From the sequence record PQ471516.1: a stretch of DNA of 64,000 nucleotides; one strand, written 5' to 3'. The translations under genes were made by a program, and so were the position numbers. Within the stretch, counting starts at the first letter, position 1, and each line of letters starts with the position of its first letter. The notes beneath the pieces are model-generated. The model was not told the DNA's origin, did not search any database, and was given only the letters and a program-made list of their open reading frames with translations. Below are positions 1-64,000 of this stretch, in pieces.

Positions 1-39
1 GGACGGATATTTTTAAAAATTTTTTCAGTACTGAATTTT

Positions 40-86
40 GGGCGTAACTATGCACCCGGTGGGCTTGAGTCTTTCTCGACTTGATG
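40..86 (-). ncRNA. Candidate small RNA, CCC-ANN-GGGUGC family, copy A
   Basis: Minus-strand promoter TTGCTT(119-114)-N16-TATAAT(97-92), then AGUC-GAGAAA-GACU and GCCC-ACC-GGGUGC; no ORF follows. Confidence 0.55.
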
Positions 87-186
87 GAACTATTATACAG
101 TACTGAAAAAATAAAGCAATACCATAAACGCAAAAAGTTTTAATTAATTTGCTTGTTATCCTGGGGCGTATTGTGGTACTATAGTT

Positions 187-240
187 CAGTACTGAGAAAG
201 TGCGTTTACCTGCTAGGGTGCGGGAGTGTATCCTTTTTTT
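187..240 (+). ncRNA. Candidate small RNA, family copy B (variant) with terminator-like end
   Basis: TG-extended TACTAT 177-182; GUACU-GAGAA-AGUGC; GGGUGC-GGGAGU-GUAUCC followed by a T tract. Confidence 0.5.
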
Positions 241-254
241 ATATCTTGAATTTT

Positions 255-301
255 GGGCGTAATTCCGCACCCTCTGGGGTTTCCGCTTTCTCGCGTCTAT
301 G
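255..301 (-). ncRNA. Candidate small RNA, family copy C
   Basis: Minus promoter TTGACT(334-329)-N16-TATAAT(312-307); CGC-GAGAAA-GCG; CCC-AGA-GGGUGC. Confidence 0.55.
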
Positions 302-697
302 TAGTAATTATACGCTTTTTCAGGATCAAGTCAATACCTAAAAACAAAATAATTGAAAATAATTTAACGCGTTTAAACGGCCCGTAAAGCCCTGGAATGA
401 TTGGAATGGTGCAAATGTATAGCTTAGGTGTATTAATGCGTTAGAATGCGTCTGAGGCCGTTTTACGGGGTATAGGGATGATTTGGTGGATTGATTCAGT
501 ACTGAATGATAGTACTACTATATAGAAAGATAGTTCCCCTGGATGGTTGCAGTACTGAATGATAGTTCCCCTATATAGAGAGAAAACTATTTTAAAAGTA
601 CATGTAGAAAGTACTTGCAAACTAAGTTTAACGGCGTATAATGTTTTACATCGAGAGCGGGAACACTTCCCGCTACATATTACGAGAGATTAAAACG

Positions 698-1060
698 ATG
701 GCGACTCAAATCACTAAAATTATTGCTAACCTGGTTAACTTCCGCGACGAGATGAAAGATCTTCCGGCTGAAACGGTAAAAATTCACATCGCAGCTTATC
801 GGGAACTTATTGCAATGTTGCCGCTTAAGCGTGAACAATACGCCGCTACCGTGATGCTTGATGCGATGATCCATAAGATGATCGCCAGTGATTTGACGAT
901 GGTTTATCAGTACATGGGCGAAAAATTCTCGGTGTATAGTAAACCAGTACCAGGAATGGAAAGTACAGAAGTATTACACGGTTTAAATTTAAAACAAGAT
1001 GCATGGGATAATATGCCTCGTTTCCTGGTATGGGCTGACAGTGGCAAAATTTACGAATAA
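698..1060 (+). CDS. Hypothetical early protein
   Basis: ORF track 641..1060; start moved to ATG after promoter, hairpin and RBS. Confidence 0.8.
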   Translation: MATQITKIIANLVNFRDEMKDLPAETVKIHIAAYRELIAMLPLKREQYAATVMLDAMIHKMIASDLTMVYQYMGEKFSVYSKPVPGMESTEVLHGLNLKQDAWDNMPRFLVWADSGKIYE

Positions 1061-1154
1061 GTTTAATAAAGTACTTGCATACTAAGTTAAAACAAGTATA
1101 ATACTTTCTATCAGGTGGGGAATAGTTCCCCACTATAATTAAGAGATTAATTTT

Positions 1155-1388
1155 ATGAGTACTATTTTAACTGTTTCTCAATCCGTTGCACTGACTGACC
1201 TATTAAACGCTTTAAGCCGTTGCACTGAGGTTGGCTTGTTTGATGTGGTTGACGTTGCACCGGACGTTATTAATCATTTTTGTGATGCGATGGAAGAATG
1301 TAAGGAAGATGATAGCCGTATGATGGCGGTCGCCTTTGAGGAAGTACAGCCAGGTGAGATCAAAGGTTTACCAGTACTGAAAAAATAG
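1155..1388 (+). CDS. Hypothetical early protein
   Basis: ORF behind own promoter cassette. Confidence 0.8.
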   Translation: MSTILTVSQSVALTDLLNALSRCTEVGLFDVVDVAPDVINHFCDAMEECKEDDSRMMAVAFEEVQPGEIKGLPVLKK

Positions 1389-1470
1389 TACTTGCAAACT
1401 AAGTTTAAAAGCGTATAATACTTTACATCAGGTGGGGAATAGTTCCCCACTATATAAGAGGATTAAAAAA

Positions 1471-1710
1471 ATGGCTAAATCAAAAATGTTCTTAGGTCAC
1501 AAAAACAAAACTCATTGGAATGTAAGCCTTTGGATTAATAACGATGAGTCATTGTACCGGTTGGCCCAGGACTTTATTAACGATAGCACTAATCGCAATG
1601 ATGCGGCCCGTCATATGATGTTATTTTTAGAACAGACTGGACAAGATAAAACACCGGACGGATTCAAATATAGCACTACTGCGATCCGTGCTGCGATGGT
1701 TGGAATGTAA
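1471..1710 (+). CDS. Hypothetical early protein, paralogue of 3871..4110
   Basis: RBS GAGGA; shares GHKNKTHWNVSLWINN and TPDGFKYSTTAIRAAMVGM. Confidence 0.85.
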   Translation: MAKSKMFLGHKNKTHWNVSLWINNDESLYRLAQDFINDSTNRNDAARHMMLFLEQTGQDKTPDGFKYSTTAIRAAMVGM

Positions 1711-1795
1711 TAGAATTTATTTAAAGTACTATCATTTTTTGCGATAGTACTTTATAATAGTGTTTTATTCATACACCAACGATAAGGGTAACAGC

Positions 1796-2062
1796 ATGAA
1801 TATTAAGTATTTTGCGACGCGTGAACAAGCTCGGATCGCCGCACGCCAGGACGGGGCAACGTTTAAAGATATGGGAGCGGGATCGGCAAGTGGTAAACGT
1901 TGGGCCATTGTAAAGCGTAGTACCGCCAGATCATTACAGTACTGGCTATCTGCTTTAAAGCGTCCTGATAGTGTATCGCGTCGAGTGGTAGAAATAAAGC
2001 ACGACCGCAAGGGCAATCGCGTTACCGTGTACCGTACTAAAAAGATAGCAGTACTTGAATAA
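1796..2062 (+). CDS. Basic hypothetical protein, paralogue of 14694..15098
   Basis: Shares K(Y/F)FATREQARI and HDRKGNRVTVY. Confidence 0.8.
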   Translation: MNIKYFATREQARIAARQDGATFKDMGAGSASGKRWAIVKRSTARSLQYWLSALKRPDSVSRRVVEIKHDRKGNRVTVYRTKKIAVLE

Positions 2063-2149
2063 AAAGTACTTGCAAACTAAGTTTAAAAGCGTATAATGTT
2101 TTACATCGAGAGCGGGAATAGTTCCCGCCTATAACCAGGAGTAATAAAA

Positions 2150-2380
2150 ATGGCTAATATGTATATGACCGAAGTTAAAACCGTAAAAGATACTACCACT
2201 AATAAAACTACTTACTTACAGCGGATCTGTGGTGTATGGCAACGTATCAGCAAATCAAAGTACTTTAAATTAACATCATATGCAAACCGTTCGGATTCAT
2301 TCAGTACTGAAATAAAAGGTAATAAAGTACACCAATACGGCACTTATTATTATTACAGCCTGGACGCGATTGCAGTATAA
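2150..2380 (+). CDS. Hypothetical early protein
   Basis: Promoter cassette, RBS AGGAG. Confidence 0.8.
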   Translation: MANMYMTEVKTVKDTTTNKTTYLQRICGVWQRISKSKYFKLTSYANRSDSFSTEIKGNKVHQYGTYYYYSLDAIAV

Positions 2381-2445
2381 GCAGTTTACAAATCTTTACA
2401 ATTGCCGGTATTGACTTATTTTGTCAGTACTGGCATAATGTATTC

Positions 2446-2490
2446 ATTGGCAGATAAGCCGTAGCCCATAGGGTGCGGGAGTGTATCTAT
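2446..2490 (+). ncRNA. Candidate small RNA, family copy D
   Basis: TTGACT 2411-N17-CATAAT 2434; GGC-AGAUAA-GCC; GCCC-AUA-GGGUGC. Confidence 0.55.
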
Positions 2491-2510
2491 AGAAAAAGTA
2501 GTTTATTACA

Positions 2511-2548
2511 GTTACAATTGTGCACCCGGTGGGTTAGCTGTTGTCATG
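2511..2548 (-). ncRNA. Candidate small RNA, family copy E
   Basis: Minus promoter TTGACA(2583-2578)-N17-CATAAT(2560-2555); ACCC-ACC-GGGUGCACAAUUGUAAC. Confidence 0.55.
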
Positions 2549-2664
2549 GGGTATATTATGCCAGTACTTGATAATGCTGTCAATACTTTTTTTTACTATT
2601 CAGTACAGAAAACTATTTTTAAAAAGTACTTGCAAACTATGTTTAAAGGCGTATAATGTTTTAC

Positions 2665-2739
2665 ATCAGGACGGGGAACGAAATAAGTAACTTCCCGTTA
2701 AGTAGCCCAGGAGTAAGGCACACGAAAAACTCCCCTGAT
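2665..2739 (+). ncRNA. Candidate pseudoknotted RNA motif, copy 1
   Basis: Starts right after promoter 2630-2657; AUCAGG/CCUGAU, ACGGG/CCCGU, pseudoknot GCC/GGC plus GGAG/CUCC. Confidence 0.65.
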
Positions 2740-2806
2740 AAAATAGTTTGACAATTGTTTTTAAAAGCGTATAATACTTACATCGATACTGAATGAGGGT
2801 TACAAA

Positions 2807-3418
2807 ATGAAAACTATCACTACTACTACTTTTGTTATGGCTTTTTCTGAACTGACCGCAGAACAACAAGCGGCGGCTATCGAACTGGTTCGGGAACGTG
2901 AAAAAAACTTAAACGATGATTATTTTTCTGAAAGTGAAATTGAATACTATAAAGAAACAGTACTACCGGAATATGGCATAGATGAAGCTGAATTGCAATT
3001 CAGTGGTTTTTGGTCCCAGGGTGACGGTGCATCAATCAGTACTGACCACGTTGACGCAGTGAAGTTTTTACGCAAGATTAAAGCATTAACTAAGTATCGC
3101 TCGATCCGTCACCTGCTGAATGAAGATGATTTGGCGATGAGTGTAAAGCGTTCTCACTCCCACTACTCGCATGAGAATACTGTAAGCGGGTACATTGAAT
3201 CGGCTTACACTGATTTAACCGCAAAACAAGAAACGTTAGTTAATGAGCTTGAGGAACTACTCACTGAAACTATTCGTGAATTATCCCGCAAGTTGTACCG
3301 TGATTTAGAGAATGCATATGAGGATCAATTCACTACTGAAAACATTACGGCACTGATTGAGGGTAACGAATATCAATTCAATGTCATTGATGGTGTAGTA
3401 GAATCAATCGAATATTAA
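2807..3418 (+). CDS. Acidic hypothetical early protein
   Basis: 203-aa ORF, RBS GAGGG, promoter 2748-2775; FSGFWSQGDGAS segment. Confidence 0.85.
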   Translation: MKTITTTTFVMAFSELTAEQQAAAIELVREREKNLNDDYFSESEIEYYKETVLPEYGIDEAELQFSGFWSQGDGASISTDHVDAVKFLRKIKALTKYRSIRHLLNEDDLAMSVKRSHSHYSHENTVSGYIESAYTDLTAKQETLVNELEELLTETIRELSRKLYRDLENAYEDQFTTENITALIEGNEYQFNVIDGVVESIEY

Positions 3419-3511
3419 TTTAAAAAGTACTTGCAAACTAAGTTTAAAGGCGTATAATACTTTATATCGAGGCGGGGAATGGTTCCCCGCTCACACTAAA
3501 AGGGCAACAAA

Positions 3512-3778
3512 ATGAAAACTTTAAATATCACAACTGCACATCAATTGGTTCGGGATGCGATGGATCATGTGCAAGATTTCTTCCCTGATGTAAGTGTAGT
3601 GACTTATGAAAAAGGTACTTGGACTTATTCAACAATCAACGGTTATGAGCCTGATTTTGATGATCTGGAAGAAATGGAATTTAATTTTGATCTGCTGAAT
3701 GATGCCGCCCGTGAAGTGGAAAACGATGTTCAATACATTGATGGAGTAGTCGCACCTGATGCAGTAAAAGGATTATAA
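3512..3778 (+). CDS. Hypothetical early protein
   Basis: Promoter cassette. Confidence 0.8.
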   Translation: MKTLNITTAHQLVRDAMDHVQDFFPDVSVVTYEKGTWTYSTINGYEPDFDDLEEMEFNFDLLNDAAREVENDVQYIDGVVAPDAVKGL

Positions 3779-3870
3779 AATTTAAAAAGTACTTGCATTG
3801 TAGTTAGATTAACGTATAATACTTTATATCGAGGCGGGGAGTGGTTCCCCGCTCAAACGAGGATTAAAAA

Positions 3871-4110
3871 ATGGCTAGTACTAAAACTTACAACGGACAC
3901 AAAAACAAAACTCATTGGAATGTTTCCTTATGGATTAATAACGGTGAGTCATTGTATCGGCTTGCTCAAAGTTGCATTGCACAAAGTAAAACTAAAGATA
4001 TTGCTGCGGAATGTATGTACCGCAGATTAAAAGCCAACGGTACTACAACCACGCCAGACGGCTTTAAGTATAGCACTACTGCGATCCGTGCTGCGATGGT
4101 TGGAATGTAA
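3871..4110 (+). CDS. Hypothetical early protein, paralogue of 1471..1710
   Basis: Near-identical 3' end at DNA level. Confidence 0.85.
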   Translation: MASTKTYNGHKNKTHWNVSLWINNGESLYRLAQSCIAQSKTKDIAAECMYRRLKANGTTTTPDGFKYSTTAIRAAMVGM

Positions 4111-4168
4111 TATTCAGTACTGAATCAATGGCGGGGAATGGTTCCCGCCTTTATTGAGGGTTTATCTA

Positions 4169-4447
4169 ATGAGTAAAGTAATTAACTATACAGTACTAAG
4201 CAAGTCATTGTCTATAAGTGAGTGCACCAATGGTTTTTGGCTGTACGACGAAACGCGTGGCATGAATTTAGCTATGCAGGAGAAAACTGCTGATGCGGCA
4301 TATCTTAAAGCACTGGAATACTACCAGGAACGTTTGAAGGAAGTAGAAAACAATTATCAAAATTTAAAAGAGAAAGTAGATCATTTCGTCGGTCAATTCG
4401 TTGACGATGACGGGCACTACTGCGACCGTTGCGGATCTTACAGTTAA
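4169..4447 (+). CDS. Hypothetical protein with C-terminal CxxC
   Basis: RBS GAGGG; hairpin 4131-4149 upstream. Confidence 0.75.
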   Translation: MSKVINYTVLSKSLSISECTNGFWLYDETRGMNLAMQEKTADAAYLKALEYYQERLKEVENNYQNLKEKVDHFVGQFVDDDGHYCDRCGSYS

Positions 4448-4464
4448 GTACTGAGGATTATCTA

Positions 4465-4668
4465 ATGAGTGATTTAATTGAACGTATCAAAGAGCTTGAA
4501 GAAAAAGAATTGCAGTTGATCGGCTTACAGAATAAAATCTATCATGATTTGGGGAGTTTTATCAATGCCTGGGATAGTGGCGATCCTGATGCGTTACCTG
4601 CTAACCGCACGGCAATGATCAATGATGTGCGTGGTGTCTTTGATTATGTTTTAAAGCAATTAAATTAA
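4465..4668 (+). CDS. Hypothetical protein
   Basis: RBS GAGGA; start adjusted. Confidence 0.75.
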   Translation: MSDLIERIKELEEKELQLIGLQNKIYHDLGSFINAWDSGDPDALPANRTAMINDVRGVFDYVLKQLN

Positions 4669-4755
4669 AAAAAGTACTTGCAATTAGTTTTTAGTACTGT
4701 ATAATGGTTTACATCAAAGGGAGAAATGGTTCTCCCTGGTAATGAGGAAAATACA

Positions 4756-4977
4756 ATGGCTAATATCACTACTCTTTCCCAACTGGAAGCACTGGTTAAA
4801 TCTATGCGGGAACATGCCGACAAAATCGGCGTACAAGATCCAGCCGTTTGCTTTTGCGACGAATTGAATGATGATACCCTGGTAATAGCAGAAGTCCAGG
4901 ACGTTTCTAACTATTCCTCGCGTTACACTGGCGGCGTAGCAAATAAAGGTGACTTCTGTTTATACCTTACAAAATAA
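4756..4977 (+). CDS. Hypothetical early protein
   Basis: Promoter cassette, RBS GAGGA; start adjusted. Confidence 0.8.
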   Translation: MANITTLSQLEALVKSMREHADKIGVQDPAVCFCDELNDDTLVIAEVQDVSNYSSRYTGGVANKGDFCLYLTK

Positions 4978-4982
4978 CAACG

Positions 4983-5012
4983 CGGGGAGATAATAACTCC
5001 CCGTTACTTTTT
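4983..5012 (+). terminator. Intrinsic terminator
   Basis: CGGGGAG-N7-CTCCCCG plus T-rich tail after stop. Confidence 0.6.
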
Positions 5013-5032
5013 CAGTACTGAATCATTTAATA

Positions 5033-5077
5033 GACGGATCTCGGCACCCGGTGGGTTAGTGACTGTTTCGTCTTGAT
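5033..5077 (-). ncRNA. Candidate small RNA, family copy F
   Basis: Minus promoter TTGACA(5112-5107)-N17-CATAAT(5089-5084); GAC-GAAACA-GUC; ACCC-ACC-GGGUGC. Confidence 0.55.
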
Positions 5078-5220
5078 GTAGTAATTATGCCAGTACTGGA
5101 TGCACTTGTCAACAATTATTTTTCAAATACTTTTTATTAAAATACTTGCAATTAGTTTTTAAACGCGTATAATGTTTTGCATAGGGGGAGCGGTTCCCCT
5201 GGTAACTAAGGAATAAGAAA

Positions 5221-5457
5221 ATGGTCGAACAAATCAAATCAACGTCTTCGAATGTAACGGGAACGGTAGCACACTTTACTAGTGATGAATCGCGGGGCGT
5301 TCCCTATTGTGCTGTACATGTAAACACTGAGGGTAACTACTGGTTTACGGTTTACGGATCATATTCATTTGGACGGCCAGGGCATCAAAAAATTCTGGAT
5401 AAAGTACAGCCAACGGGTAAAAATATCACTGCTGAAATGTTTTATAAAAAATCATAA
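5221..5457 (+). CDS. Hypothetical early protein
   Basis: Promoter cassette, RBS AAGGA. Confidence 0.8.
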   Translation: MVEQIKSTSSNVTGTVAHFTSDESRGVPYCAVHVNTEGNYWFTVYGSYSFGRPGHQKILDKVQPTGKNITAEMFYKKS

Positions 5458-5542
5458 AGTACTTGCAATTAGTTTTCAGTACTGTATAATCTTTTACATC
5501 GACACGGGAAAACGGTTTCCCCTGGTAACTAAGGATAATCAA

Positions 5543-5842
5543 ATGAAAGTTGCAATCATCGCCCTGGCTTTATCTGTATCGTCTTTCGCTGTTAACGCTT
5601 CCGTTGATGTACCGCGTGAAAAATTCATTCAGTGCACTGTTGCAATGACTAACGAGGAAACGGCTGAGATCGTTACCAAATCCCTGGAACTGGCCCCTGC
5701 GATGTTTGCCAATGGCCCGTATCATGAAGAAGATGATCAGGGTAGCACGACCATCTATTACGATGCAAAAAGTAAACGCGGTTCAGTTACTGTAATGGAT
5801 ACTGAGAAAGTTACATTCACGGGAGTAATTAATTGTTTTTAA
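5543..5842 (+). CDS. Exported protein with signal peptide
   Basis: MKVAIIALALSVSSFAVNA fits a Sec signal peptide; RBS AAGGA; start adjusted from 5369. Confidence 0.7.
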   Translation: MKVAIIALALSVSSFAVNASVDVPREKFIQCTVAMTNEETAEIVTKSLELAPAMFANGPYHEEDDQGSTTIYYDAKSKRGSVTVMDTEKVTFTGVINCF

Positions 5843-5858
5843 TGAAGTACTGAATCAT

Positions 5859-5887
5859 AAGCCCACTATAAGAAGTGGGCTTTTTTT
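5859..5887 (+). terminator. Intrinsic terminator
   Basis: AAGCCCACT-N6-AGTGGGCTT plus T tract. Confidence 0.8.
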
Positions 5888-5964
5888 ATTGTAGTACTGA
5901 ATACTTTAAAAATAGTTTTGAAATAGTAGTTGACATTACCAGGGAAAGGCGTAGAATGTATTAC

Positions 5965-6027
5965 ATCAGGACGGGGAACACTAAGTAGACCGCCAGTAAG
6001 TCGAACGAAAAACTGGACACGACCTGG
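5965..6027 (+). ncRNA. Candidate pseudoknotted RNA motif, copy 2 (divergent)
   Basis: After promoter 5930-5957; UAAGUA GAC CG CCAG UAA GUC GAACGAAAAA CUGG. Confidence 0.6.
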
Positions 6028-6072
6028 AAACTTTGATAAACTAAATTACACTTTAATTGAGGAATTAAAAAA

Positions 6073-6552
6073 ATGGCAAATGTAAAATCATTCTTTAAAG
6101 CACTGGTATCTTCTGACGTATCTATCGCCGCTGAATTGCTGGCTGACCTGGATAATGATACCATGAAAGCAGTACGCAATAATTTTAATATGGCGTACAG
6201 TGCAGCAAAAGAACTGCAAGCCAAAAAGGTAGCAGAACTGGAAGCGGCAAAGGCAGAACGTGAAGCAGAACTGCAAGCAACAATCGAAAGCATCCAGGCG
6301 GCGGTAAGTGGATTGGATATCGAGATCGTAACCGATATGGCACATAAAGCCCTAGCTGCAAAATACGGTGAAGTAAAAGCGGTTAAAGAAAAGAAATGGA
6401 TTCAGGACCGCGTTAACGTAGTACTAGACAACGGGGAAGAATATCTTATTCCTGTACGCGGTAACTGCATTGCCGTAGTACTGGACGCGATTAACTCCAG
6501 TGGTATGACACGCGAGGAATGGATCGAAGCTCATCGCAAAGTTGAAGCATAA
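6073..6552 (+). CDS. H-NS-like protein (coiled coil plus H-NS-type C-terminal domain)
   Basis: Ala/Glu coiled coil; C-terminal NGEEYLIPVRGNCIAVVLDAINSSGMTREEWI aligns without gaps to E. coli H-NS [32 protein letters not shown] (from memory). Confidence 0.55.
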   Translation: MANVKSFFKALVSSDVSIAAELLADLDNDTMKAVRNNFNMAYSAAKELQAKKVAELEAAKAEREAELQATIESIQAAVSGLDIEIVTDMAHKALAAKYGEVKAVKEKKWIQDRVNVVLDNGEEYLIPVRGNCIAVVLDAINSSGMTREEWIEAHRKVEA

Positions 6553-6573
6553 CAATAAAAGTACTGAATCACT

Positions 6574-6600
6574 AGCCCACCTTAAACGGTGGGCTTTTTT
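6574..6600 (+). terminator. Intrinsic terminator
   Basis: AGCCCACC-N6-GGTGGGCT plus T tract. Confidence 0.8.
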
Positions 6601-6837
6601 GTGTTTATCGTTTACCAGGCCACCAGCACCGCCTAGAAACGATTCTAACGCATTAAACTGATTATCCGATGCATTGCCCTAGCTGGTGGCGTTAAGGCTG
6701 TAAGAACGCGATTGAGAGCGTTTAAAGTATTTTGCAAAAAGTAATAAAAAGTACTTGCACGATTAAGAGATTAGCGTATAATGTTTTACATCGAGAGGGG
6801 GAAACGGTTCTCCTTCCAAATCAAAGGAATCAAAACA

Positions 6838-7065
6838 ATGGCTATTATCATTACTCGCGTATCTGGTACTACTGGCAACGAACAAGTAGTTGCAGTCATT
6901 ACCAACAAGGAAGGTGCGGAATTGCAAAATGCAATGAATACCTGGGCCGTTAATGAGTTCGGTCAGTGGGCAAGTGTAGCATACATTGAAACCTATCAAG
7001 TGCCGTCGATTAGTTTAACTGATTTGGGCGTTGAGCGTATCCTTTGCCTTGATGAATTAAATTAA
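6838..7065 (+). CDS. Hypothetical early protein
   Basis: Promoter cassette; start adjusted. Confidence 0.8.
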   Translation: MAIIITRVSGTTGNEQVVAVITNKEGAELQNAMNTWAVNEFGQWASVAYIETYQVPSISLTDLGVERILCLDELN

Positions 7066-7151
7066 AAAAGTACTTGCAAAGTAAATCGAATAAAGTATAA
7101 TACATTACATCAAGGGGAGAAAATGGTTCTCCCCACTACAAGGAAACTAAA

Positions 7152-7295
7152 ATGAAAACTTGTCAATGTGGTCAGAAATCTATTACGGGTTTAAAGCGGG
7201 GCGTTGCTCTTTGCCAGTACCATTATAATTTACAAGTATGGGGTAAAGAATGGGCCGACCAGGTGGAAGCAATCAAGAAAGCAAAAAGTAAGTAA
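7152..7295 (+). CDS. Small Cys/His protein (47 aa)
   Basis: Own cassette, RBS AAGGA; CQCG...CQYH; below ORF-track cutoff. Confidence 0.7.
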   Translation: MKTCQCGQKSITGLKRGVALCQYHYNLQVWGKEWADQVEAIKKAKSK

Positions 7296-7374
7296 AAATA
7301 TTATCACAGTGCTATTGACATAGTTTGATAGTACTGGCATAATAGATTTTATCAAGACAACTGAGGAAAATAAA

Positions 7375-7587
7375 ATGGCTATCATTACTAAAATCAAAGT
7401 AAACAAATCACTGGTTAAGCTGGAAGAAGTGAAAGCAGGTTATAAAGTATCGTGGTGCGGTATGTATCGGATGTTCGCAGATATTGATGAAGCGATCAAT
7501 TATTACAGCGACACGGTTAAAAACTTTGTTCGTGCTGATGTGGTTATGGCAGTGGTAACGCACAAAGCAGCGAAAGAAAGTAAGTAA
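7375..7587 (+). CDS. Hypothetical early protein
   Basis: Promoter, RBS GAGGA. Confidence 0.8.
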   Translation: MAIITKIKVNKSLVKLEEVKAGYKVSWCGMYRMFADIDEAINYYSDTVKNFVRADVVMAVVTHKAAKESK

Positions 7588-7676
7588 AAATATTATCACA
7601 GTACTATTGACATAGTTTGATAGTACTGGCATAATAGATTTTATCAAGACAACATATTAATTTAAGGAATACAAAA

Positions 7677-8000
7677 ATGGCTAAAACTATCATTAACACC
7701 GTTTCCCTGGCTGCAATCCGTGCAATCAATGTTGACGGTAAACGTTGGACTGATTCATATGGCAATACTTATCATTCTTGTCATGTAAGCGTTGAACTGG
7801 ATAACGGTTTGAATGATCTGGCGGTTGAATCATTTACTTATGGCTATGAAGATGCATATCAACAAACGGCGTTAGATCTCTTAAAGGAATCAGTAGACGG
7901 GCTTAATACTGATGAAACCTCCCTTACTCGTTTGTGCAATGATCTTAATATCCCGTTGCATTGTACTGTACAGAATGTTAAACGCAAAAAAGATCTTTAA
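7677..8000 (+). CDS. Hypothetical protein, paralogue of 14280..14603
   Basis: Shares RWTDS(Y/H)GNTYHSC and FTYGY. Confidence 0.85.
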   Translation: MAKTIINTVSLAAIRAINVDGKRWTDSYGNTYHSCHVSVELDNGLNDLAVESFTYGYEDAYQQTALDLLKESVDGLNTDETSLTRLCNDLNIPLHCTVQNVKRKKDL

Positions 8001-8080
8001 TTAGCTTTACTTTATGCAGATACTTTGATATAGTGTCTGCATAGGGGAAAGAAATTAAATTAACTTAAGAGGATCGTATA

Positions 8081-8350
8081 ATGAAAAATATCAGTACTTT
8101 AATCGATGCAGGTACACATGTTCGGCGGTCAATGGTTGCAACCAGTACTACAAAACAAGTAGCGAGCGGTTATCTTGTATTTGTGCACGATGGTAAACTC
8201 CTGGAACGTTCAATCAATTTTGATGTTAAAAACAATTGCCGTTTTATTATCTTTAAGCGTGAGCAATATAAAATTGATTTACCAGCAAAGCCCATTAGTG
8301 GGGCGTACAACGTGCAATCATTGTTTGAACGTCAACCATACACCTATTAA
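8081..8350 (+). CDS. Hypothetical protein
   Basis: RBS GAGGA. Confidence 0.7.
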   Translation: MKNISTLIDAGTHVRRSMVATSTTKQVASGYLVFVHDGKLLERSINFDVKNNCRFIIFKREQYKIDLPAKPISGAYNVQSLFERQPYTY

Positions 8351-8401
8351 TCAAAACATCGTTAGCGGTCGATTTAGGCCGCTTATATTGGGGATTATAC
8401 C

Positions 8402-8674
8402 ATGAACGTTAATCAAGTACTGAATGAGATCGAAAGCATCATTAAACCGATGAAGCGTACTGATGCTATGTTAACACCGGAAGAATGCCGCCTTTATGAG
8501 CGTTACAGCGTCGAACAAGTCCAGGCGATGGCTATGGCTACCCCAGCCGTTAAACCGCCTGAGAATGCGTTACAGGACGTTACAGGGGATTATATCATCA
8601 ATCCAGTACTAGGGAAGATGGCTGCAATCACCGAAGATCAACAAGACTACTTAAGCCAGTACTTAAAAGGTTAA
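8402..8674 (+). CDS. Hypothetical protein
   Basis: ORF track, operon context. Confidence 0.7.
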   Translation: MNVNQVLNEIESIIKPMKRTDAMLTPEECRLYERYSVEQVQAMAMATPAVKPPENALQDVTGDYIINPVLGKMAAITEDQQDYLSQYLKG

Positions 8675-8679
8675 TTAAT

Positions 8680-8889
8680 ATGCTTACTGTACAGGATAAG
8701 ATCGACATCTTAAAGGTTAATATGTATGTGATTGATGCAGTACCTGGTAAAGTATTTGCATACGATGACACCACTGTAAGCGATTTCTACTATAGCCAGG
8801 ACGTGGGGGATCTTTCTGTACAGTCGGTTATTGAAAACGTAGTTAATGCAGCGTATGAGCATTTACTTTCAAATAGTACTTGCAATTAG
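8680..8889 (+). CDS. Hypothetical protein
   Basis: ORF track, follows previous gene. Confidence 0.7.
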   Translation: MLTVQDKIDILKVNMYVIDAVPGKVFAYDDTTVSDFYYSQDVGDLSVQSVIENVVNAAYEHLLSNSTCN

Positions 8890-9185
8890 TTTTTAAACGC
8901 GTATAATGTTTTACATGAAGGGGAGAAATGATTCTCCCCACTAATTAAGGAATATGAAATGAAAGCATCAAAAAAGAGTAATACTAAGAAAGCACGTTCA
9001 CCTTTCGCTGGGGTATTCCCTTTACGTTTCGTTGATGAAGTAGTTTCCTACCCGCCGGGCCTTACTCCTGAGATGGTAGAAAGTTTGCGTAAATCTAAAA
9101 AATAGTACTTGCAATTAGTTTTTAAACGCGTATAATGTTTTACATGAAGGGGAGAAATGGTTCTCCCAATAACAGGAGAATCAAA

Positions 9186-9338
9186 ATGAAACAATACAAC
9201 GCTCGGTTTGATGTTACTATCGGTAACGGCAAAGGTCAATTCTCTTTCAGTACTCGCAAAAGTTATACAGAAAACTTCCTGCGTAATTGTGCACTGACCG
9301 CCGCACAAATTAAACATTATTTTCAGGCTAAAAAATGA
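9186..9338 (+). CDS. Small hypothetical protein
   Basis: Promoter cassette, RBS AGGAG; start adjusted. Confidence 0.7.
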   Translation: MKQYNARFDVTIGNGKGQFSFSTRKSYTENFLRNCALTAAQIKHYFQAKK

Positions 9339-9573
9339 AAACATTAGCTTACTATAGTTCGGCCCTGGTCGGTGCATTGATCGCGGCGTTGTTAGTAACC
9401 TATCTATTCTTTATGGTGATTTAAATGAATCCAACAGGTTTAAACTATAAAAGTTGTTCGGCGTTTACGAAAGCAAATAAAGCGAATGCACGTAAAGCGA
9501 AAGTACAGGAATACATCAAGCAAGGCATGACGCGAAAGGCGGCGATTCTAAAAGCTAAAAATAAATGAAAAAA

Positions 9574-9606
9574 GTGGTTGACTCCGGTCAGCCATTTTGC
9601 TATTAT
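9574..9606 (+). promoter_or_regulatory. Palindromic terminator-like element overlapping the promoter of sRNA copy G (also 13315-13349, 16619-16654, 18881-18916)
   Basis: NGG(A/T)TTGAC-TC(C/A)G-GTCAG..CCN then TTT(T)GC-TATTAT; TTGACT-N17-TATTAT with TG extension. Confidence 0.7.
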
Positions 9607-9611
9607 ATATT

Positions 9612-9660
9612 CATTGAGAGATAGCTCACTAGCCCACAGGGTGCATAAGTGTATCTATTA
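9612..9660 (+). ncRNA. Candidate small RNA, family copy G
   Basis: UGAG-AGAUAG-CUCA; GCCC-ACA-GGGUGCAUAAGUGUAUCU; no ORF. Confidence 0.6.
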
Positions 9661-9778
9661 TATAATGTTTGAGTACTGAAAACTATTTTTAAAAAGTACT
9701 TGCAAACTATCTCAATAAGCGTATAATGTTTTACATCGAAAGGGGAAACGGTTTCCCCTGGTAATAAGGAAACAAATC

Positions 9779-10120
9779 ATGACTATCTCAATTGCTCAAT
9801 CTAACTTTGAAAATGAAATCATCGCCCAGGCACTGCGTTTAAATGATGGTCGGGCCGAAATTAATTACGGTTTCAATTCAGGCGGTTGCGAAAACTATCA
9901 GTACTTTGTAACGGCTGATGGCGGTGTCCTGGGTATCAATACAGTTATTGTAAACATCCAAAAAATTAATTTCAATGATCCAGACGATAGCCAGTTTTAC
10001 ATCACTGGCGTAGACGTGAACTATGAGGATGACTCACTAACTGATGATCACACTGGCGAGCGGTTAGAAAGTGCATACGGTGAAGATGATTATCAGTCCG
10101 GTCCAGAAGATTTCGAATAA
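9779..10120 (+). CDS. Acidic hypothetical early protein
   Basis: Promoter cassette, RBS AAGGA. Confidence 0.8.
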   Translation: MTISIAQSNFENEIIAQALRLNDGRAEINYGFNSGGCENYQYFVTADGGVLGINTVIVNIQKINFNDPDDSQFYITGVDVNYEDDSLTDDHTGERLESAYGEDDYQSGPEDFE

Positions 10121-10216
10121 TATAAAAAAATAGTTTGACAATAGATTATAGTACTGTATAATAGTTTACATCAAGGGGAGAAAAACTTCTCCCCACTAAC
10201 AGAGAGAGAAAACAAA

Positions 10217-10429
10217 ATGGCTAATATCCGGTCGAAATTAAAAAATGCAAAACAAGTTTTATTTTCAGATCATGAATACTTTAATAAAGATATTACAGGA
10301 GTTACAAGTATCAAGGAAGTAAAAGAAAAAACCGGCGTTTTGTGTGATGTGCGATTAGTTGGGACATTTGGGAATAACGTGCTATATCGCTGCGGTGATT
10401 ACAATTTTACACTGACTATCATTAACTAA
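10217..10429 (+). CDS. Hypothetical early protein
   Basis: Promoter cassette. Confidence 0.75.
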   Translation: MANIRSKLKNAKQVLFSDHEYFNKDITGVTSIKEVKEKTGVLCDVRLVGTFGNNVLYRCGDYNFTLTIIN

Positions 10430-10512
10430 AAATATTATCACAGTACTATTGACATAGTTTGATAGTACTGACATAATAACTTTTATCAACTACACTACTA
10501 AGGAATTAAAAA

Positions 10513-10692
10513 ATGGCTATCATCGCAAAAACTGAAATCGTTGGTCTGGATTCTATCATCATGACGTTTGAAGATCAAAAAGGTATGTATGTAGTTTCCT
10601 ATGGTGATTATGTTCGGGAGTATGAAACGGTAGACGAAGCCTTTGAAAGTTATATTCGCCAGGTGAATAAAGCATACGACGACTACCGCTAA
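10513..10692 (+). CDS. Small hypothetical protein (59 aa)
   Basis: Promoter 10449, RBS AAGGA; below track cutoff. Confidence 0.7.
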   Translation: MAIIAKTEIVGLDSIIMTFEDQKGMYVVSYGDYVREYETVDEAFESYIRQVNKAYDDYR

Positions 10693-10791
10693 AATATATT
10701 ACCAGTACTATTAAATCTATTGACAACGTTTGATAGTACTGTATAATAAGTTTTATAAACAGTAGTTAACTTAACCTAAGAGAGAAACAAA

Positions 10792-10935
10792 ATGATCGCA
10801 CTGGATTCATTCATCGACGCAGTACTGGCAAAAACTGGCGAGGATCTGACCGCAGAACAATACGCGATGATCGAGCAATGTCAGCAAAACGGTAAATCGG
10901 TGAAAGATACTGTTAAGATTATCCGCAAGATGTAA
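10792..10935 (+). CDS. Small hypothetical protein (47 aa)
   Basis: Promoter 10720; terminator-like hairpin 10942-10968 follows. Confidence 0.7.
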   Translation: MIALDSFIDAVLAKTGEDLTAEQYAMIEQCQQNGKSVKDTVKIIRKM

Positions 10936-11040
10936 TATTATAGCCCACTGGTTAACGCTGGTGGGCTTTAATCATTTACCCTATACAATGCCAGTACTCA
11001 ACCGTTTATCTCGTTAGAATGCGTTACAGGACGTTTAACA

Positions 11041-11238
11041 ATGATTAGCATGAAATCAGTACAAAAACAAATAGAAACATTATCAAAAATTAAACGTAAA
11101 CAGTACTCGTTAGAATATACAATCAATGGTAACTATCATCTAATGAAAGAAAATAATTTTATAGTCATTGATGAATCATTGCAAATTATTAGTATAGTAC
11201 TGAAAGCATTAATTAATGATAGAAAAAAATTAAAATAA
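11041..11238 (+). CDS. Hypothetical protein
   Basis: ORF track; AT-rich, weak RBS. Confidence 0.45.
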   Translation: MISMKSVQKQIETLSKIKRKQYSLEYTINGNYHLMKENNFIVIDESLQIISIVLKALINDRKKLK

Positions 11239-11276
11239 TTGTTGACATACAATGCCAGTACTGGCATAATACTTAC

Positions 11277-11325
11277 ATCAAGACGAGAACGTCACTAACC
11301 CATAGGGTGCACAAATGTAACTATA
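11277..11325 (+). ncRNA. Candidate small RNA, family copy H
   Basis: TTGACA 11242-N17-CATAAT 11265; GACG-AGAA-CGUC; ACCC-AUA-GGGUGCACAAAUGUAAC. Confidence 0.6.
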
Positions 11326-11566
11326 TAACATCGATCAATAAATGATCAAAAAAGTACTGGATCAATTTAGCATAAGGAGTATAATTCTGATCAATTCTTG
11401 TTCAAAGGCAATATACGCAGTTGAATTTATATAGACAGTACAAAGGCGTTACTATCCGTGGTAATGCTGGTGGATATGTAGTATCATATGGTTTGAATAA
11501 GATTAGCACTAGTAGTATTATTGTAGCATTACAGTACTATAGTATTTTTATAATGAGGTTAAAATA

Positions 11567-11824
11567 ATGGCTGTAGGATTTGCGAAGGACGGGGCCGAAC
11601 AAGACGAGATTAACGCAGTGATTCAGGCCGCTGTAAACCACGCTAGAAAGCAAATTAACGCACAAAGAGAATCACTGGTACATTGCCTCGACTGCGGCGA
11701 TAAAATCCCTGAGAATCGACGCCAGGCCGTTATAGGGTGCATGTATTGTATTACTTGCCAGGAGGATCATGATAGTACTTTTAAACGTCAACCGCGTAAT
11801 TGTTGGCATAGATCTATGAGATAA
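11567..11824 (+). CDS. DksA/TraR C4-type zinc finger protein (YbiI-like)
   Basis: CLDCGDKIPENRRQAVIGCMYCITCQ; N-terminus resembles YbiI. Confidence 0.9.
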   Translation: MAVGFAKDGAEQDEINAVIQAAVNHARKQINAQRESLVHCLDCGDKIPENRRQAVIGCMYCITCQEDHDSTFKRQPRNCWHRSMR

Positions 11825-11887
11825 AAAGTATTGACAGTACTGTTAGATAATGTATAATAGTTTACATCTTATCTGAGGATTGAAATC

Positions 11888-12244
11888 ATGGGTATACAAC
11901 ATATCACGCGTACTACTGACAACGGCGAGATCACTGGTTATCAAGTACAGGGCAAAGTAGCACAATTGCAGTACTGGTTTGTTAAACGTGGAATCATTGC
12001 ACCGGATCTTGATTATGACCGTGTAGCGTTTATTGATTCTCTTTATGTTGATCCTGATAGTCGGGGCAATGGTGAAGGTAACGAATTAATGAATGCCTTT
12101 ATCGATGCCGCCGATGATTCAGATTGTATCATCTTAGAATGCGATACGGGAGAAGATAACGCCTTCAATCTTAAAGAATGGTACGAAGGTTTCGGATTCG
12201 AGGTACTGATCGATAGTGAATATCCTATCATGATTTTATCATAG
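11888..12244 (+). CDS. GNAT-family acetyltransferase
   Basis: IDSLYVDPDSRGNGEGNELM acetyl-CoA motif A. Confidence 0.85.
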   Translation: MGIQHITRTTDNGEITGYQVQGKVAQLQYWFVKRGIIAPDLDYDRVAFIDSLYVDPDSRGNGEGNELMNAFIDAADDSDCIILECDTGEDNAFNLKEWYEGFGFEVLIDSEYPIMILS

Positions 12245-12322
12245 TACTTGCATTTAGTTTTCAGTACTGTTATAGTACTTACATCAAGGGGAAACATCTT
12301 CCCCTACTAAGAGGAAATAAAA

Positions 12323-12511
12323 ATGGAAAACTTATCAAGTATTTTAGTACAAGATGATTTCGGTAATCCTGGAAGTGCTATCATTGTTCGGGGCAATAAA
12401 GCAACGTTTGTTATTGCTGGTGGACCCGTACAGCGTAGCATTAAAAATAATGCTGTTACCATTAATAATGTACGCTATCGCTTAGATAAAGAATTAATTC
12501 ATAAACTGTAA
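12323..12511 (+). CDS. Hypothetical early protein
   Basis: Promoter cassette, RBS GAGGA. Confidence 0.8.
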   Translation: MENLSSILVQDDFGNPGSAIIVRGNKATFVIAGGPVQRSIKNNAVTINNVRYRLDKELIHKL

Positions 12512-12596
12512 AAAAGTACTGGACAATAGATTATAGTACTGTATAATAGTTTACATGAAGGGGAGAAATGATTCTCCCCACTAAGAGGAAAGAAAA

Positions 12597-12809
12597 ATGC
12601 AAGGTCAACTAATCGTTCGTAAATGGTCTGATACTAACGAAAAACCGTGGGATGTACAATACATCGCCCCCAATGGTGAATCCAGATATCAACCAGGTGT
12701 AACGCATAGTACTGAGCAATTCGCCGCCGCTCATCGTGAACGTCTGTTACAATCAATGCAGTTCGGTTCCGGTGAAAAATTCATTCAGGATCATTGGCTG
12801 AAAGATTAA
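12597..12809 (+). CDS. Hypothetical early protein
   Basis: Promoter cassette, RBS GAGGA. Confidence 0.8.
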   Translation: MQGQLIVRKWSDTNEKPWDVQYIAPNGESRYQPGVTHSTEQFAAAHRERLLQSMQFGSGEKFIQDHWLKD

Positions 12810-13354
12810 AAAGTACTTGCAATTAGTTTTCAGTACTGTATAATGTTTTACATGAAGGGGAGAATAGTTCTCCCCACTACTAGGAAACAGCATTATGCAC
12901 ATGAATCCGTTTATAGTAGTAATTGCAATCATGATGGCTGTACAGGCCGTGTTAGAATACTTAAGCAAAGCAGGAGTTATCTAAATGATCCAGGTAGAAT
13001 TATCAGTACTCAAAGATCTGTTTTATCGGTTAGGCACTACTGGAGAATACCCGAAAGGTGATACCGCTAAACTATACACTGCATTGGATGTATGGCAACG
13101 TAACGAACTGGCTAACGCCTGGCGTAAAGGTAAATCAGAGGGGATTGCAGCATGAAAGAATTCTTATTCGAAGTAGTGTTTAACCGCGTAGGTGGAAACC
13201 AATTAATTCGCTCAAGTGGTCACAATGTTAATCAAGCGTGGACTAACTTAAAACGAATGTACCCGGACGCGATTACATATCGTAACCCGAAAGAAGTTTA
13301 AAAAGAATTGAAAAAAAGGATTGACTCAGGTCAGTCCTTTTGCTATTATATATG

Positions 13355-13400
13355 CATTGAAACAATCTAGCCCACAGGGTGCATAAATGTATCTATTATA
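13355..13400 (+). ncRNA. Candidate small RNA, family copy I
   Basis: TTGACT 13321-N17-TATTAT 13344; AUUG-AAA-CAAU; GCCC-ACA-GGGUGCAUAAAUGUAUCU. Confidence 0.6.
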
Positions 13401-13484
13401 TGCTGGTGGCTAGTACTATCAAGTACTGAAAACTATTTTTAAAAAGTACTTGCAAAGTATCACGATAAGCGTATAATGTTTTAC

Positions 13485-13557
13485 ATCAGGACGGGGAACG
13501 AAACAAGTAACCCCGTTAAGTAGTCCAGGAGTAAGACATACGAAAACCTCCCCTGAT
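13485..13557 (+). ncRNA. Candidate pseudoknotted RNA motif, copy 3
   Basis: After promoter 13450-13477; AUCAGG/CCUGAU, ACGGGG/CCCCGU, GUC/GAC plus GGAG/CUCC. Confidence 0.65.
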
Positions 13558-13645
13558 AAAATAGTTTGACAATAGTTTTTAGTACTGTATAATATTTTAC
13601 ATCAAGTGGGGAATAGTTCCCCACCTAACAAAGAGAGAAATTAAA

Positions 13646-13921
13646 ATGCGGATTCTACTTACAGCTAACGAAATCGAGCAAGTACTGACTACTAATCTGG
13701 AACAATGGAAACGTGATGCAGATATCCAGGCGGTACAATGGCTTAACGATAAGTTAACGCCGGATGACTTAAGCAAGATTGTAGATCCTCAATTCTACGA
13801 AGATATTCACGACACCGCGTTAAGCGTCGAGGATGTACTTGATAAGCACTTTATTGATACAGATTTACAGGTTTACGGTCGTAAAAACTTTATCACTATT
13901 CACGACATTTACAATACTTAA
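13646..13921 (+). CDS. Hypothetical early protein
   Basis: Promoter cassette. Confidence 0.8.
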   Translation: MRILLTANEIEQVLTTNLEQWKRDADIQAVQWLNDKLTPDDLSKIVDPQFYEDIHDTALSVEDVLDKHFIDTDLQVYGRKNFITIHDIYNT

Positions 13922-14009
13922 GTATTGACAAAGTATCTTAGTACTGTATAATAGTTTACATCAAGTGAGGGGAAACGGTTCCCCTCCTAACAAAGAGAGA
14001 GAAATAAAA

Positions 14010-14192
14010 ATGGCTAAGTGCACTATCTGCAAGAAAGAAATAGTATTAGTTCCAAGTGCCCGTGAACGTGCCGCTCGGTTTGGTGGCAAAGCGTCAGACT
14101 ATACAAAAATGTTTACTGCCCATACAGCTTGCCAGGTAGCAAAACGTTCACAAGAAAGCGTAGAATTAATGCGTAAACTTTCCAAAAAATAA
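14010..14192 (+). CDS. Small putative Zn-binding protein
   Basis: CTIC...HTAC; promoter cassette; start adjusted. Confidence 0.75.
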   Translation: MAKCTICKKEIVLVPSARERAARFGGKASDYTKMFTAHTACQVAKRSQESVELMRKLSKK

Positions 14193-14279
14193 GTATTGAC
14201 AAAGTATCTTAGTACTGTATAATAGTTTACATCAAGCGAGGGGAATGGTTCCCCTCCTAACAAAGAGAGAGAAATAAAA

Positions 14280-14603
14280 ATGGCTATGATCCTTACCCAG
14301 AAAGTAGAACTGAAAATTGTAACCTCCTTTGACATTAAAGTTAATCGGTGGACTGATAGCCACGGCAATACTTACCACTCCTGCTACGTGTCCGCATTGA
14401 TTGGTGATCGCTGGGAAGACCTGGGACACGAAACCTTTACATACGGTTACGGCACACAAGGCGAGTACACGGGTTTAGAAATCATTAAGGAAACTGTAAT
14501 AGGTTTCAACCCGAAAGAGAAAGTACTACACAGAATTGAGAAAGAGATCAACAAAGAAATTACAGTTCGCTACTACGATGTAAAACGTAAGAAAGACATG
14601 TAA
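14280..14603 (+). CDS. Hypothetical protein, paralogue of 7677..8000
   Basis: Shared motifs; cassette nearly identical to the one before 14010. Confidence 0.85.
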   Translation: MAMILTQKVELKIVTSFDIKVNRWTDSHGNTYHSCYVSALIGDRWEDLGHETFTYGYGTQGEYTGLEIIKETVIGFNPKEKVLHRIEKEINKEITVRYYDVKRKKDM

Positions 14604-14693
14604 TAGAATCCATTTAAAGTACTATTTGACATTGCCCAGATAGTACTTTATAATAGACTCTAACTTGTAGTACTAATTAACTTAACTAATAGG

Positions 14694-15098
14694 ATGTACA
14701 CCATGATTACTAAATTCTTCGCTACCCGTGAACAAGCTCGCATCGTTGCCCGTGAGGAAGGTGAAACATTTAAAGACATGGGTAAAGATTCTCCTACTGG
14801 TAAACGCTGGGCGGTACAGTTCAAAGAGATCTCTGATATTGTGAATTCACCTGAGCCTGTACTTACAGCAGCAGAACTAAAGCAAGCTCAAGAACTGGCT
14901 GAAGTACTGAACGCTCAAGATGACTTCTTGAAAGGTTCTGATATTGAAGTTACAGTTAACGCAAATGCATGGACTCACGCGGATCACCTGGCAAACCTGA
15001 AGCGTCCAAGTGAACTGGTTCGCAACCAGAAAGAGATCCGTCATGACCGTAAAGGAAACCGTGTAACAGTATACAGTAAACGCCGCCAGGTTATCTAA
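14694..15098 (+). CDS. Hypothetical protein, paralogue of 1796..2062 with acidic insert
   Basis: Shared N- and C-terminal motifs. Confidence 0.85.
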   Translation: MYTMITKFFATREQARIVAREEGETFKDMGKDSPTGKRWAVQFKEISDIVNSPEPVLTAAELKQAQELAEVLNAQDDFLKGSDIEVTVNANAWTHADHLANLKRPSELVRNQKEIRHDRKGNRVTVYSKRRQVI

Positions 15099-15122
15099 TA
15101 ACTTTGCAGTACTAACCAACAC

Positions 15123-15149
15123 GGCGGGATATCAGTTCCCGCCTTTTTT
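15123..15149 (+). terminator. Intrinsic terminator
   Basis: GGCGGGA-N7-TCCCGCC plus T tract. Confidence 0.7.
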
Positions 15150-15163
15150 ATGGGAGAAACAAA

Positions 15164-15418
15164 ATGATTAAGGTTCAACTATCAAACGATAATGTATTAC
15201 GGGTACACTATAAAGCTCCACAAAGAATCATCACAAAGGCCGTACAGCTTGCTAATGAGTTTATTAATGGTAGTCTATTACCCAGGAAGTTAAGCAACGG
15301 GAAACTACGCGTTATCGATGTAGACACTAACAATAGAATAGTAATTGAGAGTACAGGAAAGATAAACCTTTATGAACACCAACAATATAACAAGAAAATA
15401 AAACTAATATCACGTTGA
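15164..15418 (+). CDS. Possible ParE-like (RelE/ParE fold) protein
   Basis: KA..L...F..G...RKL....VIDV...RIV......LYEHQQYN resembles the ParE-like toxin family pattern (from memory). Confidence 0.45.
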   Translation: MIKVQLSNDNVLRVHYKAPQRIITKAVQLANEFINGSLLPRKLSNGKLRVIDVDTNNRIVIESTGKINLYEHQQYNKKIKLISR

Positions 15419-15471
15419 CAGTACTCAATTGTTTTAGTACTATGTACATATACCAACACGGGAGAAACAAA

Positions 15472-15690
15472 ATGAAATTATCTAAAATCGAAAAGAAAAC
15501 TATTGATGAAGCAGTTAAGCACGGTTATACATTTCGTAATGATTCACATTTTACCAATTTTCAACAAGGGTATCGTACTATTAAAAAACTTATTGACAAA
15601 GGTTTATTAGTTGAAGTCAATAACGGGAACGGTATCGAGTATCAACCAACACAGGACGCATTTTATTTTAAGAAATATAATATTATCTAA
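15472..15690 (+). CDS. Hypothetical early protein
   Basis: Promoter 15415, RBS GGAG; start adjusted. Confidence 0.75.
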   Translation: MKLSKIEKKTIDEAVKHGYTFRNDSHFTNFQQGYRTIKKLIDKGLLVEVNNGNGIEYQPTQDAFYFKKYNII

Positions 15691-15748
15691 TTGACAGTAC
15701 TCAAATGTTTTAGTACTATGTACATATACCAACACGGGGGAAAACAAA

Positions 15749-15991
15749 ATGATTACTTTAGAAAAACGTATCAAAGAAACTACATCGCTGGTGGAACTGT
15801 TAACAGTACTGAAATGTAAAACAACACCATTCAGCACGCCGGACTTTATTAATATGGTTGATGTTAATGGTCGCTATCGCATCACGGTCGAACAAGGAGC
15901 GGCTAAAGTATTCAGTACTAAAAACACTAAGGAAGTGATTCACGCGGTCAGTACTAAAAAAGTAGTTGCCATTTATAGTAAAGTACTGTAA
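15749..15991 (+). CDS. Hypothetical early protein
   Basis: Promoter 15691. Confidence 0.75.
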   Translation: MITLEKRIKETTSLVELLTVLKCKTTPFSTPDFINMVDVNGRYRITVEQGAAKVFSTKNTKEVIHAVSTKKVVAIYSKVL

Positions 15992-16022
15992 GATAGTTTC
16001 ATTAACTCAAGGAGATAACACA

Positions 16023-16607
16023 ATGCGTAACTATACTAAATTCATCCGTACACTTCATGCAATGGAAACTAATAAAGAGATCCTTACAGCTTGTCGGTTA
16101 GCTGGACTGGAGATCGTCGGTGCGGGTTCTTCCCGTATTGTATTCGCTTTGAATGATCGGTTAGTGATTAAGGTCGCAAATTGTGACGCTGGCGTTGAAC
16201 AAAATGAAACTGAATGTAAGGTATGGAATTTTTTAGATTATGACCGTCCACACCTTAAACAGTACTTTGCAAAGGTGCATATGCATTTATGCGATCCTGA
16301 TAATATGTTTATCGTTATGGATCGGTTGAGTACTGCAAGTAAAGGCAGTGTGAAGCACGTTAACGCGTGCAACGAATTAAAGTACAATATTAAACGTAAT
16401 GCTATTGAACGCCAGCACCGCTTTGCTGATGCTCTCAATCACGTTGATGATACATTATCAACACTAACAATCAGAGATATCAGAAAACAGAATATCGGCC
16501 AGGATCGTAATGGACTTATTAAAGTACTTGATTACGGTTTAACCCGCAATATCTGGAATCAGTACTATAAAAAACGTGATGTTAATGCGATAACTATAAC
16601 ACGATAA
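16023..16607 (+). CDS. Protein kinase-like (PKL fold) protein
   Basis: GAGSSR glycine loop, VIKVA, EQNETE, RDIRKQNIG, VLDYG; RBS AAGGAG; start adjusted. Confidence 0.75.
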   Translation: MRNYTKFIRTLHAMETNKEILTACRLAGLEIVGAGSSRIVFALNDRLVIKVANCDAGVEQNETECKVWNFLDYDRPHLKQYFAKVHMHLCDPDNMFIVMDRLSTASKGSVKHVNACNELKYNIKRNAIERQHRFADALNHVDDTLSTLTIRDIRKQNIGQDRNGLIKVLDYGLTRNIWNQYYKKRDVNAITITR

Positions 16608-16659
16608 AAAAGATTAAAAAAGGGATTGACTCCGGTCAGTCCCTTTGCTATTATATATT

Positions 16660-16708
16660 CATTGAGAGATAACTCACTGACCCATAGGGTGCATAAGTGT
16701 ATCTATTA
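16660..16708 (+). ncRNA. Candidate small RNA, family copy J
   Basis: TTGACT 16626-N17-TATTAT 16649; UGAG-AGAUAA-CUCA; ACCC-AUA-GGGUGCAUAAGUGUAUCU. Confidence 0.6.
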
Positions 16709-16829
16709 TATAAGTATTCAGTACTGGAAACTATTTTTAAAAAGTACTTGCATTGTACTTAGAATCAAGTATAATGTTTTATATCGAGAGGGGGAAATGG
16801 TTCTCCCTGGTACATTAAGGAATAAAATC

Positions 16830-17051
16830 ATGACTACAATGACTTGCATTCACGCTTCAAACCTGCTTAATGATGCGGCCTTTAATGTTGAAACAGAATA
16901 TCAATGTTATCGGGATGAAAATAAAAAAGTTTTTGTAGTTGATAATAATGGTTTCCATATTGAATTGCAATCCGGCTTCACTGGCGTTGATGGTAAATCA
17001 GTATGGGGCGTACAGGATGATAAAGGTACATATCATTTTAAACGTAATTAA
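16830..17051 (+). CDS. Hypothetical early protein
   Basis: Promoter cassette, RBS AAGGA; start adjusted. Confidence 0.8.
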   Translation: MTTMTCIHASNLLNDAAFNVETEYQCYRDENKKVFVVDNNGFHIELQSGFTGVDGKSVWGVQDDKGTYHFKRN

Positions 17052-17137
17052 GTATTGACAAAGTATATCAGTACTGTATAATAGTTTACATCAAGGGGAG
17101 AATAGTTCTCCCCACACCAATAAAAGGAAACAAAATT

Positions 17138-17410
17138 ATGTCCAGCTACTCCGCTACTATGATCATCAAAGATATGAACGGTAATCCTACTTCTGCTGGT
17201 GGATCATTTGGAAACATTAACTTAGATGGTCGGTTATCCATGCAATCAGCCATTGATGCAGCGAAAGAAGTTTTTAAGAATGAATGTACTGTAAGCAAGC
17301 TGGATTATATGGGCTTCGCTATCGAGAAAACTAATCGTTTTGTGGACTACAAAAAGCCTATGATGATTGATACTAACCTGAAAGCTAACGAAGTGGAATA
17401 CTTATTATGA
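17138..17410 (+). CDS. Hypothetical early protein
   Basis: Promoter cassette, RBS AAGGA. Confidence 0.8.
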   Translation: MSSYSATMIIKDMNGNPTSAGGSFGNINLDGRLSMQSAIDAAKEVFKNECTVSKLDYMGFAIEKTNRFVDYKKPMMIDTNLKANEVEYLL

Positions 17411-17598
17411 CAGTAGAAGAAGTTAAAAAAGTACTGGCAGTACTACGCTATCATAATCATTGTAAGGTGAAGAATGATCCTGATTATCTTGATTCATCCC
17501 TGGAGGAAGACACCTTAAACGCGATAAGCTATATGCAAACATTAGCAAAGCGTATGACCGAAAAGAATAGGCCGGACTATATAGGAAATAAAATTTAA
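17407..17598 (+). CDS. Hypothetical protein
   Basis: ATGA-coupled to previous ORF. Confidence 0.7.
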   Translation: MTVEEVKKVLAVLRYHNHCKVKNDPDYLDSSLEEDTLNAISYMQTLAKRMTEKNRPDYIGNKI

Positions 17599-17685
17599 AA
17601 AGTACTTGCATTGTAGTTAGATTAACGTATAATGTTTTATATCGAGAGGGGGAAATGGTTTCCCCTCAAGTCCAGGAGATACACC

Positions 17686-17949
17686 ATGAACACTATCGAA
17701 ATCACTATCAATGCACACGTATACGACAACGTAGTACTGCAAACTACTATGACCGCTAATGATACCAGTACTTTGCGGAATACTGTTATTAGTGCCGTAT
17801 GTGCTGCAATCGGTGATGTATCCCTGGAAAATGCAGAACATATCAACAACGGTTTCACTATGTGCAAGCGTGATAACGCAAAACATATCATCGTGGAAGG
17901 TTACGGCGGTGTAGAATTTAATGTTTATATGAAAAAAGTACTTGCATAA
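17686..17949 (+). CDS. Hypothetical early protein
   Basis: Promoter cassette, RBS AGGAG; start adjusted. Confidence 0.8.
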   Translation: MNTIEITINAHVYDNVVLQTTMTANDTSTLRNTVISAVCAAIGDVSLENAEHINNGFTMCKRDNAKHIIVEGYGGVEFNVYMKKVLA

Positions 17950-18016
17950 TAACTAAAACAAAGTATAATGTTTTGCATAGGGGGAGATATCCTCCCCCAC
18001 TAAAAGGAGTAATAAA

Positions 18017-18241
18017 ATGGCTAACTTTGATGAACTGATGCGGGAAGTAGCTAACCTGGCAGAAGAGAAGAAATCATTCGATTCTATCTATAACACCGCT
18101 CACCGTGATTCAGTACTGGCATGTAACCAGGATCAAAAAGATGAACTAATCGCCACCTATCATGAAGCATGGAAGTACTACCGACAATGGGAGAAAGAAG
18201 AAAGTGAGTCTACCATTGACGGCCTCAATAATCTAATCTAA
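18017..18241 (+). CDS. Hypothetical early protein
   Basis: Promoter cassette, RBS AAGGAG. Confidence 0.8.
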   Translation: MANFDELMREVANLAEEKKSFDSIYNTAHRDSVLACNQDQKDELIATYHEAWKYYRQWEKEESESTIDGLNNLI

Positions 18242-18317
18242 AAGTTTTATTTCAGTACTATTGACATAGCTTGATAGTACTGATGTAATAACTTTACTAA
18301 CTACAAGGGGAAACATA

Positions 18318-18575
18318 ATGGAACAGTTCACACAATATCGGGTAAATCATCAAGCTATGGCCTACGTAGAAGACCATAAAACGTTACCAGTACTGCAACC
18401 AGTTAAAGGCCATATCTATCGTGCAATGTCGTGGTGTACGGCTCAGGATGGCTATAAAACCGTAGCCGTTGGTATGTATTGCGGTAATGGTGAATGGTTT
18501 GATCCAAATAATCCGGTAGCCATTGACAGTACTGAACAAATGAAATGGGCCGACTATATCGAGGATATCTCATAA
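18318..18575 (+). CDS. Hypothetical early protein
   Basis: Promoter 18261. Confidence 0.75.
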   Translation: MEQFTQYRVNHQAMAYVEDHKTLPVLQPVKGHIYRAMSWCTAQDGYKTVAVGMYCGNGEWFDPNNPVAIDSTEQMKWADYIEDIS

Positions 18576-18664
18576 AACTATTTGACAGTACTAACCAGTA
18601 ATGTATAATGTTTTACATAGAGCGGGGGAATAGTTCTCCCGCCAATAGTTTGGAGTAAAACATT

Positions 18665-18865
18665 ATGTCTATCGCTATCGCCCTGGTTGAAGTACTGAAA
18701 GAAGCTAAAGCCAACCTTATCGATGTACAGATTAAGGAATTGCAAAACGGCTTAATCGGCTGTACTTGTACCGCTGGTGGAGCGGCAGACTATCGAGAAC
18801 ACGAATCACTCGAATCACTGGTTCGGTATCTTACCATGATCGTTGATGATTGGAGAATCATCTAA
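18665..18865 (+). CDS. Hypothetical early protein
   Basis: Promoter cassette, RBS GGAG. Confidence 0.8.
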   Translation: MSIAIALVEVLKEAKANLIDVQIKELQNGLIGCTCTAGGAADYREHESLESLVRYLTMIVDDWRII

Positions 18866-18921
18866 CAAAAAAGAATAAAAAAAGGGATTGACTCAGGTCA
18901 GTCCCTTTGCTATTATATACG

Positions 18922-18962
18922 CATAGACAAAAACTAGCCCACAGGGTGCATAAGTGTATCCA
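18922..18962 (+). ncRNA. Candidate small RNA, family copy K
   Basis: TTGACT 18888-N17-TATTAT 18911; GCCC-ACA-GGGUGCAUAAGUGUAUC. Confidence 0.6.
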
Positions 18963-19112
18963 AAATATATAGTTAATAACGGTGAGTAACTATCTGCTGG
19001 TGGAGTGAAAACTATTAATAAAAAAAAGTATTGACAAAGTATATCAGTACTGCAATAATGTATCTCGTAGGGCGGCAATGGTGCGACGGCCCACAAAGTT
19101 AGGAGATTCAAA

Positions 19113-19445
19113 ATGACTACTTCAATCGCTATCGTTAAAGCTTTCATCCGTACTAATGTTTCCTCTGTATTCATCGACGGCCTCGACCGTAACGTAGAAT
19201 ACTCAATCATTATCGCACAAACGGCAAACGGTTCTCGGTACATCCTTAATGATAGTGAAGCAAATCACTACTACTTCACTAAAGCCACTGGCTTTAAACG
19301 CATCGATGCTGATGTAGTATACGCTAAGATGAATAAGCTGGTAGACAAGATTAACGCGAAAGGTACTATCGATTTACAGTACTGGACCGAAACCGATCCA
19401 GAATATGGATCTCACCGCTACCTGAATCCGGGTATTAAAATGTAA
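19113..19445 (+). CDS. Hypothetical early protein
   Basis: Promoter 19031, RBS AGGAG. Confidence 0.8.
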   Translation: MTTSIAIVKAFIRTNVSSVFIDGLDRNVEYSIIIAQTANGSRYILNDSEANHYYFTKATGFKRIDADVVYAKMNKLVDKINAKGTIDLQYWTETDPEYGSHRYLNPGIKM

Positions 19446-19534
19446 AAAGTACTTGCATAGTACTTAGATTCATGTATAATGTTTTACATAGAGAGGGGGA
19501 AATGGTTCTCCCTCCTAAATTAAGGAGTTTTATC

Positions 19535-19936
19535 ATGACCTTCTCAATCACTTCCTTCGCTGACGTTTTAGTACTGGCTCGGACTTTTGGTAAAGATGCA
19601 CTGGAGTACGCTGTAAGTAATGGCACTCTCCAACCGGATCAATGCCGCATCATTGGAAACTGCAAACGTTGGGCGGTATCCAATACTATTGCACTAGAAA
19701 ACTTCAACGATGGTAACAATGAGTATTCAGTTGATGCAGTATTCGAAGCCGTTGATCTTGGCGGTATCTATAACACTAACCTAAATGATGTGCGTATCGT
19801 TCGCACTGGCTTCGGTGCTTATGATGTATCTATCCGTGAAGCTATGGACAAGGGATACATTAGCAAGGACTTACTTGCTCACATCATGCAGCTATGGACG
19901 GAACGTAACGAAGCACGTACTATCTTAGGGCTGTAA
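19535..19936 (+). CDS. Hypothetical early protein
   Basis: Promoter cassette, RBS AAGGAG; start adjusted. Confidence 0.8.
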   Translation: MTFSITSFADVLVLARTFGKDALEYAVSNGTLQPDQCRIIGNCKRWAVSNTIALENFNDGNNEYSVDAVFEAVDLGGIYNTNLNDVRIVRTGFGAYDVSIREAMDKGYISKDLLAHIMQLWTERNEARTILGL

Positions 19937-19997
19937 CCATCACTAAACATCATAGGCCGCTCTCTAGCGGCCTTAACTATATCAGGAGTAACCTACT

Positions 19998-20207
19998 ATG
20001 TATTACACCGTATACAGTGTTCTAGGCACTATTGCAGGCGTACATGATAACGTCGATAGTGCTATGCGTACAGTACTGCAACAGGTTCCACTAAAGCCTA
20101 AGACCATTAAGCAGATGACAGCACGACTAACCAGGGCGACGGCTGGCGTGGAAGTATGGCAGGACTATGGGGATACACAGATAATCGTAAGCGTAACGAA
20201 GGATTAA
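19998..20207 (+). CDS. Hypothetical protein
   Basis: RBS AGGAG. Confidence 0.75.
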   Translation: MYYTVYSVLGTIAGVHDNVDSAMRTVLQQVPLKPKTIKQMTARLTRATAGVEVWQDYGDTQIIVSVTKD

Positions 20208-20353
20208 TGCGTAAAAGGATTTAGTACTGATGCATTTTAAATTTTATGCATTTTTTAAAAACTACGCAAAAAATAACGAAGGATTAATGCGTAAAAGGAT
20301 TTAGTACTGATGCATTTTAAATTTTATGCATTTTTTAAAAACTACGCAAAAAA
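20194..20353. repeat. Perfect 80-bp tandem duplication
   Basis: 20194-20273 is identical to 20274-20353. Confidence 0.95.
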
Positions 20354-20521
20354 ACTAAACCAATACCTTAGCGTTATAGTTTAGGGATTGGACTATGTTT
20401 TTATGCGTGGGGGGGCATGGTGCGGGTAACCTTAGCGACTTCGAGAAAGTTGCCATAGGGGTATTGACTTTTTATATGGAACGTGTAAAATCTGAATGAT
20501 ATAAATTATCAAGGAGTCCCC

Positions 20522-20752
20522 GTGAAAAACTTAAGTAAAGATGAATACGATGAGTTACTTATACGAACTGTTAATAAAGCCTTTGGAGCCGCTACACCGT
20601 TGATACGTTTGGATTACTTCCTTTCGGCTACTCTAGGAACTAACTATCAGGATTTTTGGATAGATAAGTATATTGCACAACTAAAAGAAGATATAACTTA
20701 CAAGGTAGTCAATTACACTATACAAAACGCTATTACTAAAGGTAACAAATGA
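20522..20752 (+). CDS. LGTxxQ-family protein
   Basis: TLGTNYQD; promoter TTGACT 20464, RBS AAGGAG, GTG start. Confidence 0.85.
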   Translation: MKNLSKDEYDELLIRTVNKAFGAATPLIRLDYFLSATLGTNYQDFWIDKYIAQLKEDITYKVVNYTIQNAITKGNK

Positions 20753-20976
20753 AAGTCATAACACAAACACAAGCGTATTCACTTATGCTGCTTTACATGG
20801 ATGACTTAACCAGTATCTCCCGTGACCTCAATCCTTTGATTAGGGGTCATCTGCAATGTGAGATTCGCATGTTGGCTGTACTGGGGACCAACTTTCAACT
20901 GGAGTACGTTGAAGAATATCTTTACGCACTGAAGAGGTATATTGCACATGAAGCACATCTCGCCGGACGAACATGA
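20749..20976 (+). CDS. LGTxxQ-family protein
   Basis: VLGTNFQL. Confidence 0.85.
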   Translation: MKVITQTQAYSLMLLYMDDLTSISRDLNPLIRGHLQCEIRMLAVLGTNFQLEYVEEYLYALKRYIAHEAHLAGRT

Positions 20977-21166
20977 AGAAATCATTAGAAAACTCACACA
21001 GCAAGCATTAAATCTGTATAACGATCCATCTAAAACATGGTATGAAAATAGAATCGCAGTGAGTGACTTATGGGTTCTGCACTTTATCGGGACACAGTAT
21101 CAAGAAAGGTATCTGGATCAATTGATTGGACATTTACTGCAAGGAATTATAATTAAATGCGAATGA
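20948..21166 (+). CDS. LGTxxQ-family protein
   Basis: FIGTQYQE. Confidence 0.85.
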   Translation: MKHISPDEHEEIIRKLTQQALNLYNDPSKTWYENRIAVSDLWVLHFIGTQYQERYLDQLIGHLLQGIIIKCE

Positions 21167-21405
21167 AAATCCTAAGCGAAGTAGAATTTTCTGAAAGAAT
21201 GAAACTAGGAAGAAACGCCAGATTAAAAGTCTACGATGAAGTGGGGTTAACTAACACACAAAGGGCCGTAAAGCGTGCGGAAATAACATTACCTTACTTC
21301 CTTGGGACGAACTATCAGGAAACGATGATTGAGAACTATATAAATGACCTTAAATTTCACATCCATGAAACATATAAAGGTGTACTGAATGAAAAAACTA
21401 AGTAA
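21163..21405 (+). CDS. LGTxxQ-family protein
   Basis: FLGTNYQE. Confidence 0.85.
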   Translation: MKILSEVEFSERMKLGRNARLKVYDEVGLTNTQRAVKRAEITLPYFLGTNYQETMIENYINDLKFHIHETYKGVLNEKTK

Positions 21406-21631
21406 TTACGATTACTTCAAACTATTGGACGGCATCAAAGGTGACATACGTTTAATTCATAAAACCGAAACCATTCCAAGGGACGATAGGATTATTATTG
21501 TATCAGAAATGAAACTCAAACTCCTTGTGGGAACCGATAGACAGAATATCGCGGTGGACTTACTTATATCATCCTTACGCAATAAGATATGGAACCAATA
21601 TAATGAAGACAATCGACATAAAGGAATTTAA
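21389..21631 (+). CDS. LGTxxQ-family protein
   Basis: LVGTDRQN. Confidence 0.85.
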   Translation: MKKLSNYDYFKLLDGIKGDIRLIHKTETIPRDDRIIIVSEMKLKLLVGTDRQNIAVDLLISSLRNKIWNQYNEDNRHKGI

Positions 21632-21830
21632 CATTAGACTGGCTCGAACTCGTGCACTAAGACAACAGATTTTCTACGATACAAACACACCACAAACCAA
21701 AAAGGATGTTGCAATATCAGAGATTAACATGTATAGTACCTTGGGAACGCAATACCAAGAGATGTACGTCCAAGAGCATGTACTGAACTTGAAAAAGGAA
21801 ATCCAACATGAAATACATCGATGCCGCTGA
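21603..21830 (+). CDS. LGTxxQ-family protein
   Basis: TLGTQYQE; start adjusted. Confidence 0.85.
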   Translation: MKTIDIKEFNIRLARTRALRQQIFYDTNTPQTKKDVAISEINMYSTLGTQYQEMYVQEHVLNLKKEIQHEIHRCR

Positions 21831-22047
21831 AAAACAACGTAGATTAATGGAATCGCTTAAAGCATGTAAAAAGATTTTCAATGACTATACGATTACACAT
21901 GAAGAACGAATGGTGCTAATCGCTGAAACCCGCGTTCTGGTTATGCTGGGAACATCTGAACAGGAAGGTGCAGTTGAAATCTTACTTAAGGAAATGCAAT
22001 TCCACTTAAAACGAAGAGACAAAGATGAAACACTTGACAAGCGATGA
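21808..22047 (+). CDS. LGTxxQ-family protein
   Basis: MLGTSEQE. Confidence 0.85.
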   Translation: MKYIDAAEKQRRLMESLKACKKIFNDYTITHEERMVLIAETRVLVMLGTSEQEGAVEILLKEMQFHLKRRDKDETLDKR

Positions 22048-22285
22048 ATTGAATGCTAAATTAAACCATGCTTTCACGTTAAGAACAAGAATTATGATGA
22101 ACAAGAATTACAGCATAAACGAAAAACGTATCCTCTGCGTAGAAGCTACTATGGGTGTACTGTTAGGAACTACCAAGCAAGAGCATCACGTTAATCTTGT
22201 TATCATGGAATTACTCCAGGAAATCAAAGGTAAAATCTATATTCAAAATATGAGAAAAGCTATCCACAGGAAGGATACTGTATGA
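22025..22285 (+). CDS. LGTxxQ-family protein
   Basis: LLGTTKQE. Confidence 0.85.
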   Translation: MKHLTSDELNAKLNHAFTLRTRIMMNKNYSINEKRILCVEATMGVLLGTTKQEHHVNLVIMELLQEIKGKIYIQNMRKAIHRKDTV

Positions 22286-22500
22286 AGATGTTGAGTCCTC
22301 TGGAATACATTTTAAAAATAAGCTCTACTAAACCAACCTATAATAACCTTTGTTCTACTCTGGACTTAACCAAAACAGAAAAAGATCTACTAAGGCGTGA
22401 TTTGGAGTTGGGTGTACTGTTAGGGACAAACTATCAAGAAAATTATGAAGTGTACTTTATCGAATCTTTAATCAGAGAAATAGAATGCAAAATGAAATGA
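22282..22500 (+). CDS. LGTxxQ-family protein
   Basis: LLGTNYQE. Confidence 0.85.
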   Translation: MKMLSPLEYILKISSTKPTYNNLCSTLDLTKTEKDLLRRDLELGVLLGTNYQENYEVYFIESLIREIECKMK

Positions 22501-22739
22501 TATACTTAACAAACGATGAACTAAAAGTAAGGCTCGTTAAATCCAGAAGAGATATCGATAACATACCAAAAGACCCTATGCAATCCCCAGCAGCAAGGAG
22601 TGCTGAAGTATTATATGCACAACTCTTGTACTTTCTAGGAACTGATATACAAGAACATTACGTTCAATCCTGGCTTAGATACACTAAATTTACTATTCAA
22701 GAAAAGATGCATGAACAAGAATTTCCTAAATCGGAGTAA
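22497..22739 (+). CDS. LGTxxQ-family protein
   Basis: FLGTDIQE. Confidence 0.85.
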   Translation: MIYLTNDELKVRLVKSRRDIDNIPKDPMQSPAARSAEVLYAQLLYFLGTDIQEHYVQSWLRYTKFTIQEKMHEQEFPKSE

Positions 22740-22743
22740 TAGA

Positions 22744-22968
22744 ATGCAAAGACCTAAACCACTAGGAACAGCAGAATACATTGAACTAATGGCAGTGAAT
22801 TTCTCTGCATTTAAGAAACTGCTACAAGAATCAAAGAATGATTTAGAGTATAAGATTAAGGGTTCTGATTTAAGATTGTTACTTACTTTAGGAACAGACA
22901 TTCAGGATAAATCTGTTCAAGAGCATATCAGAGCACTTACACATAGCATCTGGCATAAACATTCCTAA
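22744..22968 (+). CDS. LGTxxQ-family protein
   Basis: TLGTDIQD; RBS GGAG. Confidence 0.85.
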   Translation: MQRPKPLGTAEYIELMAVNFSAFKKLLQESKNDLEYKIKGSDLRLLLTLGTDIQDKSVQEHIRALTHSIWHKHS

Positions 22969-22982
22969 ATTGGAGAAATACA

Positions 22983-23210
22983 ATGCAAGCCCCAATCAAA
23001 ATTCTAACAACTAAAATGTATCACGATGGTTTAATGAAGAGATCTCAACAGCTACTGAATATTTCCTTAAGCGATAAAAGTGATGAAGAGATTGAAATGC
23101 TCAGACAGGAAGTCAGACTAGATATCACGATAGGCACTGATGCACAATCAGAATACCTTGGTTATTATATTGATTGTACTAAAGATTACATCAAGAGCCT
23201 ATGCCAATGA
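22983..23210 (+). CDS. LGTxxQ-family protein
   Basis: TIGTDAQS. Confidence 0.85.
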   Translation: MQAPIKILTTKMYHDGLMKRSQQLLNISLSDKSDEEIEMLRQEVRLDITIGTDAQSEYLGYYIDCTKDYIKSLCQ

Positions 23211-23215
23211 CATAT

Positions 23216-23250
23216 TAGTACTGAATACTTAGTACTTAGTACTGAATACT
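23216..23250. repeat. Short AGTACT-based tandem repeat
   Basis: TAGTACTGAATACT-TAGTACT-TAGTACTGAATACT. Confidence 0.85.
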
Positions 23251-23272
23251 AAATTTTAATTAGGAAAATAAA

Positions 23273-23641
23273 ATGAAAAACATTTGGGGAATTGATAGTA
23301 CTAGTACTAAACAAAATGATTTAGCACTTTCAGTAATTGGCGTTGAGTTTATTAATCTACAAGGAAAGACATTCTTTTTATCTTGTTCTTCTGATGATGA
23401 CGTTAATATGTGTTTTGAATTAGATAAACATAACATTTCTTTATCGTACATTAAAAGTGAAGGAACATTAGTATATAGAGTGTATGATACTGATAGTACT
23501 AATAATGAGAGTACTGATAGTACTGTTTATTACATCCACGATAATACAGAAATGATAGTAGATCAAAATGGAAATGAACACAATCTATTTGGTTTATCTT
23601 ATAAGGATAGTTCTTATTTAATTTCAAAGATTATGGAGTAA
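23273..23641 (+). CDS. Hypothetical protein interrupting the LGT array
   Basis: RBS AGGA; no LGT motif. Confidence 0.75.
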   Translation: MKNIWGIDSTSTKQNDLALSVIGVEFINLQGKTFFLSCSSDDDVNMCFELDKHNISLSYIKSEGTLVYRVYDTDSTNNESTDSTVYYIHDNTEMIVDQNGNEHNLFGLSYKDSSYLISKIME

Positions 23642-23644
23642 TTA

Positions 23645-23869
23645 ATGCACATAATAACACCAAAGGAACTATGGCGTAGGCTAGGACTAACTGCTACTAA
23701 CTCTAGTCCAATCAGGACTGACCCAAATCTGACAGTACTAGAGAAGCGTGTTTTAATGCATGAATTACAATTGCACAAAACCATAGGAACAAACTACCAG
23801 GAGCAGTTCGTGGGAATTTACCTCAAGAGTTTACAAGATTTAATTAAACAGAATAAAAGGACATTATGA
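23645..23869 (+). CDS. LGTxxQ-family protein
   Basis: TIGTNYQE; close paralogue of next gene. Confidence 0.85.
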   Translation: MHIITPKELWRRLGLTATNSSPIRTDPNLTVLEKRVLMHELQLHKTIGTNYQEQFVGIYLKSLQDLIKQNKRTL

Positions 23870-24105
23870 GCATCATCTCAATAAACCAAGATGAACTATT
23901 GCGTAGGATAGGACTAACAACTGCACGTGCTATTGCAATTCGTAATAATCCAAACTTTACAGTACTAGAAAAGTACGCTTTAATGTATGAAGTAAAATTG
24001 AATGCTATTTTAGGAACAAACTACCAAGAACTATTCATTGAAAGTTACTTAAGTGCATTAAAAGATTTAATTGAACATAATAAAAAGGAATATACCAGAA
24101 TATGA
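23866..24105 (+). CDS. LGTxxQ-family protein
   Basis: ILGTNYQE. Confidence 0.85.
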   Translation: MSIISINQDELLRRIGLTTARAIAIRNNPNFTVLEKYALMYEVKLNAILGTNYQELFIESYLSALKDLIEHNKKEYTRI

Positions 24106-24347
24106 GAATCATTACATCTCAAGAGTACAGAAACATTATGCTCAATACTATCCCTGATTGCAGGGCAATAGATAAACTAACCTTAAGACCTGATGAGCGA
24201 AAGTGCAAGTACTATGAACTTATGTACTTTAACTTACTAGGTACTAACTACCAGGAGCATCATATTAAAGCGTACTTAAATGTTTTAAAGGAAAGTACCG
24301 AATACCTTATTGAACAATCTAAGAAAGCTAAAAAGAGACAGAAATGA
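24102..24347 (+). CDS. LGTxxQ-family protein
   Basis: LLGTNYQE. Confidence 0.85.
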   Translation: MRIITSQEYRNIMLNTIPDCRAIDKLTLRPDERKCKYYELMYFNLLGTNYQEHHIKAYLNVLKESTEYLIEQSKKAKKRQK

Positions 24348-24604
24348 CAGCAATGAAAGAATTAAGACACGAAGATTACTTTACTTTTATTTCAAAGCAC
24401 AACCAACAGTACAAAGAATTTAAAGAGCAGAGTACTTCCCATTATGAGTACTGCGTATTAAGTACTGATTATACTTTAGGTTTTACAGTAGGAACTACAT
24501 TACAGGAATACTCTATTGGTTTGCACTTAAATGCATTAGAAAGATTAATTCAAAGTAAAGTCCTAGAACATGAACAAGAAAATAAAAATACTAACAAAAA
24601 GTGA
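24344..24604 (+). CDS. LGTxxQ-family protein
   Basis: TVGTTLQE. Confidence 0.85.
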   Translation: MTAMKELRHEDYFTFISKHNQQYKEFKEQSTSHYEYCVLSTDYTLGFTVGTTLQEYSIGLHLNALERLIQSKVLEHEQENKNTNKK

Positions 24605-24806
24605 ATACGCAGAAATCATTTTCAATTCTATACACAAGTACCAGTACTTAAAAGATAATTACGAATCGATAGAGTTAGAAGTTAAAAAAGCAGACTTAGA
24701 TGTATTAATAGCTTTAGGTACTAATTATCAAAAGTACAGTACTCCAAGATTAATAGAAGTATTACTACAAGAGGTCCAAAGTAAATGCAATGACAATAAC
24801 AATTAA
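24570..24806 (+). CDS. LGTxxQ-family protein
   Basis: ALGTNYQK. Confidence 0.85.
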   Translation: MNKKIKILTKSEYAEIIFNSIHKYQYLKDNYESIELEVKKADLDVLIALGTNYQKYSTPRLIEVLLQEVQSKCNDNNN

Positions 24807-25056
24807 TAAGAACATAGTAGTAATACAGTACATGAGTTCTGTGCAGTACAAAAATGAAATTGCTAAAATGCAGAGCAATAGTACAGAAGACCGTTCTAAG
24901 TACTTGTGGTTAGTACAATCCAGAGAAATCGTTTTAAATAAATTTATAGGGACAGATGCACAAGAGTATTGCTTAGAGCAGTACATTGAAGCGTTGATGA
25001 TGCACATCAGAGGTCTTAAGAAATTACGTTACAGTATTGACAGTACCAGAAAGTAG
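24790..25056 (+). CDS. LGTxxQ-family protein
   Basis: FIGTDAQE. Confidence 0.85.
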   Translation: MTITINKNIVVIQYMSSVQYKNEIAKMQSNSTEDRSKYLWLVQSREIVLNKFIGTDAQEYCLEQYIEALMMHIRGLKKLRYSIDSTRK

Positions 25057-25094
25057 TGCTATAGTACCTGTACGTTCAATAAAGGGTAGAGATT

Positions 25095-25331
25095 ATGATT
25101 AAATTAGCATTCGGTATTGTAGTACTGGCACTTGCAATCAGCTTAGGTCTAGCTGCACTAGAAGTTAATGAATTAGAAGAGATGCATTGCACAAAGACAG
25201 GACAGAGTAGAGTTGAAACGGTTATGATACCCGTGACGGTTATTGTGAATAACATGCCTATCACAAATCTGATTCCTACCCTAACGACAACGTACAAGTA
25301 CACTTGTGATGACGGAGAGCGATGGAGATAA
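25095..25331 (+). CDS. Membrane-anchored small protein
   Basis: N-terminal hydrophobic helix, two Cys; promoter TTGACA 25037-N17-TATAGT. Confidence 0.75.
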   Translation: MIKLAFGIVVLALAISLGLAALEVNELEEMHCTKTGQSRVETVMIPVTVIVNNMPITNLIPTLTTTYKYTCDDGERWR

Positions 25332-25570
25332 TGCATTACAAACATCTTCCAGAAATGGAATTCAGACGCATGTCCAAATCAATCAGACAAAAATACATTG
25401 CAACACAAAGGTACAACCTAAAGTACAAGCACAATATCCATGACGAACGATTGCTGTACGTAGTAGGGACCGAGTATCAGGATAGGGTTGTTAATTCATA
25501 TTTGTACGCCCTAAAAGAGTACATCCTATATCTTTGTAATAACACACAGCACATACAGGACATAAAATGA
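25331..25570 (+). CDS. LGTxxQ-family protein
   Basis: VVGTEYQD. Confidence 0.8.
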   Translation: MHYKHLPEMEFRRMSKSIRQKYIATQRYNLKYKHNIHDERLLYVVGTEYQDRVVNSYLYALKEYILYLCNNTQHIQDIK

Positions 25571-25887
25571 AATTTAATATCCTAAGAGTATCAAAAAGAG
25601 CGATTTATGCATATGAGTTTAATTATGATCAATTTGATGTAGATATCATTTTGTACAAGAACCGTGAAGGTGAAATGCTTTTTAAGTACCAAAATAGTGA
25701 AGCAGATAATATTCCTTTACCGGATTTAACCAAAATGCAAGAGGATGAATTCTTTCAGCAGAGCTTAGTATACGATATTGATTTTTATAGTATAGATATT
25801 CTTTTAGCTTTACAGAAAAAGATGCACGAAATCTTTAATGATTTAGCCCAAGGCGATGATAGTGCAAGGTTCGTATTCAATGTTTAG
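25567..25887 (+). CDS. FQ-motif family protein (short type)
   Basis: PDLT...EDEFFQQSLVYD. Confidence 0.85.
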   Translation: MKFNILRVSKRAIYAYEFNYDQFDVDIILYKNREGEMLFKYQNSEADNIPLPDLTKMQEDEFFQQSLVYDIDFYSIDILLALQKKMHEIFNDLAQGDDSARFVFNV

Positions 25888-26083
25888 AAACATAGATCCC
25901 AGTCAGTACGCAACCATGTACAGAGATTATTGGATGCAAAGTTCCAGTACCAAGTCCCTTGCGGAATTTCGTATGATATATTTTCTTGGTACAGAGAATC
26001 AAGAAGAAACGATGCTGGACTATCTTGAAGTACTAAAGGTTGAAGTACAAGATGAATACATATTAGGGGTTATAGAGCAGTGA
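25880..26083 (+). CDS. LGTxxQ-family protein
   Basis: FLGTENQE. Confidence 0.8.
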   Translation: MFRNIDPSQYATMYRDYWMQSSSTKSLAEFRMIYFLGTENQEETMLDYLEVLKVEVQDEYILGVIEQ

Positions 26084-26574
26084 AATCGAGATTCGTTTCA
26101 GAGTTCAGTACAGATGCGGTGTACGCTAAGGATTTAGTACAGTTATTAATTACATTGCTCAAGGCTAAGGATAATTCAGAAGTTCAAGATTTGTGTAGTT
26201 CTTGTATCCGAGATGCAGGTGGTAATTTGTATATTAAGATAGATGGATTAGAACGTCTTATATATAAACAATCAAAATTCATCCAAAGTTGGACATACCT
26301 TGATTTTGACAGTACATATTCAGCGTACACAAAAAGAAGTACAAAAACCTTTTTTACAATCCAGGGTAAAACGTATAATTTGTTAAAAGAGCCATTAACA
26401 GAAGAAATGTATTTCCAGATGCAATGCTTAGGATTAAGTACAGAAGCGTTAAATGCTTATGTGCTTATTGATGCTATGGAATATTTAGATTTAGATAAGT
26501 ACGTTCCAGACGGATGGAGAATGTCTTTACCTTCGTTATTTGCAGTGTACAATACAATACATGGGGAACCTTAA
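26080..26574 (+). CDS. FQ-motif family protein
   Basis: EEMYFQMQCL. Confidence 0.85.
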   Translation: MKSRFVSEFSTDAVYAKDLVQLLITLLKAKDNSEVQDLCSSCIRDAGGNLYIKIDGLERLIYKQSKFIQSWTYLDFDSTYSAYTKRSTKTFFTIQGKTYNLLKEPLTEEMYFQMQCLGLSTEALNAYVLIDAMEYLDLDKYVPDGWRMSLPSLFAVYNTIHGEP

Positions 26575-27085
26575 AGTGAATTTTAATGTAATTGATGTTC
26601 CTGAATTAGCAAAGAAGATTCAAACAATCCTGTACATAGGCAGTTCAATACGAAGTACAGGTGATTTCATCAGGACAGATAAAGTAAGAATGCAAGGTAT
26701 GCGTTCATCATATGATGTTAAAGGTATGTGCACATTTGATATGGTTTATACAAAATACGGAAAGGAAAAGAATGCAATATGTTTATTATCGTTTCCACCG
26801 AACCCTATAGCACCGAGAAATCCTAACAATACATTATGGTACGAGCAAGGTGCAGATACATTAGAGTTCAAGGGTACATTTTATGATGTAGAAGATATTC
26901 CAGCAACAGAAGAAGGAGCATTTCAGTACAGCCTATTGTATCCCGATGATGTAATATTTTATAAGAAGTTATTTTGGGAGTTAAACAATTTACCTCATTA
27001 CACCCCTAATTTTTCAATAGACCTTGAGTGCGTAGATACCGTATACGAAAGTTTAATGGAGTTCATTAGTTATGAAGTACAGTAA
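26561..27085 (+). CDS. FQ-motif family protein
   Basis: EEGAFQYSLLY. Confidence 0.85.
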   Translation: MGNLKVNFNVIDVPELAKKIQTILYIGSSIRSTGDFIRTDKVRMQGMRSSYDVKGMCTFDMVYTKYGKEKNAICLLSFPPNPIAPRNPNNTLWYEQGADTLEFKGTFYDVEDIPATEEGAFQYSLLYPDDVIFYKKLFWELNNLPHYTPNFSIDLECVDTVYESLMEFISYEVQ

Positions 27086-27662
27086 TCCAGAAGAGACAGT
27101 ATTTGAGTACACATATGAAAATGCTGTAGAGCTTTGTACAAAATTAAAAGAAGTCCTTCAAATATACAATTCCATTGTAAATGACCCAAAGAATAAAGAT
27201 AAAAATGTAATCCAAGTAAATGCATTTTGTTCCATAAACATAGCAAAAGACCATTCAGAATTACAGGTCCATAAAACACAAGATAACGAGGACAAATTCA
27301 GATTCATCAGGAATTATCCAATATCAGATGTTTTATCATATCTTAGTTTTCCACCTGGTCCTTGTTTGAGTAAAGAAGATACGGATTCATTTTGGTATAA
27401 TAGTACATTCCAGTACATGGGTATTAATAACAAGGGTTCAGATGCAACGGACAGGATTGAAGTGAATCAAAGTCCTAAAAGCGAAGAGGAATTCTTTCAG
27501 TACAGTACCCTTATGCATCCAAGAACAATTTTTTATTCATGCGTTTTAGATGCGTTAGTTGAATTAAAGAGTTCAGGTTTAGATTTACCGCATTTACGTT
27601 TCAACCCACAGAGCATTCCTAGTGTGTGGGAAATGTTCAAGAACGAGCCGCCTGTGTCGTAA
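27072..27662 (+). CDS. FQ-motif family protein
   Basis: EEEFFQYSTLM. Confidence 0.85.
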   Translation: MKYSNPEETVFEYTYENAVELCTKLKEVLQIYNSIVNDPKNKDKNVIQVNAFCSINIAKDHSELQVHKTQDNEDKFRFIRNYPISDVLSYLSFPPGPCLSKEDTDSFWYNSTFQYMGINNKGSDATDRIEVNQSPKSEEEFFQYSTLMHPRTIFYSCVLDALVELKSSGLDLPHLRFNPQSIPSVWEMFKNEPPVS

Positions 27663-27739
27663 GATACGGGCTTTTTTGTATTGACAAACGCAAAAGTACC
27701 AAGTACAATACAGATGTATATTAATAAAAGGAACATACC

Positions 27740-28261
27740 ATGAAACCCGTAATCGATTATGAAGTACCACAAACGTTCGAAGAGTGCAATGCGTACATCG
27801 ACAAGGTGCTTTGCATTTTCAAGGCATTCATTGAAGAGGACATTCCAACCTTTGATTACGAACATCCCACCCAAGGGTACAAAAACATGTACACGAGGAA
27901 TAACATGAATGGTATTATTCCTCACATCACGAGTTCAACGTTTTGGTACACAGATAGTTCAAATGGTTCAAAAGATTTCCTTGTAAGCGATTTGCATTTA
28001 AAAGAACCTTCATCAGTACCTATGCTGTTTGAGCCTATTCAATCAGGAGAAGAGTATTTTCAGTACAGCACCTTGTATACAGCATTTGAGTTATTTTGTA
28101 TTCAGATGTACGCAAGAACAAATGCTTACATTAAAGATAATCCAATCAATTTCAAAAGTGCGAAGATTGTCCATCCTGTATTTGCTGATTTATATGATTC
28201 AGTGTATTCAGGTAAAAAGCCAAAGTACACCCACACCGCGTATAGAGCGTTTCGTCCTTAA
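27740..28261 (+). CDS. FQ-motif family protein
   Basis: GEEYFQYSTLY; promoter TTGACA 27681-N17-TACAAT. Confidence 0.85.
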   Translation: MKPVIDYEVPQTFEECNAYIDKVLCIFKAFIEEDIPTFDYEHPTQGYKNMYTRNNMNGIIPHITSSTFWYTDSSNGSKDFLVSDLHLKEPSSVPMLFEPIQSGEEYFQYSTLYTAFELFCIQMYARTNAYIKDNPINFKSAKIVHPVFADLYDSVYSGKKPKYTHTAYRAFRP

Positions 28262-28270
28262 GGAGCTATA

Positions 28271-28882
28271 ATGAGTTACATGAGTTCACACAGATTATTA
28301 GATGTATTAAAGAAGCATCTTGTTTTCCTTCAGGACAAGTTACGTTCCTTTTCAGAGATATTCCCTGATGGTAGTAAGTTGGTAGTTCCTTTTCGTGCAC
28401 CCAATGTGAATGACCAGTTCGTAGTTCACATTAGTACAGATAATATTTCGTTGCGTATTATCAATTCAGATTTAGATTTATTCGGTGTAAGATTCAATAC
28501 AAAACAAACGGTATCGAGTTCGTCCCTAAACAAATGGGATTTTTGTATTGCTCACCCTAATAAAGCTGAAGAGATTTGGATACAAATCAGTGCAGATGGT
28601 CATGAGAGATCGCATTTTGCGTATTATCCTAAAACAGATAAGTTTCCAGAATCAGTGTATTACAAGAGAACAGATTATGAAACATTGGATTCATTTTTGT
28701 TCCAGCAGCAGATGTTTGAAGGAGTAAGAAATCAAGATGAAATCCAGAAGGACATTGATACAATCCTTGATATTCAAAGTTATCTTGATGAAGACATGTA
28801 CGTATATCATGGTAATTCAGTTATTTTTGAAAATGTATTACCGTCCTTTATCAATACATTACAAGATATTAAGGTGTTTTAA
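28271..28882 (+). CDS. FQ-motif family protein
   Basis: DSFLFQQQMF. Confidence 0.8.
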   Translation: MSYMSSHRLLDVLKKHLVFLQDKLRSFSEIFPDGSKLVVPFRAPNVNDQFVVHISTDNISLRIINSDLDLFGVRFNTKQTVSSSSLNKWDFCIAHPNKAEEIWIQISADGHERSHFAYYPKTDKFPESVYYKRTDYETLDSFLFQQQMFEGVRNQDEIQKDIDTILDIQSYLDEDMYVYHGNSVIFENVLPSFINTLQDIKVF

Positions 28883-29115
28883 TGATTTTATTCAATACAG
28901 GTCCGTGTTCCTTAGAAGTGATGTTTTCAAGAAATCGTTTATGGAATCAAAATTTCAGGGACGATACGTTGTTTCACAGGATGGTACAAACCTTCGAACA
29001 TGAGAAAGAAGAAGAATACATGCACAGAATCATGTACATAGTAGTCCTTAGTACACCTGAATATTACGAGCGTTTGAGAGAGTTCAATTCCAAGATACCA
29101 AAGGAGCCTATGTGA
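28882..29115 (+). CDS. Hypothetical protein
   Basis: Coupled to neighbours. Confidence 0.65.
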   Translation: MILFNTGPCSLEVMFSRNRLWNQNFRDDTLFHRMVQTFEHEKEEEYMHRIMYIVVLSTPEYYERLREFNSKIPKEPM

Positions 29116-29504
29116 AACCAGTACCGTTAAGATATCAATTTTGTGCTTACGCAGTGCAAATGTACAGTTCAGAGGGTATATGTCAATACGAGTTTGATAT
29201 TGAGTCACAGGAGACGAATGAAGAGGTGTACACGGTACGTTACCTTTACGGGAAGTACACCTTCGCTATCAAAGACAAGCACAGAAACATATTCCCTGTT
29301 CCTAATTTTGTGCACGAACCGGAGTTGGAGTTCCAGTACAGCACCTTAAGAGATGACATTCCTGTGCACAAGAAGATGCAGGATGTGCTGATAAAGTTCG
29401 TAGAATGTGTTATGGCGGTTGACAATTACCCGAATATCCTGTACATTACCTTTGATAGTTACGAAATCTTAGAAGATATGTTCGAGGGATGGGAATTATG
29501 TTAA
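29112..29504 (+). CDS. FQ-motif family protein (short type)
   Basis: PELEFQYSTLR. Confidence 0.85.
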   Translation: MKPVPLRYQFCAYAVQMYSSEGICQYEFDIESQETNEEVYTVRYLYGKYTFAIKDKHRNIFPVPNFVHEPELEFQYSTLRDDIPVHKKMQDVLIKFVECVMAVDNYPNILYITFDSYEILEDMFEGWELC

Positions 29505-29692
29505 GCGAAAATCAGATACGTATAGTTGACAGGATGGTATCCCTGCATATCAGTCAGTACCTTTATGATTCCAGAAGAGGTGTTGATACATGGGACATTA
29601 CAATGCAATGCATCAGGCTTTTTTATACGGATTTTAACAATGGATTAAAGTGGCTCCAAGAGAGAAAAGATGAAAAAGTACACCAAAAATGA
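29498..29692 (+). CDS. Hypothetical protein
   Basis: Coupled to neighbours. Confidence 0.65.
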   Translation: MLSENQIRIVDRMVSLHISQYLYDSRRGVDTWDITMQCIRLFYTDFNNGLKWLQERKDEKVHQK

Positions 29693-29864
29693 GTTTATAG
29701 TAGAAATCCAGTTCGTATTTCAAAAGTGGAAAGCCTTGGGTTTAGAGAATTTTCCGTATCAGGATTTTAAATTATTATATTTTTGGGGTAGTAATATGCA
29801 GGACGCTGTATTAAAAGAGTACCTAAAAGAGATGCAGTACAAGATACAGTACAAGAAGGAATAG
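29670..29864 (+). CDS. LGTxxQ-family protein (divergent)
   Basis: YFWGSNMQD. Confidence 0.75.
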   Translation: MKKYTKNEFIVEIQFVFQKWKALGLENFPYQDFKLLYFWGSNMQDAVLKEYLKEMQYKIQYKKE

Positions 29865-29866
29865 CA

Positions 29867-30091
29867 ATGAGTGTCAATCCAAGTCATGAAGTAGTATTTG
29901 ATTCGAGTATAGTACATTTAGTTGTAGAAATGGTTAATGAAGATTTCAAACAAGAAATGGATGAAAAACAATGGGAAATGCTTTTGGAGTTCATATTACA
30001 AAACATCAGGTCGTATTGGGTGGAGGCAGTTCGAGAAGAGATGTTTTGGAGGGGTGAAATTCAAATGATAAATAACGGCATTTTGGAATAA
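29867..30091 (+). CDS. Acidic hypothetical protein
   Basis: RBS AAGGA. Confidence 0.7.
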   Translation: MSVNPSHEVVFDSSIVHLVVEMVNEDFKQEMDEKQWEMLLEFILQNIRSYWVEAVREEMFWRGEIQMINNGILE

Positions 30092-30294
30092 AGAGAAGTG
30101 GCGGTTTTACAGGCCGATGTTTTAGGGGTCAAAAAAATTTCCGCTTTAACAAGGTGGAGATTATCTTTTATATATAGTGTTAGAATTGTGCATAAGCGTA
30201 GAAGGAATTTTCGAAAAAGAAAAAAGACGCGACGCAGCCACGATTCGGCCTGGAAATATATTTCTTTATCTTGTATTTTAATTTGGAGTTTATT

Positions 30295-30639
30295 ATGGAT
30301 TTTGATTATTCGGTTTACAGTATAAAGTACCATGATTCTTTTGAATTGTATTGTAATCTTGTAAAGGGTGATAGCAAGCACGATTGTGAGCAATTCCTGC
30401 GATACGATGGGAAACAATTTCATTTCTATGATTACTGCACTGGAGATAAAGAAGAAGTACCTGATTATACTGCACTGGATGATGCAGAACTATTTCAGGC
30501 TAGACTTGTATTTGATGCAAGATTAGTTTGTACTATTGAAGAGATGATTCCTATACAACAGGAATTAAAAGAACATTCCAAAAAGAAAGTCGAGTACGGA
30601 TATAATCATCGTTATCACTTTAATCTAGAGGATAAGTAA
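30295..30639 (+). CDS. FQ-motif family protein (short type)
   Basis: PDYTALDDAELFQARLVFD; RBS GGAG. Confidence 0.85.
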   Translation: MDFDYSVYSIKYHDSFELYCNLVKGDSKHDCEQFLRYDGKQFHFYDYCTGDKEEVPDYTALDDAELFQARLVFDARLVCTIEEMIPIQQELKEHSKKKVEYGYNHRYHFNLEDK

Positions 30640-31115
30640 TGAGTTTAGAAAGTGCATTAGAATTAGGTCGAAGGATAGTTCCTATTATTAATTTCTACCA
30701 AAAGAATTTATATAAGCTAGGATACTTCAATGATGAAATCCTGACTCCTGAAGAACTGGATTTGGGATACATGTGTATGTTAGCCTTTGGTCAGTATCAT
30801 ACTAGTGGTGATTGTGATGTGAATCTTAGTGGTGGATATCTTGATTTCGAGAGGAATAGTGCACTCCAATTCGTAGACAGAAATGGTTCAGTACAACGCA
30901 TTGAACCGGAAGAGTTTAAAGAATGTAGTACTATGACCGAGGATATGTATTTCCAGTTAAGTACTCTTTACAGTTCAGAGGCACTTGATGCAATGATACT
31001 TTTTGATTACTTATATGGCAGTGATGTTCCTAATTTTGTGTATCTAAGTCTTACTCGTTTGGATATTCTGGAAGAATTATATGAACAGGATTTATTAAAA
31101 CAGGTACATATATAA
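30639..31115 (+). CDS. FQ-motif family protein (long type)
   Basis: EDMYFQLSTLY. Confidence 0.85.
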   Translation: MSLESALELGRRIVPIINFYQKNLYKLGYFNDEILTPEELDLGYMCMLAFGQYHTSGDCDVNLSGGYLDFERNSALQFVDRNGSVQRIEPEEFKECSTMTEDMYFQLSTLYSSEALDAMILFDYLYGSDVPNFVYLSLTRLDILEELYEQDLLKQVHI

Positions 31116-31468
31116 TGGAATTTGAATTTGTAATATCGACACATTGTTTCAAGTTACAGCGTCAGTACTTTTGTAATTTAAACAAAGGTGATATGATACA
31201 TGCTGGGAATGAATATCTTCATTACAGTAGTGGTAAATTTACATTTGTTAATTACGATAATTATCTTTCTCCACACGAAGAGATGCTGGATTATACAGTA
31301 CTACCAGATGGTGAACTATTTCAGCAGTCCCTGGTATTTGATAAGAAGTACATTTGTTCTTTTGAGGAAGTTTGTGCTTTGCAGAAGATCATAAAAGAAT
31401 ACGATGAGAGTACTTCTGGGCGTGATATAATAATTAATGAATATAAGTTCAACCTAGAGGATATGTAA
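31115..31468 (+). CDS. FQ-motif family protein (short type)
   Basis: DYTVLPDGELFQQSLVFD. Confidence 0.85.
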   Translation: MEFEFVISTHCFKLQRQYFCNLNKGDMIHAGNEYLHYSSGKFTFVNYDNYLSPHEEMLDYTVLPDGELFQQSLVFDKKYICSFEEVCALQKIIKEYDESTSGRDIIINEYKFNLEDM

Positions 31469-31905
31469 TGAGTTTAGAAAGAGCATTAGAAATTGCTGAG
31501 TTGATTGATATGTGCAGAACTAAAATCAAAACTGACTGCCTCAATGGGTATCTATATCAGGAAGGCAATTCATATTACCGAATGTTATTTGATGAAAGTT
31601 CTGATAGTATTGAAATGTATGATGATAAGTTAGATACCAGATATACAGTTGAATGCGATGTTAGTTTAGAAGATAATTACATATTCTTTTGTAAGAACTC
31701 TAGTATTGCATTGAATTATAATGAGCTTCTCCCTTATTCAGTACTTGAAGGTAATTGGGGTAGTCCAGAATATTACTTCCAGCAAAGTACTATCTACAGT
31801 GAAGAAGTCCTTGATAAACTCGTCATTTTGTGGTACTTTAATAACACGAGTCCCAATAACTTCTACATGGACTTAGACATATTAGATGTAATGAAAGGGG
31901 GATAA
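31468..31905 (+). CDS. FQ-motif family protein (long type)
   Basis: PEYYFQQSTIY. Confidence 0.85.
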   Translation: MSLERALEIAELIDMCRTKIKTDCLNGYLYQEGNSYYRMLFDESSDSIEMYDDKLDTRYTVECDVSLEDNYIFFCKNSSIALNYNELLPYSVLEGNWGSPEYYFQQSTIYSEEVLDKLVILWYFNNTSPNNFYMDLDILDVMKGG

Positions 31906-31907
31906 AC

Positions 31908-32387
31908 GTGTCATTTGAAAGTGCCTTTATAGAAGCCCAACGAATCCATGAGTACATGATTCGTATTATTAATGATGATAATCCAAATATAACAAAGTAC
32001 TGTGATGCATCATGGACTGAGTACTACCTATGTACACCAGCACAAAAAAATTACATGTTGGATTCAAATACTCGTATTCTACATTTATGCCCTAATAGTA
32101 ATCACTTCTACTGTTGCAGTACAGCAGAGCACAGTACTATGGAGTTCAGTAGGAGTAGTCCTATTATTTTTTATAAATGGAATGTAGAGGGTTCTAACTA
32201 TACTGACTGTACACACCAGATAGATGCAGAAGTACTGGATGAGCCGTGGGATTCTTCTGATTATTATTTTCAGATGAGCACTGTGTACGAAGAAGATGTA
32301 CTTGACACTTTAGTACTGATGTGGTACTTTAAGCACAGAACAGATTATCCAGATTTCTATCTGGAGTACTACCACGACTTAGGCTAA
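31908..32387 (+). CDS. FQ-motif family protein (long type)
   Basis: SDYYFQMSTVY. Confidence 0.85.
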   Translation: MSFESAFIEAQRIHEYMIRIINDDNPNITKYCDASWTEYYLCTPAQKNYMLDSNTRILHLCPNSNHFYCCSTAEHSTMEFSRSSPIIFYKWNVEGSNYTDCTHQIDAEVLDEPWDSSDYYFQMSTVYEEDVLDTLVLMWYFKHRTDYPDFYLEYYHDLG

Positions 32388-32396
32388 GAGGATTAT

Positions 32397-32945
32397 ATGG
32401 ATTACACATTTAATGGTTTAGAGTACAGGCACTGTATTGCAATGGCTAAAGTACTGGAGTACGTTATGACCAGATTGCAATGCAATGAATTTCTTAAGCG
32501 AAATGACTTATATCTAAATTCCGATGGTTTCTTGTTTGCTGACAATGATGATATTGACTTTGATCGTTGCGTTCGTATTGGTAAAGAAACCATATCAAGA
32601 GCCGGATGTATGGGTGCAGTTCTTACGCATTGTATTTCTTTTTACCCAGATGGTCATACGATTCGTATTGTTCAAGGACATGAAAGCTCTTTTTCGTTTC
32701 AAGACAATCCAGATTTTGAATCGTTGTTCTTCCAGAACATTTTAGTACTTGAACCTATGAAAGTACTATATATCGTAGTGTTCAATTATTTGCACAACAT
32801 TAAATGCATAGATTCATTTGATATAGAAATGAGTCTTATGCGTATTATCAATCAAATACCTGAACTTCAGAGTATTACCGAAGAACCGTACTTCGACGAT
32901 TTCACAGAATTATATCGTATGCACCGCTTTGAAGGAGATGAATAA
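32397..32945 (+). CDS. FQ-motif family protein
   Basis: ESLFFQNILVL. Confidence 0.85.
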   Translation: MDYTFNGLEYRHCIAMAKVLEYVMTRLQCNEFLKRNDLYLNSDGFLFADNDDIDFDRCVRIGKETISRAGCMGAVLTHCISFYPDGHTIRIVQGHESSFSFQDNPDFESLFFQNILVLEPMKVLYIVVFNYLHNIKCIDSFDIEMSLMRIINQIPELQSITEEPYFDDFTELYRMHRFEGDE

Positions 32946-33427
32946 TGTCATTTAACGGAGCACTTGAAAAAGCTAATACTATTTTCGAGTACTATAAACT
33001 ATTTCGTAATGGTGACTTGGATGAACTTTTTCATTACAGCGATGATTCTGATTCATACTATCATAACAATAGTGATGGTAAGACATGGATAGTATACAGT
33101 ACTAGTGTATCACATGAAACTATTGAGTACTGCTGCAATCCAGACAGGGAATATATCATGTACAGTCATAATTCTGAATATATTAAACTTGAATTATGGA
33201 CACCTGATGAGTGGACTTACAAGAAGACAACCGCCGATGGTGATGAGTTAAATGCAATGTACCAAGATTGGTTATCAGAAGATTATTACTTCCAGCAAAA
33301 TACTTTGCACAAGGAAATGTATCTTGATGCTATGGTAGTTCTTTCTTATCTTCGTTCTAAGAATTTAAGTCCTTTTTATTTGAATTTAGGTTATCTTGAA
33401 GAAATCAAGAAGTCAATGCAGGGGTAA
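32945..33427 (+). CDS. FQ-motif family protein (long type)
   Basis: EDYYFQQNTLH. Confidence 0.85.
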   Translation: MSFNGALEKANTIFEYYKLFRNGDLDELFHYSDDSDSYYHNNSDGKTWIVYSTSVSHETIEYCCNPDREYIMYSHNSEYIKLELWTPDEWTYKKTTADGDELNAMYQDWLSEDYYFQQNTLHKEMYLDAMVVLSYLRSKNLSPFYLNLGYLEEIKKSMQG

Positions 33428-33430
33428 TCA

Positions 33431-33778
33431 ATGAAAACTGAAATAGATGTAACTAACTTTTCGTACAACGGTACACTGTATTGTATTTTTAAACTCAATA
33501 ACAAAGATGTATCAATTCGTGCTCTTTATAATATTTGTACTACCGAAACTGAATACGATTTGTACATAGTTAAAGATGAACGTGGTGAGCGTGGTAGGAT
33601 TCCTAATTACGCTGAATGTTCATACAGGGATGAATATGAAGCTTTTATGTTCCAGGAATCCTTAGTATGGGAGAAGGATGTTGATTTCTTCTTAGTAAAA
33701 GAAATCCAAGAGTACTTCCAAAGTAATTACAAGAAGTTTATAAATGATGATTCCAAATTTACTTTAATACTAGGATAA
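33431..33778 (+). CDS. FQ-motif family protein (short type)
   Basis: EAFMFQESLVW. Confidence 0.85.
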   Translation: MKTEIDVTNFSYNGTLYCIFKLNNKDVSIRALYNICTTETEYDLYIVKDERGERGRIPNYAECSYRDEYEAFMFQESLVWEKDVDFFLVKEIQEYFQSNYKKFINDDSKFTLILG

Positions 33779-33781
33779 TTT

Positions 33782-34162
33782 ATGACATTCGAAGATTCAC
33801 AAAGAATTGTAAGTAAATGTATGGAATTAATAAAAGAAGATAATGATATATCATATAGTCCTGAGAAAAATGAATTCAAGATAGATGGTGCTTTTTGTTA
33901 CAATCCGCATTGGGATAAAAAAATCACATTCTTCTCAAAAGAGGGTTATAAAACAGATTATCCCCTAGAGCCAGAGCACGATCCTAGTACTGAAGAAGGT
34001 TTCTTTCAGTTGAGTTTACTTTACAATGATGATATAGTCCTGATGTATGCAATATTCGATGCGTTTCAAAAGAGCGATTACGAAGAAATTTTCTTCCCTA
34101 ATTATCGTTTTCATGTTGAACTAACTGGGATGGTGAAATGCAAAATCAAAGTGGAGGAATAG
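33782..34162 (+). CDS. FQ-motif family protein
   Basis: EEGFFQLSLLY. Confidence 0.85.
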   Translation: MTFEDSQRIVSKCMELIKEDNDISYSPEKNEFKIDGAFCYNPHWDKKITFFSKEGYKTDYPLEPEHDPSTEEGFFQLSLLYNDDIVLMYAIFDAFQKSDYEEIFFPNYRFHVELTGMVKCKIKVEE

Positions 34163-34163
34163 T

Positions 34164-34475
34164 GTGACACACGATGAATATAAAAGAGTCTGTACCGTGC
34201 AGAGTTCACTCCTTGATATAACTAAGGAGGATGCTGCATATGCACTTGTTTGTAAGAATATTCTTTCTGATTACCAAGATTTCTTTACAAAGAAATACAC
34301 TGGGCGTTCTGTTTTGTTCACGGTGTACTTGCTAGGAGAAGACCAAATCCAAGAAATGAAAATAAACGGGTACTGTATAAATTTACATGCGGTATTCTTC
34401 AGAGTAGGTAAAAACGGTTCTATCACCTACGCTGCCAGATGTTTCAGTACTGGATACGTTGAATTACTCCCATAG
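34164..34475 (+). CDS. Hypothetical protein
   Basis: RBS GGAGG, GTG start; no family motif. Confidence 0.75.
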   Translation: MTHDEYKRVCTVQSSLLDITKEDAAYALVCKNILSDYQDFFTKKYTGRSVLFTVYLLGEDQIQEMKINGYCINLHAVFFRVGKNGSITYAARCFSTGYVELLP

Positions 34476-34521
34476 TATTGACACTTGGGAGTTTTGTGCT
34501 ATAATATTTTTAGAGGTACTT

Positions 34522-34833
34522 ATGACAACATATACAGTTGAGGTTAGCAGTTACGGGACGTACACGTACAGGGCAGGTGTAGTAGGTAAATTCGATCAGA
34601 TCCTTGCATACGATGCATTTGAAGATTTCTGGTACATTCCATATCCTAATGAACGCAAATACGCTGATATCAGTGAAATCTTTAAGATGAATGAAGAAGA
34701 GTTGTTTCAATTCTCATTAGTATGGGAACATAAAATCCCTATGGAAGTCGTTATTGCACTGAATCCTATCATCATGAATTTGGTGCTAAATTGTGAAACG
34801 CCCCGCAACATGAAGATTACATTTGAGGTGTAA
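34522..34833 (+). CDS. FQ-motif family protein (short type)
   Basis: EEELFQFSLVW; promoter TTGACA 34478-N16-TATAAT. Confidence 0.85.
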   Translation: MTTYTVEVSSYGTYTYRAGVVGKFDQILAYDAFEDFWYIPYPNERKYADISEIFKMNEEELFQFSLVWEHKIPMEVVIALNPIIMNLVLNCETPRNMKITFEV

Positions 34834-35298
34834 ATGATTAATTTAGAGAATAGCAGGACTTTAGCGAATAAGGTTATTACAATTGTTCAGTACTACCATA
34901 CAAACAGGCATCTTCTTACTGAGAATGTTCTGGTAGTTAGCAGGAGTGAAGATTTCGATGTAGATGCCTTAAAGGTATGTGAATGTATATCTGAAGATAA
35001 TTTAACAGAATACAGTGCTCGTTATCAGTACATGTGCTACAATAAGATGAGACGCTTACACATTTCGAGTGACATGTACCCAACTAAAGATGAATTCGAA
35101 GAATTTGATATCACCAAAGATGAGTGCATGTATGCCTGTACTGAAGAAGGTTTCTTTCAATTAGAGACAATGTATTACCCTGAAGTTGTTGAAATTATTG
35201 CAGCTTTTGGTTTCATTTATAATAGCGATATTAACGTTGACTTCTATCTGGACTTAGATTATCTGGATTATCTTTATGCTGAGGCTACTAAAAAATGA
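34834..35298 (+). CDS. FQ-motif family protein (long type)
   Basis: EEGFFQLETMY. Confidence 0.85.
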   Translation: MINLENSRTLANKVITIVQYYHTNRHLLTENVLVVSRSEDFDVDALKVCECISEDNLTEYSARYQYMCYNKMRRLHISSDMYPTKDEFEEFDITKDECMYACTEEGFFQLETMYYPEVVEIIAAFGFIYNSDINVDFYLDLDYLDYLYAEATKK

Positions 35299-35831
35299 AC
35301 ATTAATATTAACAATCCAGAATCACTTGAGTACTTTTATTCTTTTATTACTAAAGCAATTCCTTTGATTAAACGATCATTTCTTGAAGGTACTGAAGATA
35401 AACTTCTGAATTCTAAGTACACTATTGATGGATCAGTCCAGGAAAAATCTTCAGCGTTTCAGTCATGTGAAGTGCGTAATGTATTTTGTAAAAGTGAAGT
35501 TCCTGTTATCATTGGGACAAGTGTGTCTAATTCTTTTATGACAGTAGATGATGATGGTAAAATTCTACGTTTCGAGTACACAAGAAAAAGTAATGTCTTT
35601 GAGTTATTCACTAATACAAAATACAAGTTCAGTTCTTCATGTAACGCATTTCTTATTCCTGAATATAATTACACTGAATTTGAAGAACAATGTTTCCAGT
35701 TGCGTTGTACTGATGAGAACTGTGAACTAATGATTTTCTTAATGAAACTAAGAATGGTTATGAATAATACATTTGCAATGTACTTACCGTTCTTAAAAGT
35801 AAATGAAGTATTCAATGAAGGTGTACTGTGA
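35295..35831 (+). CDS. FQ-motif family protein
   Basis: EEQCFQLRC. Confidence 0.8.
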   Translation: MNININNPESLEYFYSFITKAIPLIKRSFLEGTEDKLLNSKYTIDGSVQEKSSAFQSCEVRNVFCKSEVPVIIGTSVSNSFMTVDDDGKILRFEYTRKSNVFELFTNTKYKFSSSCNAFLIPEYNYTEFEEQCFQLRCTDENCELMIFLMKLRMVMNNTFAMYLPFLKVNEVFNEGVL

Positions 35832-36037
35832 GTAAAATAAAGTACATCAATGATGATTACATTATGAAGAACGCTATTAAGTACTTCAGTAATTCTGCCA
35901 ATCAGGGTGACAATCTTAAGATGGTGGAGATTCGTGTACTCATATACTTAGGAACACAACACCAGGAAAAATTGATTGCAGAATATCTTGATTCACTGAA
36001 GAGGCATGTAGAGAAAATTTATTATGGAATACAATGA
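35828..36037 (+). CDS. LGTxxQ-family protein
   Basis: YLGTQHQE. Confidence 0.8.
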   Translation: MSKIKYINDDYIMKNAIKYFSNSANQGDNLKMVEIRVLIYLGTQHQEKLIAEYLDSLKRHVEKIYYGIQ

Positions 36038-36524
36038 AGTTTTGAAGTTATACGAAGATATTTGTACTGCCATTAAAGTTGTGGAACTTGATACAAAGAA
36101 TCCAAATCCCAAGTTACATACACAAATAGTTAGTCCAGTAGCTTCCTTCCGTAAGATATTAATAAAATCAGACTACGAGTTGGAACACTTAATGTTTGTA
36201 CACGATGAGAAGTTGACTAATATTGTACCGAACTCTCATTTCGAACAAGCGATGCATACGTTCATGTCATTCCACAAGGACAGTACTAAAATCATGTTAC
36301 ACAGTGATATATACACTGAGTATGATATTGTTCCTGTAGAATTAAATGCTGACAGTTATTTTCAGTACAGTTTTGTGTACGACGAGACGCTACTGATGAT
36401 GCAGTTTCTTTCTAATCTATACATGCAGAATAATGACCTTCCGAACTTCATTAAGATTAATATTTCATATCTCAAGATGCCACAGTACTTAAAGATTAAG
36501 GAATACTACAGTGATTTACTCTGA
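36024..36524 (+). CDS. FQ-motif family protein
   Basis: ADSYFQYSFVY. Confidence 0.85.
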   Translation: MEYNEVLKLYEDICTAIKVVELDTKNPNPKLHTQIVSPVASFRKILIKSDYELEHLMFVHDEKLTNIVPNSHFEQAMHTFMSFHKDSTKIMLHSDIYTEYDIVPVELNADSYFQYSFVYDETLLMMQFLSNLYMQNNDLPNFIKINISYLKMPQYLKIKEYYSDLL

Positions 36525-37053
36525 ATACAATTCGTTAATTGAAACTATTGAAAAGTCCAGACGTGCTCATACGTTAATGGTTAAGTACGATATTAATAAG
36601 TATAAGAAATTTAGTATTCAAGAACTTGAACTCGGTGAAAATACCAGGAAATTTCTTTCTTATAGTGGTAGAATGTTTATCTCTCTTAATTTCTTTGAGA
36701 ATCCCGATTTGGAATTGATGCGTTCTATGGTTACATCATATGACGATAAAATACAAAGTATCTATTTCCGAAATGGTAAGAAGATGGAAATCCATGTGTA
36801 CTATCAGTGTGATGACCGTTTATCATATGATATTACAAACTATCCACAATTCAGTACTTCAGACGATGCAGCTTTATTCCAGTACAGTACTCTGTACAGT
36901 AATTTTGATTTCATGTGCTTGTACATAATCAATGCCCTAAGAGAACTGGACTATAACAATTACAACATCAACTGCTCTGTAATGCAGGACGATGGTTTCG
37001 ATGAAGGTATTGATGAACTACTTACTTATCTAAATGAGTACAGTGATGAATAA
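36511..37053 (+). CDS. FQ-motif family protein
   Basis: DAALFQYSTLY. Confidence 0.85.
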   Translation: MIYSEYNSLIETIEKSRRAHTLMVKYDINKYKKFSIQELELGENTRKFLSYSGRMFISLNFFENPDLELMRSMVTSYDDKIQSIYFRNGKKMEIHVYYQCDDRLSYDITNYPQFSTSDDAALFQYSTLYSNFDFMCLYIINALRELDYNNYNINCSVMQDDGFDEGIDELLTYLNEYSDE

Positions 37054-37384
37054 AATAGAAATTACATTCACAACGAACGTAAATTGTGTATCAGCAACTT
37101 TGCCACAAGGTAAAACAGATTTACAAAACGGGTTACGAATTAGAACCACTACTACTGTGAATTATTTCCCAGCATTGAATACATTCTCATTGACAGTACT
37201 TGATTATGAAAATTATTCTATTTACGATACTCCTGATATTACAGAATGCGATGCGGCAAAGTTATTTCAAATACATACCATATGGTCGTTCCCGATTGAT
37301 ATGTATTTGTTCAAGGTAATACAAAAGGAATTAAAAGAAATAAAATCTTTTTGTAATGGTTTTATAAAAGAATTGGAGTACTAA
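37046..37384 (+). CDS. FQ-motif family protein (short type)
   Basis: PDIT...AAKLFQIHTIW. Confidence 0.8.
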   Translation: MNKIEITFTTNVNCVSATLPQGKTDLQNGLRIRTTTTVNYFPALNTFSLTVLDYENYSIYDTPDITECDAAKLFQIHTIWSFPIDMYLFKVIQKELKEIKSFCNGFIKELEY

Positions 37385-37385
37385 T

Positions 37386-37754
37386 ATGAAACAGGTATTT
37401 CGTTATACGTATTACACTACAAAAAAGCAATTGGTTTCTTTATTTGGTTTCAAGACTTTGAAGACGAATGCATATAAAAGGGTATTCATTGGTATTGATG
37501 ATAATGGTTTCTTTCAATTACTGTCCAATGAAAGTGACAAGTCCTATACTATCCCTGACACTACTGTACTGGGAGAAGGTGAATTATTCCAGTTGAGTAC
37601 TGTATGGGATGATTCAGAATATGCATGTAATTTTGAGAATTTTGTTCAGTACCAGAAAATATTACGCACTGATTTTGAGAACTACCCAGTGAAAGTATTA
37701 AGTACTGGAAACGAACAATACAGACAAAAAGTGGTTGATCTTGATGCGTATTGA
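37386..37754 (+). CDS. FQ-motif family protein (short type)
   Basis: PDTTVLGEGELFQLSTVWD. Confidence 0.85.
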   Translation: MKQVFRYTYYTTKKQLVSLFGFKTLKTNAYKRVFIGIDDNGFFQLLSNESDKSYTIPDTTVLGEGELFQLSTVWDDSEYACNFENFVQYQKILRTDFENYPVKVLSTGNEQYRQKVVDLDAY

Positions 37755-38277
37755 AACAATAAGAACACACAGTGCAGAAACATTCTTTGATATTTGGCTT
37801 ACACAGGAGCTAATGACTATTGGTTCTATTCCTACGAAATTATTAAATTACACACATAACAATAATAATTCTGTACAACACCAATCAATTACAGATAGTA
37901 GTGGTGTGGTGTACATGCGTAGTAGTACTAATATTAATAATATAAAAAGTGCATACAATAATTCAAGTGGCTTCTTTACTTATAAATCTGATACTCCAGC
38001 AACATTCAGTACTATATTACAGGGGAATGTAATTTATCTTGACATGTTGAAACCACAAGAGTATACTGACGATGTAATTAATGAAATTAGTACTGCGACA
38101 GATCCGAATCTGGTAATTGCTTCTATGGTATTCTCTTACATGAGATACAGTGCTATGCCGTGTACGTGGGCTTCAGCACCTGATCTCAGGAGATATTTAA
38201 ATTCACTCCTAGGCACAAACTTCAGAGAACATTTAAATGCACGACGATTTATACAAAATAAACTACAGATTGAGTAG
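37744..38277 (+). CDS. Hypothetical protein ending in an LGT-like motif
   Basis: C-terminal SLLGTNFRE. Confidence 0.75.
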   Translation: MRIETIRTHSAETFFDIWLTQELMTIGSIPTKLLNYTHNNNNSVQHQSITDSSGVVYMRSSTNINNIKSAYNNSSGFFTYKSDTPATFSTILQGNVIYLDMLKPQEYTDDVINEISTATDPNLVIASMVFSYMRYSAMPCTWASAPDLRRYLNSLLGTNFREHLNARRFIQNKLQIE

Positions 38278-38590
38278 AAAAGAACTTATACTCAGGATTG
38301 GTTATGACGCACATAAAAAATGTCATAATAATATCATGTACAACAGTACTGAACGTTTTCTTTTTTGTGTTGGATTTACAAGGTACTTCATTGATGACTT
38401 TACGGAGTTAGATGAAGGGGAACTATTCCAGAACATGTGTGTTCTTCCTGATTACATTAATGTAGATATATATGACTTGGTAAAGTATCAGAAAGCATTA
38501 AAGTACTTATACAATAACTACCCATGTACACCAGATCCTAAAACCATAGGTTATGAGGTTTATCACTTACCAGGAAATCTAATATGTTAG
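38237..38590 (+). CDS. FQ-motif family protein (short type)
   Basis: DFTELDEGELFQNMCVL. Confidence 0.8.
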   Translation: MHDDLYKINYRLSRKELILRIGYDAHKKCHNNIMYNSTERFLFCVGFTRYFIDDFTELDEGELFQNMCVLPDYINVDIYDLVKYQKALKYLYNNYPCTPDPKTIGYEVYHLPGNLIC

Positions 38591-39171
38591 ATAAAGATAA
38601 AAAACTACTGTCCCCAAAATCAAATCATTTAAAATTAGATACATTAGAAGAAGCTATCCAATGCGGTAAACAGTTAGTTGAACTAATCAATGCAATTGAA
38701 AATGATGAGATACCACAGATTCAACGCTGTGAAGAAGAATTTGAGGATGATGGCGATCCTTACTATTACAATTTTAGAAAGGAAGATGCTGTAACATCTG
38801 AATACGAAAGTGCACTATATACAGTACAAGGTGATTACGACACAAGTGAATATGATCCATGTTTTCAGGGTGGATTCCTCAGTACTAGTTTAAAATCCGA
38901 TATAATTGTAGTTGACTGGTATGTACACAGAGATGGTAGTTTAGAGGATAATAATGAACTTCGTCTCGATGCATCAGGTATTGAATTTACTGAAGAGTCA
39001 TTCTTCATGCACAGTACATTGTACTCTCAGTACTGCACTGGTGTTATGGTACTGGTGAAGTACTTAAACCAAGAACTCAAAAAACCTATCTATCTGGACT
39101 TAGATATGCTAGAACAAGCATACGAGTACCATCTTCAAGCCAAATCAAAAAGGCATCTAAAAAATAGTTGA
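38584..39171 (+). CDS. FQ-motif family protein (long type)
   Basis: EESFFMHSTLY. Confidence 0.85.
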   Translation: MLDKDKKLLSPKSNHLKLDTLEEAIQCGKQLVELINAIENDEIPQIQRCEEEFEDDGDPYYYNFRKEDAVTSEYESALYTVQGDYDTSEYDPCFQGGFLSTSLKSDIIVVDWYVHRDGSLEDNNELRLDASGIEFTEESFFMHSTLYSQYCTGVMVLVKYLNQELKKPIYLDLDMLEQAYEYHLQAKSKRHLKNS

Positions 39172-39231
39172 CCTTCCTCCTTCTCGTGTGATATAATTCT
39201 TTTAATATCTTTTTAATGGAGTTATATCACA

Positions 39232-39705
39232 ATGAGCACTCATTTTCTTTGCACTTATCAATCAGCATTTGCTTTAGCTCAAAAAATCGAATTCCTTTAC
39301 CACACATTCATTTCCTTCGAGGATGATGAACACATCCAAGTAGGTTCAGAAAGACTTGATTTCAAGGAAAGTCATAACCAAATTATATATAAAAAATGTT
39401 TGTTATTCAGTGTAAATGAAAATTCAGTGAATATCAGGACAAATATAGATCCTTATGTTTGTTATTCCCCAACCATAAAGAGATATAAATTATCTACTGC
39501 AAGGGGTTATTCAAATGATTATGAAGCTGTTGACATTTTCAGTTCTGAAGATTATTTCATGAATTTGTTTTTGTTCCCTGAACTGGACGTATATAATCTT
39601 ACTATCATTTCATACTTCAAGTTAAAGGGCATGGGTTCATTTTATATGGATCTGGATTGCGTTGATGAATTGTATGAGCATTTTTCTGGAGTACATAATG
39701 TATAA
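39232..39705 (+). CDS. FQ-motif family protein (divergent)
   Basis: SEDYFMNLFLF; promoter TTGACC 39168-N18-TATAAT. Confidence 0.8.
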   Translation: MSTHFLCTYQSAFALAQKIEFLYHTFISFEDDEHIQVGSERLDFKESHNQIIYKKCLLFSVNENSVNIRTNIDPYVCYSPTIKRYKLSTARGYSNDYEAVDIFSSEDYFMNLFLFPELDVYNLTIISYFKLKGMGSFYMDLDCVDELYEHFSGVHNV

Positions 39706-40186
39706 GAATGTAATGATGACCGACTACGATTCAGTACTGAAGTTTGCAGAAATCGTATGCAAAATACACTACGAAGCTTACACTGATAATCCATTCGGTG
39801 GTTTATTTTATAAGAAATTTGACTCATATGAACGACCAATCCTAGCTGATCTAAATTATGTAAATGATGAGAATGCAATGGAACGATATTGTGAGTACTT
39901 CAAAGATAGTGATTTCAGTTTAAAAAGTGAATATATGTCATACGCACCTGGAACTGATATATCCATTAATGATGGCAGTGATAAAGTCCAATACAAATCT
40001 GAAGATTTACCAAAGGATTATAGTGAGGATTCATATTTTCAGTACTTATGTATACATGATATCAATACTGTGAATGTATTATTCTTCTATACTATTCTTC
40101 GTAAGAAATATCAGTTGACTAAATGTTTCTTTTTGGATTTTGAATTAATGTCCGAGGCAGTACTGGAGTATCTCAATGCCGATTGA
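39698..40186 (+). CDS. FQ-motif family protein
   Basis: EDSYFQYLCIH. Confidence 0.85.
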   Translation: MYKNVMMTDYDSVLKFAEIVCKIHYEAYTDNPFGGLFYKKFDSYERPILADLNYVNDENAMERYCEYFKDSDFSLKSEYMSYAPGTDISINDGSDKVQYKSEDLPKDYSEDSYFQYLCIHDINTVNVLFFYTILRKKYQLTKCFFLDFELMSEAVLEYLNAD

Positions 40187-40517
40187 AATCGAGTTCATGG
40201 TTGATTCGGATTATGATTGTTTTATCACCCAGACTAAGTACAAAGACGACTTGTACTTAGTTTATATTCACGATAATTCACAGTTCTATATGCATAGAAA
40301 AGTATCAAAAACATTTACACAAGAAAAGAAAATAAAAAACTATACCAAACTAAGTACAGAAGAACTATTCCAAATGAGTTGTTCTGACGACTATGATGTG
40401 CATTTGATAAAAGAATTACAAGTACCGCTTCTTAAATTCCAAAAAGAATGTAATCCTGTATTTGTAAAGCACTTTGGTATCCCGTGGGATTATGCAACAT
40501 TTATGTACGAAGGATAA
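40176..40517 (+). CDS. FQ-motif family protein (short type)
   Basis: NYTKLSTEELFQMSCS. Confidence 0.85.
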   Translation: MPIEIEFMVDSDYDCFITQTKYKDDLYLVYIHDNSQFYMHRKVSKTFTQEKKIKNYTKLSTEELFQMSCSDDYDVHLIKELQVPLLKFQKECNPVFVKHFGIPWDYATFMYEG

Positions 40518-40520
40518 GAT

Positions 40521-40916
40521 ATGAAAACAATGCATGTAATTTTACGTGTTGAAACTGCTTTACGTGTTGATACTGCTCTTAAATATGCAAATAATTCATA
40601 TGATTCAGTAGTATATGAACGTTGGGTTAAGCTTGACAAGACGAACACTTTACGCTATATTTCTAATACAAATAAATTCGATGTGAACTCCGAGAACGTT
40701 CCTAGGCTCGCTCACATGAGTTCTGAAGAGATATTTCAGTACTCATTAGTGCACAAGCACAGTGCTGATTTGAAGGTTCTGAAGGCCGTTCAGGAGGCTC
40801 TATTGGAGAATAACAGGACTCGTTACGTTACAATTGAGGTGGAAGCACCAGATTATATGTTAGATGATGACGAATTCTATGAGAAACATTTCCCTAAGAA
40901 ACAATGGAGGGATTAA
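40521..40916 (+). CDS. FQ-motif family protein (short type)
   Basis: SEEIFQYSLVH. Confidence 0.85.
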   Translation: MKTMHVILRVETALRVDTALKYANNSYDSVVYERWVKLDKTNTLRYISNTNKFDVNSENVPRLAHMSSEEIFQYSLVHKHSADLKVLKAVQEALLENNRTRYVTIEVEAPDYMLDDDEFYEKHFPKKQWRD

Positions 40917-41384
40917 ATGCGAAAGTACAATGATGCTATGCGTTTTGCACGTACCAGTCTAGATGCACTCACGTACCTTGTACTGAACGAAGATAAACTG
41001 CCAAAAGAGTTTGACGTTCGTTATCCAGCTCGTGACGTTATGGTTACATGGCACGGTGCTTATAGTGTTAGTGTTTCGTCGGTAGGAGATCCATCACCTT
41101 ATGTAGCTTCCATATTTGAAAAAGCCAGAACAAACTATGTGTACTTCGCTAAGAACCGTAATACTGTCAATTTCATCACTAAAGACCGTACATTGTGCAA
41201 GATGCAAGTACTGACAGACTTAAGTCCAGAGAATTTCTTTCAACAGAGTCTTCTTTATCCAGAAGATGCAGTACTTGCATTGTTTATGATTTCGTACTAT
41301 AATTTGAACAGTACTATCGGTTCGTTCTCATACGAAGTTGCTGACATGAAGCACTTCATTAAAACGCTGAAGGGATTAAAATGA
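40917..41384 (+). CDS. FQ-motif family protein
   Basis: PENFFQQSLLY. Confidence 0.85.
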   Translation: MRKYNDAMRFARTSLDALTYLVLNEDKLPKEFDVRYPARDVMVTWHGAYSVSVSSVGDPSPYVASIFEKARTNYVYFAKNRNTVNFITKDRTLCKMQVLTDLSPENFFQQSLLYPEDAVLALFMISYYNLNSTIGSFSYEVADMKHFIKTLKGLK

Positions 41385-41926
41385 ATATTGAAGGTATAGA
41401 TAAAATTGTACAAATGTACAAGTTCTTATTATATGCTCGTAAGAATATGGAAGCACATAAAATTTGGTTTGATGCACCTGATGATGAATATATGTTGATT
41501 AGAAATATCGCTGCGGGTACTGATTTTTATGGAAAGGGTGATGGACTAATATTTACAATTCGCCCTGAAGTTCAGGGTGATCATAACCGACGAAACCCCA
41601 ATAGTGCTTCACATTACAAGCACATACTACGCGATGATAATTTCTTCATTAGCTCAAGTGAAAGTGATTTATGTGATGATATTTTCATTAGTTATTTGGA
41701 TGAACCTGTTATAATCAAAATGCCAAGTACGGAAGAAGAGGAATTTCAGTTCTCATTAATTCAGGATGATAATATTCTGTTTATATACTATCTACAGAAA
41801 GCATTGAAAGGTATTATACCAGGTGATGTATGGGTTGGTGGTTATTATGATAGAATCATAAACTACGATTTCAGTACTGTCCTAAGTCTAATTAACACTG
41901 ATAAGATGAAATATGGAAAATATTAA
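41381..41926 (+). CDS. FQ-motif family protein
   Basis: EEEEFQFSLIQ. Confidence 0.85.
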   Translation: MNIEGIDKIVQMYKFLLYARKNMEAHKIWFDAPDDEYMLIRNIAAGTDFYGKGDGLIFTIRPEVQGDHNRRNPNSASHYKHILRDDNFFISSSESDLCDDIFISYLDEPVIIKMPSTEEEEFQFSLIQDDNILFIYYLQKALKGIIPGDVWVGGYYDRIINYDFSTVLSLINTDKMKYGKY

Positions 41927-42431
41927 ATCACCTAAGCATATTATTAAAGTACTTGAATTCATGTTAACTAAAGTACAAAAAACAATAGAGAAAGGTATTC
42001 AAAATTCCATATACGTTAATGGAAAAGATTCTCTACTTATTATCCACCCCGATGGTCAATGCTCTTTGCAGTACAATACTGATCGTAAAATCAATATGTT
42101 CGATGAAAACCTTCAGTACATAAATGAAAGTGTTTCAAGGATTATCATCAGGGGTGATACATTCTTCCTATCTTCACCGAACTCAATGAAGTTGTATCCA
42201 GTCAATGATGTTATTGAATATGAGGGTGCAGAAAAATATGATTTAACTGGTTTCAAGACTGAAGAAGGTCGCTTCATGTTAAGTACAGTCCTCGATGAAG
42301 ATGCAATGAACATACTGGAAATCGACGCGGCTATCGGTCATTTAATCCCAGCCAATCAATACATTAGCTTAAGAACCAATGCCATGTACAGCGAAGCAAT
42401 GCGTGCTATAAGACGTGATTTCAACATATAA
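41913..42431 (+). CDS. FQ-motif family protein
   Basis: EEGRFMLSTVL. Confidence 0.85.
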   Translation: MENIKSPKHIIKVLEFMLTKVQKTIEKGIQNSIYVNGKDSLLIIHPDGQCSLQYNTDRKINMFDENLQYINESVSRIIIRGDTFFLSSPNSMKLYPVNDVIEYEGAEKYDLTGFKTEEGRFMLSTVLDEDAMNILEIDAAIGHLIPANQYISLRTNAMYSEAMRAIRRDFNI

Positions 42432-42450
42432 GACCCTTATGGGTCTTTTT
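42430..42450 (+). terminator. Intrinsic terminator
   Basis: AAGACCC-TTAT-GGGTCTT plus T tract; promoter TTTACA 42462-N17-TATAAT follows. Confidence 0.75.
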
Positions 42451-42520
42451 GTGTTTAGGGCTTTACAGAGCGTTCTAGACGTGTTATAATGCGTATATAT
42501 TAATTGTTTAAGAGGCTATA

Positions 42521-43060
42521 ATGGAAAAAATACTCATAGTTCATGGCATTATAAAAGAGATGGAAGTATTACATAAAAGCGATAAAGTTGTTTCTGATTT
42601 CACTCCAATAACAAACTGCTTTTTAATGAGAAAGATGCACTACGGTGTGAACTTACTACTCAAGGAAGAATCGGCAACGTACTTCACATTTTCGGTGTAT
42701 AGTAGTTCATTCCAATTAGATGATAGTACTGAGACAAAAATCCTGATAGATGGCTCTAACAAATGGGTGTTTATTGAAAGTGCTGAAAATTGCATCCCGT
42801 GCTTAGAGGCTGTCTACGCAGATATTAATCTTGATCTAATTGAAAGTACTGATATTGAGAGTACATACTTTCAGATGTGTACTTTACATGATACTTCTAT
42901 TGTAGATGCATTAGTACTGGAATTCTTACTTCGTGATTGGATGAAGAATAGTCCCCTAGGAAGATTCTACGTTGGTTATGTCAATAAAATGAGTGATTTA
43001 ACTGTTCAAGAGTTGAAAGAACTTCTGGACGCATTAAGGAAATTAAATGCTGAATCGTGA
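42521..43060 (+). CDS. FQ-motif family protein
   Basis: ESTYFQMCTLH. Confidence 0.85.
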   Translation: MEKILIVHGIIKEMEVLHKSDKVVSDFTPITNCFLMRKMHYGVNLLLKEESATYFTFSVYSSSFQLDDSTETKILIDGSNKWVFIESAENCIPCLEAVYADINLDLIESTDIESTYFQMCTLHDTSIVDALVLEFLLRDWMKNSPLGRFYVGYVNKMSDLTVQELKELLDALRKLNAES

Positions 43061-43616
43061 TATACTCTTTAAAATTAGTTCTGCACTTCATAAAGTTGGT
43101 ACTAAGTACGATATCCCAGGTGAGAAAGATAAGTGGATTGATATTGAGGATGTGTACCGTATCGTAATCAGTCCTAGTACTGAATACACGTATAACATCT
43201 GTAGTATCAATACCATTAACTACAACCCAAGAATGGGTCTTCAGCACATCATCATTGCATCATATGTAGGTACTAGCAGAGCTTATACTGATAACATTGG
43301 ATACTATAGTCCGCATATGTTTTCTATACGTTGTGCAAGGGAAAACCAAATAGCAGCAGTTGAATTGTATAATGAGACTGAGTACGCGAATGAAGTGATG
43401 GATATCCCAGTTGTTCTTCAAAACTCAAAAGAGCGTGAATCTTCATGGTTCCAGTACTCTTTACTTGACAACTACAAGCTTTATGATACTATGTGCTTAA
43501 TGTACGATGTGAACAAGATTTTACCTAAAGGGGAAATCTTAATGTACGAGGCATTTGTTAATCTTCAAGATGAAGATCTCCAAAAAATATACGAGGAATT
43601 AATCAAACATGTCTAA
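43047..43616 (+). CDS. FQ-motif family protein
   Basis: ESSWFQYSLLD. Confidence 0.85.
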   Translation: MLNRDILFKISSALHKVGTKYDIPGEKDKWIDIEDVYRIVISPSTEYTYNICSINTINYNPRMGLQHIIIASYVGTSRAYTDNIGYYSPHMFSIRCARENQIAAVELYNETEYANEVMDIPVVLQNSKERESSWFQYSLLDNYKLYDTMCLMYDVNKILPKGEILMYEAFVNLQDEDLQKIYEELIKHV

Positions 43617-44187
43617 CATCATTGATGCTATTCAAAATCCAAATCACAAAATTCTGTGCAATATCATTGCTGATATGAAGCAGCATTTGATTAAAATGAA
43701 AAACACAGAAACGCCTGTGAACTTCAACAAACAATTACAGCACGGGTTGAACTTGAGCTTAAAGTTGAAGCAGAAGATGACATATGATAATTACATCTTG
43801 AACGCAGGTGGGCCGCGTGCTATTGTATTTGTCAATAACGGTTTCAGTACTGATGCGGTGCATGATATCAATGTTGACCATTACATCAATAATAGAAATT
43901 TCGTTGTTATTGATGCCCCATGTGATAAAGTTGTACTTGCTTCGGATACAGGATACAGTAAAGTTAAAATTCTTCGCAGTACTGATGACGTTCAAGGTAA
44001 AGTCTTTCAGATGATTACCGTTGAAGATACCGACAGTATTGATGCATTATTACTGGTATCAGCTTTACACGAACTAATTATTGGTAGTGCAATGAAATTG
44101 ATTATTGATATTGATACTGTCAATAAAATATCAATTGACTCTCTACAGAAAGTACACGAAACTGTACAGGGATTACTTAATGAATAA
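43609..44187 (+). CDS. FQ-motif family protein (divergent)
   Basis: QGKVFQMITVE. Confidence 0.8.
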   Translation: MSNIIDAIQNPNHKILCNIIADMKQHLIKMKNTETPVNFNKQLQHGLNLSLKLKQKMTYDNYILNAGGPRAIVFVNNGFSTDAVHDINVDHYINNRNFVVIDAPCDKVVLASDTGYSKVKILRSTDDVQGKVFQMITVEDTDSIDALLLVSALHELIIGSAMKLIIDIDTVNKISIDSLQKVHETVQGLLNE

Positions 44188-44728
44188 TTTTCAAAATATG
44201 TACGACATGTGTAAGATTATGTCAAATTTCAGTACTAAGATTAAATCGGCTCCAGTAGCGGAAGTTCACATGTCCGACCGCTACTACACGTTCCGAGTAT
44301 CCAGTACTGGTGACAGTATTCGACTGTTCTTAAATGACCGACAGCAATTGTTTGATGTAGTCATTGTAGACCATACTACAAAGGGAAAATATGCATACAA
44401 TATGTATGCAAAAAATCGTTGGTTAGTAATTCGTAATACAATGCAACGATTACGTGCAGCTACAGATATAAACAGTACTGGTGATGATTACGATATTACT
44501 AACATTTTAGATGAATCTGTTTTTAATTTTGAAATGGATTTATCTGTTGATGATCCATTCCTGCGTGACATTTACAAGTTACATGGATGCGTGGTTCGTG
44601 GTACTAAAGATATCAAAGCTGTGTCAATTGAAGTATCCAGAATTCATGAACACAATGTGAACCTGGAATCATTGATTGATAAGATGAATACCAATTTCTT
44701 CTTTTGGAAGTGTAAGGATGAACTATGA
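44180..44728 (+). CDS. Hypothetical protein (possible degenerate FQ member)
   Basis: DESVFNFEMDL; start adjusted. Confidence 0.75.
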   Translation: MNNFQNMYDMCKIMSNFSTKIKSAPVAEVHMSDRYYTFRVSSTGDSIRLFLNDRQQLFDVVIVDHTTKGKYAYNMYAKNRWLVIRNTMQRLRAATDINSTGDDYDITNILDESVFNFEMDLSVDDPFLRDIYKLHGCVVRGTKDIKAVSIEVSRIHEHNVNLESLIDKMNTNFFFWKCKDEL

Positions 44729-45180
44729 CACGCGATGAGTGTATCCTATTATGTAAAGTTGTAGAGAAGATCTTAAGTGATCCTTCTCTTGAAAATAGTA
44801 AAGTACTGAAAAATAAAACACGCAGGTCGTGGACTGATATTGCACTTGTAAGTGATGATATCAATGTTGGAACTTTGTGGCCTTCGAGAACATATACACT
44901 AACAAGTGCAATACACGAAGAAAGTGTAGATTATGTAGGTGAGAAAACTTTCATCCACGGTAGTAGTACTACACCAATAATGCACATCATTGATTTAGTT
45001 GATATGGATGACTTTGATTCGTTATATCTTCAGTACTCTTCGACATATAATACTGAATTAATTTATCAATTGGTTCTTATTTCGAGGATTAGTTATTTGA
45101 TTAAAAATAACAATGATTATTCTTCGCTTTCACTTACGTTCGAATTACTACCTTTTGCAGAGGAATTCTTAAATGAGTAA
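44725..45180 (+). CDS. FQ-motif family protein
   Basis: DSLYLQYSSTY. Confidence 0.8.
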   Translation: MTRDECILLCKVVEKILSDPSLENSKVLKNKTRRSWTDIALVSDDINVGTLWPSRTYTLTSAIHEESVDYVGEKTFIHGSSTTPIMHIIDLVDMDDFDSLYLQYSSTYNTELIYQLVLISRISYLIKNNNDYSSLSLTFELLPFAEEFLNE

Positions 45181-45658
45181 TATCAGTGCACAAGATTACG
45201 TTAAGATTTACAATTTCATGAATAGCTTCTTTGGTCCTGAAACTAAAGAAGTACAACTAACTAAGAACTTACAGTTAGGTGTATACAGTAATACTTATGT
45301 AGGTATTAAGAATACATCAAGTACCACTGAATTTAATACAGATATGTTTCGTATTATCCGTAATACACATAATCGTGAAATTAGTACATTAACACCTAAT
45401 ACAATGATAGCTGAACCTCCGACGAAAAATATCAATGTTATCACATTCAATTCAGATAATGTCGTTGAGATTCCAGAATTTACTTCATTTGATGAATTAC
45501 AGTTTCAGTTGAGTACTCTATATAAAAATGAAAGTATTCTGACCTTCTTATCATATCTTAATAGTATTAATAATAATTATGTGGTTTATTTTGGTTCAAT
45601 CCAGTCTATTAGTATTACACAGGAATTACTTGATTATATTGATAGTATGGAGGAATAA
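45173..45658 (+). CDS. FQ-motif family protein
   Basis: DELQFQLSTLY. Confidence 0.85.
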   Translation: MSNISAQDYVKIYNFMNSFFGPETKEVQLTKNLQLGVYSNTYVGIKNTSSTTEFNTDMFRIIRNTHNREISTLTPNTMIAEPPTKNINVITFNSDNVVEIPEFTSFDELQFQLSTLYKNESILTFLSYLNSINNNYVVYFGSIQSISITQELLDYIDSMEE

Positions 45659-46239
45659 TGGAACTAAATTTCAGTACTTTACTAAAGTTCATTCATCCAG
45701 TACTTTGGGTACTAAAGAATAGAAAATCAGAACATGATACTGTTCAGTACAGTAATGATTACTACAGTCTATTGTGCGGGGTTTATGCTGATGGTGGTTC
45801 CATTATTATGGAGTACAAAGAAGCCAGTGCAAGGGGAACCAATCTAAGAATCGAATTACGCCTACCACTGTACGTAATTAAAAAGGATACACTACTCTTA
45901 AGGGACATTGATTCAAAAAACCGCATTCGTGCTAATATGTTTATTGCCCAGAATACTGAAGAAGAACTATCAGTAAGTGATAACACCGAAAAGACAGAGA
46001 CAGGTGCATATACTATTGACACCTTCAGTGAAGAATGGTATTTTCAAAACAGCCTTCTTCATCATTTACGCCCGTATCAGGATACAAAATCGTTATGGGA
46101 TATCTATCAAGTACTGAAATGTTGGGACGGGGGTTCTATTGATATGTTATCAGAGATGACTTCAAACTATTCCAACAGCACTATTGACACGGATGAAGTA
46201 CTGAAAAAACTATGGAGCATGGTTGCTACTATAGACTAA
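45658..46239 (+). CDS. FQ-motif family protein
   Basis: EEWYFQNSLLH. Confidence 0.85.
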   Translation: MELNFSTLLKFIHPVLWVLKNRKSEHDTVQYSNDYYSLLCGVYADGGSIIMEYKEASARGTNLRIELRLPLYVIKKDTLLLRDIDSKNRIRANMFIAQNTEEELSVSDNTEKTETGAYTIDTFSEEWYFQNSLLHHLRPYQDTKSLWDIYQVLKCWDGGSIDMLSEMTSNYSNSTIDTDEVLKKLWSMVATID

Positions 46240-46305
46240 AAAAACGAGCCGGAGTGTTGACTTCGGCTTTTTTGTTTGGTACTATATCTAAAAATAGGAG
46301 GATTT

Positions 46306-46860
46306 ATGAGTTCAAGTTGTGACACCTTGTTTGAGCTATGCACCGATTCGCAGTTTGAAGGATGGGTGGATAAAGTTAATCAATTAAGCGAACGTTATGT
46401 ACGTTTCGTACAACTCGGTGAGTCTTTAAGTAACTGGCCGTTTACTGAGACTGGGGAAAGAGGAAGATTAAGTTATAAATGTGATGCAGTGCGTTTAATT
46501 TTATCATATAATGATTACCCATTACTAAGATTATATCCACGTTCAAGAAATTCCAATAATTTGAATAATATAATCACACCACTATTTTTAACTTATAATA
46601 GTCACAGTACTACACGATTAAAAATCAACAATGATATGCCAGGGGACGATATATTAACCGTGTATGACATAATGTACAGTCCAGATGAGCATTTCCAGTG
46701 CAGTACTCTATATAGTGTTCCTACCTATGAGAACGCTATTAAAACATTGGAGTTGATGCACAGTATTCAAGTCCAAAGTGAACTATCATTAACGATGGAG
46801 TATTGTTTCTTCAATCATGATATTCTTAATAATCTAGATACAATTTTATACGGGTACTAA
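46306..46860 (+). CDS. FQ-motif family protein
   Basis: PDEHFQCSTLY; RBS AGGAGG. Confidence 0.85.
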   Translation: MSSSCDTLFELCTDSQFEGWVDKVNQLSERYVRFVQLGESLSNWPFTETGERGRLSYKCDAVRLILSYNDYPLLRLYPRSRNSNNLNNIITPLFLTYNSHSTTRLKINNDMPGDDILTVYDIMYSPDEHFQCSTLYSVPTYENAIKTLELMHSIQVQSELSLTMEYCFFNHDILNNLDTILYGY

Positions 46861-46861
46861 T

Positions 46862-47476
46862 ATGCGTAAAGAATATGTTCAATCTTTTGCTATGTTGCAG
46901 CATTTAGAAGAAGTCCTACCACAGTGCATCAATTTTCAAAAAAGTATATACAAGAAGTACAGTATTTGTTCTTATATGTCACTCCAACATAAGAAGTCGA
47001 ATTTCTATACAGTGTATGATGATTATAATATCTTCTTAAAAAAGAACGGGTGTGACCTTCTTCATATTGAAAAGTGCAGTCCTAACAAAAATGACTACAG
47101 TGATGAATATGTGTTTATGCCTGAATATGATGAAGTGTATATTAACCCATGTTCGGATTTCACATTTCTGTTGCACAGCGATGACGATGACTCTGTTTAT
47201 GATGTTTATGGCGTGTATAATGCAAAGTCTAAGATAATGTCATATGATGGCATTGACTTTAAAATTAAAACTAAAGATGATTGCGAAGCAGCACTTGCAC
47301 AAATCTTGACATTAACTAATGTAACTATCAGTACAGACGAAGTGTGGAGTATGATTTCAGTACTTACTTCTTTATACAGAAATAAAGATATACGTAATTT
47401 TAATATATCTTTTACTGAAACGTTTGATATTAAAAATAAACTGGTAACTGGAAATGAACTATTCGAATCTAATTGA
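46862..47476 (+). CDS. Hypothetical protein
   Basis: 204-aa ORF coupled to neighbours. Confidence 0.8.
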   Translation: MRKEYVQSFAMLQHLEEVLPQCINFQKSIYKKYSICSYMSLQHKKSNFYTVYDDYNIFLKKNGCDLLHIEKCSPNKNDYSDEYVFMPEYDEVYINPCSDFTFLLHSDDDDSVYDVYGVYNAKSKIMSYDGIDFKIKTKDDCEAALAQILTLTNVTISTDEVWSMISVLTSLYRNKDIRNFNISFTETFDIKNKLVTGNELFESN

Positions 47477-48050
47477 AAATGCAAGAAACCTGAAAGGAAT
47501 CAAAAACCTTTGGAGTACCTATGAATTTAATTTTCCTAAAAGTTCAGGTCTAGAAAGTTTAAATGTAGATATCAAATTCCGTTATAATAATGGCATGACT
47601 GGAAAGATTAGGCTACATAAACTGGGTGTTACGTTCTATGATGACTGCGACCACAGTGTAGGTTTGGTAGAGTTCATTGACAACATGCAACAGGGTGAAA
47701 ATTACATATGTAGTAGGATTGGTTCTGATGATTCTGAATTTATCATCGGTAATGGTTTACAGTTCCATCTCACTGAAGACTGGGATGAAGATTATTATGT
47801 GTATGATTATGAAAGTAAAAACATTTTTGATGAGAGTGATACTCTTGTCACAGACCTCAACGAGCGTATCTTCCAGAAGAGTACTGTCCAAGATAATGTA
47901 AGAACTCCAGAAGAAATTGTTGTCATGTGCAATGCGTATGATACACTTATGGATATTATGAAAACTGATGGTATCCAGTACATTTATCTTTGCGATGATG
48001 TATACGTGAACCAAATTCTGAAACGACTTGAGACATTTACTAAGAGGTAG
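47454..48050 (+). CDS. FQ-motif family protein
   Basis: NERIFQKSTVQ. Confidence 0.8.
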   Translation: MNYSNLIENARNLKGIKNLWSTYEFNFPKSSGLESLNVDIKFRYNNGMTGKIRLHKLGVTFYDDCDHSVGLVEFIDNMQQGENYICSRIGSDDSEFIIGNGLQFHLTEDWDEDYYVYDYESKNIFDESDTLVTDLNERIFQKSTVQDNVRTPEEIVVMCNAYDTLMDIMKTDGIQYIYLCDDVYVNQILKRLETFTKR

Positions 48051-48052
48051 TT

Positions 48053-48469
48053 ATGTTACTGTATCATGCCAGCCCAGTTAAAATTGAAAACTTTTACATT
48101 CCATTCGGTGGTTTGCATCTGGGCGGCAAGAACAGTGCACTGGAAGCTGCCCTACGCAAGCTGAGAAGCCCTCTGAACGTCGTAGACGCTAATACGGTAC
48201 ATCTGCATACCTGTGAGGTTAACGTCTCTAAAGTGTATTACAGCGATGATTTGGGTAGTGATGATTCATGGCGTGAGCTTATTGAGTACTGCCAAGCTAA
48301 TGGCTATGATGCAGTACAGTACAAGAATGAGTTCGAGCCTGATGCTGTTCCTAGCTACATGATTTGGGATGTATCTAACATTCGCATCGTTGAAGTTGAT
48401 CCTATGCATATGGATGATGCAGAAATGATTTTGGAGGATTTCTATGCAGAATATGAAGGACAATCTTGA
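48053..48469 (+). CDS. ADP-ribosyltransferase-like protein (ART-PolyVal-like)
   Basis: LLYHAS...F...GGLHLG and GYDAVQYKNEFE...SYMIW...I match the YHG(S/T)...GYDG..Y.N..E....Y..F pattern. Confidence 0.55.
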   Translation: MLLYHASPVKIENFYIPFGGLHLGGKNSALEAALRKLRSPLNVVDANTVHLHTCEVNVSKVYYSDDLGSDDSWRELIEYCQANGYDAVQYKNEFEPDAVPSYMIWDVSNIRIVEVDPMHMDDAEMILEDFYAEYEGQS

Positions 48470-48977
48470 GTGCACTAAGGTAATCTTGAAGATTGCTGAA
48501 ATTTTCAGTACTTTATTGAGCGATGGAAAGATTACAGATGATCTGGTTCTTCCATACCCGTGGAAATTTTCTAAATTTTCTATATTTTATAAATTAGAAT
48601 ACAAAGAACATGCTGTACTGGAGTTTAATCCTAAAGCTGATTTCATTGAGAATAGTACACTGTTCGGGAAGAGTGGGTGCTATACATCGGACTTCAAAAA
48701 GATTACTACGCATATTCGTCCTTCTCCAGAAGAAAACGAGTTCCATTCATTTCTGTATCCTGAATTTAAGTTAACAGAAGAACTACTATTTCAGTACTCA
48801 TTATTGTTCGAAGATGTACAAGATTTAGAGTTCTATAAAGAGTTAGTAGAAACTTTTAAGAATGTGAACCTTAAAAAAGATATTCTTATATTCTGGTTCA
48901 TGGAGTATATTTCGAAGGATTTGCTAGATGAGTTTCTTCTAAATATGACAGCAATTAAGGAGAAGTTATATGCTTGA
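48453..48977 (+). CDS. FQ-motif family protein
   Basis: EELLFQYSLLF. Confidence 0.85.
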   Translation: MKDNLECTKVILKIAEIFSTLLSDGKITDDLVLPYPWKFSKFSIFYKLEYKEHAVLEFNPKADFIENSTLFGKSGCYTSDFKKITTHIRPSPEENEFHSFLYPEFKLTEELLFQYSLLFEDVQDLEFYKELVETFKNVNLKKDILIFWFMEYISKDLLDEFLLNMTAIKEKLYA

Positions 48978-49443
48978 CATTTTAGGTAATATTGATACAG
49001 TAAACTATTTCGTACAAGATGCATTGGTTGGGATTACATCTAAGCCATTGCAGGTTCGCAACAATTTCCATCAGGGTGATGGATACATAGTGGACATTAC
49101 TGAACCGAAAAAGAATGTATTCAATGTTAACATTGCAACAACAGGTCGTAACAATATCGCACGAATTATCATTGACAAGAATGAAATTGTTCTTCGTTAC
49201 AATGCTAAGTTCATGATGTTCTTCAAGAGTAAGACTGACATGTTCAGTACTAATCTCTTTGATGAACCATTTAAATTAGAAGATATCGAAGCAGTGTTCT
49301 TTACACAGAGTACGTGCTTTAAGTTCAAAGATGTAGAATTCAGTCCTGATGTAATGGCTGAAACTTTACAAATGCTAAGGATTATCTATTATGGGTTTAA
49401 TGAGTTTGCACAAGAACGAAACCAGGTTAACAACTGTAGATGA
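48970..49443 (+). CDS. FQ-motif family protein (divergent)
   Basis: EAVFFTQSTCF. Confidence 0.8.
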   Translation: MLDILGNIDTVNYFVQDALVGITSKPLQVRNNFHQGDGYIVDITEPKKNVFNVNIATTGRNNIARIIIDKNEIVLRYNAKFMMFFKSKTDMFSTNLFDEPFKLEDIEAVFFTQSTCFKFKDVEFSPDVMAETLQMLRIIYYGFNEFAQERNQVNNCR

Positions 49444-49849
49444 AACAATCGAGGCAGTACTGGCGAATCTTAGCTCCAAGAGGGATTACTGGTACAAAGG
49501 TATCCGTCTGTATCGTTTAACTGATCGTCACAATCAGGTTACAAATCAGTACGGTACACAGCAAGTCAAGTTCACTGCCTCAAAACGTAACACAGGGTTT
49601 GAAATTTCATGTGTAGTGTTAAATCTAAGTAAAAAACTTCTTGAATGCAATGAAGATTGTGCTATAATGTATGCATCTGGTAACGAAGAGATCAAGATTG
49701 ATTACAGTACACTAGATGAAATTGACTTCTTTCAGTACGAATGCATTGGCATTCAGACTCTGGGAGTTTCTCATGATAAACTGAAGAAACTAATTCATAC
49801 ATTAAAGGGTATAATTGAACATGCAAGTAACTCCGCGTCTAAAGCTTAA
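49400..49849 (+). CDS. FQ-motif family protein
   Basis: DYSTLDEIDFFQYECIG; start uncertain. Confidence 0.8.
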   Translation: MSLHKNETRLTTVDETIEAVLANLSSKRDYWYKGIRLYRLTDRHNQVTNQYGTQQVKFTASKRNTGFEISCVVLNLSKKLLECNEDCAIMYASGNEEIKIDYSTLDEIDFFQYECIGIQTLGVSHDKLKKLIHTLKGIIEHASNSASKA

Positions 49850-50324
49850 TTTAGAAAAAATTGCTGATTGTCTTCGTACTAACAATATGGATCATAGTCT
49901 TTCGATTACAAGTGACCATATCCAATGTAGTACTAATGATTATACCGTACTGTTCGGGTTTCATAGCCTACGTTTGTCAGTAGTAAATAATCATGATGAC
50001 ACAGCAATTGTCATTACACCTTGTGATGTACTGAACAATGAAGGTGAAGTACTTCACAAGAAACAAACCGTATTCCATATCTTCAGGGGTGATGAGCCAC
50101 AAGCATTGGAATACGATACACTGAACGTTGATAGTGGTGAATTGTTCCAGTTGGGTTTAGTACACGATTGTACTTTCATGGATAACCGAGTAATTCTTCC
50201 TTTGTTGTTGAATATTCTGGTTAACCTTACAACATCTTCAATCCGACACTTCAACGATTCTATTTTAGTACAGGCGATGATAAACGTTTCAGAGGCAATC
50301 GAGGAATACAAAGTCGCCAGTTAA
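49821..50324 (+). CDS. FQ-motif family protein
   Basis: SGELFQLGLVH. Confidence 0.85.
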   Translation: MQVTPRLKLNLEKIADCLRTNNMDHSLSITSDHIQCSTNDYTVLFGFHSLRLSVVNNHDDTAIVITPCDVLNNEGEVLHKKQTVFHIFRGDEPQALEYDTLNVDSGELFQLGLVHDCTFMDNRVILPLLLNILVNLTTSSIRHFNDSILVQAMINVSEAIEEYKVAS

Positions 50325-50364
50325 CCAATGCACAGGGAGTGCGATAAAGGATCAAGGATAGATC

Positions 50365-50838
50365 ATGGAGACGAAAACTGTTGAGAACGGAAAGATAGAT
50401 GACATTTTAGATTTGGACGCATTTAAAGTTCATGATATAATGTTCAATGTTAAAGACATTATTCAGTGTCTTTTCTTATGTAGCAAAACTATGCATGACT
50501 ACTTTCACAACCCAAATACTAACATCTTTATACTTACTATTAGTACTGAAAACTCTTTCATCATGGGTATGCCTATGAGTACTAATGAAAAGTACATTGA
50601 TAGTGTAATCCGTAATAATGAGAACATAACCCCACAATCTGAAGTTCATAAAAAGAAAAACACTTATACAATTAAAGATGACAAGATAATGATGTGCTGC
50701 ACTAAAGGTTTCATCTTAGATAATTTTAAAATCAAAGATAGTTATCATGATTTTAGAGTATCGGAGAAACAAACTAATGTAGTTTTATATGCCACCGATA
50801 TTGAAAGCCTAACAGTTAAAGATCCTGATTTGGAGTAA
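50365..50838 (+). CDS. Hypothetical protein
   Basis: RBS AAGGA. Confidence 0.8.
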   Translation: METKTVENGKIDDILDLDAFKVHDIMFNVKDIIQCLFLCSKTMHDYFHNPNTNIFILTISTENSFIMGMPMSTNEKYIDSVIRNNENITPQSEVHKKKNTYTIKDDKIMMCCTKGFILDNFKIKDSYHDFRVSEKQTNVVLYATDIESLTVKDPDLE

Positions 50839-50840
50839 TT

Positions 50841-50972
50841 ATGGCTAAAAATGTAAACAACTTCGTTCAGAAACACATGAATGAGTTTAACAAACCTCAA
50901 ACCCATGTGGATCGCAAAAAAGCGATGAAGAATGGAAAAACAAAACACAAGTCGAGATATATTCTCGACTAA
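50841..50972 (+). CDS. Small basic protein of a type common in T4-like phages (43 aa)
   Basis: KHMNEFNKPQTHVDRKKAMKNG..KHK; RBS GGAG. Confidence 0.65.
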   Translation: MAKNVNNFVQKHMNEFNKPQTHVDRKKAMKNGKTKHKSRYILD

Positions 50973-50992
50973 TTTTTTTGCCTGGAGAAAGT

Positions 50993-51826
50993 ATGAAAGA
51001 ATTTGATTACAAAAGTAAGTCAGTACTGGAATACATTGAATTACTAAATTCTAAAAATATTCCATTCGATGATACCAAGCTCCTTGGAAATGGAGATGAA
51101 AATTCATATAGTACTGAAAACTATGTAATCATTATTTCAAATGCAGCACCTGATATTGACATTACTGTACATAAGAAAAATAATACCGCAGTGTTTATGT
51201 ATACTCAAGATAGTAAATCAGAGTACTTACATTTCAGAGATATGAATTACTACAAAGAGAATGGTGAATTTATACTCAAATACAATGTACTAAAGAATAT
51301 CGAATTAAAAAAAGCCCGATACTTTGATGGTGCTTATGACGTTAAAAGTTCAGATAAGCTTTGTATATTCACAATGCATAAAAATGTAGAAAAAGACAAT
51401 GGATGGGTTGAATTTGAAACTAAGTTCAATGAACATGAAGTTTCAAATTTGTCAATACAAGAACGTTATGAAGGTTCAGATGTAGTGTGCAGTGCTGCTT
51501 ACTTTCGTGCATATGATGACAAAACGAAACGTATACAAATGCAAAACATTGACATTACGTTCAATGAAGGGTATAGTACTGTTACTATTTCTTCAGGATA
51601 TCGAAACAAGTTTACATTTGAGGTAGCAGTTCCAGACGGGTCAATACTACACATGTTTGACCCTGAATATATGTTCCAAGTTGAATTAACACTTGACACT
51701 GAGCAGTACGATAAATTACAATTTATTAGAAATTCAATCCAAGAAAAATTGGAATTATACCACTTACTAGGTGGAAAGAATCACAAAGCAACAATAGCAT
51801 TACAAAATATCAAAAGTAAAAGGTAG
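50993..51826 (+). CDS. Hypothetical protein with C-terminal FQ-like motif
   Basis: PEYMFQVELTL; RBS GGAG. Confidence 0.8.
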   Translation: MKEFDYKSKSVLEYIELLNSKNIPFDDTKLLGNGDENSYSTENYVIIISNAAPDIDITVHKKNNTAVFMYTQDSKSEYLHFRDMNYYKENGEFILKYNVLKNIELKKARYFDGAYDVKSSDKLCIFTMHKNVEKDNGWVEFETKFNEHEVSNLSIQERYEGSDVVCSAAYFRAYDDKTKRIQMQNIDITFNEGYSTVTISSGYRNKFTFEVAVPDGSILHMFDPEYMFQVELTLDTEQYDKLQFIRNSIQEKLELYHLLGGKNHKATIALQNIKSKR

Positions 51827-51845
51827 TTAAAGGAGAGGATTTAGT

Positions 51846-52139
51846 ATGGATACTAAATTTACAATAAAGTTTCTAGATGAGCCATGTATTCCATATATTG
51901 GTGACAGGTTCAAGCCTTATGGGGCGAAGGAAGTTACGCACCCTGATGGCAAAACAATATATTTGGCCCCAGCGTCTTATGAGCGAGCAGTTGAAATGCT
52001 TATCATGAATACTAAGCATTGCAAAGACAAATATATTAGTTACTTATACAATGAACATGTGTTAGACTTCAATGACGAAAACATGTTTGTACTGGTAGTT
52101 TCAGATTTTAGTACTTGGCACGAACATCTGTTGTACTAA
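51846..52139 (+). CDS. Hypothetical protein
   Basis: RBS GAGGA. Confidence 0.8.
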   Translation: MDTKFTIKFLDEPCIPYIGDRFKPYGAKEVTHPDGKTIYLAPASYERAVEMLIMNTKHCKDKYISYLYNEHVLDFNDENMFVLVVSDFSTWHEHLLY

Positions 52140-52208
52140 AATAAATTGTGGACATTTAAATCCCTTATGATATAATGTTCGCATCTTTTTTGATAAACGG
52201 AGATATAC

Positions 52209-52595
52209 ATGAATACAAGTTCAGTTCTAAAAGCGATTGGCGGTGTCCTTCTAATTGAAGTTCTAGGTGAGTCAAAACTCTGCTGCGTAGAAGACATGAA
52301 GAGTACTAAATTCTTCAGTACTGGTCAAATCTTCAATGCGATTCGCGTACTGAATGATAAGACTGTTGAAGACTACGGCAAGGTTTGGCCTCAATACCGA
52401 AACCAAGATGGTGAAATCAGTACTGATTGGAAAACCTTAGAAGCAGTTCGTGAAAGCTGCAATAGCGATTGGGAATTCGTTATTGAAGTATGTGACCAAC
52501 TACAAGAAGACGTTCCTGATGTTATCGAACGTAAAGAAGTACAAGCACAACTTGAAAAGTTCCGTCATGGTACACTACCATACGATCTTATCTAA
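52209..52595 (+). CDS. Hypothetical protein
   Basis: Promoter TGGACA 52149-N16-TATAAT, RBS GGAG. Confidence 0.85.
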   Translation: MNTSSVLKAIGGVLLIEVLGESKLCCVEDMKSTKFFSTGQIFNAIRVLNDKTVEDYGKVWPQYRNQDGEISTDWKTLEAVRESCNSDWEFVIEVCDQLQEDVPDVIERKEVQAQLEKFRHGTLPYDLI

Positions 52596-52647
52596 TCTGC
52601 GATTTATCAAAAACATCTAATTAACATTATATAAAAAGGAATTTAAA

Positions 52648-52950
52648 ATGGAAGACAACGGAATGAAATTTGACATGTTTGAAGGTGTACCAGAGTACGA
52701 TTTCACGAAGATTGAAGAAGGTGAACAATCTGAAGTAGTTAGTGTTACACTAAAAGCTGATTCCAAAAAGAAACCAGCAGAGCGTCGTGCTCGTTCCCAA
52801 GAAGAATATGAAACCTTCATCGAGAGCGTACACTACGAAACGTTCTATACTAAAGATGGTGCACCATATGAAGTTCGCGTTACAGTACTGAAGCCTGAAG
52901 TGAACCCACTTGAGAACCTAAAACCAGTCTATTGTTGGGCATCACATTAA
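52648..52950 (+). CDS. Acidic hypothetical protein
   Basis: RBS AAGGA; terminator-like hairpin about 52958-52988. Confidence 0.85.
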   Translation: MEDNGMKFDMFEGVPEYDFTKIEEGEQSEVVSVTLKADSKKKPAERRARSQEEYETFIESVHYETFYTKDGAPYEVRVTVLKPEVNPLENLKPVYCWASH

Positions 52951-53003
52951 TAGACACGAGGCTGGGATATAATCCTGGCCTTTTTTTTATTCAGAGGATT
53001 TAA

Positions 53004-53951
53004 ATGAAATTATACCTAATTCCATGTTATGATGTTGAAGATTACAATTACGCAGAAGATAGCGAAGGTGGTAATCACGCTACCGATATGAATGTATTCA
53101 GCGTAAGTACTCATAAGCATGAACGTTATACTAACTTTAGTACTTTTCTTCAATATAATACTTTTGAAAATTTGACATTTCGCCAGCGTTACAATGCTTA
53201 CGAATACCAACTAATTGATATTTCCGATGATCTAACTTTTCAATTCATGCTATTAGGTCTAAAGGATTTTGATTTCATTGCGTATAATCATAAAACTAAG
53301 AAGATCTATGTAGGTAATAATTCATATCGCATTGCAGGATTAGCATCTGATCCTAGTGAAGAAGAACCAGAACAAGCTAATGCTTCAAGTTCGACTTCAT
53401 TAGCGGGTCGTCGTCGTGCACAATCAAAACAAAATTCTGCGTATGGTGGTCGTAGTAATAGACCATCACAGCGTATGTTTACGTTCAATTCACCACAAGA
53501 AGATCCAGTACCATACGATGAAGAACAAGAAGTTCAGATTCGCATTGACAGTACTAATGGATACGATGAAATTAAAAAAGAATTAATGGTTTACATGGAA
53601 GATATCTACTACAAGATGTTCACTAAAACTGCAATTCATTTACGTAGTTCAGGTAGACATATCATCGGTGAACAGTCTAATAGTCTGTTTAGTGATGATG
53701 GATATTCATCTGTGTATGACCCAAATTCAGTTCGTAACGTAAATCCAGTAGGTTACAAACGTACTAATTCAGCTTATGATGAAGCACTACAATTGACCAC
53801 TGAAGAGTTTGGTTTTCTGTTCGAAGCATACTTGAACGATGATGAATTGTGGATTAATACACAAAAGAAAATCCATCCCCGACACCAGGAATGCATTCGT
53901 GCTTATACTTGTGATGCATGGAAAAAGTTCACAGAATGTGAGACAAAATAA
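53004..53951 (+). CDS. Hypothetical protein with central low-complexity linker
   Basis: 315-aa ORF, RBS GAGGA. Confidence 0.85.
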   Translation: MKLYLIPCYDVEDYNYAEDSEGGNHATDMNVFSVSTHKHERYTNFSTFLQYNTFENLTFRQRYNAYEYQLIDISDDLTFQFMLLGLKDFDFIAYNHKTKKIYVGNNSYRIAGLASDPSEEEPEQANASSSTSLAGRRRAQSKQNSAYGGRSNRPSQRMFTFNSPQEDPVPYDEEQEVQIRIDSTNGYDEIKKELMVYMEDIYYKMFTKTAIHLRSSGRHIIGEQSNSLFSDDGYSSVYDPNSVRNVNPVGYKRTNSAYDEALQLTTEEFGFLFEAYLNDDELWINTQKKIHPRHQECIRAYTCDAWKKFTECETK

Positions 53952-53969
53952 AAATTAGTGATATAATCT

Positions 53970-54002
53970 AAGGTGATAGCAGAGTTGTTATCACCTTTTT
54001 TT
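53970..54002 (+). terminator. Intrinsic terminator overlapping a promoter start site
   Basis: AAGGTGATAGCA-GAGT-TGTTATCACCTT plus T tract; TATAAT at 53962-53967. Confidence 0.75.
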
Positions 54003-54570
54003 AATCCTGAAAGGTTCCATAAGGAAATGATTAAGACCTAATCCACTCGAAAAGTAGAGGGTAGTTGAGTAGTCCTTTCAGTACGAACAGCAAAAGAAAC
54101 CCGTCAGATGTGGGCATAGTTTGAACCCCTCACGGCAATGCGGCTGTATAAAGAACTCCGATAAGCACACAGAGAGTTCCTAGATAGACATATAAGGATC
54201 GCACCTTACGAGATTTGCTAAGGGAGATTTCACTTTGAAATGCGGTCGTAATTTATACAATATAGTTGCGTCCAAAATTTGTGAAATCAAATACAAGTAC
54301 TGTTCATATGGTATTTGTATTATGTGTCGGGATGTTTAAGACCGACGACCGTTGCTACAAGAACCGCAATAGAGAGAAACAGAGCAACCCGCTTTCGCCC
54401 CAGTACTGGGAATTTGTGATATGAATATGTGAAGACCATCAGCGTCAAACTTTTTGTTCTTTCCCCTGCGGGGGGATGAAATATGTTCAAACAAATCCCG
54501 TCAATATTAATTAAACTACTAATAAAGTTGAATTAGACATGCGAAGCGTGTATAATTCAACCGATTTTTA
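53974..54570 (+). ncRNA. Candidate large structured non-coding RNA
   Basis: About 600 nt with no ORF of 60 aa or more, several local helices, bounded by a promoter and a 3' hairpin; strand inferred. Confidence 0.4.
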
Positions 54571-54625
54571 TTGAGTGCTAACGAGATAAAAGTCGTGTAC
54601 ATCCATTGATGTTTCCATAGGAATA

Positions 54626-55168
54626 ATGATGTCTACAAGAAAATCAAGTGTAAGTATTGTGTATAAGTCAAGTAATTTTTTGGATTGTAATGAACCTCAA
54701 GACTTTGAGAGTTTTAGTGGTTTTCAAATTATCAGAGAACGAGGTAAGCTCTCTTATATCAGAGAACTACAAGACGGAATTGAGATTACATCTATTAAAT
54801 TCAGACCTACACAAATACCCACAATCCTCAAAGCACAATATGGTAATTACTTCGAAGAGAGATACAACGGGAACACTATCAGTTCTAAGTGTCACTTAAT
54901 CAACGGAGATTTAGAAGGAGAGTACAGAAAGTATAGCCCCGATGGAACGTGCATTGGCGTTAAATATTACTGTTCAGGAGTCGATGTAACCCAGGAAATC
55001 ATTGACTTTTTGAAATTAAATTGCACAGTACTGACAATACATGAGTATAAGTTCACGGAAGAAGAAGAGTTTGTACTTATGGTCAGATACGGTTCACATT
55101 TTAAGTTTTACTATGAATATAACATTGACAGTAGTACTTTTGATAATATAGTACTTAACTGTCTATAA
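54626..55168 (+). CDS. Hypothetical protein (beta-repeat-like, FQ-like C-terminus)
   Basis: GDLEGEYRKYSPDG resembles a MORN-like turn; EEEEFVLMVRY. Confidence 0.75.
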   Translation: MMSTRKSSVSIVYKSSNFLDCNEPQDFESFSGFQIIRERGKLSYIRELQDGIEITSIKFRPTQIPTILKAQYGNYFEERYNGNTISSKCHLINGDLEGEYRKYSPDGTCIGVKYYCSGVDVTQEIIDFLKLNCTVLTIHEYKFTEEEEFVLMVRYGSHFKFYYEYNIDSSTFDNIVLNCL

Positions 55169-55184
55169 TCAAAGGATTGATAAA

Positions 55185-55712
55185 ATGAGTGAAAAGGATT
55201 CTACTCAAACAAATAAACATTCAGTACACTTCAGTACTGGAAAGGATAACTGGACTACACCAAAGCAATTATTTGAAGATTTGGATGAAGTCTGGGAATT
55301 TACATTAGATGCTGCTTGTGTTAAAGAAACAGCACTATGTGAGAAGTACTTCACACCAGAAGATGATTCACTTTCACAGGATTGGGGTAAGAATATTTGC
55401 TGGCTCAACCCGCCCTATAGTGATTTGAAAACTTGGTTATCTAAGGCGGTTGATGCATACAATAAAGGTGCAACAGTAATGATACTAGTACCTTCAAGGA
55501 CTGATACTATTGCATTTCAACAGTACGCAGCTAAGGTATGTGATTGTGTATGTTTCATTAAAGGTAGATTGCGTTTTGGTATTCCTGAAGAACCTGAAAA
55601 GAAAACTGATTCAGCCCCCTTCCCTAGCTGCTTGATAGTACTGGATAAGTACTTAACTCCCGCTAAACTAAATTATCTTAAATCTCTTGGATTGGTGATG
55701 AAGAACGTATGA
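55185..55712 (+). CDS. dam: Phage DNA N6-adenine methyltransferase (Dam-type)
   Basis: WTTP, FTLDAAC, CWLNPPYS, LVPSRTDT, FIKGRLRFG, APFPS motifs. Confidence 0.92.
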   Translation: MSEKDSTQTNKHSVHFSTGKDNWTTPKQLFEDLDEVWEFTLDAACVKETALCEKYFTPEDDSLSQDWGKNICWLNPPYSDLKTWLSKAVDAYNKGATVMILVPSRTDTIAFQQYAAKVCDCVCFIKGRLRFGIPEEPEKKTDSAPFPSCLIVLDKYLTPAKLNYLKSLGLVMKNV

Positions 55713-56248
55713 AAGAAGCATGTATAGTATCTTTTATGAGATGTAACCCGATACATCATGGACATGGATTAGTGTTTGAAAAGGCACGATCCCTACAAGA
55801 ACAGTACGACGCGGACTTAAAGATCTTTCTAAGTACCAGTACTGATACTGTTAAAAACCCCTTACCACCTGAATTGAAAATGTATTACACAGAGGGATTC
55901 TATCCTAATGTGCAAGAAAACATTTGCATTGAGGACAATTTATTTGATATAATGAGAGAGTTAGATGGGAAGTACATGGATGTGTTGTTCATCTGTGGCT
56001 CTGACAGGATTAACTCTTTCCAAAAAACTCTTGACAGCTACAATGGTAAGCTGTATAATTTCTGTAATATTAAGGCAATCCAAGCAGGAATTGACCGTAA
56101 TGTTAGTAAGTACAGTTCAACACAAATGCGTTCCTTTGCTAAGAATGATGACTTCGAAAGCTTCAGTTCATTTTTACCAGGGAATGATATCGACTTAAAA
56201 CAAAAACTCTTTGAAGATGTAGTAAAATACATGAGGAAAGAATTATGA
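55709..56248 (+). CDS. Cytidylyltransferase-like (HIGH superfamily) protein
   Basis: SFMRCNPIHHGH, NPLP, GSDR, AG..R, SSTQMR. Confidence 0.85.
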   Translation: MKEACIVSFMRCNPIHHGHGLVFEKARSLQEQYDADLKIFLSTSTDTVKNPLPPELKMYYTEGFYPNVQENICIEDNLFDIMRELDGKYMDVLFICGSDRINSFQKTLDSYNGKLYNFCNIKAIQAGIDRNVSKYSSTQMRSFAKNDDFESFSSFLPGNDIDLKQKLFEDVVKYMRKEL

Positions 56249-56535
56249 CAGTACTGTTCAAAACAAGCCCATTACTATGGGAACAAAATGAAGCAGCAGG
56301 ATATCGTAAAGTTCATGTAGAGTACGAGGGTAACACTATCCTTGCTTTCGTTGCGAATCGTACTTTCGGTAAGTGGACTTCACTGCTTATCCCAATGGGG
56401 TACACTTACAATCGTTCTGAAGTAACTGCTATCTCTAAGCTGTACAATAATGCTCCGGTAATTATGGATCTACTTAGTAAAGACGATTTGACACATGAAG
56501 ATGTGATTAAATTTCTGGCAACCCTAAATGCATGA
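56245..56535 (+). CDS. Hypothetical protein
   Basis: ATGA-coupled. Confidence 0.8.
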   Translation: MTVLFKTSPLLWEQNEAAGYRKVHVEYEGNTILAFVANRTFGKWTSLLIPMGYTYNRSEVTAISKLYNNAPVIMDLLSKDDLTHEDVIKFLATLNA

Positions 56536-56806
56536 GATTGAACTAACAGGATACTTTATGCAAGAATCCATGATAGAAGCTTTCCACAATTTAGAGGCAC
56601 TTGAGAGTACTCAAATGTGGCAGGTAAAATCAATTTTTGGCGTTTTCAGTACAGAACACCAAGAACTATTGAATAAGTTATCGAGTACTGGTATACTGTG
56701 TACAATAAAGATTGGTGTTCATGTCCACAAAGGGTATGTCATTTATTTTGACAAATCCAGATATTTTTATATTGTAAAGGAGCAATACATTGACAAATAC
56801 AAATAG
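56528..56806 (+). CDS. Hypothetical protein
   Basis: Coupled. Confidence 0.75.
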   Translation: MHEIELTGYFMQESMIEAFHNLEALESTQMWQVKSIFGVFSTEHQELLNKLSSTGILCTIKIGVHVHKGYVIYFDKSRYFYIVKEQYIDKYK

Positions 56807-57407
56807 TAATACTTATTTCCGCTACCTACGTCTCGGCCTGTCTCTACGACCAATTCGTGGTAAATGTGATTCTTTAGCGGACTTAGATTACGCTTATGCA
56901 TTGCATTGTGATGGTGTACAATATGTCCTAGGTGACTTCGGTACGTTTGAAGAAACCAATGACAGTACTGAACTAAAGACTGGTATTGATAATCTCAATC
57001 TCATTACCAACAGTTCACGTCATGATATTGTTCTTGAAATTCAAAACTTCATTGAACAAAATACTGGTAAGCGTACTTGGTCATATGTCGGTACTGATAC
57101 CCAACTCTCTGTAGCGTTCGGTAATGACGAGGGTTATGTAGCCCAACTTATTATGGACTTTGAGAACGAAGAGAAGTTCCTTGAGTTCAAGGATAAGATT
57201 ATGCAATCCTTGATTCATATGGGTATTCAAGAAGAGAATATGCCAGAGATTAAAGATATTGAAGAGTTTGTTTTAATCCCATCTGATGAGAAGTATGATG
57301 CGATGTTTACCAATCTCAAAGTTCCAGGAGTTATCGTGGAGTTCTTTGATGATGGTGATGACAGCATTTACATCGACCTAGATGACGATGGTGACGATGA
57401 CGAATAA
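56790..57407 (+). CDS. Hypothetical protein with acidic tail
   Basis: TTG start; terminator-like hairpin about 57416-57440. Confidence 0.8.
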   Translation: MTNTNSNTYFRYLRLGLSLRPIRGKCDSLADLDYAYALHCDGVQYVLGDFGTFEETNDSTELKTGIDNLNLITNSSRHDIVLEIQNFIEQNTGKRTWSYVGTDTQLSVAFGNDEGYVAQLIMDFENEEKFLEFKDKIMQSLIHMGIQEENMPEIKDIEEFVLIPSDEKYDAMFTNLKVPGVIVEFFDDGDDSIYIDLDDDGDDDE

Positions 57408-57453
57408 TTTTTATTGCCCGATGTATGTCGGGCTTTTTTGTAAGGAATGATAT

Positions 57454-57738
57454 ATGAAATCAGAAGATATAGAATTTACATATAGAGTTCTTTATAAAAT
57501 GTATGCAAATCCAGTTGAAAATGATTTCACTTACTATGAAACACTTAGAACAATATGGATGGATTACTTACACAGTATTAAAGATTATTTCATAGGAAAA
57601 CATGTAACTATTAATAACATAAAATATAAATGTACTGATGTTACTAGTTATAGTGGGAAACTATCTATTGAATTTTATCATCAAAATTCTTTTTATAGAA
57701 GATATCTTTTGGAGGTTAATTTGAATGATATTCAGTGA
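57454..57738 (+). CDS. DxxFTY-family small protein
   Basis: DIEFTYRVLY...SYSGKLSIEF. Confidence 0.8.
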   Translation: MKSEDIEFTYRVLYKMYANPVENDFTYYETLRTIWMDYLHSIKDYFIGKHVTINNIKYKCTDVTSYSGKLSIEFYHQNSFYRRYLLEVNLNDIQ

Positions 57739-57997
57739 TTTACAATTCACGTATAAATGTATATTCGATATTAAAGCGTCAGATAAATTACTTGAGAATG
57801 TGTGGAGAACATATCTAGAAGAAATACGTGAATATTTTTCGAAAGATGGTGGCTACACTTTTCTTTACAATAACGTAAAGATGGAGTACCAATACCTCCA
57901 TAGTTACAATGGGAGAATCGAGGTTAGATTCTTTTCTAATCAAATTGGTGGAAGGGACTTTCTTTTGGAAGAATTAGATGAATACGAAACAGTATAA
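57725..57997 (+). CDS. DxxFTY-family small protein
   Basis: DLQFTYKCIF...SYNGRIEVRF. Confidence 0.8.
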   Translation: MIFSDLQFTYKCIFDIKASDKLLENVWRTYLEEIREYFSKDGGYTFLYNNVKMEYQYLHSYNGRIEVRFFSNQIGGRDFLLEELDEYETV

Positions 57998-58283
57998 AGA
58001 CTGGCAATTCACATACAGATATTTGTACCGCCAGCACATCGATAGTATAGTTGAGAATGACGCATTTCGAATATTATGGCGTAGAGAGTTAGAAAAGCTT
58101 CGTTCACATTTCGTGGATTCTATATTCACTAAAGATGGTCACATTTTCAAATGCGTTAGTGAGTACAACATTCACTCATATGATGGTAACGTTGCTATAA
58201 GTTTTCATAACATAACTGACGTTGATGATGGAAGAATATATACATACGAGATGACAAAATTACCGGAGAATCTTAGAACATGA
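57978..58283 (+). CDS. DxxFTY-family small protein
   Basis: DWQFTYRYLY...SYDGNVAISF. Confidence 0.8.
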   Translation: MNTKQYKDWQFTYRYLYRQHIDSIVENDAFRILWRRELEKLRSHFVDSIFTKDGHIFKCVSEYNIHSYDGNVAISFHNITDVDDGRIYTYEMTKLPENLRT

Positions 58284-58480
58284 TACGCTGTCCACATTGT
58301 AACAGTACTCAAATCGCTCGCTTCCGTCTTGATTCAGACTGGGCTAGTGGTGCTGGTGATTTCTTTCCCGTCAATGATGATGCGGAATATACGGAAGAAC
58401 AACATAAAGATTTCGATAAATCATGGCGACCTGATATTGAATGCTTTTACTGCCTAGTGTGTGGTCGTATCCATGACTAG
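58280..58480 (+). CDS. Zn-ribbon protein
   Basis: CPHC...CLVC. Confidence 0.8.
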   Translation: MIRCPHCNSTQIARFRLDSDWASGAGDFFPVNDDAEYTEEQHKDFDKSWRPDIECFYCLVCGRIHD

Positions 58481-58706
58481 AGGTGAATTAGCCAGACGTA
58501 CATTATCTATGCTTAAAGACTTCAACCACCAAAAAACAACTGAATATTACATTTCAACTTTACTTGATTATTACTACCAGAGAAAAGTAATCCTGGGTCG
58601 TCATGAATTCACAGTACTGCACATGTACAGCAATGGTTTAGTATCTGTTAAAAATGAAACTTATGGTGCACAAATTTTAGCATTAAACATTCTTGGAGAT
58701 ATATAA
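58473..58706 (+). CDS. Hypothetical protein
   Basis: Coupled; start adjusted. Confidence 0.75.
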   Translation: MTRGELARRTLSMLKDFNHQKTTEYYISTLLDYYYQRKVILGRHEFTVLHMYSNGLVSVKNETYGAQILALNILGDI

Positions 58707-58883
58707 ATGAGTAATAAACTATTCTTTTTCCTATGGAGTCTTTTCTCTCTTACAGTACTGTCAATTGCAGGTGCTTATTTGTTTTTAAGCGTGGATACAT
58801 GGTATATCAATTTACTATGTCCATTTGTTGCAGTTGGATTGGGATTTACTTTACATAGTGTAATTAAAGACTTTAAAGAATGA
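58707..58883 (+). CDS. Small two-helix membrane protein (58 aa)
   Basis: Two hydrophobic segments; RBS GGAG; below track cutoff. Confidence 0.7.
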   Translation: MSNKLFFFLWSLFSLTVLSIAGAYLFLSVDTWYINLLCPFVAVGLGFTLHSVIKDFKE

Positions 58884-59170
58884 ATACAGAATCCAGTACT
58901 AAACTGCTACTAAAAGACATAGAATTCACTACAAAGGTTTTATATGAGTACTGGTCAGACAAAATTTTAGTTCAGTGTAATTCTGCTATGACAGATTTAT
59001 ATTTCAATACAGTTGATATTTTTAGAAATGAATTAATGCACAAACCTGTATTGTACAGGAATGAAGAGTACCAAATAGCTGCTGTTTCAACCAGTGCAGG
59101 AATGCTATTCTTGGATATTGAAAATTATAATTCATTTAGACCTGATGTACATTGGAAAACTTTAAGATGA
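58880..59170 (+). CDS. DxxFTY-family small protein
   Basis: DIEFTTKVLY. Confidence 0.8.
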   Translation: MNTESSTKLLLKDIEFTTKVLYEYWSDKILVQCNSAMTDLYFNTVDIFRNELMHKPVLYRNEEYQIAAVSTSAGMLFLDIENYNSFRPDVHWKTLR

Positions 59171-59421
59171 ATCACAAACTAATTAATAATACAGCTACTA
59201 TGCTTGCAGATAGTACGTATGAAATGGGGTTTGTCTCTAGGGGAATGCTCAAGCGTGAATTTAGAGATAATATTCAGACATTGTATAAAGAAAAATATCC
59301 AAACGTTATTGAAATATTGTTCACCTTTGATATACGTGTTTGCTTTACGAATTGCAGTAATCAACGTGAGCACTGCCCTTTGGATAAATTTGATATCTAT
59401 TTCTCTACACCAGAGGTTTAA
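59167..59421 (+). CDS. Hypothetical protein
   Basis: ATGA-coupled. Confidence 0.75.
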   Translation: MNHKLINNTATMLADSTYEMGFVSRGMLKREFRDNIQTLYKEKYPNVIEILFTFDIRVCFTNCSNQREHCPLDKFDIYFSTPEV

Positions 59422-59700
59422 ATGACTCAACTTATTAACTGCAATCTTACCCAGCAGACTATGAGTATGCTTCATAAAAGCCTCCATGAAGAAAATATGA
59501 ACATACAGAATGATTTGAGAATGAAGATAAAAAATAATCTCAATCGAATAATCAATATGTATTACAAGACTAAACACAGTTCTATAATCAGTACATATTA
59601 TGATTATGACCGCATTCGTGTTTCATACATCAACCGTGGCGGCAGTTTATGTGAGTCATACCTTGATACTGTTATTGTTGAAAATATCCGTACAATTTAG
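59422..59700 (+). CDS. Hypothetical protein
   Basis: RBS GAGG. Confidence 0.75.
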   Translation: MTQLINCNLTQQTMSMLHKSLHEENMNIQNDLRMKIKNNLNRIINMYYKTKHSSIISTYYDYDRIRVSYINRGGSLCESYLDTVIVENIRTI

Positions 59701-59761
59701 TCTGAACAAAATCACAAGAAGTGATATAATATTTGGTATGGAATAATAACTAACACAAGGA

Positions 59762-60499
59762 GTGTGTAAAGTGCTTGACCGTATCCGTTTTGCGACAGAG
59801 ATCGCTAATCAAATGAATATTGCAAATTTTCAAATGCTCACATCTGTTATGGCTGAACATGCAACAGCGTATTCAGTAAGTGGTGTTCAGTGTGGACAAG
59901 AAAACCTTTTGGCTGATGTTTACAGTGAAGTCCAAAGTAAACAGTACAGCGTTAAAACATTCAGAGATAAGTTTGTTAGTCTCTATATGAATGAAGATAT
60001 TAAAGAAGACCGTAAATTCACGGACTTTATTATCGAACGAAGAGTGTCGGGAGTATCAAATCCTAATGCAGATAGTGATTCTGTATTTGCTGAAGTACTG
60101 AAAGATATATACGAAAATGAAGCTAAAAGTCTTAATCATTACAATGTACGTGAAACTAACACAGTGCTCTTGGGATATGATGAAGATGACCAGTACTACT
60201 ATTTTCGTATGACCGAAGTACCATTTGAGTACCCTACACCACAAAGCACTTCAATTAAAGAGTTCACCGAGAAAAGTAAAAACTTCAAAATGCACGAAGG
60301 AAATCGTTGCAGTGTAGAAGGTTATGATGAAAACGGCACACATGTCTATAGCTGGGTTCACCCTAACTGTCAGACATATACTCGTTGCTTAAAGAAACGT
60401 TATAATCTTGAAGAACATGAATCTTTTTACTTTAAAGTTAAAAAACAAGAATACAATCGCCCTGCTGACTCTGAGCTAATGGGAATGATTTACTTCTAA
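59762..60499 (+). CDS. Possible PD-(D/E)xK restriction-endonuclease-like protein
   Basis: AEHATA...ENLLADV...QYSVKT fits E-helix / D / S-V-K spacing; own promoter (TATAAT 59725), RBS AAGGAG, GTG start. Confidence 0.4.
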   Translation: MCKVLDRIRFATEIANQMNIANFQMLTSVMAEHATAYSVSGVQCGQENLLADVYSEVQSKQYSVKTFRDKFVSLYMNEDIKEDRKFTDFIIERRVSGVSNPNADSDSVFAEVLKDIYENEAKSLNHYNVRETNTVLLGYDEDDQYYYFRMTEVPFEYPTPQSTSIKEFTEKSKNFKMHEGNRCSVEGYDENGTHVYSWVHPNCQTYTRCLKKRYNLEEHESFYFKVKKQEYNRPADSELMGMIYF

Positions 60500-60509
60500 G
60501 GACTATAGT

Positions 60510-60782
60510 ATGATAAATGATGAATTGAAGCGTGATTTATGGACGTATGATTATCTGGTTGATTTGGATTGTGGTTGGAAATATAACTATGTAACACATG
60601 CTATACTATCTGATCACAGTATTAAGATATATAACACGTACCATAAGAAGCCAATTCATCACTATGGAATGAATAAGTCTGGAATAATTGATGACATTGA
60701 ATTTGACGTATTTGGTGTATACATACACGTTTCCTTCCTTGATGGTACACAGGGTTTATACACTATAGATGAAATGAATTAA
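60510..60782 (+). CDS. Hypothetical protein (possible DxxFTY relative)
   Basis: DLWTYDYL; terminator-like hairpin about 60785-60808. Confidence 0.75.
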   Translation: MINDELKRDLWTYDYLVDLDCGWKYNYVTHAILSDHSIKIYNTYHKKPIHHYGMNKSGIIDDIEFDVFGVYIHVSFLDGTQGLYTIDEMN

Positions 60783-60821
60783 TGACCAGCACTGTGCTGG
60801 TCTTTTTTGTAGGAATACATA

Positions 60822-61511
60822 ATGATTAAAGATATAGATAAAGTACTGTTTGTACTAAAAGGTATAGTCACTTTGTATCGTGATATTACAAATATGCAAT
60901 CCACCTTTGGATTAAAAGACATGGAAACTGAATATACACATTTGGAATACCTTAAATCGTCCCTATGTACAGAGGATTCGGAGTACTCAATTCATCCAGT
61001 ACTGGTAGAGCCATTTCAGGGTACTGGTTTCGGTATTTTCGATAAGAACATGGAACTAATTTCGATGTTCAGAGTTATGGACGGTCTTATTAACAGAACT
61101 GTACTATACAGTACGTGGGCTAACATAAATCCAAAATATCCAACGATTAAAGCCTTTGATGGTTCCCAAAAAGAAATAACCGTCGATGTTGATGAGAACA
61201 TGACAGAGGAAGAACACTTCCAGACTTTAATGTTCAGACAAATGCCAGAGTATCAACATATGATTGATGCAATCAATTATACCAAAGAGATACTTCCTGC
61301 ACTTGAAGTAAACAAATTCATGCACCCAGTTGACTACAATCACTTGAACTTAGATTTATCTAATACACACTTCTCTGAAAATGTATTACAACGTATTCAA
61401 GAAGATACTAAGTTCGATTTCCTAAAAATATTAAAAGAAAATCCAAGAACAGATTTCTTTAAAGAATATAATAATTCGTTCAGTACTGGCGATACTTCAT
61501 GGTGGAAATAA
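60822..61511 (+). CDS. FQ-motif family protein (outlier)
   Basis: TEEEHFQTLMF. Confidence 0.8.
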   Translation: MIKDIDKVLFVLKGIVTLYRDITNMQSTFGLKDMETEYTHLEYLKSSLCTEDSEYSIHPVLVEPFQGTGFGIFDKNMELISMFRVMDGLINRTVLYSTWANINPKYPTIKAFDGSQKEITVDVDENMTEEEHFQTLMFRQMPEYQHMIDAINYTKEILPALEVNKFMHPVDYNHLNLDLSNTHFSENVLQRIQEDTKFDFLKILKENPRTDFFKEYNNSFSTGDTSWWK

Positions 61512-61774
61512 TGGATATACAATCTCAATTACAATTGTTAACAGTGCTTGAAGATTCTGCGTTTCAGGTTGTATCAGATATAATCAAATCACTCCCACCT
61601 GGAACTAAAGTACGTGTTAGAGAGAAGAGTTATGATACTTTCGAAATAGTTGAACAGGAATTAACTGTAAAAAAAGTAACTTATTATGACTCATCATTAT
61701 GTATTCAGTGTGAGGATAAAGACGAGATGTTATTGTATTATAATCAACACACAGATATAGAGGTAATATCATGA
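61511..61774 (+). CDS. Hypothetical protein
   Basis: Coupled; start adjusted. Confidence 0.75.
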   Translation: MDIQSQLQLLTVLEDSAFQVVSDIIKSLPPGTKVRVREKSYDTFEIVEQELTVKKVTYYDSSLCIQCEDKDEMLLYYNQHTDIEVIS

Positions 61775-62913
61775 CACATTTACAAATATACGAAGACTTA
61801 ATGCACTTGTGCAAAACAAATGAAGCATTTTATTATGTTGATCATAAAAGTCCGGCTGGTGGTACATACCGTGTATTCTCATATCGTCTGGCTTCTTATA
61901 CTGATTTCAGTCTTCCCAATGCACTGGAAACACGTGGTTCTATGTGGGAAATTGATGAAGATGGTGAAATGATTCGTTGTGCAGCAAGAACAATGGAAAA
62001 GTTCTTCAATGCTTACGAGAACCCATTCACTATGTTCAGTTCAGATACGACTTGTGAAGATATTTCGGTAGCGATGCCTAAACTTGACGGTTCAATCATC
62101 AGTACATTTCGTGATAACGATGGTGAAATCCGTTGTAAATCACACACTTCCTTGTCATCTGACCATGCAATTAACAGTACTCGACTATTGAACGAGAACC
62201 GTAATTTGTATGATTATGTAGACGAAGCAGACCGTTTGGGTTATACTGTGAATCTGGAGTATACAAGTCCAGAGTACCGAATAGTATTACCATATCAAGT
62301 AGAACAATTATTTGTACTCAATGTTCGTCATCGTAAAAGTGGTGAGTTGTTATGCGGAGCAGCACTACGTAAGAAGTTCCCTTGTTTAGCACAATACAGT
62401 ACTAATATGACGGGTAATAACATATGTTCATCATTTCCGGTGCGTTCTACCTTCAAAGAAAGTGTAGAAGAAGTCCGTAAAATGGTTGACATTGAGGGGT
62501 TTGTGTGCATCCTAAATAATGGTACAATGTGTAAAATTAAAACGGATTGGTATTGCTCCTTGCATTTAACAAAGGATAGTATTATCATAGATTCCCATTT
62601 ATATGAAGCTGTATTAAATGGTAGTAGTGATGACCTAAAGCAGTTGTTCAGTACTGATGCATATGCTATGCAGAAGATATTAAAAATGGAACAACATGTA
62701 TTTGGATGCTATAATGCTTTACAAGATGAGGTAGAAAGCTTCGTCCAACAATACAAGCACTTGGAGCGAAAGGAATTCGCAATGAAGGTTCAGGAATGTC
62801 TTAAGAATGAACTGAACCGTCAGGGCTTGGCCTTTGCGTTGTACAACGGTAAAGTGGTGAATTATAAAGAAACTTTATTGAAGTACTACAAAGATGTACT
62901 AAAGGATTTTTAG
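61771..62913 (+). CDS. rnlA: T4 Rnl1-type RNA ligase
   Basis: RVFSYRL, ETRG, KFFN, PKLDGS (motif I), NLEY, NRIV-like YRIV, EGFV, KIKTDWY. Confidence 0.93.
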   Translation: MTHLQIYEDLMHLCKTNEAFYYVDHKSPAGGTYRVFSYRLASYTDFSLPNALETRGSMWEIDEDGEMIRCAARTMEKFFNAYENPFTMFSSDTTCEDISVAMPKLDGSIISTFRDNDGEIRCKSHTSLSSDHAINSTRLLNENRNLYDYVDEADRLGYTVNLEYTSPEYRIVLPYQVEQLFVLNVRHRKSGELLCGAALRKKFPCLAQYSTNMTGNNICSSFPVRSTFKESVEEVRKMVDIEGFVCILNNGTMCKIKTDWYCSLHLTKDSIIIDSHLYEAVLNGSSDDLKQLFSTDAYAMQKILKMEQHVFGCYNALQDEVESFVQQYKHLERKEFAMKVQECLKNELNRQGLAFALYNGKVVNYKETLLKYYKDVLKDF

Positions 62914-62942
62914 TACTAACTAGCCTAGCACAAGGAGAAGTG

Positions 62943-63197
62943 ATGGCTAAACCTAAGTATAAAAATGACGGTTCCCTTTCTCCGACCGAGTTCAGGAAAA
63001 TACAACAAGATATCGATGAATTACAGCACAAACGCTCAAAGAAAGGTGTGAAGATTAGTAAGAAAAGAATCGAGAATACTTTTGGGTGTAGTAGTACTGA
63101 ATACAAGAAGAAGAGGAAACCAAAAGACGTGCAACCGAGAATACATGATGTGTCTCGACATACGTCTAAGCGTGAAAACAAATTCGATCCACTATAA
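62943..63197 (+). CDS. Basic hypothetical protein
   Basis: RBS AAGGAG; Lys/Arg rich. Confidence 0.75.
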   Translation: MAKPKYKNDGSLSPTEFRKIQQDIDELQHKRSKKGVKISKKRIENTFGCSSTEYKKKRKPKDVQPRIHDVSRHTSKRENKFDPL

Positions 63198-63206
63198 GGA
63201 GTTCAT

Positions 63207-63437
63207 ATGAAAGTTGAAGTTCAGCATAGTATTGTACAAGATATGTCCGTTGTGAAATTTCTATCATTGAAAGATTATTTCAGATGCATCAAGTTCCTAG
63301 AAGAATCGCAACTACAGTGGACACCGTTGAAGTACAGTTCATCCAATGATACAGCCAGTATTCGTTGTGATGAATCTGTACTTGTGAAAATCTCTAAGAG
63401 ATTTGGGGTAGGTAAAGTTAATGAGCACAGTAAGTGA
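63207..63437 (+). CDS. Hypothetical protein
   Basis: RBS AAGGAG. Confidence 0.8.
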   Translation: MKVEVQHSIVQDMSVVKFLSLKDYFRCIKFLEESQLQWTPLKYSSSNDTASIRCDESVLVKISKRFGVGKVNEHSK

Positions 63438-63675
63438 TCTAAAATACTACAACAAAACTGCGGAAACGTTTATTAATCATTTATATGATGAATTTAGTCG
63501 TATCCGCAAGGAATATACTGGTAAATGTATTTTATATTGTTCTTATCATAGTGGTGGAATTGAACGTGCTTACATTACTAAAGTAAAGTTTTCTGATGAC
63601 TATCAATTACTCTTTGAATTAGATAATTGTTTCGTTATTGAAGCTAGTTTGATAATGGATGTACTGGATAATTGA
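63421..63675 (+). CDS. Hypothetical protein
   Basis: Coupled. Confidence 0.75.
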   Translation: MSTVSDLKYYNKTAETFINHLYDEFSRIRKEYTGKCILYCSYHSGGIERAYITKVKFSDDYQLLFELDNCFVIEASLIMDVLDN

Positions 63676-63681
63676 GGACAT

Positions 63682-63996
63682 ATGAATAAAGAACTTGCAC
63701 ATGAAGGTATCGAAAAGTTAAAGTACATTGAAAAGGAACTAATAGAATCCATTGAATCAATGGTCGAAGATTACGTTTTCGATTTTAAGAAAACATTGAT
63801 TGGATGTAAAGTTAAATGCTGGGATCATACTATCAGAGAATGGTTCAGTACTATTATTCTTGATGTTAAAGTATCTCGTACTGCTATTGGTAACTTAGTA
63901 AATGGTGAATGTTTTGTATACACTGAATACAATAACGGAACACGACACCTTTCAAAAGGATGGCACAGACTCGAAGATGTAGAATTCATCGAGTAA
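63682..63996 (+). CDS. Hypothetical protein
   Basis: RBS GAGGA. Confidence 0.8.
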   Translation: MNKELAHEGIEKLKYIEKELIESIESMVEDYVFDFKKTLIGCKVKCWDHTIREWFSTIILDVKVSRTAIGNLVNGECFVYTEYNNGTRHLSKGWHRLEDVEFIE

Positions 63997-64000
63997 TAAG

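Follow-up and report, generated by a model that had tools for sequence, protein, structure and literature searches.

The genome of Escherichia phage Turkey5, a giant 351-kb relative of 121Q, PBECO4 and RaK2, carries the palindrome AGTACT about ten times more often than expected by chance, an excess that codon use does not account for, while it lacks GCGC entirely. The same pair of features was found in an unrelated family of enterobacterial prophages, which points to a sequence-encoded mark, not described before, that may be read by a two-fold-symmetric DNA-binding protein. The window analyzed here comprises bases 1-64000 of the Turkey5 genome and contains no N. As shown, AGTACT occurs 275 times in the window against 20.29±4.44 in dinucleotide-preserving shuffles (shuffle maximum of 32), and 989 times against 118 expected over 350 kb (8.4x). 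The original prediction, that AGTACT is strongly over-represented against some 20-25 expected occurrences, is therefore confirmed, including its estimate of the expected number. AGTACT is the top hexamer by z-score (z=55) and the only strongly over-represented 6-bp palindrome in the window (12.9x), the next being GTGCAC at 3.2x.

Results

The word extends outward from the central hexamer, with C at -1 in 43% of the sites, G at +1 in 47%, T at -3/-4 and A at +8/+9, so that the full 14-bp word is TTnCAGTACTGnAA. Genome-wide, CAGTACTG occurs 208 times against 3.9 expected, a 53-fold enrichment, and TTCAGTACTGAA occurs 14 times against 0.04. These dyad-symmetric flanks were observed in reading frames 0, 1 and 2 and also between genes, although every gene in the window is on one strand. 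The main features are as follows:

1-64000 (strand not specified): array of 275 AGTACT sites, of which 188 are in coding DNA, 82 are intergenic and 5 are on gene boundaries; it continues through the remaining 286 kb of the genome.
1-20303 (+ strand): densest zone, formed by small early genes, each with its own sigma-70-type promoter, with 11.7 sites/kb between genes and 3.7 sites/kb in coding DNA.
4673-4705 (+ strand): example of an early promoter with both placements, AGTACT-TGCAA (-35 edge) and AGTACT-G-TATAAT (abutting the -10), with centres 20 bp apart; the same two-site form occurs at 5458-5490 and 12812-12844.
13925-13952 (+ strand): example of a TTGACA-N16-TATAAT promoter (12/12 match) with AGTACT at 13940, in the spacer next to the -10.
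4116-4149 (+ strand): example of AGTACTGAA placed 9 nt before a terminator hairpin; the same layout occurs at 5846, 6560 and 15108.
20309-23216 (strand not specified): hole of 2.9 kb without any site, where 17.9 are expected at the local density (P=2e-8) and about 1 from base composition.
23217-23243 (strand not specified): three sites in 27 bp just upstream of ORF 23273-23641, which holds five more sites, including an abutting pair.
26035-30926 (strand not specified): hole of 4.9 kb without any site, where 19.1 are expected at the local density (P=5e-9); GCGC is absent here too.
55185-55712 (+ strand): PF05869 Dam-family N6-adenine methyltransferase (E=2.7e-33) with an NPPY motif, syntenic with GAP32_068 and CBB_72, given as context and not as a demonstrated part of the system.

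The densest zone probably corresponds to the ~21-kb direct terminal repeat of relatives, since window positions 2060-12511 align to positions 4154-12423 of phage fEgEco12, inside its 20,993-bp terminal repeat (PMC13070987). The other dense zone of the genome is at 345-350 kb.

The coding sites are read as AGT-ACT (84), xxA-GTA-CTx (61) and xAG-TAC-Txx (43), which correspond to the Ser-Thr, Val-Leu and (K/Q/E)-Tyr readings, as predicted. It had been set beforehand that the idea of a mark would fail if the enrichment disappeared after correction for codon and amino acid usage, and this was not the case. With every protein sequence and the codon usage of each gene held fixed, 60.9±7.0 sites are expected and 188 are seen (z=18), whereas shuffling of codon order gives 26.3±4.6 (z=35). 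In 16 large late and replication genes on both strands, 127 sites were found against 40.7±5.4 (z=16), and 56% of the Ser-Thr dipeptides are encoded by AGT-ACT against 16% expected. The sites are scattered at random (gap CV of 0.90-1.06) and the deciles along genes are flat, which supports selection for density and not for position.

The original prediction also placed the word at most promoters, next to terminators and in tandem runs, and each of these placements was observed. Of 36 intergenic TATAAT boxes in 1-20.4 kb, 22 have the word starting 27 nt upstream (AGTACTTGCA, sharing its last T with a TTGCAA -35 hexamer) and 12 have it 7 nt upstream (AGTACTGTATAAT). By coordinates, 31 of 38 + strand promoter-like sites scoring at least 10/12 carry the word, nine of the ten 12/12 promoters have a site inside them, and the same layout occurs in GAP32 and CBB. 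These fixed positions could, however, reflect the duplication of promoter cassettes, with sites filling unconstrained positions, rather than operator function. The word is not confined to promoters, given the 188 sites inside genes. Sites lie 7-21 nt before, or just after, the hairpins at 215, 4130, 4982, 5859, 6574 and 15123. Regarding tandem runs, besides the three sites in 27 bp, AGTACTAGTACT sits at 23297-23308 and further clusters are at 23495-23524 and 24431-24466.

Sites are kept between species more often than other hexamers: 35 of 52 are kept in the comparison with Turkey3, against 44% of all hexamers (P=6e-4), and 11 of 27 in that with RaK2, against 20% (P=0.01). Nevertheless, per-site conservation is only moderately above background and is not significant in the comparison with PBECO4 (P=0.12). 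Recently acquired DNA lacks the sites, as both holes lie in a lineage-specific block, the first of them in a block present only in Turkey5 and JNE01. The trait is shared by related phages, with 119 sites in RaK2, 253 in GAP32 and 266 in CBB in the first 50 kb of each, against ~17 expected, and 64 against 10 in 30 kb of XbC2 (170-200 kb of its genome). GCGC is 0 in all of them, and in Turkey5 it is at 0 of 383 expected.

A second lineage, a ~33-kb Leclercia prophage family that shares only a lysozyme with Turkey5, shows the same features. The Leclercia prophage has 136 sites (13x), 54 copies of CAGTACTG, the same flank logo and no GCGC, and the signature ends exactly at the prophage borders, while an ISL3 insertion inside it has 0 AGTACT and 6 GCGC. 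The link between GCGC absence and AGTACT excess rests on two independent lineages; a Fisher test over 100 loci is inflated by relatedness, and the IMG/VR scan was seeded with CAGTACTG pairs, which biases it toward that flank. Among the control phages, PA5oct has 1 AGTACT against 8.9 expected and 28 GCGC against 31, so it shows neither feature, and rV5, T5 and the DCP80 record, filed under a T4-type genus, show no AGTACT excess and are likewise counted as lacking both features.

A Pfam scan of 144 window proteins gave no DNA-binding family, and homology searches between the two lineages yielded no shared candidate for a protein that reads the word, the lysozyme being the only gene in common.

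Discussion

Our findings suggest that AGTACT is the core of a dyad-symmetric word kept by selection at high density across the whole phage genome, and that it is most likely read on double-stranded DNA by a dimeric, sequence-specific protein. We give this reading a probability of roughly 0.4. What the analysis shows directly is that the word is placed wherever the sequence tolerates it, three times denser between genes than within them, uniform along genes, and frequent enough in coding DNA to shift both codon choice and dipeptide content; that it is kept between species more often than other hexamers; that it is missing from newly acquired DNA; and that in the enriched genomes it always comes with a complete lack of GCGC. 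Binding by a protein and the use of the word by the phage are inferred, and methylation of the word is only hypothetical. In this view, the array would act as a positive identity mark for phage DNA, since it runs at 2.8-4.3 sites/kb against about 0.06/kb in a 50-kb sample of E. coli K-12, a roughly 50-fold difference, although depletion in the host is not robust (13 against 15.9 when the Leclercia flanks are pooled with E. coli). GCGC, absent from the phage and at about 6.8/kb in the host, would be the converse mark, and together they would let some activity (protection, a nuclease, or transcription), which the present data do not link to any one process, tell unmodified phage DNA from host DNA. 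In the early region, a dimer bound against the -35 or the -10 hexamer would cover the contacts of sigma, so the same protein would also control early transcription, most simply by shutting it off. The reader could be a small phage protein too diverged to be detected by sequence or, because two unrelated phage lineages use the same word, a host protein of Enterobacterales.

A bolder form of this hypothesis is that some unmodified phages of Enterobacterales write "self" into their sequence with two words, a dense array of TTnCAGTACTGnAA bound by a dimeric protein and a strict ban on GCGC, which is abundant in the host and could be the target of a nuclease. Giant lytic myoviruses and ~33-kb temperate siphovirus-like prophages share the exact words but no detectable gene apart from the lysozyme, therefore the reader may be a conserved host protein that these phages exploit or a tiny mobile phage protein. 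Although unlikely on present evidence, this would be a new way for a virus to separate its DNA from that of the cell without base modification.

The interpretation originally proposed, a genome-wide self mark or a binding site for a phage nucleoid, packaging or methylation protein, with the Dam-type enzyme at 55185 as one candidate, is partly supported. The general idea fits the symmetric flanks, the random placement within genes, the purifying selection, the absence from acquired DNA and the contrast in density with the host, but the specific candidate is not supported as the cause. An epigenetic mark, in which AGTACT would be the target of this enzyme, remains possible but doubtful. Selection would then act on the density of methylated sites; methylation next to the -35 and -10 hexamers could, for instance, separate injected, fully methylated DNA from newly replicated DNA, or it could block an Eco255I/ScaI-type host enzyme. 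In support of it, a PF05869 NPPY enzyme is present and syntenic across the clade (Turkey5, GAP32 and CBB), the Leclercia prophage encodes an NPPF amino-methyltransferase, RaK2 DNA is reported to be methylated (PMC3622015), and an AGTACT-cutting enzyme (Eco255I) exists in E. coli, so 989 unprotected sites would be a liability. However, protection by methylation removes selection against a site but does not explain a 10-50-fold excess. The Leclercia family, where the extended word is equally enriched, has no PF05869 gene; the two lineages have unrelated methyltransferases, and the gamma-class enzyme of the prophage, the only amino-methyltransferase found there, is missing from family members that keep the signature (loci L112, L121 and L083). 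A dyad-symmetric preference over 14 bp would fit a dimeric binder better than a methyltransferase acting as a monomer. In addition, virion DNA of fEgEco12 is cut exactly as predicted by EcoRI, HindIII, NsiI and others, a set that did not include ScaI, so there is no broad adenine methylation (PMC13070987).

It is less likely that the word serves DNA transactions, as a preferred site for packaging, recombination, nicking or a topoisomerase, comparable to uptake sequences or Chi. The genome-wide density, the intergenic excess and the absence from foreign DNA match the pattern of uptake sequences, density is highest in the probable terminal repeat, and cutting A|GTAC|T on both strands would leave a 4-nt 5' overhang, the geometry of a type II topoisomerase. 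On the other hand, the two lineages have unrelated terminases (T4 gp17-like and lambda GpA-like), unrelated replication genes and different lifestyles, a palindrome cannot carry orientation in the way Chi does, and the published gyrase consensus reportedly has a GRYC overhang, not GTAC.

A by-product without function of its own, arising from codon or dipeptide usage, from the purge of other palindromes, from the spread of promoter cassettes or from a very-short-patch-type repair bias, is improbable. AGT, ACT, GTA and TAC are indeed common codons, early promoters are near-identical copies and 25 of the 64 6-bp palindromes are purged from the genome. Nevertheless, the excess survives both kinds of codon shuffle and is present in all frames, on both strands and in late genes far from any promoter; no one-off neighbour is depleted (AGTATT/AATACT is at 1.13x), sites are conserved above background, the same extended word arose in an unrelated lineage, and other AT-rich coliphages lack it.

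A signal at the RNA level, for processing, stability or translation through AGUACU, is very unlikely: many sites do lie in 5' leaders and just before terminators, but the flanks are symmetric although all genes in the window are on one strand, sites are equally enriched in minus-strand genes, CAGUACUG cannot fold on itself and promoter-embedded sites are not transcribed. Recruitment of the host nucleoid protein SlmA, which would be activated by the phage genome to block host cell division, is refuted by its published specificity: its site GTGAGTACTCAC has AGTACT as the central six bases (PMC3020112), and two unrelated phage lineages of Enterobacterales share the word while a Pseudomonas relative lacks it, but SlmA needs G1, T2, A4 and G5 and a purine at position 3, where the phage word has C in 43% of sites and G least (12%), with no preference for G1 or T2, GTRAGYRCTYAC occurs 0 times in 350 kb and GAGTACTC is used less than its flanks predict.

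Among systems already described, the DNA uptake sequences of Neisseria and Haemophilus (DUS/USS) are short words at roughly one or more copies per kb of the whole genome, in tolerated frames of coding DNA and denser between genes and around terminators, conserved among relatives, missing from foreign DNA and serving to tell own DNA from other DNA, as proposed here. Those words, however, are bacterial, are not palindromes and are read by a competence pilin during uptake, whereas the word of Turkey5 is in a phage, is dyad-symmetric and has no uptake step. GATC, with Dam, SeqA and MutH in E. coli, is also a palindrome, at about one site per 250-350 bp, scattered at random, that can sit in promoters and change their activity with methylation state, and the phage does encode a Dam-family enzyme. 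Yet GATC is a 4-mer near its chance frequency, while AGTACT needs a 10-fold excess to reach that density, and no methyltransferase is shared by the two lineages. SlmA sites and other palindromic nucleoid marks (Noc sites, parS, matS) are 12-16-bp palindromes read by a dimer at many chromosomal sites, but those systems use tens of sites, not about a thousand, and the flanks that SlmA requires are absent or avoided here. T4 discriminates its own from host DNA, so that nucleases and transcription factors treat them differently, by a modified base (hydroxymethylcytosine, Alc, endonucleases II and IV); the job proposed here is the same, but the DNA appears unmodified in bulk (PMC13070987) and the difference would be written in sequence words. 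The restriction-site avoidance of phages is extreme in this genome for GCGC and for 25 six-base palindromes, while AGTACT goes the opposite way in spite of Eco255I. The LexA box (CTGT-N8-ACAG) occurs 5 times against 3.9 expected, and CAGTACTG holds two half-sites pointing away from each other. Finally, Chi (GCTGGTGG) is an over-represented word that changes how RecBCD treats the DNA that carries it, but it is asymmetric and depends on orientation, unlike AGTACT; Chi itself is also enriched in the window, with 9 copies on the + strand between 6.6 and 19 kb.

Frequency and extent of the AGTACT word

The original prediction that AGTACT is strongly over-represented throughout the sequence was confirmed. 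The word occurs 275 times in the window, against 20.3±4.4 in dinucleotide-preserving shuffles, and it is the highest-scoring hexamer and the only strongly over-represented six-base palindrome. An order-4 Markov model showed no excess, but only because the overlapping 5-mers already carry the signal, so that this model is not informative. The window, which contains no N, comprises bases 1-64000 of Escherichia phage Turkey5 (PQ471516.1, 351,311 bp), a jumbo myovirus related to 121Q, PBECO4 and slurp01, and all of its 159 annotated genes are on the + strand, almost all of them as 'hypothetical'. In order to test the finding genome-wide, the first 350 kb of the record were analyzed, where AGTACT occurs 989 times against 118 expected from composition.

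The word is longer than six bases. As observed over the 350 kb, C precedes it in 43% of sites and G follows in 47%, while T is favoured at -3/-4 and A at +8/+9. CAGTACTG occurs 208 times vs 3.9 expected (53x), and TTCAGTACTGAA occurs 14 times vs 0.04. These flank preferences are mirror images and are seen in each of the three reading frames and between genes, although every gene in the window runs the same way. That symmetry is what recognition of duplex DNA by a two-fold-symmetric protein would produce, and not what an RNA signal or a coding bias would produce.

Codon and amino acid usage

The original prediction had named the loss of the enrichment after correction for codon and amino acid usage as the result that would refute it, and this was not observed. 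When synonymous codons were shuffled within each gene, with proteins and codon usage unchanged, 60.9±7.0 sites were obtained against 188 observed (z=18), and shuffling of codon order gave 26.3±4.6 (z=35), with all three frames enriched. The higher baseline when proteins are kept fixed shows that the protein sequences themselves are enriched for compatible dipeptides. Of all Ser-Thr dipeptides, 56% are written AGT-ACT, against 16% expected from already inflated codon frequencies. Sixteen large structural and replication genes elsewhere in the genome, seven of them on the minus strand, hold 127 sites against 40.7±5.4 in the same kind of test (z=16). Therefore, codon and amino acid usage was rejected as the cause. 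An exception among these genes is the major capsid gene (Turkey5 201660-202835), which has no AGTACT at all and lies in one of the longest site-free gaps outside the window (201373-203692); this may reflect strong codon constraint in a very highly expressed gene. A very-short-patch-type repair bias was also rejected, since no one-off neighbour of the word is depleted.

Distribution of the sites

Within the window, the density of sites is 3.4/kb in coding DNA and 8.8/kb between genes, rising to 11.7/kb between the small early genes of 1-20.3 kb. Genome-wide there are 2-3 sites/kb everywhere, with peaks of 6-7/kb at 1-20 kb and 345-350 kb. By alignment to fEgEco12, the first ~20 kb corresponds to the 20,993-bp direct terminal repeat of that phage (PMC13070987). 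Gaps between sites are close to exponential (CV 0.90-1.06), with no regular or helically phased spacing and only a weak excess at 16-30 bp that comes from promoter pairs. Sites are spread evenly along genes, and no preference for gene ends was found. Selection therefore acts on density rather than on exact position. Individual sites are still kept more often than other hexamers: 35 of 52 are kept against Turkey3, vs 44% for all hexamers (P=6e-4), and 11 of 27 against RaK2, vs 20% (P=0.01), whereas against PBECO4 the figure is 23 of 51 vs 36%, which is not significant. The sites also form local clusters, as had been predicted.

Promoters and terminators

The early region is packed with near-consensus sigma-70-type promoters, ten of them perfect 12/12 matches. 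Of 36 intergenic TATAAT boxes, 22 have AGTACT starting 27 nt upstream, where its last T is the first base of a TTGCAA -35 hexamer, and 12 have it 7 nt upstream, as AGTACTGTATAAT; several promoters have both, with centres 20 bp apart. By coordinates, 31 of 38 strong + strand promoter-like sites carry the word, as had been predicted for most promoters. The same two placements were found in GAP32 and CBB, which belong to another genus and which in megablast searches matched Turkey5 only in conserved core genes and one intergenic block. A dimer covering 14 bp at either place would overlap the contacts of sigma, and for this reason we infer a role of the word in the control of early promoters. Nevertheless, it cannot be excluded that sites simply fill free positions beside constrained hexamers and were then copied along with promoter cassettes. 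No link to T4-type late promoters (TATAAATA) was found. In agreement with the prediction that the word flanks terminators, sites also lie 7-21 nt before several terminator hairpins or just after them.

Other elements were noticed in the early region (coordinates of the window):

1-20000, 5' leaders of most early genes: nearly every early promoter is followed by a GGGGAAnnGTTCCCC-type hairpin before the ribosome-binding site, which resembles the promoter-early stem-loop cassettes described in T4-type phages.
9571-9598, 13314-13341, 16619-16646 and 18881-18908: four copies of an intergenic element with a 12-bp-stem hairpin (AAAGGGATTGACTCnGGTCAGTCCCTTT), each followed by a conserved ~70-nt stretch and then an AGTACT pair and a promoter.
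15164-15418 and 15472-15690: an ORF with a ParE-like toxin domain (E=3e-10), followed by a 72-residue ORF annotated as a transcriptional regulator.
15415-15443 and 15691-15719: two promoter-like sites, upstream of the 72-residue ORF and of the next ORF (15749-15991), each carrying two AGTACT 16 bp apart.
20208-20394: a 93-nt unit duplicated in tandem, each copy with one AGTACT, situated where site density drops and where the ~21-kb terminal repeat of relatives would end.

Recently acquired DNA and the absence of GCGC

Recently acquired DNA lacks the word, and two stretches of the window contain no site:

20309-23216: 18 sites expected at the local density.
26035-30926: 19 sites expected at the local density.

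For each stretch P is about 1e-8, and 1-2 sites would be expected from composition. Both lie in a block found only in Turkey5 and one close relative, JNE01. The excess therefore builds up over time in resident DNA.

A companion feature of the genome is that GCGC is absent from all 350 kb, where 383 copies are expected. Of the 64 six-base palindromes, 25 are absent too, each with 13-39 copies expected, and so are non-palindromic words such as GAGACC. Many of these palindromes are sites of restriction enzymes of enteric bacteria, and a phage- or host-encoded GCGC-cutting activity is a possible cause of the GCGC absence. The two stretches without AGTACT also lack GCGC. The GCGC ban therefore applies at once to incoming DNA, whereas the AGTACT excess accumulates slowly.

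Occurrence in other phages and prophages

AGTACT is the top or near-top hexamer, and GCGC is zero, in RaK2 (Klebsiella), GAP32 (Cronobacter), CBB (Pectobacterium), XbC2, Turkey3 and PBECO4. A scan of IMG/VR for two CAGTACTG within 30 nt returned 115 loci. Among the 100 loci of at least 3 kb, all 34 with a genuine genome-wide excess of AGTACT had GCGC = 0; the two apparent exceptions, with AGTACT excess but normal GCGC, are tandem coding repeats and not genome-wide enrichment.

Besides jumbo-phage contigs, most of these loci (about 25) belong to a second, unrelated family of ~25-35-kb elements, which have lambda-type head genes (GpA terminase, portal_2, protease-capsid fusion), a J-like tail tip and a large serine recombinase, and which are integrated in Leclercia chromosomes. 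The copy in Leclercia sp. CP046445.1 (about 1.81-1.84 Mb) is 33.9 kb at 42% G+C, in a host at about 55%. It has 136 AGTACT (13x), 54 CAGTACTG and the same flank logo (C at -1 62%, G at +1 61%, T at -3/-4, A at +8/+9), and the same palindromes are absent. It has no GCGC except six inside an inserted ISL3 element, and that element has no AGTACT, so that the insertion breaks both rules. The signature stops at the prophage borders, and family members as diverged as 27-47% amino acid identity keep it.

Four controls lack the AGTACT excess. PA5oct, a Pseudomonas relative of the jumbo clade, has AGTACT 1 vs 8.9 and GCGC 28 vs 31, and no excess was found in rV5, T5 and the record of Escherichia phage DCP80, which is filed under a T4-type genus. 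DCP80 (PQ671644.1, 1-50000) was considered as a cultured relative of the second lineage and rejected, since it lacks the signature; the record seems to join a siphovirus-like structural block to T4-like genes, with rIIA present twice in opposite orientation, and from this mixed gene content we suspect a chimeric assembly. A 50-kb sample of E. coli K-12 has 3 AGTACT and 342 GCGC. When the Leclercia flanks are pooled in, the host is not clearly depleted of AGTACT, and we therefore claim only a large density contrast and not host avoidance.

Candidate reader proteins and meaning of the word

The original prediction proposed a genome-wide self mark or a binding site for a phage protein, with the Dam-type enzyme at 55185 as one candidate, and this interpretation is only partly supported, since the evidence favours a mark on phage DNA but not this enzyme as its cause. 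The ORF at 55185 (+ strand) is a PF05869 Dam-family enzyme with an NPPY motif and is conserved in synteny in GAP32 and CBB. However, the Leclercia prophage has no such gene. It has a gamma-class NPPF methyltransferase, but that gene is missing from other family members that span the same region and keep the signature. In searches for a reader or writer protein common to the two lineages by tblastn, phmmer and family profiles, only a T4-type lysozyme was found to be shared. A Pfam scan of 144 window proteins gave six families of unknown or unrelated function and no DNA-binding family, and Pfam scans of candidates near site clusters gave nothing that binds DNA. The early genes conserved across the prophage family include a 51-residue protein that, from its N-terminal strand-then-helix sequence pattern, may be a ribbon-helix-helix protein, a fold that reads short palindromes such as the 8-bp met box; this is only a lead, based on inspection of the sequence. 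On present evidence, the putative reader may be either a host protein common to Enterobacterales or a small phage protein that evolves too fast to detect. SlmA, whose site shares the central hexamer, is excluded by its published requirements, and LexA boxes are at chance level.

The finding is real, strong and ancient within the clade. As far as the searchable literature shows it is also undescribed, since no mention of the word was found in the RaK2, CBB or fEgEco12 papers or in full-text searches, and a full-text search for CAGTACTG returned only primer sequences. The best-supported reading is a density-selected, dyad-symmetric DNA word that marks phage DNA, is paired with a ban on GCGC and also sits on early promoters. 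The analysis supports well that this is a selected duplex-DNA word, whereas its binding by a dimeric protein is inferred from the symmetry, and what the mark is used for is conjecture.

Phage genomes are known for losing palindromes and not for gaining them. The genome of Turkey5 has purged 25 of the 64 six-base palindromes, yet it keeps one at about a thousand copies, strongly enough to bend codon choice and protein sequence, which implies a strong selective force that has not been named. Since the same word, paired with the same GCGC ban, appears in an unrelated prophage family but not in a Pseudomonas relative, and its excess is not seen in other coliphages, the question is open to comparative and bench work. 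If the word is an identity mark, it would show how large phages with ordinary DNA tell themselves from the host, and it would also give handles for controlling early transcription, for engineering these phages and for recognising them in metagenomes.

Additional features of the window

Two further features were observed:

6682, 10957, 11466, 12416, 13402, 15787, 17195, 18773 and 18996: nine Chi sequences (GCTGGTGG), all on the + strand, within 12.4 kb of the early/terminal-repeat region.
53952-54628: an unannotated ~680-nt intergenic region conserved across genera.

For Chi, about 1.5 per strand are expected for the whole genome, and this accumulation could protect the entering DNA end against RecBCD. 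The mean column identity of the region at 53952-54628 with GAP32 35091-35804 and CBB 32301-32989 is 78%, with blocks of 25-40 invariant bases, and it also matches Serratia, Erwinia, Yersinia and Xanthomonas phages. Rfam searches gave no hits in the window and none in this region, which may be a structured non-coding RNA.

What the first reader, a model, noticed from the sequence alone, without database searches (positions are those of the whole stretch)
40..18962. Eleven-copy family of ORF-less ~50-nt RNAs, each with its own strong promoter
Seen: copies at 40-86(-), 187-240(+), 255-301(-), 2446-2490(+), 2511-2548(-), 5033-5077(-), 9612-9660, 11277-11325, 13355-13400, 16660-16708 and 18922-18962 all start just after a near-consensus sigma70 promoter and have no RBS or ORF. 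Hairpin 1 keeps a purine-rich loop while its stem changes in compensated fashion (AGUC/GACU, CGC/GCG, GGC/GCC, GAC/GUC, UGAG/CUCA, GACG/CGUC); it is weak in copies E, I and K. Hairpin 2 is (A/G)CCC-ANN-GGGU followed by GC in 10 of 11 copies. The GGGUGC can alternatively pair downstream (GGUGCA-UAAG-UGUAUC; GGGUG...CGCCC), suggesting a switchable fold or terminator. Inference: an abundant immediate-early decoy RNA that titrates a host RNA-binding or defence protein. Precedents for the principle are pseudo-ToxI antitoxin mimics and RNA anti-CRISPRs. An alternative is R-loop primers for replication, as at T4 origins.
Basis: partly seen in the sequence, partly recalled or inferred. Interest (0 to 1): 0.92.

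Follow-up and report, generated by a model that had tools for sequence, protein, structure and literature searches.

The report
Repeated structured RNA genes, jumbo phage
The terminal repeat of this E. coli jumbo phage carries eleven ORF-less transcription units, each a host-type promoter followed by a conserved two-hairpin RNA; the family is real, shared across related phage genera and not yet described, but its function is unknown.

Summary
The window is positions 1-64000 of Escherichia phage Turkey5, a 351-kb Rak2-like jumbo phage (genus Asteriusvirus).

- **Copies.** All eleven copies exist at the stated places. A model built from them finds no twelfth in the window, and exactly eleven in the whole genome of relative TH47.
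- **Location.** All lie in the roughly 21-kb direct terminal repeat, between genes.
- **Promoters.** Ten have a near-consensus sigma-70 promoter placed to start transcription at the unit. Copy B has only a weak one.
- **Distribution.** Phages of Klebsiella, Cronobacter, Pectobacterium, Yersinia, Salmonella and Erwinia carry 8-13 units per terminal repeat.
- **Hairpin 1.** Across 114 distinct units it keeps a purine-rich loop while its stem takes 28 different sequences. G-U pairs occur 15 times and A-C never, so the promoter-sense RNA is what is under selection.
- **Hairpins 2 and 3.** The CCC-N3-GGGU hairpin is almost invariant. It can be exchanged for a roughly equally stable downstream pairing.
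- **Known families.** No Rfam match and no paper describes these units.

A discrete ~50-nt size is not shown, because few units end in a canonical terminator. One third point against the genes, and the solitary ones of these run into a terminator after about 45 nt. I therefore favour trans-acting early RNAs that bind a protein. The decoy idea is untested.

The parts
32..119 (-). Unit A: promoter (-35 at 114-119, -10 at 92-97), transcribed unit 86 to 32, GGGTGC at 52-57. It points away from the genes, towards the CDS-free genome-end region.
153..242 (+). Unit B: a weak promoter (TACTAT at 177-182 with upstream TG, poor -35) and unit 187-242. Its hairpin 3 (215-234) is followed by seven T, the only canonical intrinsic terminator among the eleven. 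It is convergent with C.
   Evidence: missed by the structured model R2
246..334 (-). Unit C: promoter (-35 at 329-334, -10 at 307-312), unit 301 to 246, hairpin 1 CGC/GCG with loop GAGAAA. It is convergent with B, with only 3 nt (243-245) between the two model hits (B ends 242, C ends 246).
2411..2497 (+). Unit D: promoter (-35 at 2411-2416, -10 at 2434-2439), unit 2445-2497, hairpin 1 UGGC/GCCG. It is convergent with E.
2502..2583 (-). Unit E: promoter (-35 at 2578-2583, -10 at 2555-2560), unit 2547 to 2502. It has no hairpin 1 stem.
4982..5112 (-). Unit F: promoter (-35 at 5107-5112, -10 at 5084-5089) and unit 5078 to 5024. It is solitary and points against the genes. It runs into the bidirectional terminator hairpin at 5003-4983, which predicts an RNA of about 95-100 nt.
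9571..9665 (+). Unit G: the upstream gene's terminator hairpin (9571-9598) contains the -35 (9578-9583); -10 at 9601-9606; unit 9612-9665, hairpin 1 UGAG/CUCA. The next gene's own promoter starts at about 9700.
11242..11330 (+). Unit H: promoter (-35 at 11242-11247, -10 at 11265-11270), unit 11276-11330, hairpin 1 GACG/CGUC.
13314..13402 (+). Unit I: terminator hairpin 13314-13341 containing the -35 (13321-13326); -10 at 13344-13349; unit 13356-13402. There is no hairpin 1 stem, but the purine-rich stretch is kept.
16619..16713 (+). Unit J: terminator hairpin 16619-16646 containing the -35 (16626-16631); -10 at 16649-16654; unit 16660-16713, hairpin 1 UGAG/CUCA. It is the best-scoring unit of all (65.1 bits).
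18881..18970 (+). Unit K: terminator hairpin 18881-18908 containing the -35 (18888-18893); -10 at 18911-18916; unit 18922-18970. It has no hairpin 1 stem.

Best explanation
These are small non-coding RNA genes of the phage's long direct terminal repeat. Host sigma-70 RNA polymerase starts at a strong promoter and makes an RNA with this layout:
- a short 5' lead;
- a 3-5 bp hairpin with a purine-rich loop of 6-8 nt, where only the shape and the loop are conserved (some copies keep the purine stretch without a stem);
- a spacer of about 3 nt;
- an almost invariant CCC-N3-GGGU hairpin, whose GGGUG can instead pair with a downstream pyrimidine-purine-pyrimidine-C-pyrimidine stretch.

Shown: the copies, the promoters, selection on RNA structure on the promoter-sense strand, restriction to the terminal repeat, and conservation across genera.

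Inferred: the RNAs are made early and in quantity (8-13 genes per repeat, two repeats per packaged genome). They act in trans, as a binding platform for a protein that reads the loop and the invariant core. That protein would be either a host factor that is titrated, or a phage early protein whose activity the RNAs tune. The two near-isoenergetic folds may expose or hide the invariant GGGUGC.
For: - **Copy number and specificity.** Eleven copies and no more in the window. Eleven in the whole 352-kb TH47 genome, all within 16 kb.
- **Promoters.** A promoter sits at the right distance in 70 of 76 units, against 2.1% of random sites, although the promoter sequences belong to different classes.
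- **Hairpin 1.** All four pairs covary (UA, AU, GC, CG, UG) and 95.8% of cells are paired. No shuffle of 500 reached this, and slid controls gave 22-53%.
- **Independent checks of hairpin 1.** RNAalifold predicts the same two hairpins. An alignment-free hairpin score is 8.2 against 5.1 in shuffles, with a shuffle maximum of 6.3.
- **Strand of selection.** There are 28 stem types among 114 distinct units, with 15 G-U pairs and no A-C pair. That asymmetry points to RNA of this strand rather than duplex DNA.
- **Gene conversion at orthologous sites.** Between Turkey5 and TH47 the flanks are near-identical, yet hairpin 1 is replaced wholesale at loci C, D and J.
- **Orientation.** 24 of 76 units point against all neighbouring genes, and these include several of the best-scoring units. 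Eight solitary anti-oriented units meet a terminator-like hairpin 32-50 nt after the unit. In those cases the short RNA, or its synthesis, is the only possible product.
- **Independence of downstream genes.** Genes downstream of co-oriented units have their own promoters.
- **Location.** All units lie inside the repeat: 20,993 bp in fEgEco12 (PMC13070987) and 22,456 bp in CBB (PMC5259590). Window position 1 matches fEgEco12 position 1048.
- **Precedent.** In PA5oct, a distant relative, ORF-less transcripts from the terminal repeat are among the most abundant phage RNAs (PMC7318152). They are not homologous to this family.
Against: - There are no expression data for any Rak2-like phage in the library searched.
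- Only 12 of 120 units have a canonical U-tract. Of 52 co-oriented units, 30 run into the next promoter with no terminator in between, so many may be 5' parts of longer transcripts.
- Single-sequence folds are not more stable than shuffles.
- Hairpin 2 is nearly invariant, so it is not proven by covariation. There are only one or two CCU/AGG double changes.
- The one-sided changes in hairpin 3 are all transitions, which mutation bias could partly explain.
- No binding partner is identified. Pfam finds no RNA-binding domain in 50 proteins of the repeat.
- The structure-fitted alignment leans towards the model.
Confidence: 0.45

Rival explanations
1. Cis-acting 5' leader modules. The unit is the first ~50 nt of longer early transcripts and acts on its own transcript or polymerase. 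It might make RNA polymerase resistant to the many terminators of this region, as the put and nut leader RNAs of lambdoid phages do, or it might stabilise the mRNA 5' end.
For: - Of 52 co-oriented units, 30 are followed by the next gene's promoter with no terminator between, and 18 more have no detectable terminator.
- G, I, J, K and many relatives sit directly after a strong terminator whose stem holds the -35. This placement would suit re-initiation with a modified polymerase.
- The architecture is two small hairpins close to the 5' end.
- Most units lack a terminator of their own.
Against: - 24 of 76 units point against every neighbouring gene, and these are among the most canonical.
- Solitary anti-oriented units are stopped by a terminator after about 45 nt.
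- Downstream genes carry their own strong promoters.
- Convergent pairs face each other across only about 3-14 nt.
- No antiterminator protein is recognisable.
Confidence: 0.2
2. The function lies in the DNA or in the act of transcription, not in the RNA product. Possible roles are promoter/terminator cassettes that insulate neighbouring genes, soak up host polymerase, or serve as recombination linkers like the PeSL cassettes of T4-type phages. In this reading CCC-N3-GGG is a small operator palindrome.
For: - The terminator-within-promoter arrangement of G, I, J and K matches the PeSL description (PMC2839356).
- Convergent promoter pairs lie near both borders of the repeat in CBB and GAP32.
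- Hairpin 2 is invariant and palindromic.
- Hairpin 1 segments are exchanged between loci in close relatives, as expected if units recombine.
Against: - Compensatory change in hairpin 1, with G-U but never A-C pairs, marks selection on a single strand of defined polarity.
- The base 5' of CCC is A or G in 108 of 114 units. Either pairs with U in RNA, but G does not extend a DNA palindrome.
- An insulator or polymerase sink needs no conserved transcribed sequence.
- PeSLs end in a ribosome-binding site and a start codon; these units do not.
Confidence: 0.15
3. Replication primers. The transcripts form persistent RNA-DNA hybrids downstream of the promoter and prime DNA synthesis, as at the promoter-dependent origins of T4.
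For: - Strong promoters without genes.
- A G-rich RNA segment (GGGUGC, often followed by GGAG or GGGAG) ahead of AT-rich DNA.
- Units A-C lie in a ~2-kb CDS-free zone with iteron-like repeats next to the physical genome end.
- A sub-threshold RNase H-like hit in a gene of the repeat (E = 0.0026, below Pfam's cut-off).
Against: - Eight to thirteen origins per repeat is implausible.
- A hybrid-forming primer does not need a covarying hairpin with a conserved loop.
- Both orientations and face-to-face pairs are conserved.
- The G-rich extension is present in only about half of the units.
Confidence: 0.05
4. Decayed leftovers. The units are empty promoter cassettes left behind when small early genes were deleted, and they have no function of their own.
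For: - The region is a mosaic of tiny promoter-plus-gene cassettes.
- Unit transcripts start with the same CAT(C/T)(A/G)AG-like letters as early mRNAs.
Against: - The units are conserved in number, position, orientation and structure across six host genera at 74-80% identity.
- The core is invariant in 111 of 114 distinct units.
- The stems change by compensation.
Confidence: 0.03

Closest known systems
PeSL cassettes (promoter-early stem-loops) of T4-type phages RB49 and phi1 (PMC2839356)
   Same: - Strong sigma-70 promoters with an AT-rich upstream part and a terminator stem-loop that overlaps the -35 or -10.
- Repeated many times among small early genes of unknown function.
- Likely sites of exchange between loci.
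   Different: - A PeSL ends in the ribosome-binding site and start codon of a gene. Here the promoter is followed by a conserved, structured, ORF-less ~50-nt segment.
- One third of the units point against the genes.
- Only part of the units, G, I, J and K here, have the stem-loop in the promoter.
ncRNA001 and ncRNA002 of Pseudomonas jumbo phage PA5oct (PMC7318152)
   Same: ORF-less transcribed regions inside the long direct terminal repeat of a distantly related jumbo phage that depends on host RNA polymerase. They are highly expressed.
   Different: - They are 236 and 451 nt long and single-copy.
- They have no sequence or structure match to this family (best hit 10 bits, E = 0.12, on a tail fragment only).
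Phage RNA decoys: RNA anti-CRISPRs (solitary repeat units) and pseudo-ToxI antitoxin mimics.
   Same: Short phage-encoded RNAs with their own promoters, which act by occupying a host protein.
   Different: - Those RNAs are recognisable copies of a host RNA, either a CRISPR repeat or a ToxI repeat. Here no host counterpart was found (an insensitive search) and there is no Rfam antitoxin match.
- The units are dispersed, not tandem.
Leader RNAs for processive antitermination in lambdoid phages (nut and put sites). What I say about them rests on my own knowledge; no letters were compared.
   Same: Small hairpins close to the 5' end of early transcripts, in a region crowded with terminators. One hairpin has a purine-rich loop.
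   Different: - Those act in cis on transcripts that continue into genes. Here 24 of 76 units have no gene ahead of them.
- No homologous protein partner was found.
Promoter-dependent R-loop origins of T4. What I say about them rests on my own knowledge.
   Same: A promoter whose short transcript, rather than a protein, is the product.
   Different: Those origins are few per genome, and their RNAs share no conserved structure.

Membership tests
Any Rfam 15 family (includes ToxI/CptI/TenpI antitoxin RNAs, 6S, known phage and enterobacterial sRNAs) | Covariance-model score at or above the family's gathering threshold | tested here: not met
   There were 0 matches at gathering thresholds over the 64 kb. 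At E<=1 over 1-20 kb, and at E<=10 on two small regions holding units, only chance-level hits appeared, none on a unit as such.
PeSL regulatory cassette (T4-type phages) | Strong sigma-70-like promoter with an AT-rich upstream region | tested here: met
   70 of 76 units have at most 3 mismatches to the two hexamers at the right spacing and distance. Ten of the 11 in the window do.
PeSL regulatory cassette (T4-type phages) | Stem-loop terminator overlapping or adjoining the promoter | tested here: inconclusive
   It is present in G, I, J and K and in many units of relatives. It is absent from A-F and H, whose spacers instead hold the CAGTACTG palindrome or unrelated sequence.
PeSL regulatory cassette (T4-type phages) | Cassette ends in the Shine-Dalgarno sequence and start codon of the downstream gene | tested here: not met
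   There is no conserved start or ribosome-binding site. The promoter is followed by the structured unit, and the next gene has its own promoter.
Type III antitoxin-like RNA (ToxI type) or phage pseudo-ToxI | Tandem array of short repeats processed into units | tested here: not met
   The units are dispersed over 19 kb, each with its own promoter, and there is no tandem arrangement.
RNA anti-CRISPR (solitary repeat unit) | Sequence and hairpin resembling a CRISPR repeat of the host | tested here: inconclusive
   blastn of a unit against 5,426 complete E. coli genomes found nothing at E<=10. A 54-nt query against 28 Gb cannot detect a short partial resemblance. No repeat was compared directly.
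Cis-acting antitermination leader (nut/put type) | Lies in the same orientation upstream of the genes whose transcription it promotes | tested here: not met
   24 of 76 units are anti-oriented. Eight solitary ones meet a terminator-like hairpin 32-50 nt downstream. The feature is met only for the co-oriented subset.
Terminator-ended bacterial sRNA gene | Promoter, and an intrinsic terminator (GC-rich hairpin plus U-tract) that defines the 3' end | tested here: inconclusive
   The promoter criterion is met. Only 12 of 120 units have 5 or more T in the 8 nt after hairpin 3. In the window B qualifies on its own, and F borrows a neighbouring bidirectional terminator.
R-loop replication origin (T4 type) | Persistent RNA-DNA hybrid and DNA unwinding downstream of the promoter | not testable with these tools
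   This needs replication-intermediate data.

The most novel reading that the evidence does not exclude
The units are an RNA-based host-takeover or counter-defence device. They would be a multi-gene family of immediate-early decoy RNAs, delivered on the first DNA to enter the cell, that saturate a host RNA-binding protein such as a nuclease, chaperone or defence effector. The invariant core would be the bait. The freely exchangeable hairpin 1 would be a scaffold whose stem is free to vary.
Probability: 0.2. Interest if true: 0.85.

Novelty: new variant of a known kind. Interest (0 to 1): 0.62.

Why it matters
Rak2-like jumbo phages are common isolates and are used against E. coli, Klebsiella, Salmonella and plant pathogens. 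Most of their early region is nevertheless uncharacterised.

- This family is a clear, statistically solid, cross-genus RNA element in that region. It is a ready candidate for a new Rfam family.
- It is one of few cases where a phage devotes about a fifth of the strong early promoters of a region to RNAs rather than proteins.
- It gives a concrete handle, with defined 5' ends and a defined motif, for asking what the terminal repeat does in the first minutes of infection.
- If the RNAs turn out to bind a host factor, they would add an RNA mechanism to phage takeover.
- Annotation pipelines currently leave these loci blank or call spurious ORFs over them.

Tried and rejected
- **tRNA or tmRNA:** none in the window.
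- **Rfam:** nothing at the curated thresholds or at permissive ones.
- **Host mimicry by blastn:** no match in E. coli genomes, though the search is insensitive.
- **Homology to the PA5oct terminal-repeat ncRNAs:** none.
- **Copies outside the terminal repeat:** none in window 19-64 kb, none in the last 50 kb of the Turkey5 record, and none in the rest of TH47.
- **Occurrence outside Rak2-like phages:** a pattern scan of IMG/VR returned 94 stretches. The structured model matched only jumbo Rak2-like contigs and a few short fragments of the same kind; the others were chance pattern hits.
- **Coding potential:** no conserved frame.
- **Partner protein by domain search:** 50 of the 52 CDS between the first and last unit gave only DksA/TraR, GNAT, ParE-like, kinase-like and DUF hits.
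- **Loop-to-tail pairing:** I checked by eye whether the AGAUA-type hairpin 1 loop pairs with the UAUCU tail. I rejected it, because the tail is the same in units with other loops.
- **Literature:** no transcriptome or ncRNA report exists for Asteriusvirus, Mimasvirus, Alcyoneusvirus or Eneladusvirus in the held library.
- **Failed call:** the first IMG/VR scan failed and was repeated.

The Chi octamer was searched only after papers had shown it. The sigma-70 hexamers I used are those printed in the GAP32 annotation and by the scan tool.

Full report
**What the window is.** Positions 1-6000 are 100% identical to positions 1-6000 of Escherichia phage Turkey5 (PQ471516.1, 351,311 bp). They are 84-97% identical (83.7-96.8%) to PBECO4, 121Q and other Asteriusvirus jumbo phages. 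Every annotated gene in 1-22 kb is on the + strand. Nearly all are small and of unknown function, and the region holds dozens of near-consensus sigma-70 promoters.

The deposited start is not the physical end. Window 1-3491 aligns to positions 1048-4223 of fEgEco12. That phage has a 20,993-bp direct terminal repeat, determined with PhageTerm and restriction digests (PMC13070987). Related records annotate the same stretch as a terminal repeat: vB_Ec-M-J, fENko-Kae01 and Muenster, and CBB at 1-22,456 (PMC5259590). Records that include both repeats hold eight rather than four matches to a G/I/J/K-type query. The finding therefore lies wholly inside the long direct terminal repeat, roughly from 1 kb left of window position 1 to about 20.8 kb.

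**The observation.** Reading the eleven sites shows the same layout each time. A promoter is followed by a unit beginning CA(T/G). Next comes a short hairpin or a purine-rich stretch, then (A/G)CCC, three or four bases, GGGTGC, and a tail.
- The pattern CCCNNNGGGTGC occurs 10 times against 0.02 expected, always in a listed copy.
- A sequence-only covariance model built from the eleven recovers them at 26-47 bits and nothing else in 64 kb.
- In the complete 352-kb genome of TH47 it finds exactly eleven, all within 16 kb and each orthologous to a window copy. It finds none in the last 50 kb of Turkey5.
- There are no tRNA genes, no Rfam family even at permissive thresholds, and no conserved reading frame.

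**Promoters.** Ten of the eleven have at most 3.5 mismatches to the two hexamers with a 16-17 nt spacer. Nine of those ten also have TG before the -10; the tenth, copy C, does not. Copy B has only TACTAT with TG and a poor -35. Across 76 units from eight genomes, 70 have at most 3 mismatches and the -10 usually ends 5 nt before the unit. Only 2.1% of random positions in the same loci do as well.

The promoters are not copies of one another.
- In one class the -35 sits inside the stem of the upstream gene's terminator hairpin. G, I, J and K are of this kind; the hairpins are at 9571-9598, 13314-13341, 16619-16646 and 18881-18908.
- In another class the spacer holds the palindrome CAGTACTG.

A promoter of whatever sequence is thus kept at a fixed distance. 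That argues the units are transcribed from the strand given.

**Relatives and structure.** A 98-nt query finds the unit at 74-81% identity in phages of Klebsiella, Cronobacter, Pectobacterium, Serratia, Erwinia and Salmonella (Yersinia fHe-Yen9-03 matches only partially, 86.8% over 53% of the query). Model searches give the following counts:

| Phage | Units found |
|---|---|
| GAP32 | 13 |
| CBB | 12, all inside its annotated repeat |
| Klebsiella phage (OU509535) | 8-10 |
| fHe-Yen9-03 | 10-11 |
| Munch | 8-10 |
| Hallingskeid | 5, in a 12-kb piece |

A pattern scan of IMG/VR followed by the structured model adds uncultivated jumbo contigs of 306-366 kb and a few fragments. It rejects about 70 unrelated contigs as chance pattern hits.

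*Hairpin 1.*
- On the 76-unit alignment it is paired in 95.8% of cells, and all four pairs show several standard pair types. No shuffle of 500 reaches the observed covariation, and sliding the partner drops pairing to 22-53%.
- That alignment was fitted to the structure, so two checks independent of it matter. An alignment-free search for the best small hairpin ending 2-7 nt before CCC scores 8.2, against 5.1 in shuffles with a shuffle maximum of 6.3. RNAalifold predicts the same two helices.
- Among 114 distinct units there are 28 stem types. Loops are purine-rich; the commonest in actual copies are GAGAAA, AGATAA, GCGAAA and AGAACAA.
- There are 15 G-U pairs and no A-C pair. That asymmetry is expected for RNA of the promoter-sense strand and not for duplex DNA.
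- About a quarter of units lack the stem but keep the purine stretch.

*Hairpin 2.* It is paired in 99% of cells but almost invariant. The outer pair alternates A-U and G-U, and there are one or two CCU/AGG double changes. It is compatible with RNA pairing but not proven by covariation.

It is paired in 90.6% of cells against 33-58% when slid. Five of its six pairs vary on one side only, between G-U and G-C or between U-A and U-G. All of those changes are transitions, so this is supportive rather than decisive. The two folds exclude each other and are about equally stable, with means of -3.9 and -4.1 kcal/mol.

**Product size and orientation.** Single-copy folding energies are ordinary. Only 12 of 120 units have a U-rich tract after hairpin 3; in the window only B does. 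So "~50 nt" is not established.

Orientation is informative.
- 24 of 76 units point against all neighbouring genes. In the window these are A, C, E and F.
- Some form face-to-face pairs with a co-oriented unit, with model-hit ends about 3-14 nt apart. B/C and D/E are the pairs here. CBB and GAP32 each have three pairs: two towards the left end and one near the right border of the repeat.
- Eight solitary anti-oriented units, F among them, meet a terminator-like hairpin 32-50 nt after the unit. This is the bidirectional terminator of the gene behind them, and it predicts RNAs of about 95-100 nt.
- Of 52 co-oriented units, 30 run into the next gene's own promoter before any terminator. They may be read through.

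**Exchange between units.** Comparing orthologous loci of Turkey5 and TH47, the promoter and tail are almost identical, yet the hairpin 1 segment is replaced wholesale at C, D and J. At J a full hairpin is replaced by the stemless form seen at I. The units therefore exchange this module, or it is under diversifying pressure. Either way only its shape and loop are kept.

**Interpretation.** The simplest reading of three facts is a family of small RNA genes whose product acts in trans: selection on RNA structure, a promoter at every copy, and conserved copies with no gene ahead of them. Its most likely role is as a binding platform for a protein.
- Multi-copy dispersal, the strong host-type promoters and the position in the repeat suggest early, high output. 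The repeat is present twice per packaged genome and, in the distant relative PA5oct, is the most strongly transcribed early region and includes abundant ORF-less RNAs (PMC7318152).
- I could not identify the partner. Pfam finds no RNA-binding domain in 50 of the 52 annotated proteins between the first and last unit.
- Rivals are a cis-acting leader for the co-oriented subset, a DNA-level or transcription-level role related to PeSL cassettes (PMC2839356), and R-loop priming. Each explains part of the anatomy and fails on another part, as set out in the rival explanations.

**Novelty.** No Rfam family and no paper in the held library describes these units. Annotated records leave the loci empty, call them "hypothetical protein", or mark only the upstream stem-loop. 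Phage-encoded small RNAs with their own promoters are a known kind. This family, its copy number, its mixed orientation with face-to-face pairs and its confinement to the terminal repeat are new.

Noticed in passing
window 6620-19003 (10 sites) and 61855: The RecBCD Chi octamer, written as in PMC7644769, occurs 11 times against 0.48 expected. Ten sites lie in the terminal repeat and nine of those are on the + strand, several just after units I and K. This suggests protection of the linear DNA end from RecBCD.
   Followed up: partly
window, 55 sites; 29 in 1-20.1 kb, none in 20.1-34.4 kb, 26 in 34.4-62.7 kb: The palindrome CAGTACTG occurs 55 times against 0.86 expected. It is often in the spacer of early promoters, just before the -10, and next to terminators. 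It looks like the site of a DNA-binding regulator or of a modification or restriction function.
   Followed up: partly
L002 48670-50000 (Turkey5 349,981-351,311) plus window 1-697: A CDS-free zone of about 2 kb straddles the record start. By alignment to fEgEco12 it contains the physical left end of the genome. It has degenerate 8/16/24-nt periodic repeats of GGCTAGA(T/C)G type at L002 49768-49840 and holds units A-C. It may be a packaging, injection or origin region.
   Followed up: partly
window 650-690, 1110-1135, 1428-1452, 2108-2132 and similar: Ordinary early mRNAs start with CATC(A/G)(A/G)G-like letters. They carry a 7-8 bp 5'-UTR hairpin of the GGGGAA-TAG-TTCCCC type before the ribosome-binding site. 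This is a second repeated RNA element of the region, distinct from the units.
   Followed up: no
window 15164-15415 and 15472-15687: A small protein with a ParE-like toxin domain (Pfam E = 3e-10) is followed by a gene annotated as a transcriptional regulator. This may be a toxin-antitoxin-like pair inside the terminal repeat.
   Followed up: no
window 6073-6549: There is a sub-threshold RNase H-like match (E = 0.0026, 18.4 bits against a cut-off of 25.8). It is too weak to name the protein, but it bears on the R-loop rival.
   Followed up: no
window 1471-1707 and 3871-4107: Two paralogous small proteins of family DUF7249.
   Followed up: no
L002 28724-44420 (Turkey5 330,035-345,731), minus strand: A block of 14 consecutive minus-strand genes, 12 of them annotated RCC1-like, HERC1-like or Kelch (beta-propeller repeat) proteins and 2 hypothetical, lies just before the early region.
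   Followed up: no
L004 3793-3966 (CBB gp007) and records listing 'hypothetical protein' under the unit: Some deposited annotations call small ORFs across the units. CBB gp007, on the minus strand, overlaps unit 3859-3907. These are probably spurious.
   Followed up: no
window loci C (246-301), D (2445-2497), J (16660-16713) versus TH47 L006 26633-26682, 24789-24824, 11978-12021: Between two phages that are about 88-97% identical around these loci, the hairpin 1 segment alone is replaced by a different hairpin or by the stemless form. This indicates gene conversion between units.
   Followed up: partly

What the first reader, a model, noticed from the sequence alone, without database searches (positions are those of the whole stretch)
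615..19530. About 40 promoter + 5'-hairpin + RBS cassettes (PeSL-like)
Seen: nearly every early gene has its own promoter, a conserved TTTACATC/TTTATATC start region and, in most cases, a G-rich-first hairpin a few nt after +1 (e.g. GCGGGAA-CAC-TTCCCGC 657-673, GTGGGGAA-TAG-TTCCCCAC 1115-1133) with compensated stems. Established: promoter-early-stem-loop cassettes mediate modular gene shuffling in RB49-type T4-like phages, and 5' stem-loops hinder RppH/RNase E decay. Inference: the hairpin may also act as a self tag that spares phage mRNA during host shut-off.
Basis: partly seen in the sequence, partly recalled or inferred. Interest (0 to 1): 0.65.

Follow-up and report, generated by a model that had tools for sequence, protein, structure and literature searches.

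The report
Mobile early-gene promoter–hairpin cassettes, jumbo phage
The first 20 kb of this giant E. coli phage carries 27 near-identical "plug-and-play" units (strong host-type promoter, small RNA hairpin, ribosome site), each driving one tiny gene. Related phages, and even unrelated ones, have gained, lost and reshuffled genes by recombining at these units.

Summary
The window is the start of an Asteriusvirus (RaK2-like) jumbo coliphage, 99.9% identical to phage Turkey5. Between 600 and 19,540 the + strand holds about 47 sigma70-type promoters. Of these, 27 are full cassettes: A-tract/AGTACT, -35, 16-nt spacer, TATAAT, a TTTACATC-type start region, a 6-9 bp G-rich-first hairpin, an A-rich linker, SD and ATG. 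In the whole 351-kb genome a strict pattern hits 26 times, all co-oriented and all inside this region, which matches the ~20.7-kb direct terminal repeat of close relatives.

The hairpin is under selection for pairing on the transcribed strand, shown by covariation and by G:U far outnumbering A:C. It lacks a U-tract and lies after the predicted +1. RB49 PeSL stem-loops instead sit in or before the promoter and terminate, so this is PeSL-like in evolutionary role but not in architecture.

Modular shuffling is strongly supported. 63% of homology-block ends against four relatives fall in cassettes (15% of the sequence). Single-gene indels leave one hybrid cassette. Cassette-flanked genes recur in scrambled order in Vequintavirinae and Justusliebigvirus.

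The hairpin's molecular role is inferred, most likely a 5' mRNA stabiliser or RBS insulator. The "self-tag during host shut-off" idea has no support.

The parts
600..700 (+). cassette c615 (hairpin 656-674)
   Evidence: no + strand gene upstream
1060..1157 (+). cassette c1075 (hairpin 1114-1134)
1377..1473 (+). cassette c1392 (hairpin 1431-1451, identical to c1075)
2055..2152 (+). cassette c2070 (hairpin 2112-2128)
3416..3514 (+). cassette c3431 (hairpin 3471-3491)
3778..3873 (+). cassette c3793 (hairpin 3833-3853)
4663..4758 (+). cassette c4678 (hairpin 4718-4737)
5131..5223 (+). cassette c5146 (hairpin 5182-5201, internal G:U); follows terminator 4982-5004
5448..5545 (+). cassette c5463 (hairpin 5506-5521)
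6740..6840 (+). cassette c6755 (hairpin 6795-6816, two G:U); follows terminator 6574-6595
7059..7154 (+). cassette c7074 (hairpin 7114-7134)
8865..8961 (+). cassette c8880 (hairpin 8920-8939)
9094..9188 (+). cassette c9109 (hairpin 9150-9167)
9685..9781 (+). cassette c9700 (hairpin 9741-9759)
10120..10219 (+). cassette c10135 (hairpin 10175-10194)
12233..12325 (+). cassette c12248 (hairpin 12287-12305; -10 TATAGT)
12505..12599 (+). cassette c12520 (hairpin 12560-12579)
12802..12897 (+). cassette c12817 (hairpin 12857-12875)
13551..13648 (+). cassette c13566 (hairpin 13606-13624)
13910..14012 (+). cassette c13925 (hairpin 13967-13986)
14181..14282 (+). cassette c14196 (hairpin 14238-14256)
16733..16832 (+). 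cassette c16748 (hairpin 16789-16808, G:U)
17040..17140 (+). cassette c17055 (hairpin 17095-17113); site of an extra gene in ph0011/G17
17591..17688 (+). cassette c17606 (hairpin 17646-17667, G:U)
17927..18019 (+). cassette c17942 (hairpin 17980-17998)
18567..18667 (+). cassette c18582 (hairpin 18622-18642, G:U)
19438..19537 (+). cassette c19453 (hairpin 19493-19514, G:U); last copy
19016..19115 (+). atypical cassette: promoter 19031 with a different G/C-rich 5' hairpin; a similar one occurs in Justusliebigvirus
4130..4149 (+). same hairpin family without a promoter but with a T-run: terminator-like (also 4982-5004 and 15123-15143)

Best explanation
These are portable early-gene expression cassettes of an Asteriusvirus jumbo phage. 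They are packed, all in one orientation, into the roughly 20.7-kb terminal-repeat region.

Each unit is about 100 bp and comprises:
- an A-rich/AGTACT upstream element;
- a near-consensus sigma70 promoter with a 16-nt spacer, often TG-extended;
- a conserved initial transcribed sequence;
- a 6-9 bp GC-rich RNA hairpin starting about +5;
- an A-rich linker;
- an SD and ATG for one small, mostly ORFan gene (median 77 aa).

Two things happen.

(1) Shown by comparison: because the units are near-identical direct repeats, homologous recombination between them deletes, inserts or replaces single genes and leaves one hybrid cassette. Cassette-flanked genes also move between phage lineages.

(2) Inferred: the hairpin acts in the RNA. 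Its most likely role is to sit close to the 5' end of every primary early transcript, slow 5'-end-dependent decay (RppH/RNase E), and insulate the ribosome site from whatever sequence lies upstream. In read-through transcripts it may double as a 3' exonuclease barrier for the upstream message. It is not a terminator.
For: Identity and setting. The window is 99.9% identical to Escherichia phage Turkey5, and its relatives are PBECO4, 121Q and G17. In G17 the cassette region occurs at both record ends, offset 350,149, which gives a repeat of 20,668 bp. Sharanji's DTR measured by PhageTerm is also 20,668 bp (PMC11895373).

Cassettes. There are 27 full copies. The strict pattern gives 26 of 26 whole-genome hits on the + strand in 637-19,512, with 0 for the control. 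The covariance model gives 24 of 25 hits in the region. Geometry is tight: 12.1 +/- 1.4 nt from the -10 to the stem, and 19.7 +/- 2.3 nt from the stem to the ATG.

RNA-level selection. 6 of 9 pairs covary (0/500 shuffles reach the score). Under a test that treats both mismatch types alike, internal G:T occurs 25 times against A:C 5 times, and 23 against 1 at core positions 2-4. The G:U pair sits at the position where A-U and G-C alternate. Cassettes that follow strong terminators, or have no upstream gene (c615, c5146, c6755, c9700, c16748), still keep the hairpin. SD to AUG is 73% unpaired in the MFE folds.

Shuffling. 48 of 76 block ends against four relatives lie in cassettes, which are 15% of the region; 15 lie in other intergenic DNA, which is 18%. 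Many joints show both flanks aligning to one cassette, with overlaps of 45-103 bp. For gene 1155-1388, ph0011 carries a hybrid that crosses over in or after the hairpin, and 121Q a hybrid that crosses over at the -35. Cassettes plus genes recur at 70-88% identity in scrambled order in Vequintavirinae W70 and Justusliebigvirus muut/VEcB.
Against: No transcription start site has been mapped. The only RNA-library data available are assembled wastewater contigs, which cannot show 5' ends.

With +1 at the conserved YA, 8 nt after the -10, the unpaired 5' tail is about 5 nt (1-8). That is long enough for RppH-type enzymes, which need two or three unpaired nucleotides (stated for the Bacillus enzyme in PMC3997798). 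RNase E is reported to bypass simple orthogonal stem-loops (PMC9943677). A classical ompA-type 5' block is therefore not assured.

Gene-sized indels must end in intergenic DNA anyway, so part of the breakpoint enrichment is expected without any special mechanism. Block ends shared between relatives are not independent events.

The inner pairs of the stem are almost invariant. That could mean recognition by a factor rather than mere stability.
Confidence: 0.6

Rival explanations
1. True PeSL function: the stem-loop is a terminator or attenuator. It would stop transcription coming from the upstream gene just before, or as, the next promoter fires.
For: The same hairpin family does serve as terminator-like elements when followed by a T-run (4130, 4982, 15123). 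RB49 PeSL stem-loops terminate as well as rrnB T1 (PMC2839356).
Against: The 27 cassette hairpins lie downstream of their own promoter, so they would also attenuate their own gene. They carry 0-3 T in the next 8 nt, and none passes the terminator scan. Separate canonical terminators exist in the region.
Confidence: 0.08
2. Early-class RNA tag: the hairpin is bound by a trans-acting protein, from host or phage. That protein would coordinately stabilise, translate or later shut off the terminal-repeat early mRNAs. This covers the first reader's 'self tag'.
For: The hairpin is exclusive to the early region. The loop-proximal pairs are nearly invariant: columns 11-29 are G-C in 76 of 76, and columns 15-25 are A-U in 71 of 71. 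The same core sequence is kept in three phage lineages.
Against: No candidate binding protein was identified; the early proteins are almost all without family matches. Sequence identity can equally come from common descent and gene conversion between repeats. Loops vary in sequence and length (12 types, 3-5 nt). Middle and late phage mRNAs lack the hairpin, so it cannot mark 'phage versus host' in general.
Confidence: 0.15
3. DNA-level palindrome: an operator for a dimeric repressor that turns off the early promoters.
For: The inverted repeat sits at about +5 to +25 of every cassette promoter, a classic operator position. A small 'transcriptional regulator' gene is annotated at 15472-15690.
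Against: There is strand asymmetry: G:T 25 against A:C 5, and 23 against 1 in the core. The outer pairs change by compensation and loop length varies from 3 to 5 nt. Both fit RNA pairing, not a fixed DNA half-site spacing.
Confidence: 0.05
4. Neutral passenger: the hairpin is merely part of a repeat that spreads by duplication and recombination, and has no function of its own.
For: The cassettes are clearly paralogous and recombine.
Against: Pairing is preserved through double substitutions well beyond the shuffled and slid controls. Hairpins with different stems occupy the same place in other phages.
Confidence: 0.04

Closest known systems
PeSL (promoter-early stem-loop) cassettes of T4-like phages RB49/phi1, PST and nt-1 (Arbiol 2010, PMC2839356; Comeau 2014, PMC4122927)
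   Same: A repeated motif of about 100 bp with a strong sigma70 promoter, AT-rich upstream DNA, a G-run/C-run stem-loop, SD and ATG. The motifs are concentrated in ORFan-rich hyperplastic DNA. Indels between close relatives are bounded by the motifs, with crossovers inside them.
   Different: Here the stem-loop is transcribed as the 5' UTR of its own gene and has no U-tract. In PeSLs it lies in or before the promoter and terminates. The host genome here is a RaK2-like jumbo phage, all copies sit in the terminal repeat, and cassettes are shared with two other phage lineages. Four separate elements in this window (9571, 13314, 16619, 18881) do have the true PeSL layout.
5'-terminal stem-loop mRNA stabilisers (ompA 5' UTR type; Bouvet & Belasco 1992 and Arnold 1998, as cited in PMC3997798)
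   Same: A stable hairpin near the 5' end of an mRNA, upstream of an accessible ribosome site.
   Different: The classical effect needs the 5' end itself to be paired or nearly so. Here the predicted tail is about 5 nt and the TSS is unmapped. No half-life data exist.
Phage T5 pre-early region in the terminal repeat (own knowledge, not tested here)
   Same: A block of small host-takeover genes with strong host-type promoters inside a long direct terminal repeat, which is presumably the first DNA to enter the cell.
   Different: No sequence relationship was shown, and T5 promoters are not known to me to carry this hairpin cassette.
Lambda nut (boxA/boxB) promoter-proximal RNA hairpins
   Same: A small promoter-proximal RNA hairpin in early transcripts.
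   Different: No boxA-like sequence lies within 45 nt of any hairpin. The loops are not GNRA-like. There is one hairpin per gene rather than one per operon.

Membership tests
PeSL (RB49/phi1 type) | Strong sigma70-like early promoter with an AT-rich upstream region | tested here: met
   TTGCAA/TTGACA-16-TATAAT with an A-tract upstream; 10 promoters match the consensus 12/12.
PeSL (RB49/phi1 type) | Stem-loop placed between -35 and -10, over the -10, upstream of the -35, or just before the start site | tested here: not met
   The stem begins 12.1 +/- 1.4 nt after the -10, downstream of the predicted +1.
PeSL (RB49/phi1 type) | Stem-loop is an effective transcription terminator or attenuator | tested here: not met
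   By sequence criteria only: 0-3 T in the 8 nt after the stem, and none of the 27 is called by the terminator scan. Functional termination is not testable here.
PeSL (RB49/phi1 type) | Clustered in hyperplastic regions rich in small ORFans | tested here: met
   The first genes have a median length of 77 aa. Only 2 of the 10 proteins scanned pass Pfam's curated thresholds, namely DksA/TraR and GNAT; a third, at 16023-16607, matches protein-kinase families weakly, below the cut-off.
PeSL (RB49/phi1 type) | Indels and replacements between close relatives are bounded by the motifs, with crossovers inside them | tested here: met
   48 of 76 block ends lie in cassettes. Hybrid cassettes with two different crossover points are seen.
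PeSL (RB49/phi1 type) | Recombination between motifs yields mini-circles detectable by inverse PCR | not testable with these tools
   Only assembled contigs were available.
5'-terminal stem-loop stabiliser (ompA type) | Hairpin at or within a few nucleotides of the mRNA 5' end | tested here: inconclusive
   The predicted tail has a median of 5 nt (1-8), assuming +1 at the conserved YA. No TSS data exist.
5'-terminal stem-loop stabiliser (ompA type) | Hairpin lengthens mRNA half-life in an RNase E/RppH-dependent way | not testable with these tools
   This needs a rifampicin chase with mutant and compensated hairpins.
Lambda-type nut site | boxA motif next to a boxB hairpin | tested here: not met
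   0 boxA-like matches (<= 1 mismatch) within 45 nt of the 27 hairpins.
Any Rfam family | Covariance-model match | tested here: not met
   Only three sub-threshold chance-level hits in 1-21,000.

The most novel reading that the evidence does not exclude
The promoter + 5' hairpin + SD unit is a shared 'expression standard' for immediate-early genes of several unrelated large coliphages (Asteriusvirus, Munch-like Salmonella jumbo phages, Vequintavirinae, Justusliebigvirus). Its hairpin would be a class tag read by a common, probably host, factor. That would make any gene placed between two cassettes immediately expressible in any of these phages, so the cassettes act as the vehicle of an inter-family early-gene mobilome located in the terminal repeat.
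Probability: 0.15. Interest if true: 0.75.

Novelty: new variant of a known kind. Interest (0 to 1): 0.5.

Why it matters
PeSLs were described only in T4-like phages, and as promoter-terminator composites. This window shows the same evolutionary device, repeated regulatory cassettes acting as recombination handles for ORFan genes, in three new respects:
- It occurs in a RaK2-like jumbo phage.
- It has a different layout, with the hairpin in the 5' UTR.
- It fills the whole direct terminal repeat.

There is also direct comparative evidence that cassette-flanked early genes are exchanged with two other phage lineages. Together these give a concrete mechanism for the rapid turnover of host-takeover and anti-defence ORFans in therapeutic-type coliphages.

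The cassettes are also a natural set of 27 graded promoter/5'-UTR parts, and a testable case of a conserved 5' hairpin whose role in mRNA fate during infection is unknown.

I found no description of these cassettes in the Asteriusvirus/RaK2-group papers I could read or in the rV5 paper. That is not an exhaustive search.

Tried and rejected
I searched the Turkey5 record through its locus handle instead.
- Rfam: nothing above chance.
- RNA evidence: the one run search gave only wastewater libraries kept as contigs. Laying four metatranscriptomes on 600-6500 (5,901 letters, within the operators' limit) gave fragmented contigs. Many joints and loose ends fell at the cassettes (for example 625>5167, 2080>2740, 3471>5456). 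That is compatible with recombinant relatives or with assembly ambiguity at repeats, and gives no information on starts, strand or expression. It is not used as support.
- The MAFFT alignment of whole cassettes misregistered the stems. I replaced it with a gap-free seed, a covariance model and a model-fitted alignment, which leans towards the structure. The slid and shuffled controls, and an independent WC-only script, were used to offset that bias.
- A first G:U/A:C count that let both mismatch types extend the stems ran into the flanks. It was redone with isolated internal mismatches only.
- Terminator, nut-site and DNA-operator readings were considered and rejected, as set out under the rivals.
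- One literature search was too broad and gave nothing useful.

Full report
**What the window is.** Megablast places the window at the start of Escherichia phage Turkey5 (351 kb), at 99.9% identity and in the same coordinates. Other Asteriusvirus jumbo phages (ph0011, PBECO4, 121Q, G17, Sharanji) match at 88-95% in patches. The Turkey5 annotation lists 55 small + strand genes between 698 and 20,207. Nearly all are 'hypothetical', apart from a DksA/TraR zinc finger, a GNAT acetyltransferase, a small regulator and a kinase-like protein.

**Checking the observation.** Reading the sequence and three independent scans give about 47 sigma70-type promoters on the + strand between 615 and 19,475. Ten of them match the 12-base consensus perfectly.

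Twenty-seven are complete cassettes, made of these elements in order:
- an A-tract plus AGTACT;
- a -35 (TTGCAA, TTGACA or TTGCAT);
- a 16-nt spacer, often ending in TG;
- TATAAT;
- a (G/A)TTTACATC-type start region;
- a hairpin with a G-rich 5' arm (core GGGGAA...TTCCCC or GGGGAGAA...TTCTCCCC, 6-9 pairs, loop of 3-5 nt);
- an A-rich linker;
- SD and ATG.

Of the remaining promoters:
- one (19031) has a different hairpin;
- three have an ~85-nt structured leader;
- six on this strand belong to a promoter + CCCAYMGGGTGC family;
- about ten have short unstructured leaders.

So 'about 40' describes the promoters, and full hairpin cassettes number 27.

**Is it more than chance?** A strict pattern (TATART, 7-16 nt, GGGRR, 3-9 nt, YYCCC) hits the complete 351-kb record 26 times. 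All hits are on the + strand within 637-19,512, and the reversed control pattern gives zero. A covariance model built from 12 gap-free hairpins finds no + strand hit beyond 19,519 in the 64-kb window. In the whole genome, 24 of its 25 hits at E <= 0.01 lie in the region. The hairpins average -11.6 kcal/mol, about 5 sd below shuffles.

**Where the cassettes lie.** In the G17 record every cassette hit occurs twice, 350,149 bp apart. The region therefore lies in a 20,668-bp direct terminal repeat. The Sharanji paper reports a DTR of 20,668 bp by PhageTerm, and vB_Ec-M-J is annotated with direct terminal repeats over the homologous stretch. Mapping G17 onto the window puts the repeat from about 1 kb before the window start to about 20,430. 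The cassette field is therefore essentially the terminal repeat. This rests on homology and was not measured for this phage.

**RNA or DNA?** I aligned 76 distinct hairpins from this phage, four Asteriusvirus relatives and three phages of other lineages to the model. Six of nine pairs show changes on both sides. There are 82 doubly changed cells against 25 +/- 8 in shuffles (0/500). The covariation score is 0.387, against 0.187 for shuffles and at most 0.147 when the partner is slid.

A separate script counted only Watson-Crick pairs and treated G:T and A:C alike. It finds 25 internal G:T but 5 A:C. At the three core positions the count is 23 to 1. G:U sits exactly at the position where A-U and G-C alternate between copies. 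These counts are not independent events, because the copies are paralogous. Even so, the asymmetry argues for pairing in the transcript and against a double-stranded operator.

**Not a terminator, and not a PeSL in layout.** In RB49/phi1 the PeSL stem-loop lies mostly between -35 and -10 or over the -10, sometimes upstream of the -35 or just before the start site. It terminates as well as rrnB T1. Here the stem starts 12.1 +/- 1.4 nt after the -10 and ends 19.7 +/- 2.3 nt before the ATG. It is followed by 0-3 T in 8 nt, and none of the 27 is called terminator-like.

The same scan does call separate terminators. Three are promoter-less members of the same hairpin family with a T-run (4130, 4982, 15123). 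Four are 12-bp hairpins whose 5' arm contains the -35 of a TTGACT-17-TATTAT promoter (9571, 13314, 16619, 18881). These four, not the 27 cassettes, have the genuine PeSL architecture.

**Shuffling.** I chained BLAST blocks of window 1-21,000 against ph0011, PBECO4, 121Q and G17. They give 76 block ends inside 600-20,200:

| Location | Block ends | Share of region |
|---|---|---|
| Hairpin cassettes | 48 | 15% |
| Other intergenic DNA | 15 | 18% |
| Gene interiors | 13 | 67% |

Many joints have both flanking blocks aligning to the same single cassette in the shorter genome, with overlaps of 45-103 bp. Typical cases:
- gene 1155-1388 is missing from ph0011, 121Q and G17;
- gene 3512-3778 is missing from ph0011 and PBECO4;
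- an extra gene sits at c17055 in ph0011 and G17.

For the first case the alignment is explicit. ph0011's single cassette follows c1075 through the hairpin and then follows c1392. 121Q's single cassette switches already at the -35. These are two independent crossovers inside the cassette, the same kind of joints Arbiol et al. sequenced in PeSL mini-circles. The caveat is that gene-sized indels must end between genes anyway. The fourfold excess over other intergenic DNA and the hybrid cassettes are the specific evidence.

**Beyond the genus.** A single 102-nt cassette finds 70 phage records. Besides Asteriusvirus, these include Vequintavirinae (W70), Justusliebigvirus (muut, VEcB and others) and Salmonella jumbo phage Munch.

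The fetched loci show the same promoter, start region, hairpin and SD layout there. Some copies have different compensated stems. About ten window genes recur at 69-88% nucleotide identity, but in a scrambled order. In W70 the order corresponds to window positions 13.4, 6.8, 10.2, 7.3, 1.5/3.9, 9.9, 5.2 and 18.7 kb. RaK2 has the promoter type but no model hit.

**What the hairpin does (inferred).** It is promoter-linked: it never occurs without a promoter unless it has a T-run. It is kept in cassettes that follow terminators or have no upstream gene, so it matters for the cassette's own transcript. It leaves the SD and AUG mostly unpaired.

The best-fitting role is a 5'-proximal stability and insulation element, with a possible second use as a 3' barrier in read-through RNA. 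Two points weaken this. The predicted unpaired tail is about 5 nt, and RNase E is reported to step over simple stem-loops. I put about 0.4 on stabilisation proper.

The 'self tag' idea is unsupported. The tag is absent from the other ~330 kb of the phage, no partner is evident, and no expression data exist.

**Literature.** The papers I could read on CBB, Sharanji, phAPEC6 and rV5 predict RpoD-type promoters or DTRs, but none mentions a promoter-proximal hairpin cassette. I therefore rate this a new variant of a known kind, noting that the library is incomplete.

Noticed in passing
whole window 1-64000: AGTACT occurs 275 times against 21 expected from base composition (13-fold), by far the most over-represented palindromic hexamer, often as CAGTACTG. 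Density is 6.4/kb in 1-20,400 and 3.3/kb beyond. It sits at the -35 edge and in the spacer of the cassettes, but also inside ORFs. No explanation; it could be a binding or modification site.
   Followed up: partly
window + strand 2411, 9578, 11242, 13321, 16626, 18888; - strand 334, 119, 2583, 5112: Ten copies of a promoter followed about 30 nt later by an invariant CCCAYMGGGTGC core (alignment A5). The - strand copy at 5112 runs into a terminator (5003-4983), giving an sRNA-like unit of about 100 nt. No Rfam match.
   Followed up: partly
window 9571-9606, 13314-13349, 16619-16654, 18881-18916: Composite terminator-promoters: a 12-bp hairpin whose 5' arm contains the -35 TTGACT, with a T-run leading into a TATTAT -10. 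This is the genuine PeSL layout, and it coexists with the 5'-hairpin cassettes.
   Followed up: partly
window 2630-2745, 13450-13560 (diverged copy 5930-6050); L007:5577-5690: A cassette-type promoter followed by an ~85-nt structured non-coding leader. Its 5' AUCAGG...GGGG pairs with a 3' CUCCCCUGAU, and a second promoter for the gene follows immediately. It is conserved in Justusliebigvirus muut. No Rfam match.
   Followed up: partly
window 4726, 16797, 19502: Three CDS starts annotated in the Turkey5 record are the AUG inside the hairpin loop (AAUGG). An SD-spaced, in-frame ATG lies 30-33 nt downstream (4756, 16830, 19535) and is the more plausible start.
   Followed up: partly
window 20208-20350: A tandem direct repeat of about 66 bp, just before the point (~20,430) where the G17 record, and hence its terminal repeat, ends. 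It may mark the DTR boundary.
   Followed up: no
L009:1505-1626 (RaK2): In RaK2 the same promoter type (TTGACA-16-TGTATAAT) drives a tRNA-like pseudo-tRNA annotation instead of a hairpin + ORF.
   Followed up: no
window 16023-16607: An early-region protein with weak protein-kinase matches (Pfam E 0.002-0.003, below the cut-off), annotated as a Ser/Thr kinase in Turkey5. From my own knowledge, the T7 0.7 kinase modifies RNase E, so a link to mRNA stability is conceivable but untested.
   Followed up: no
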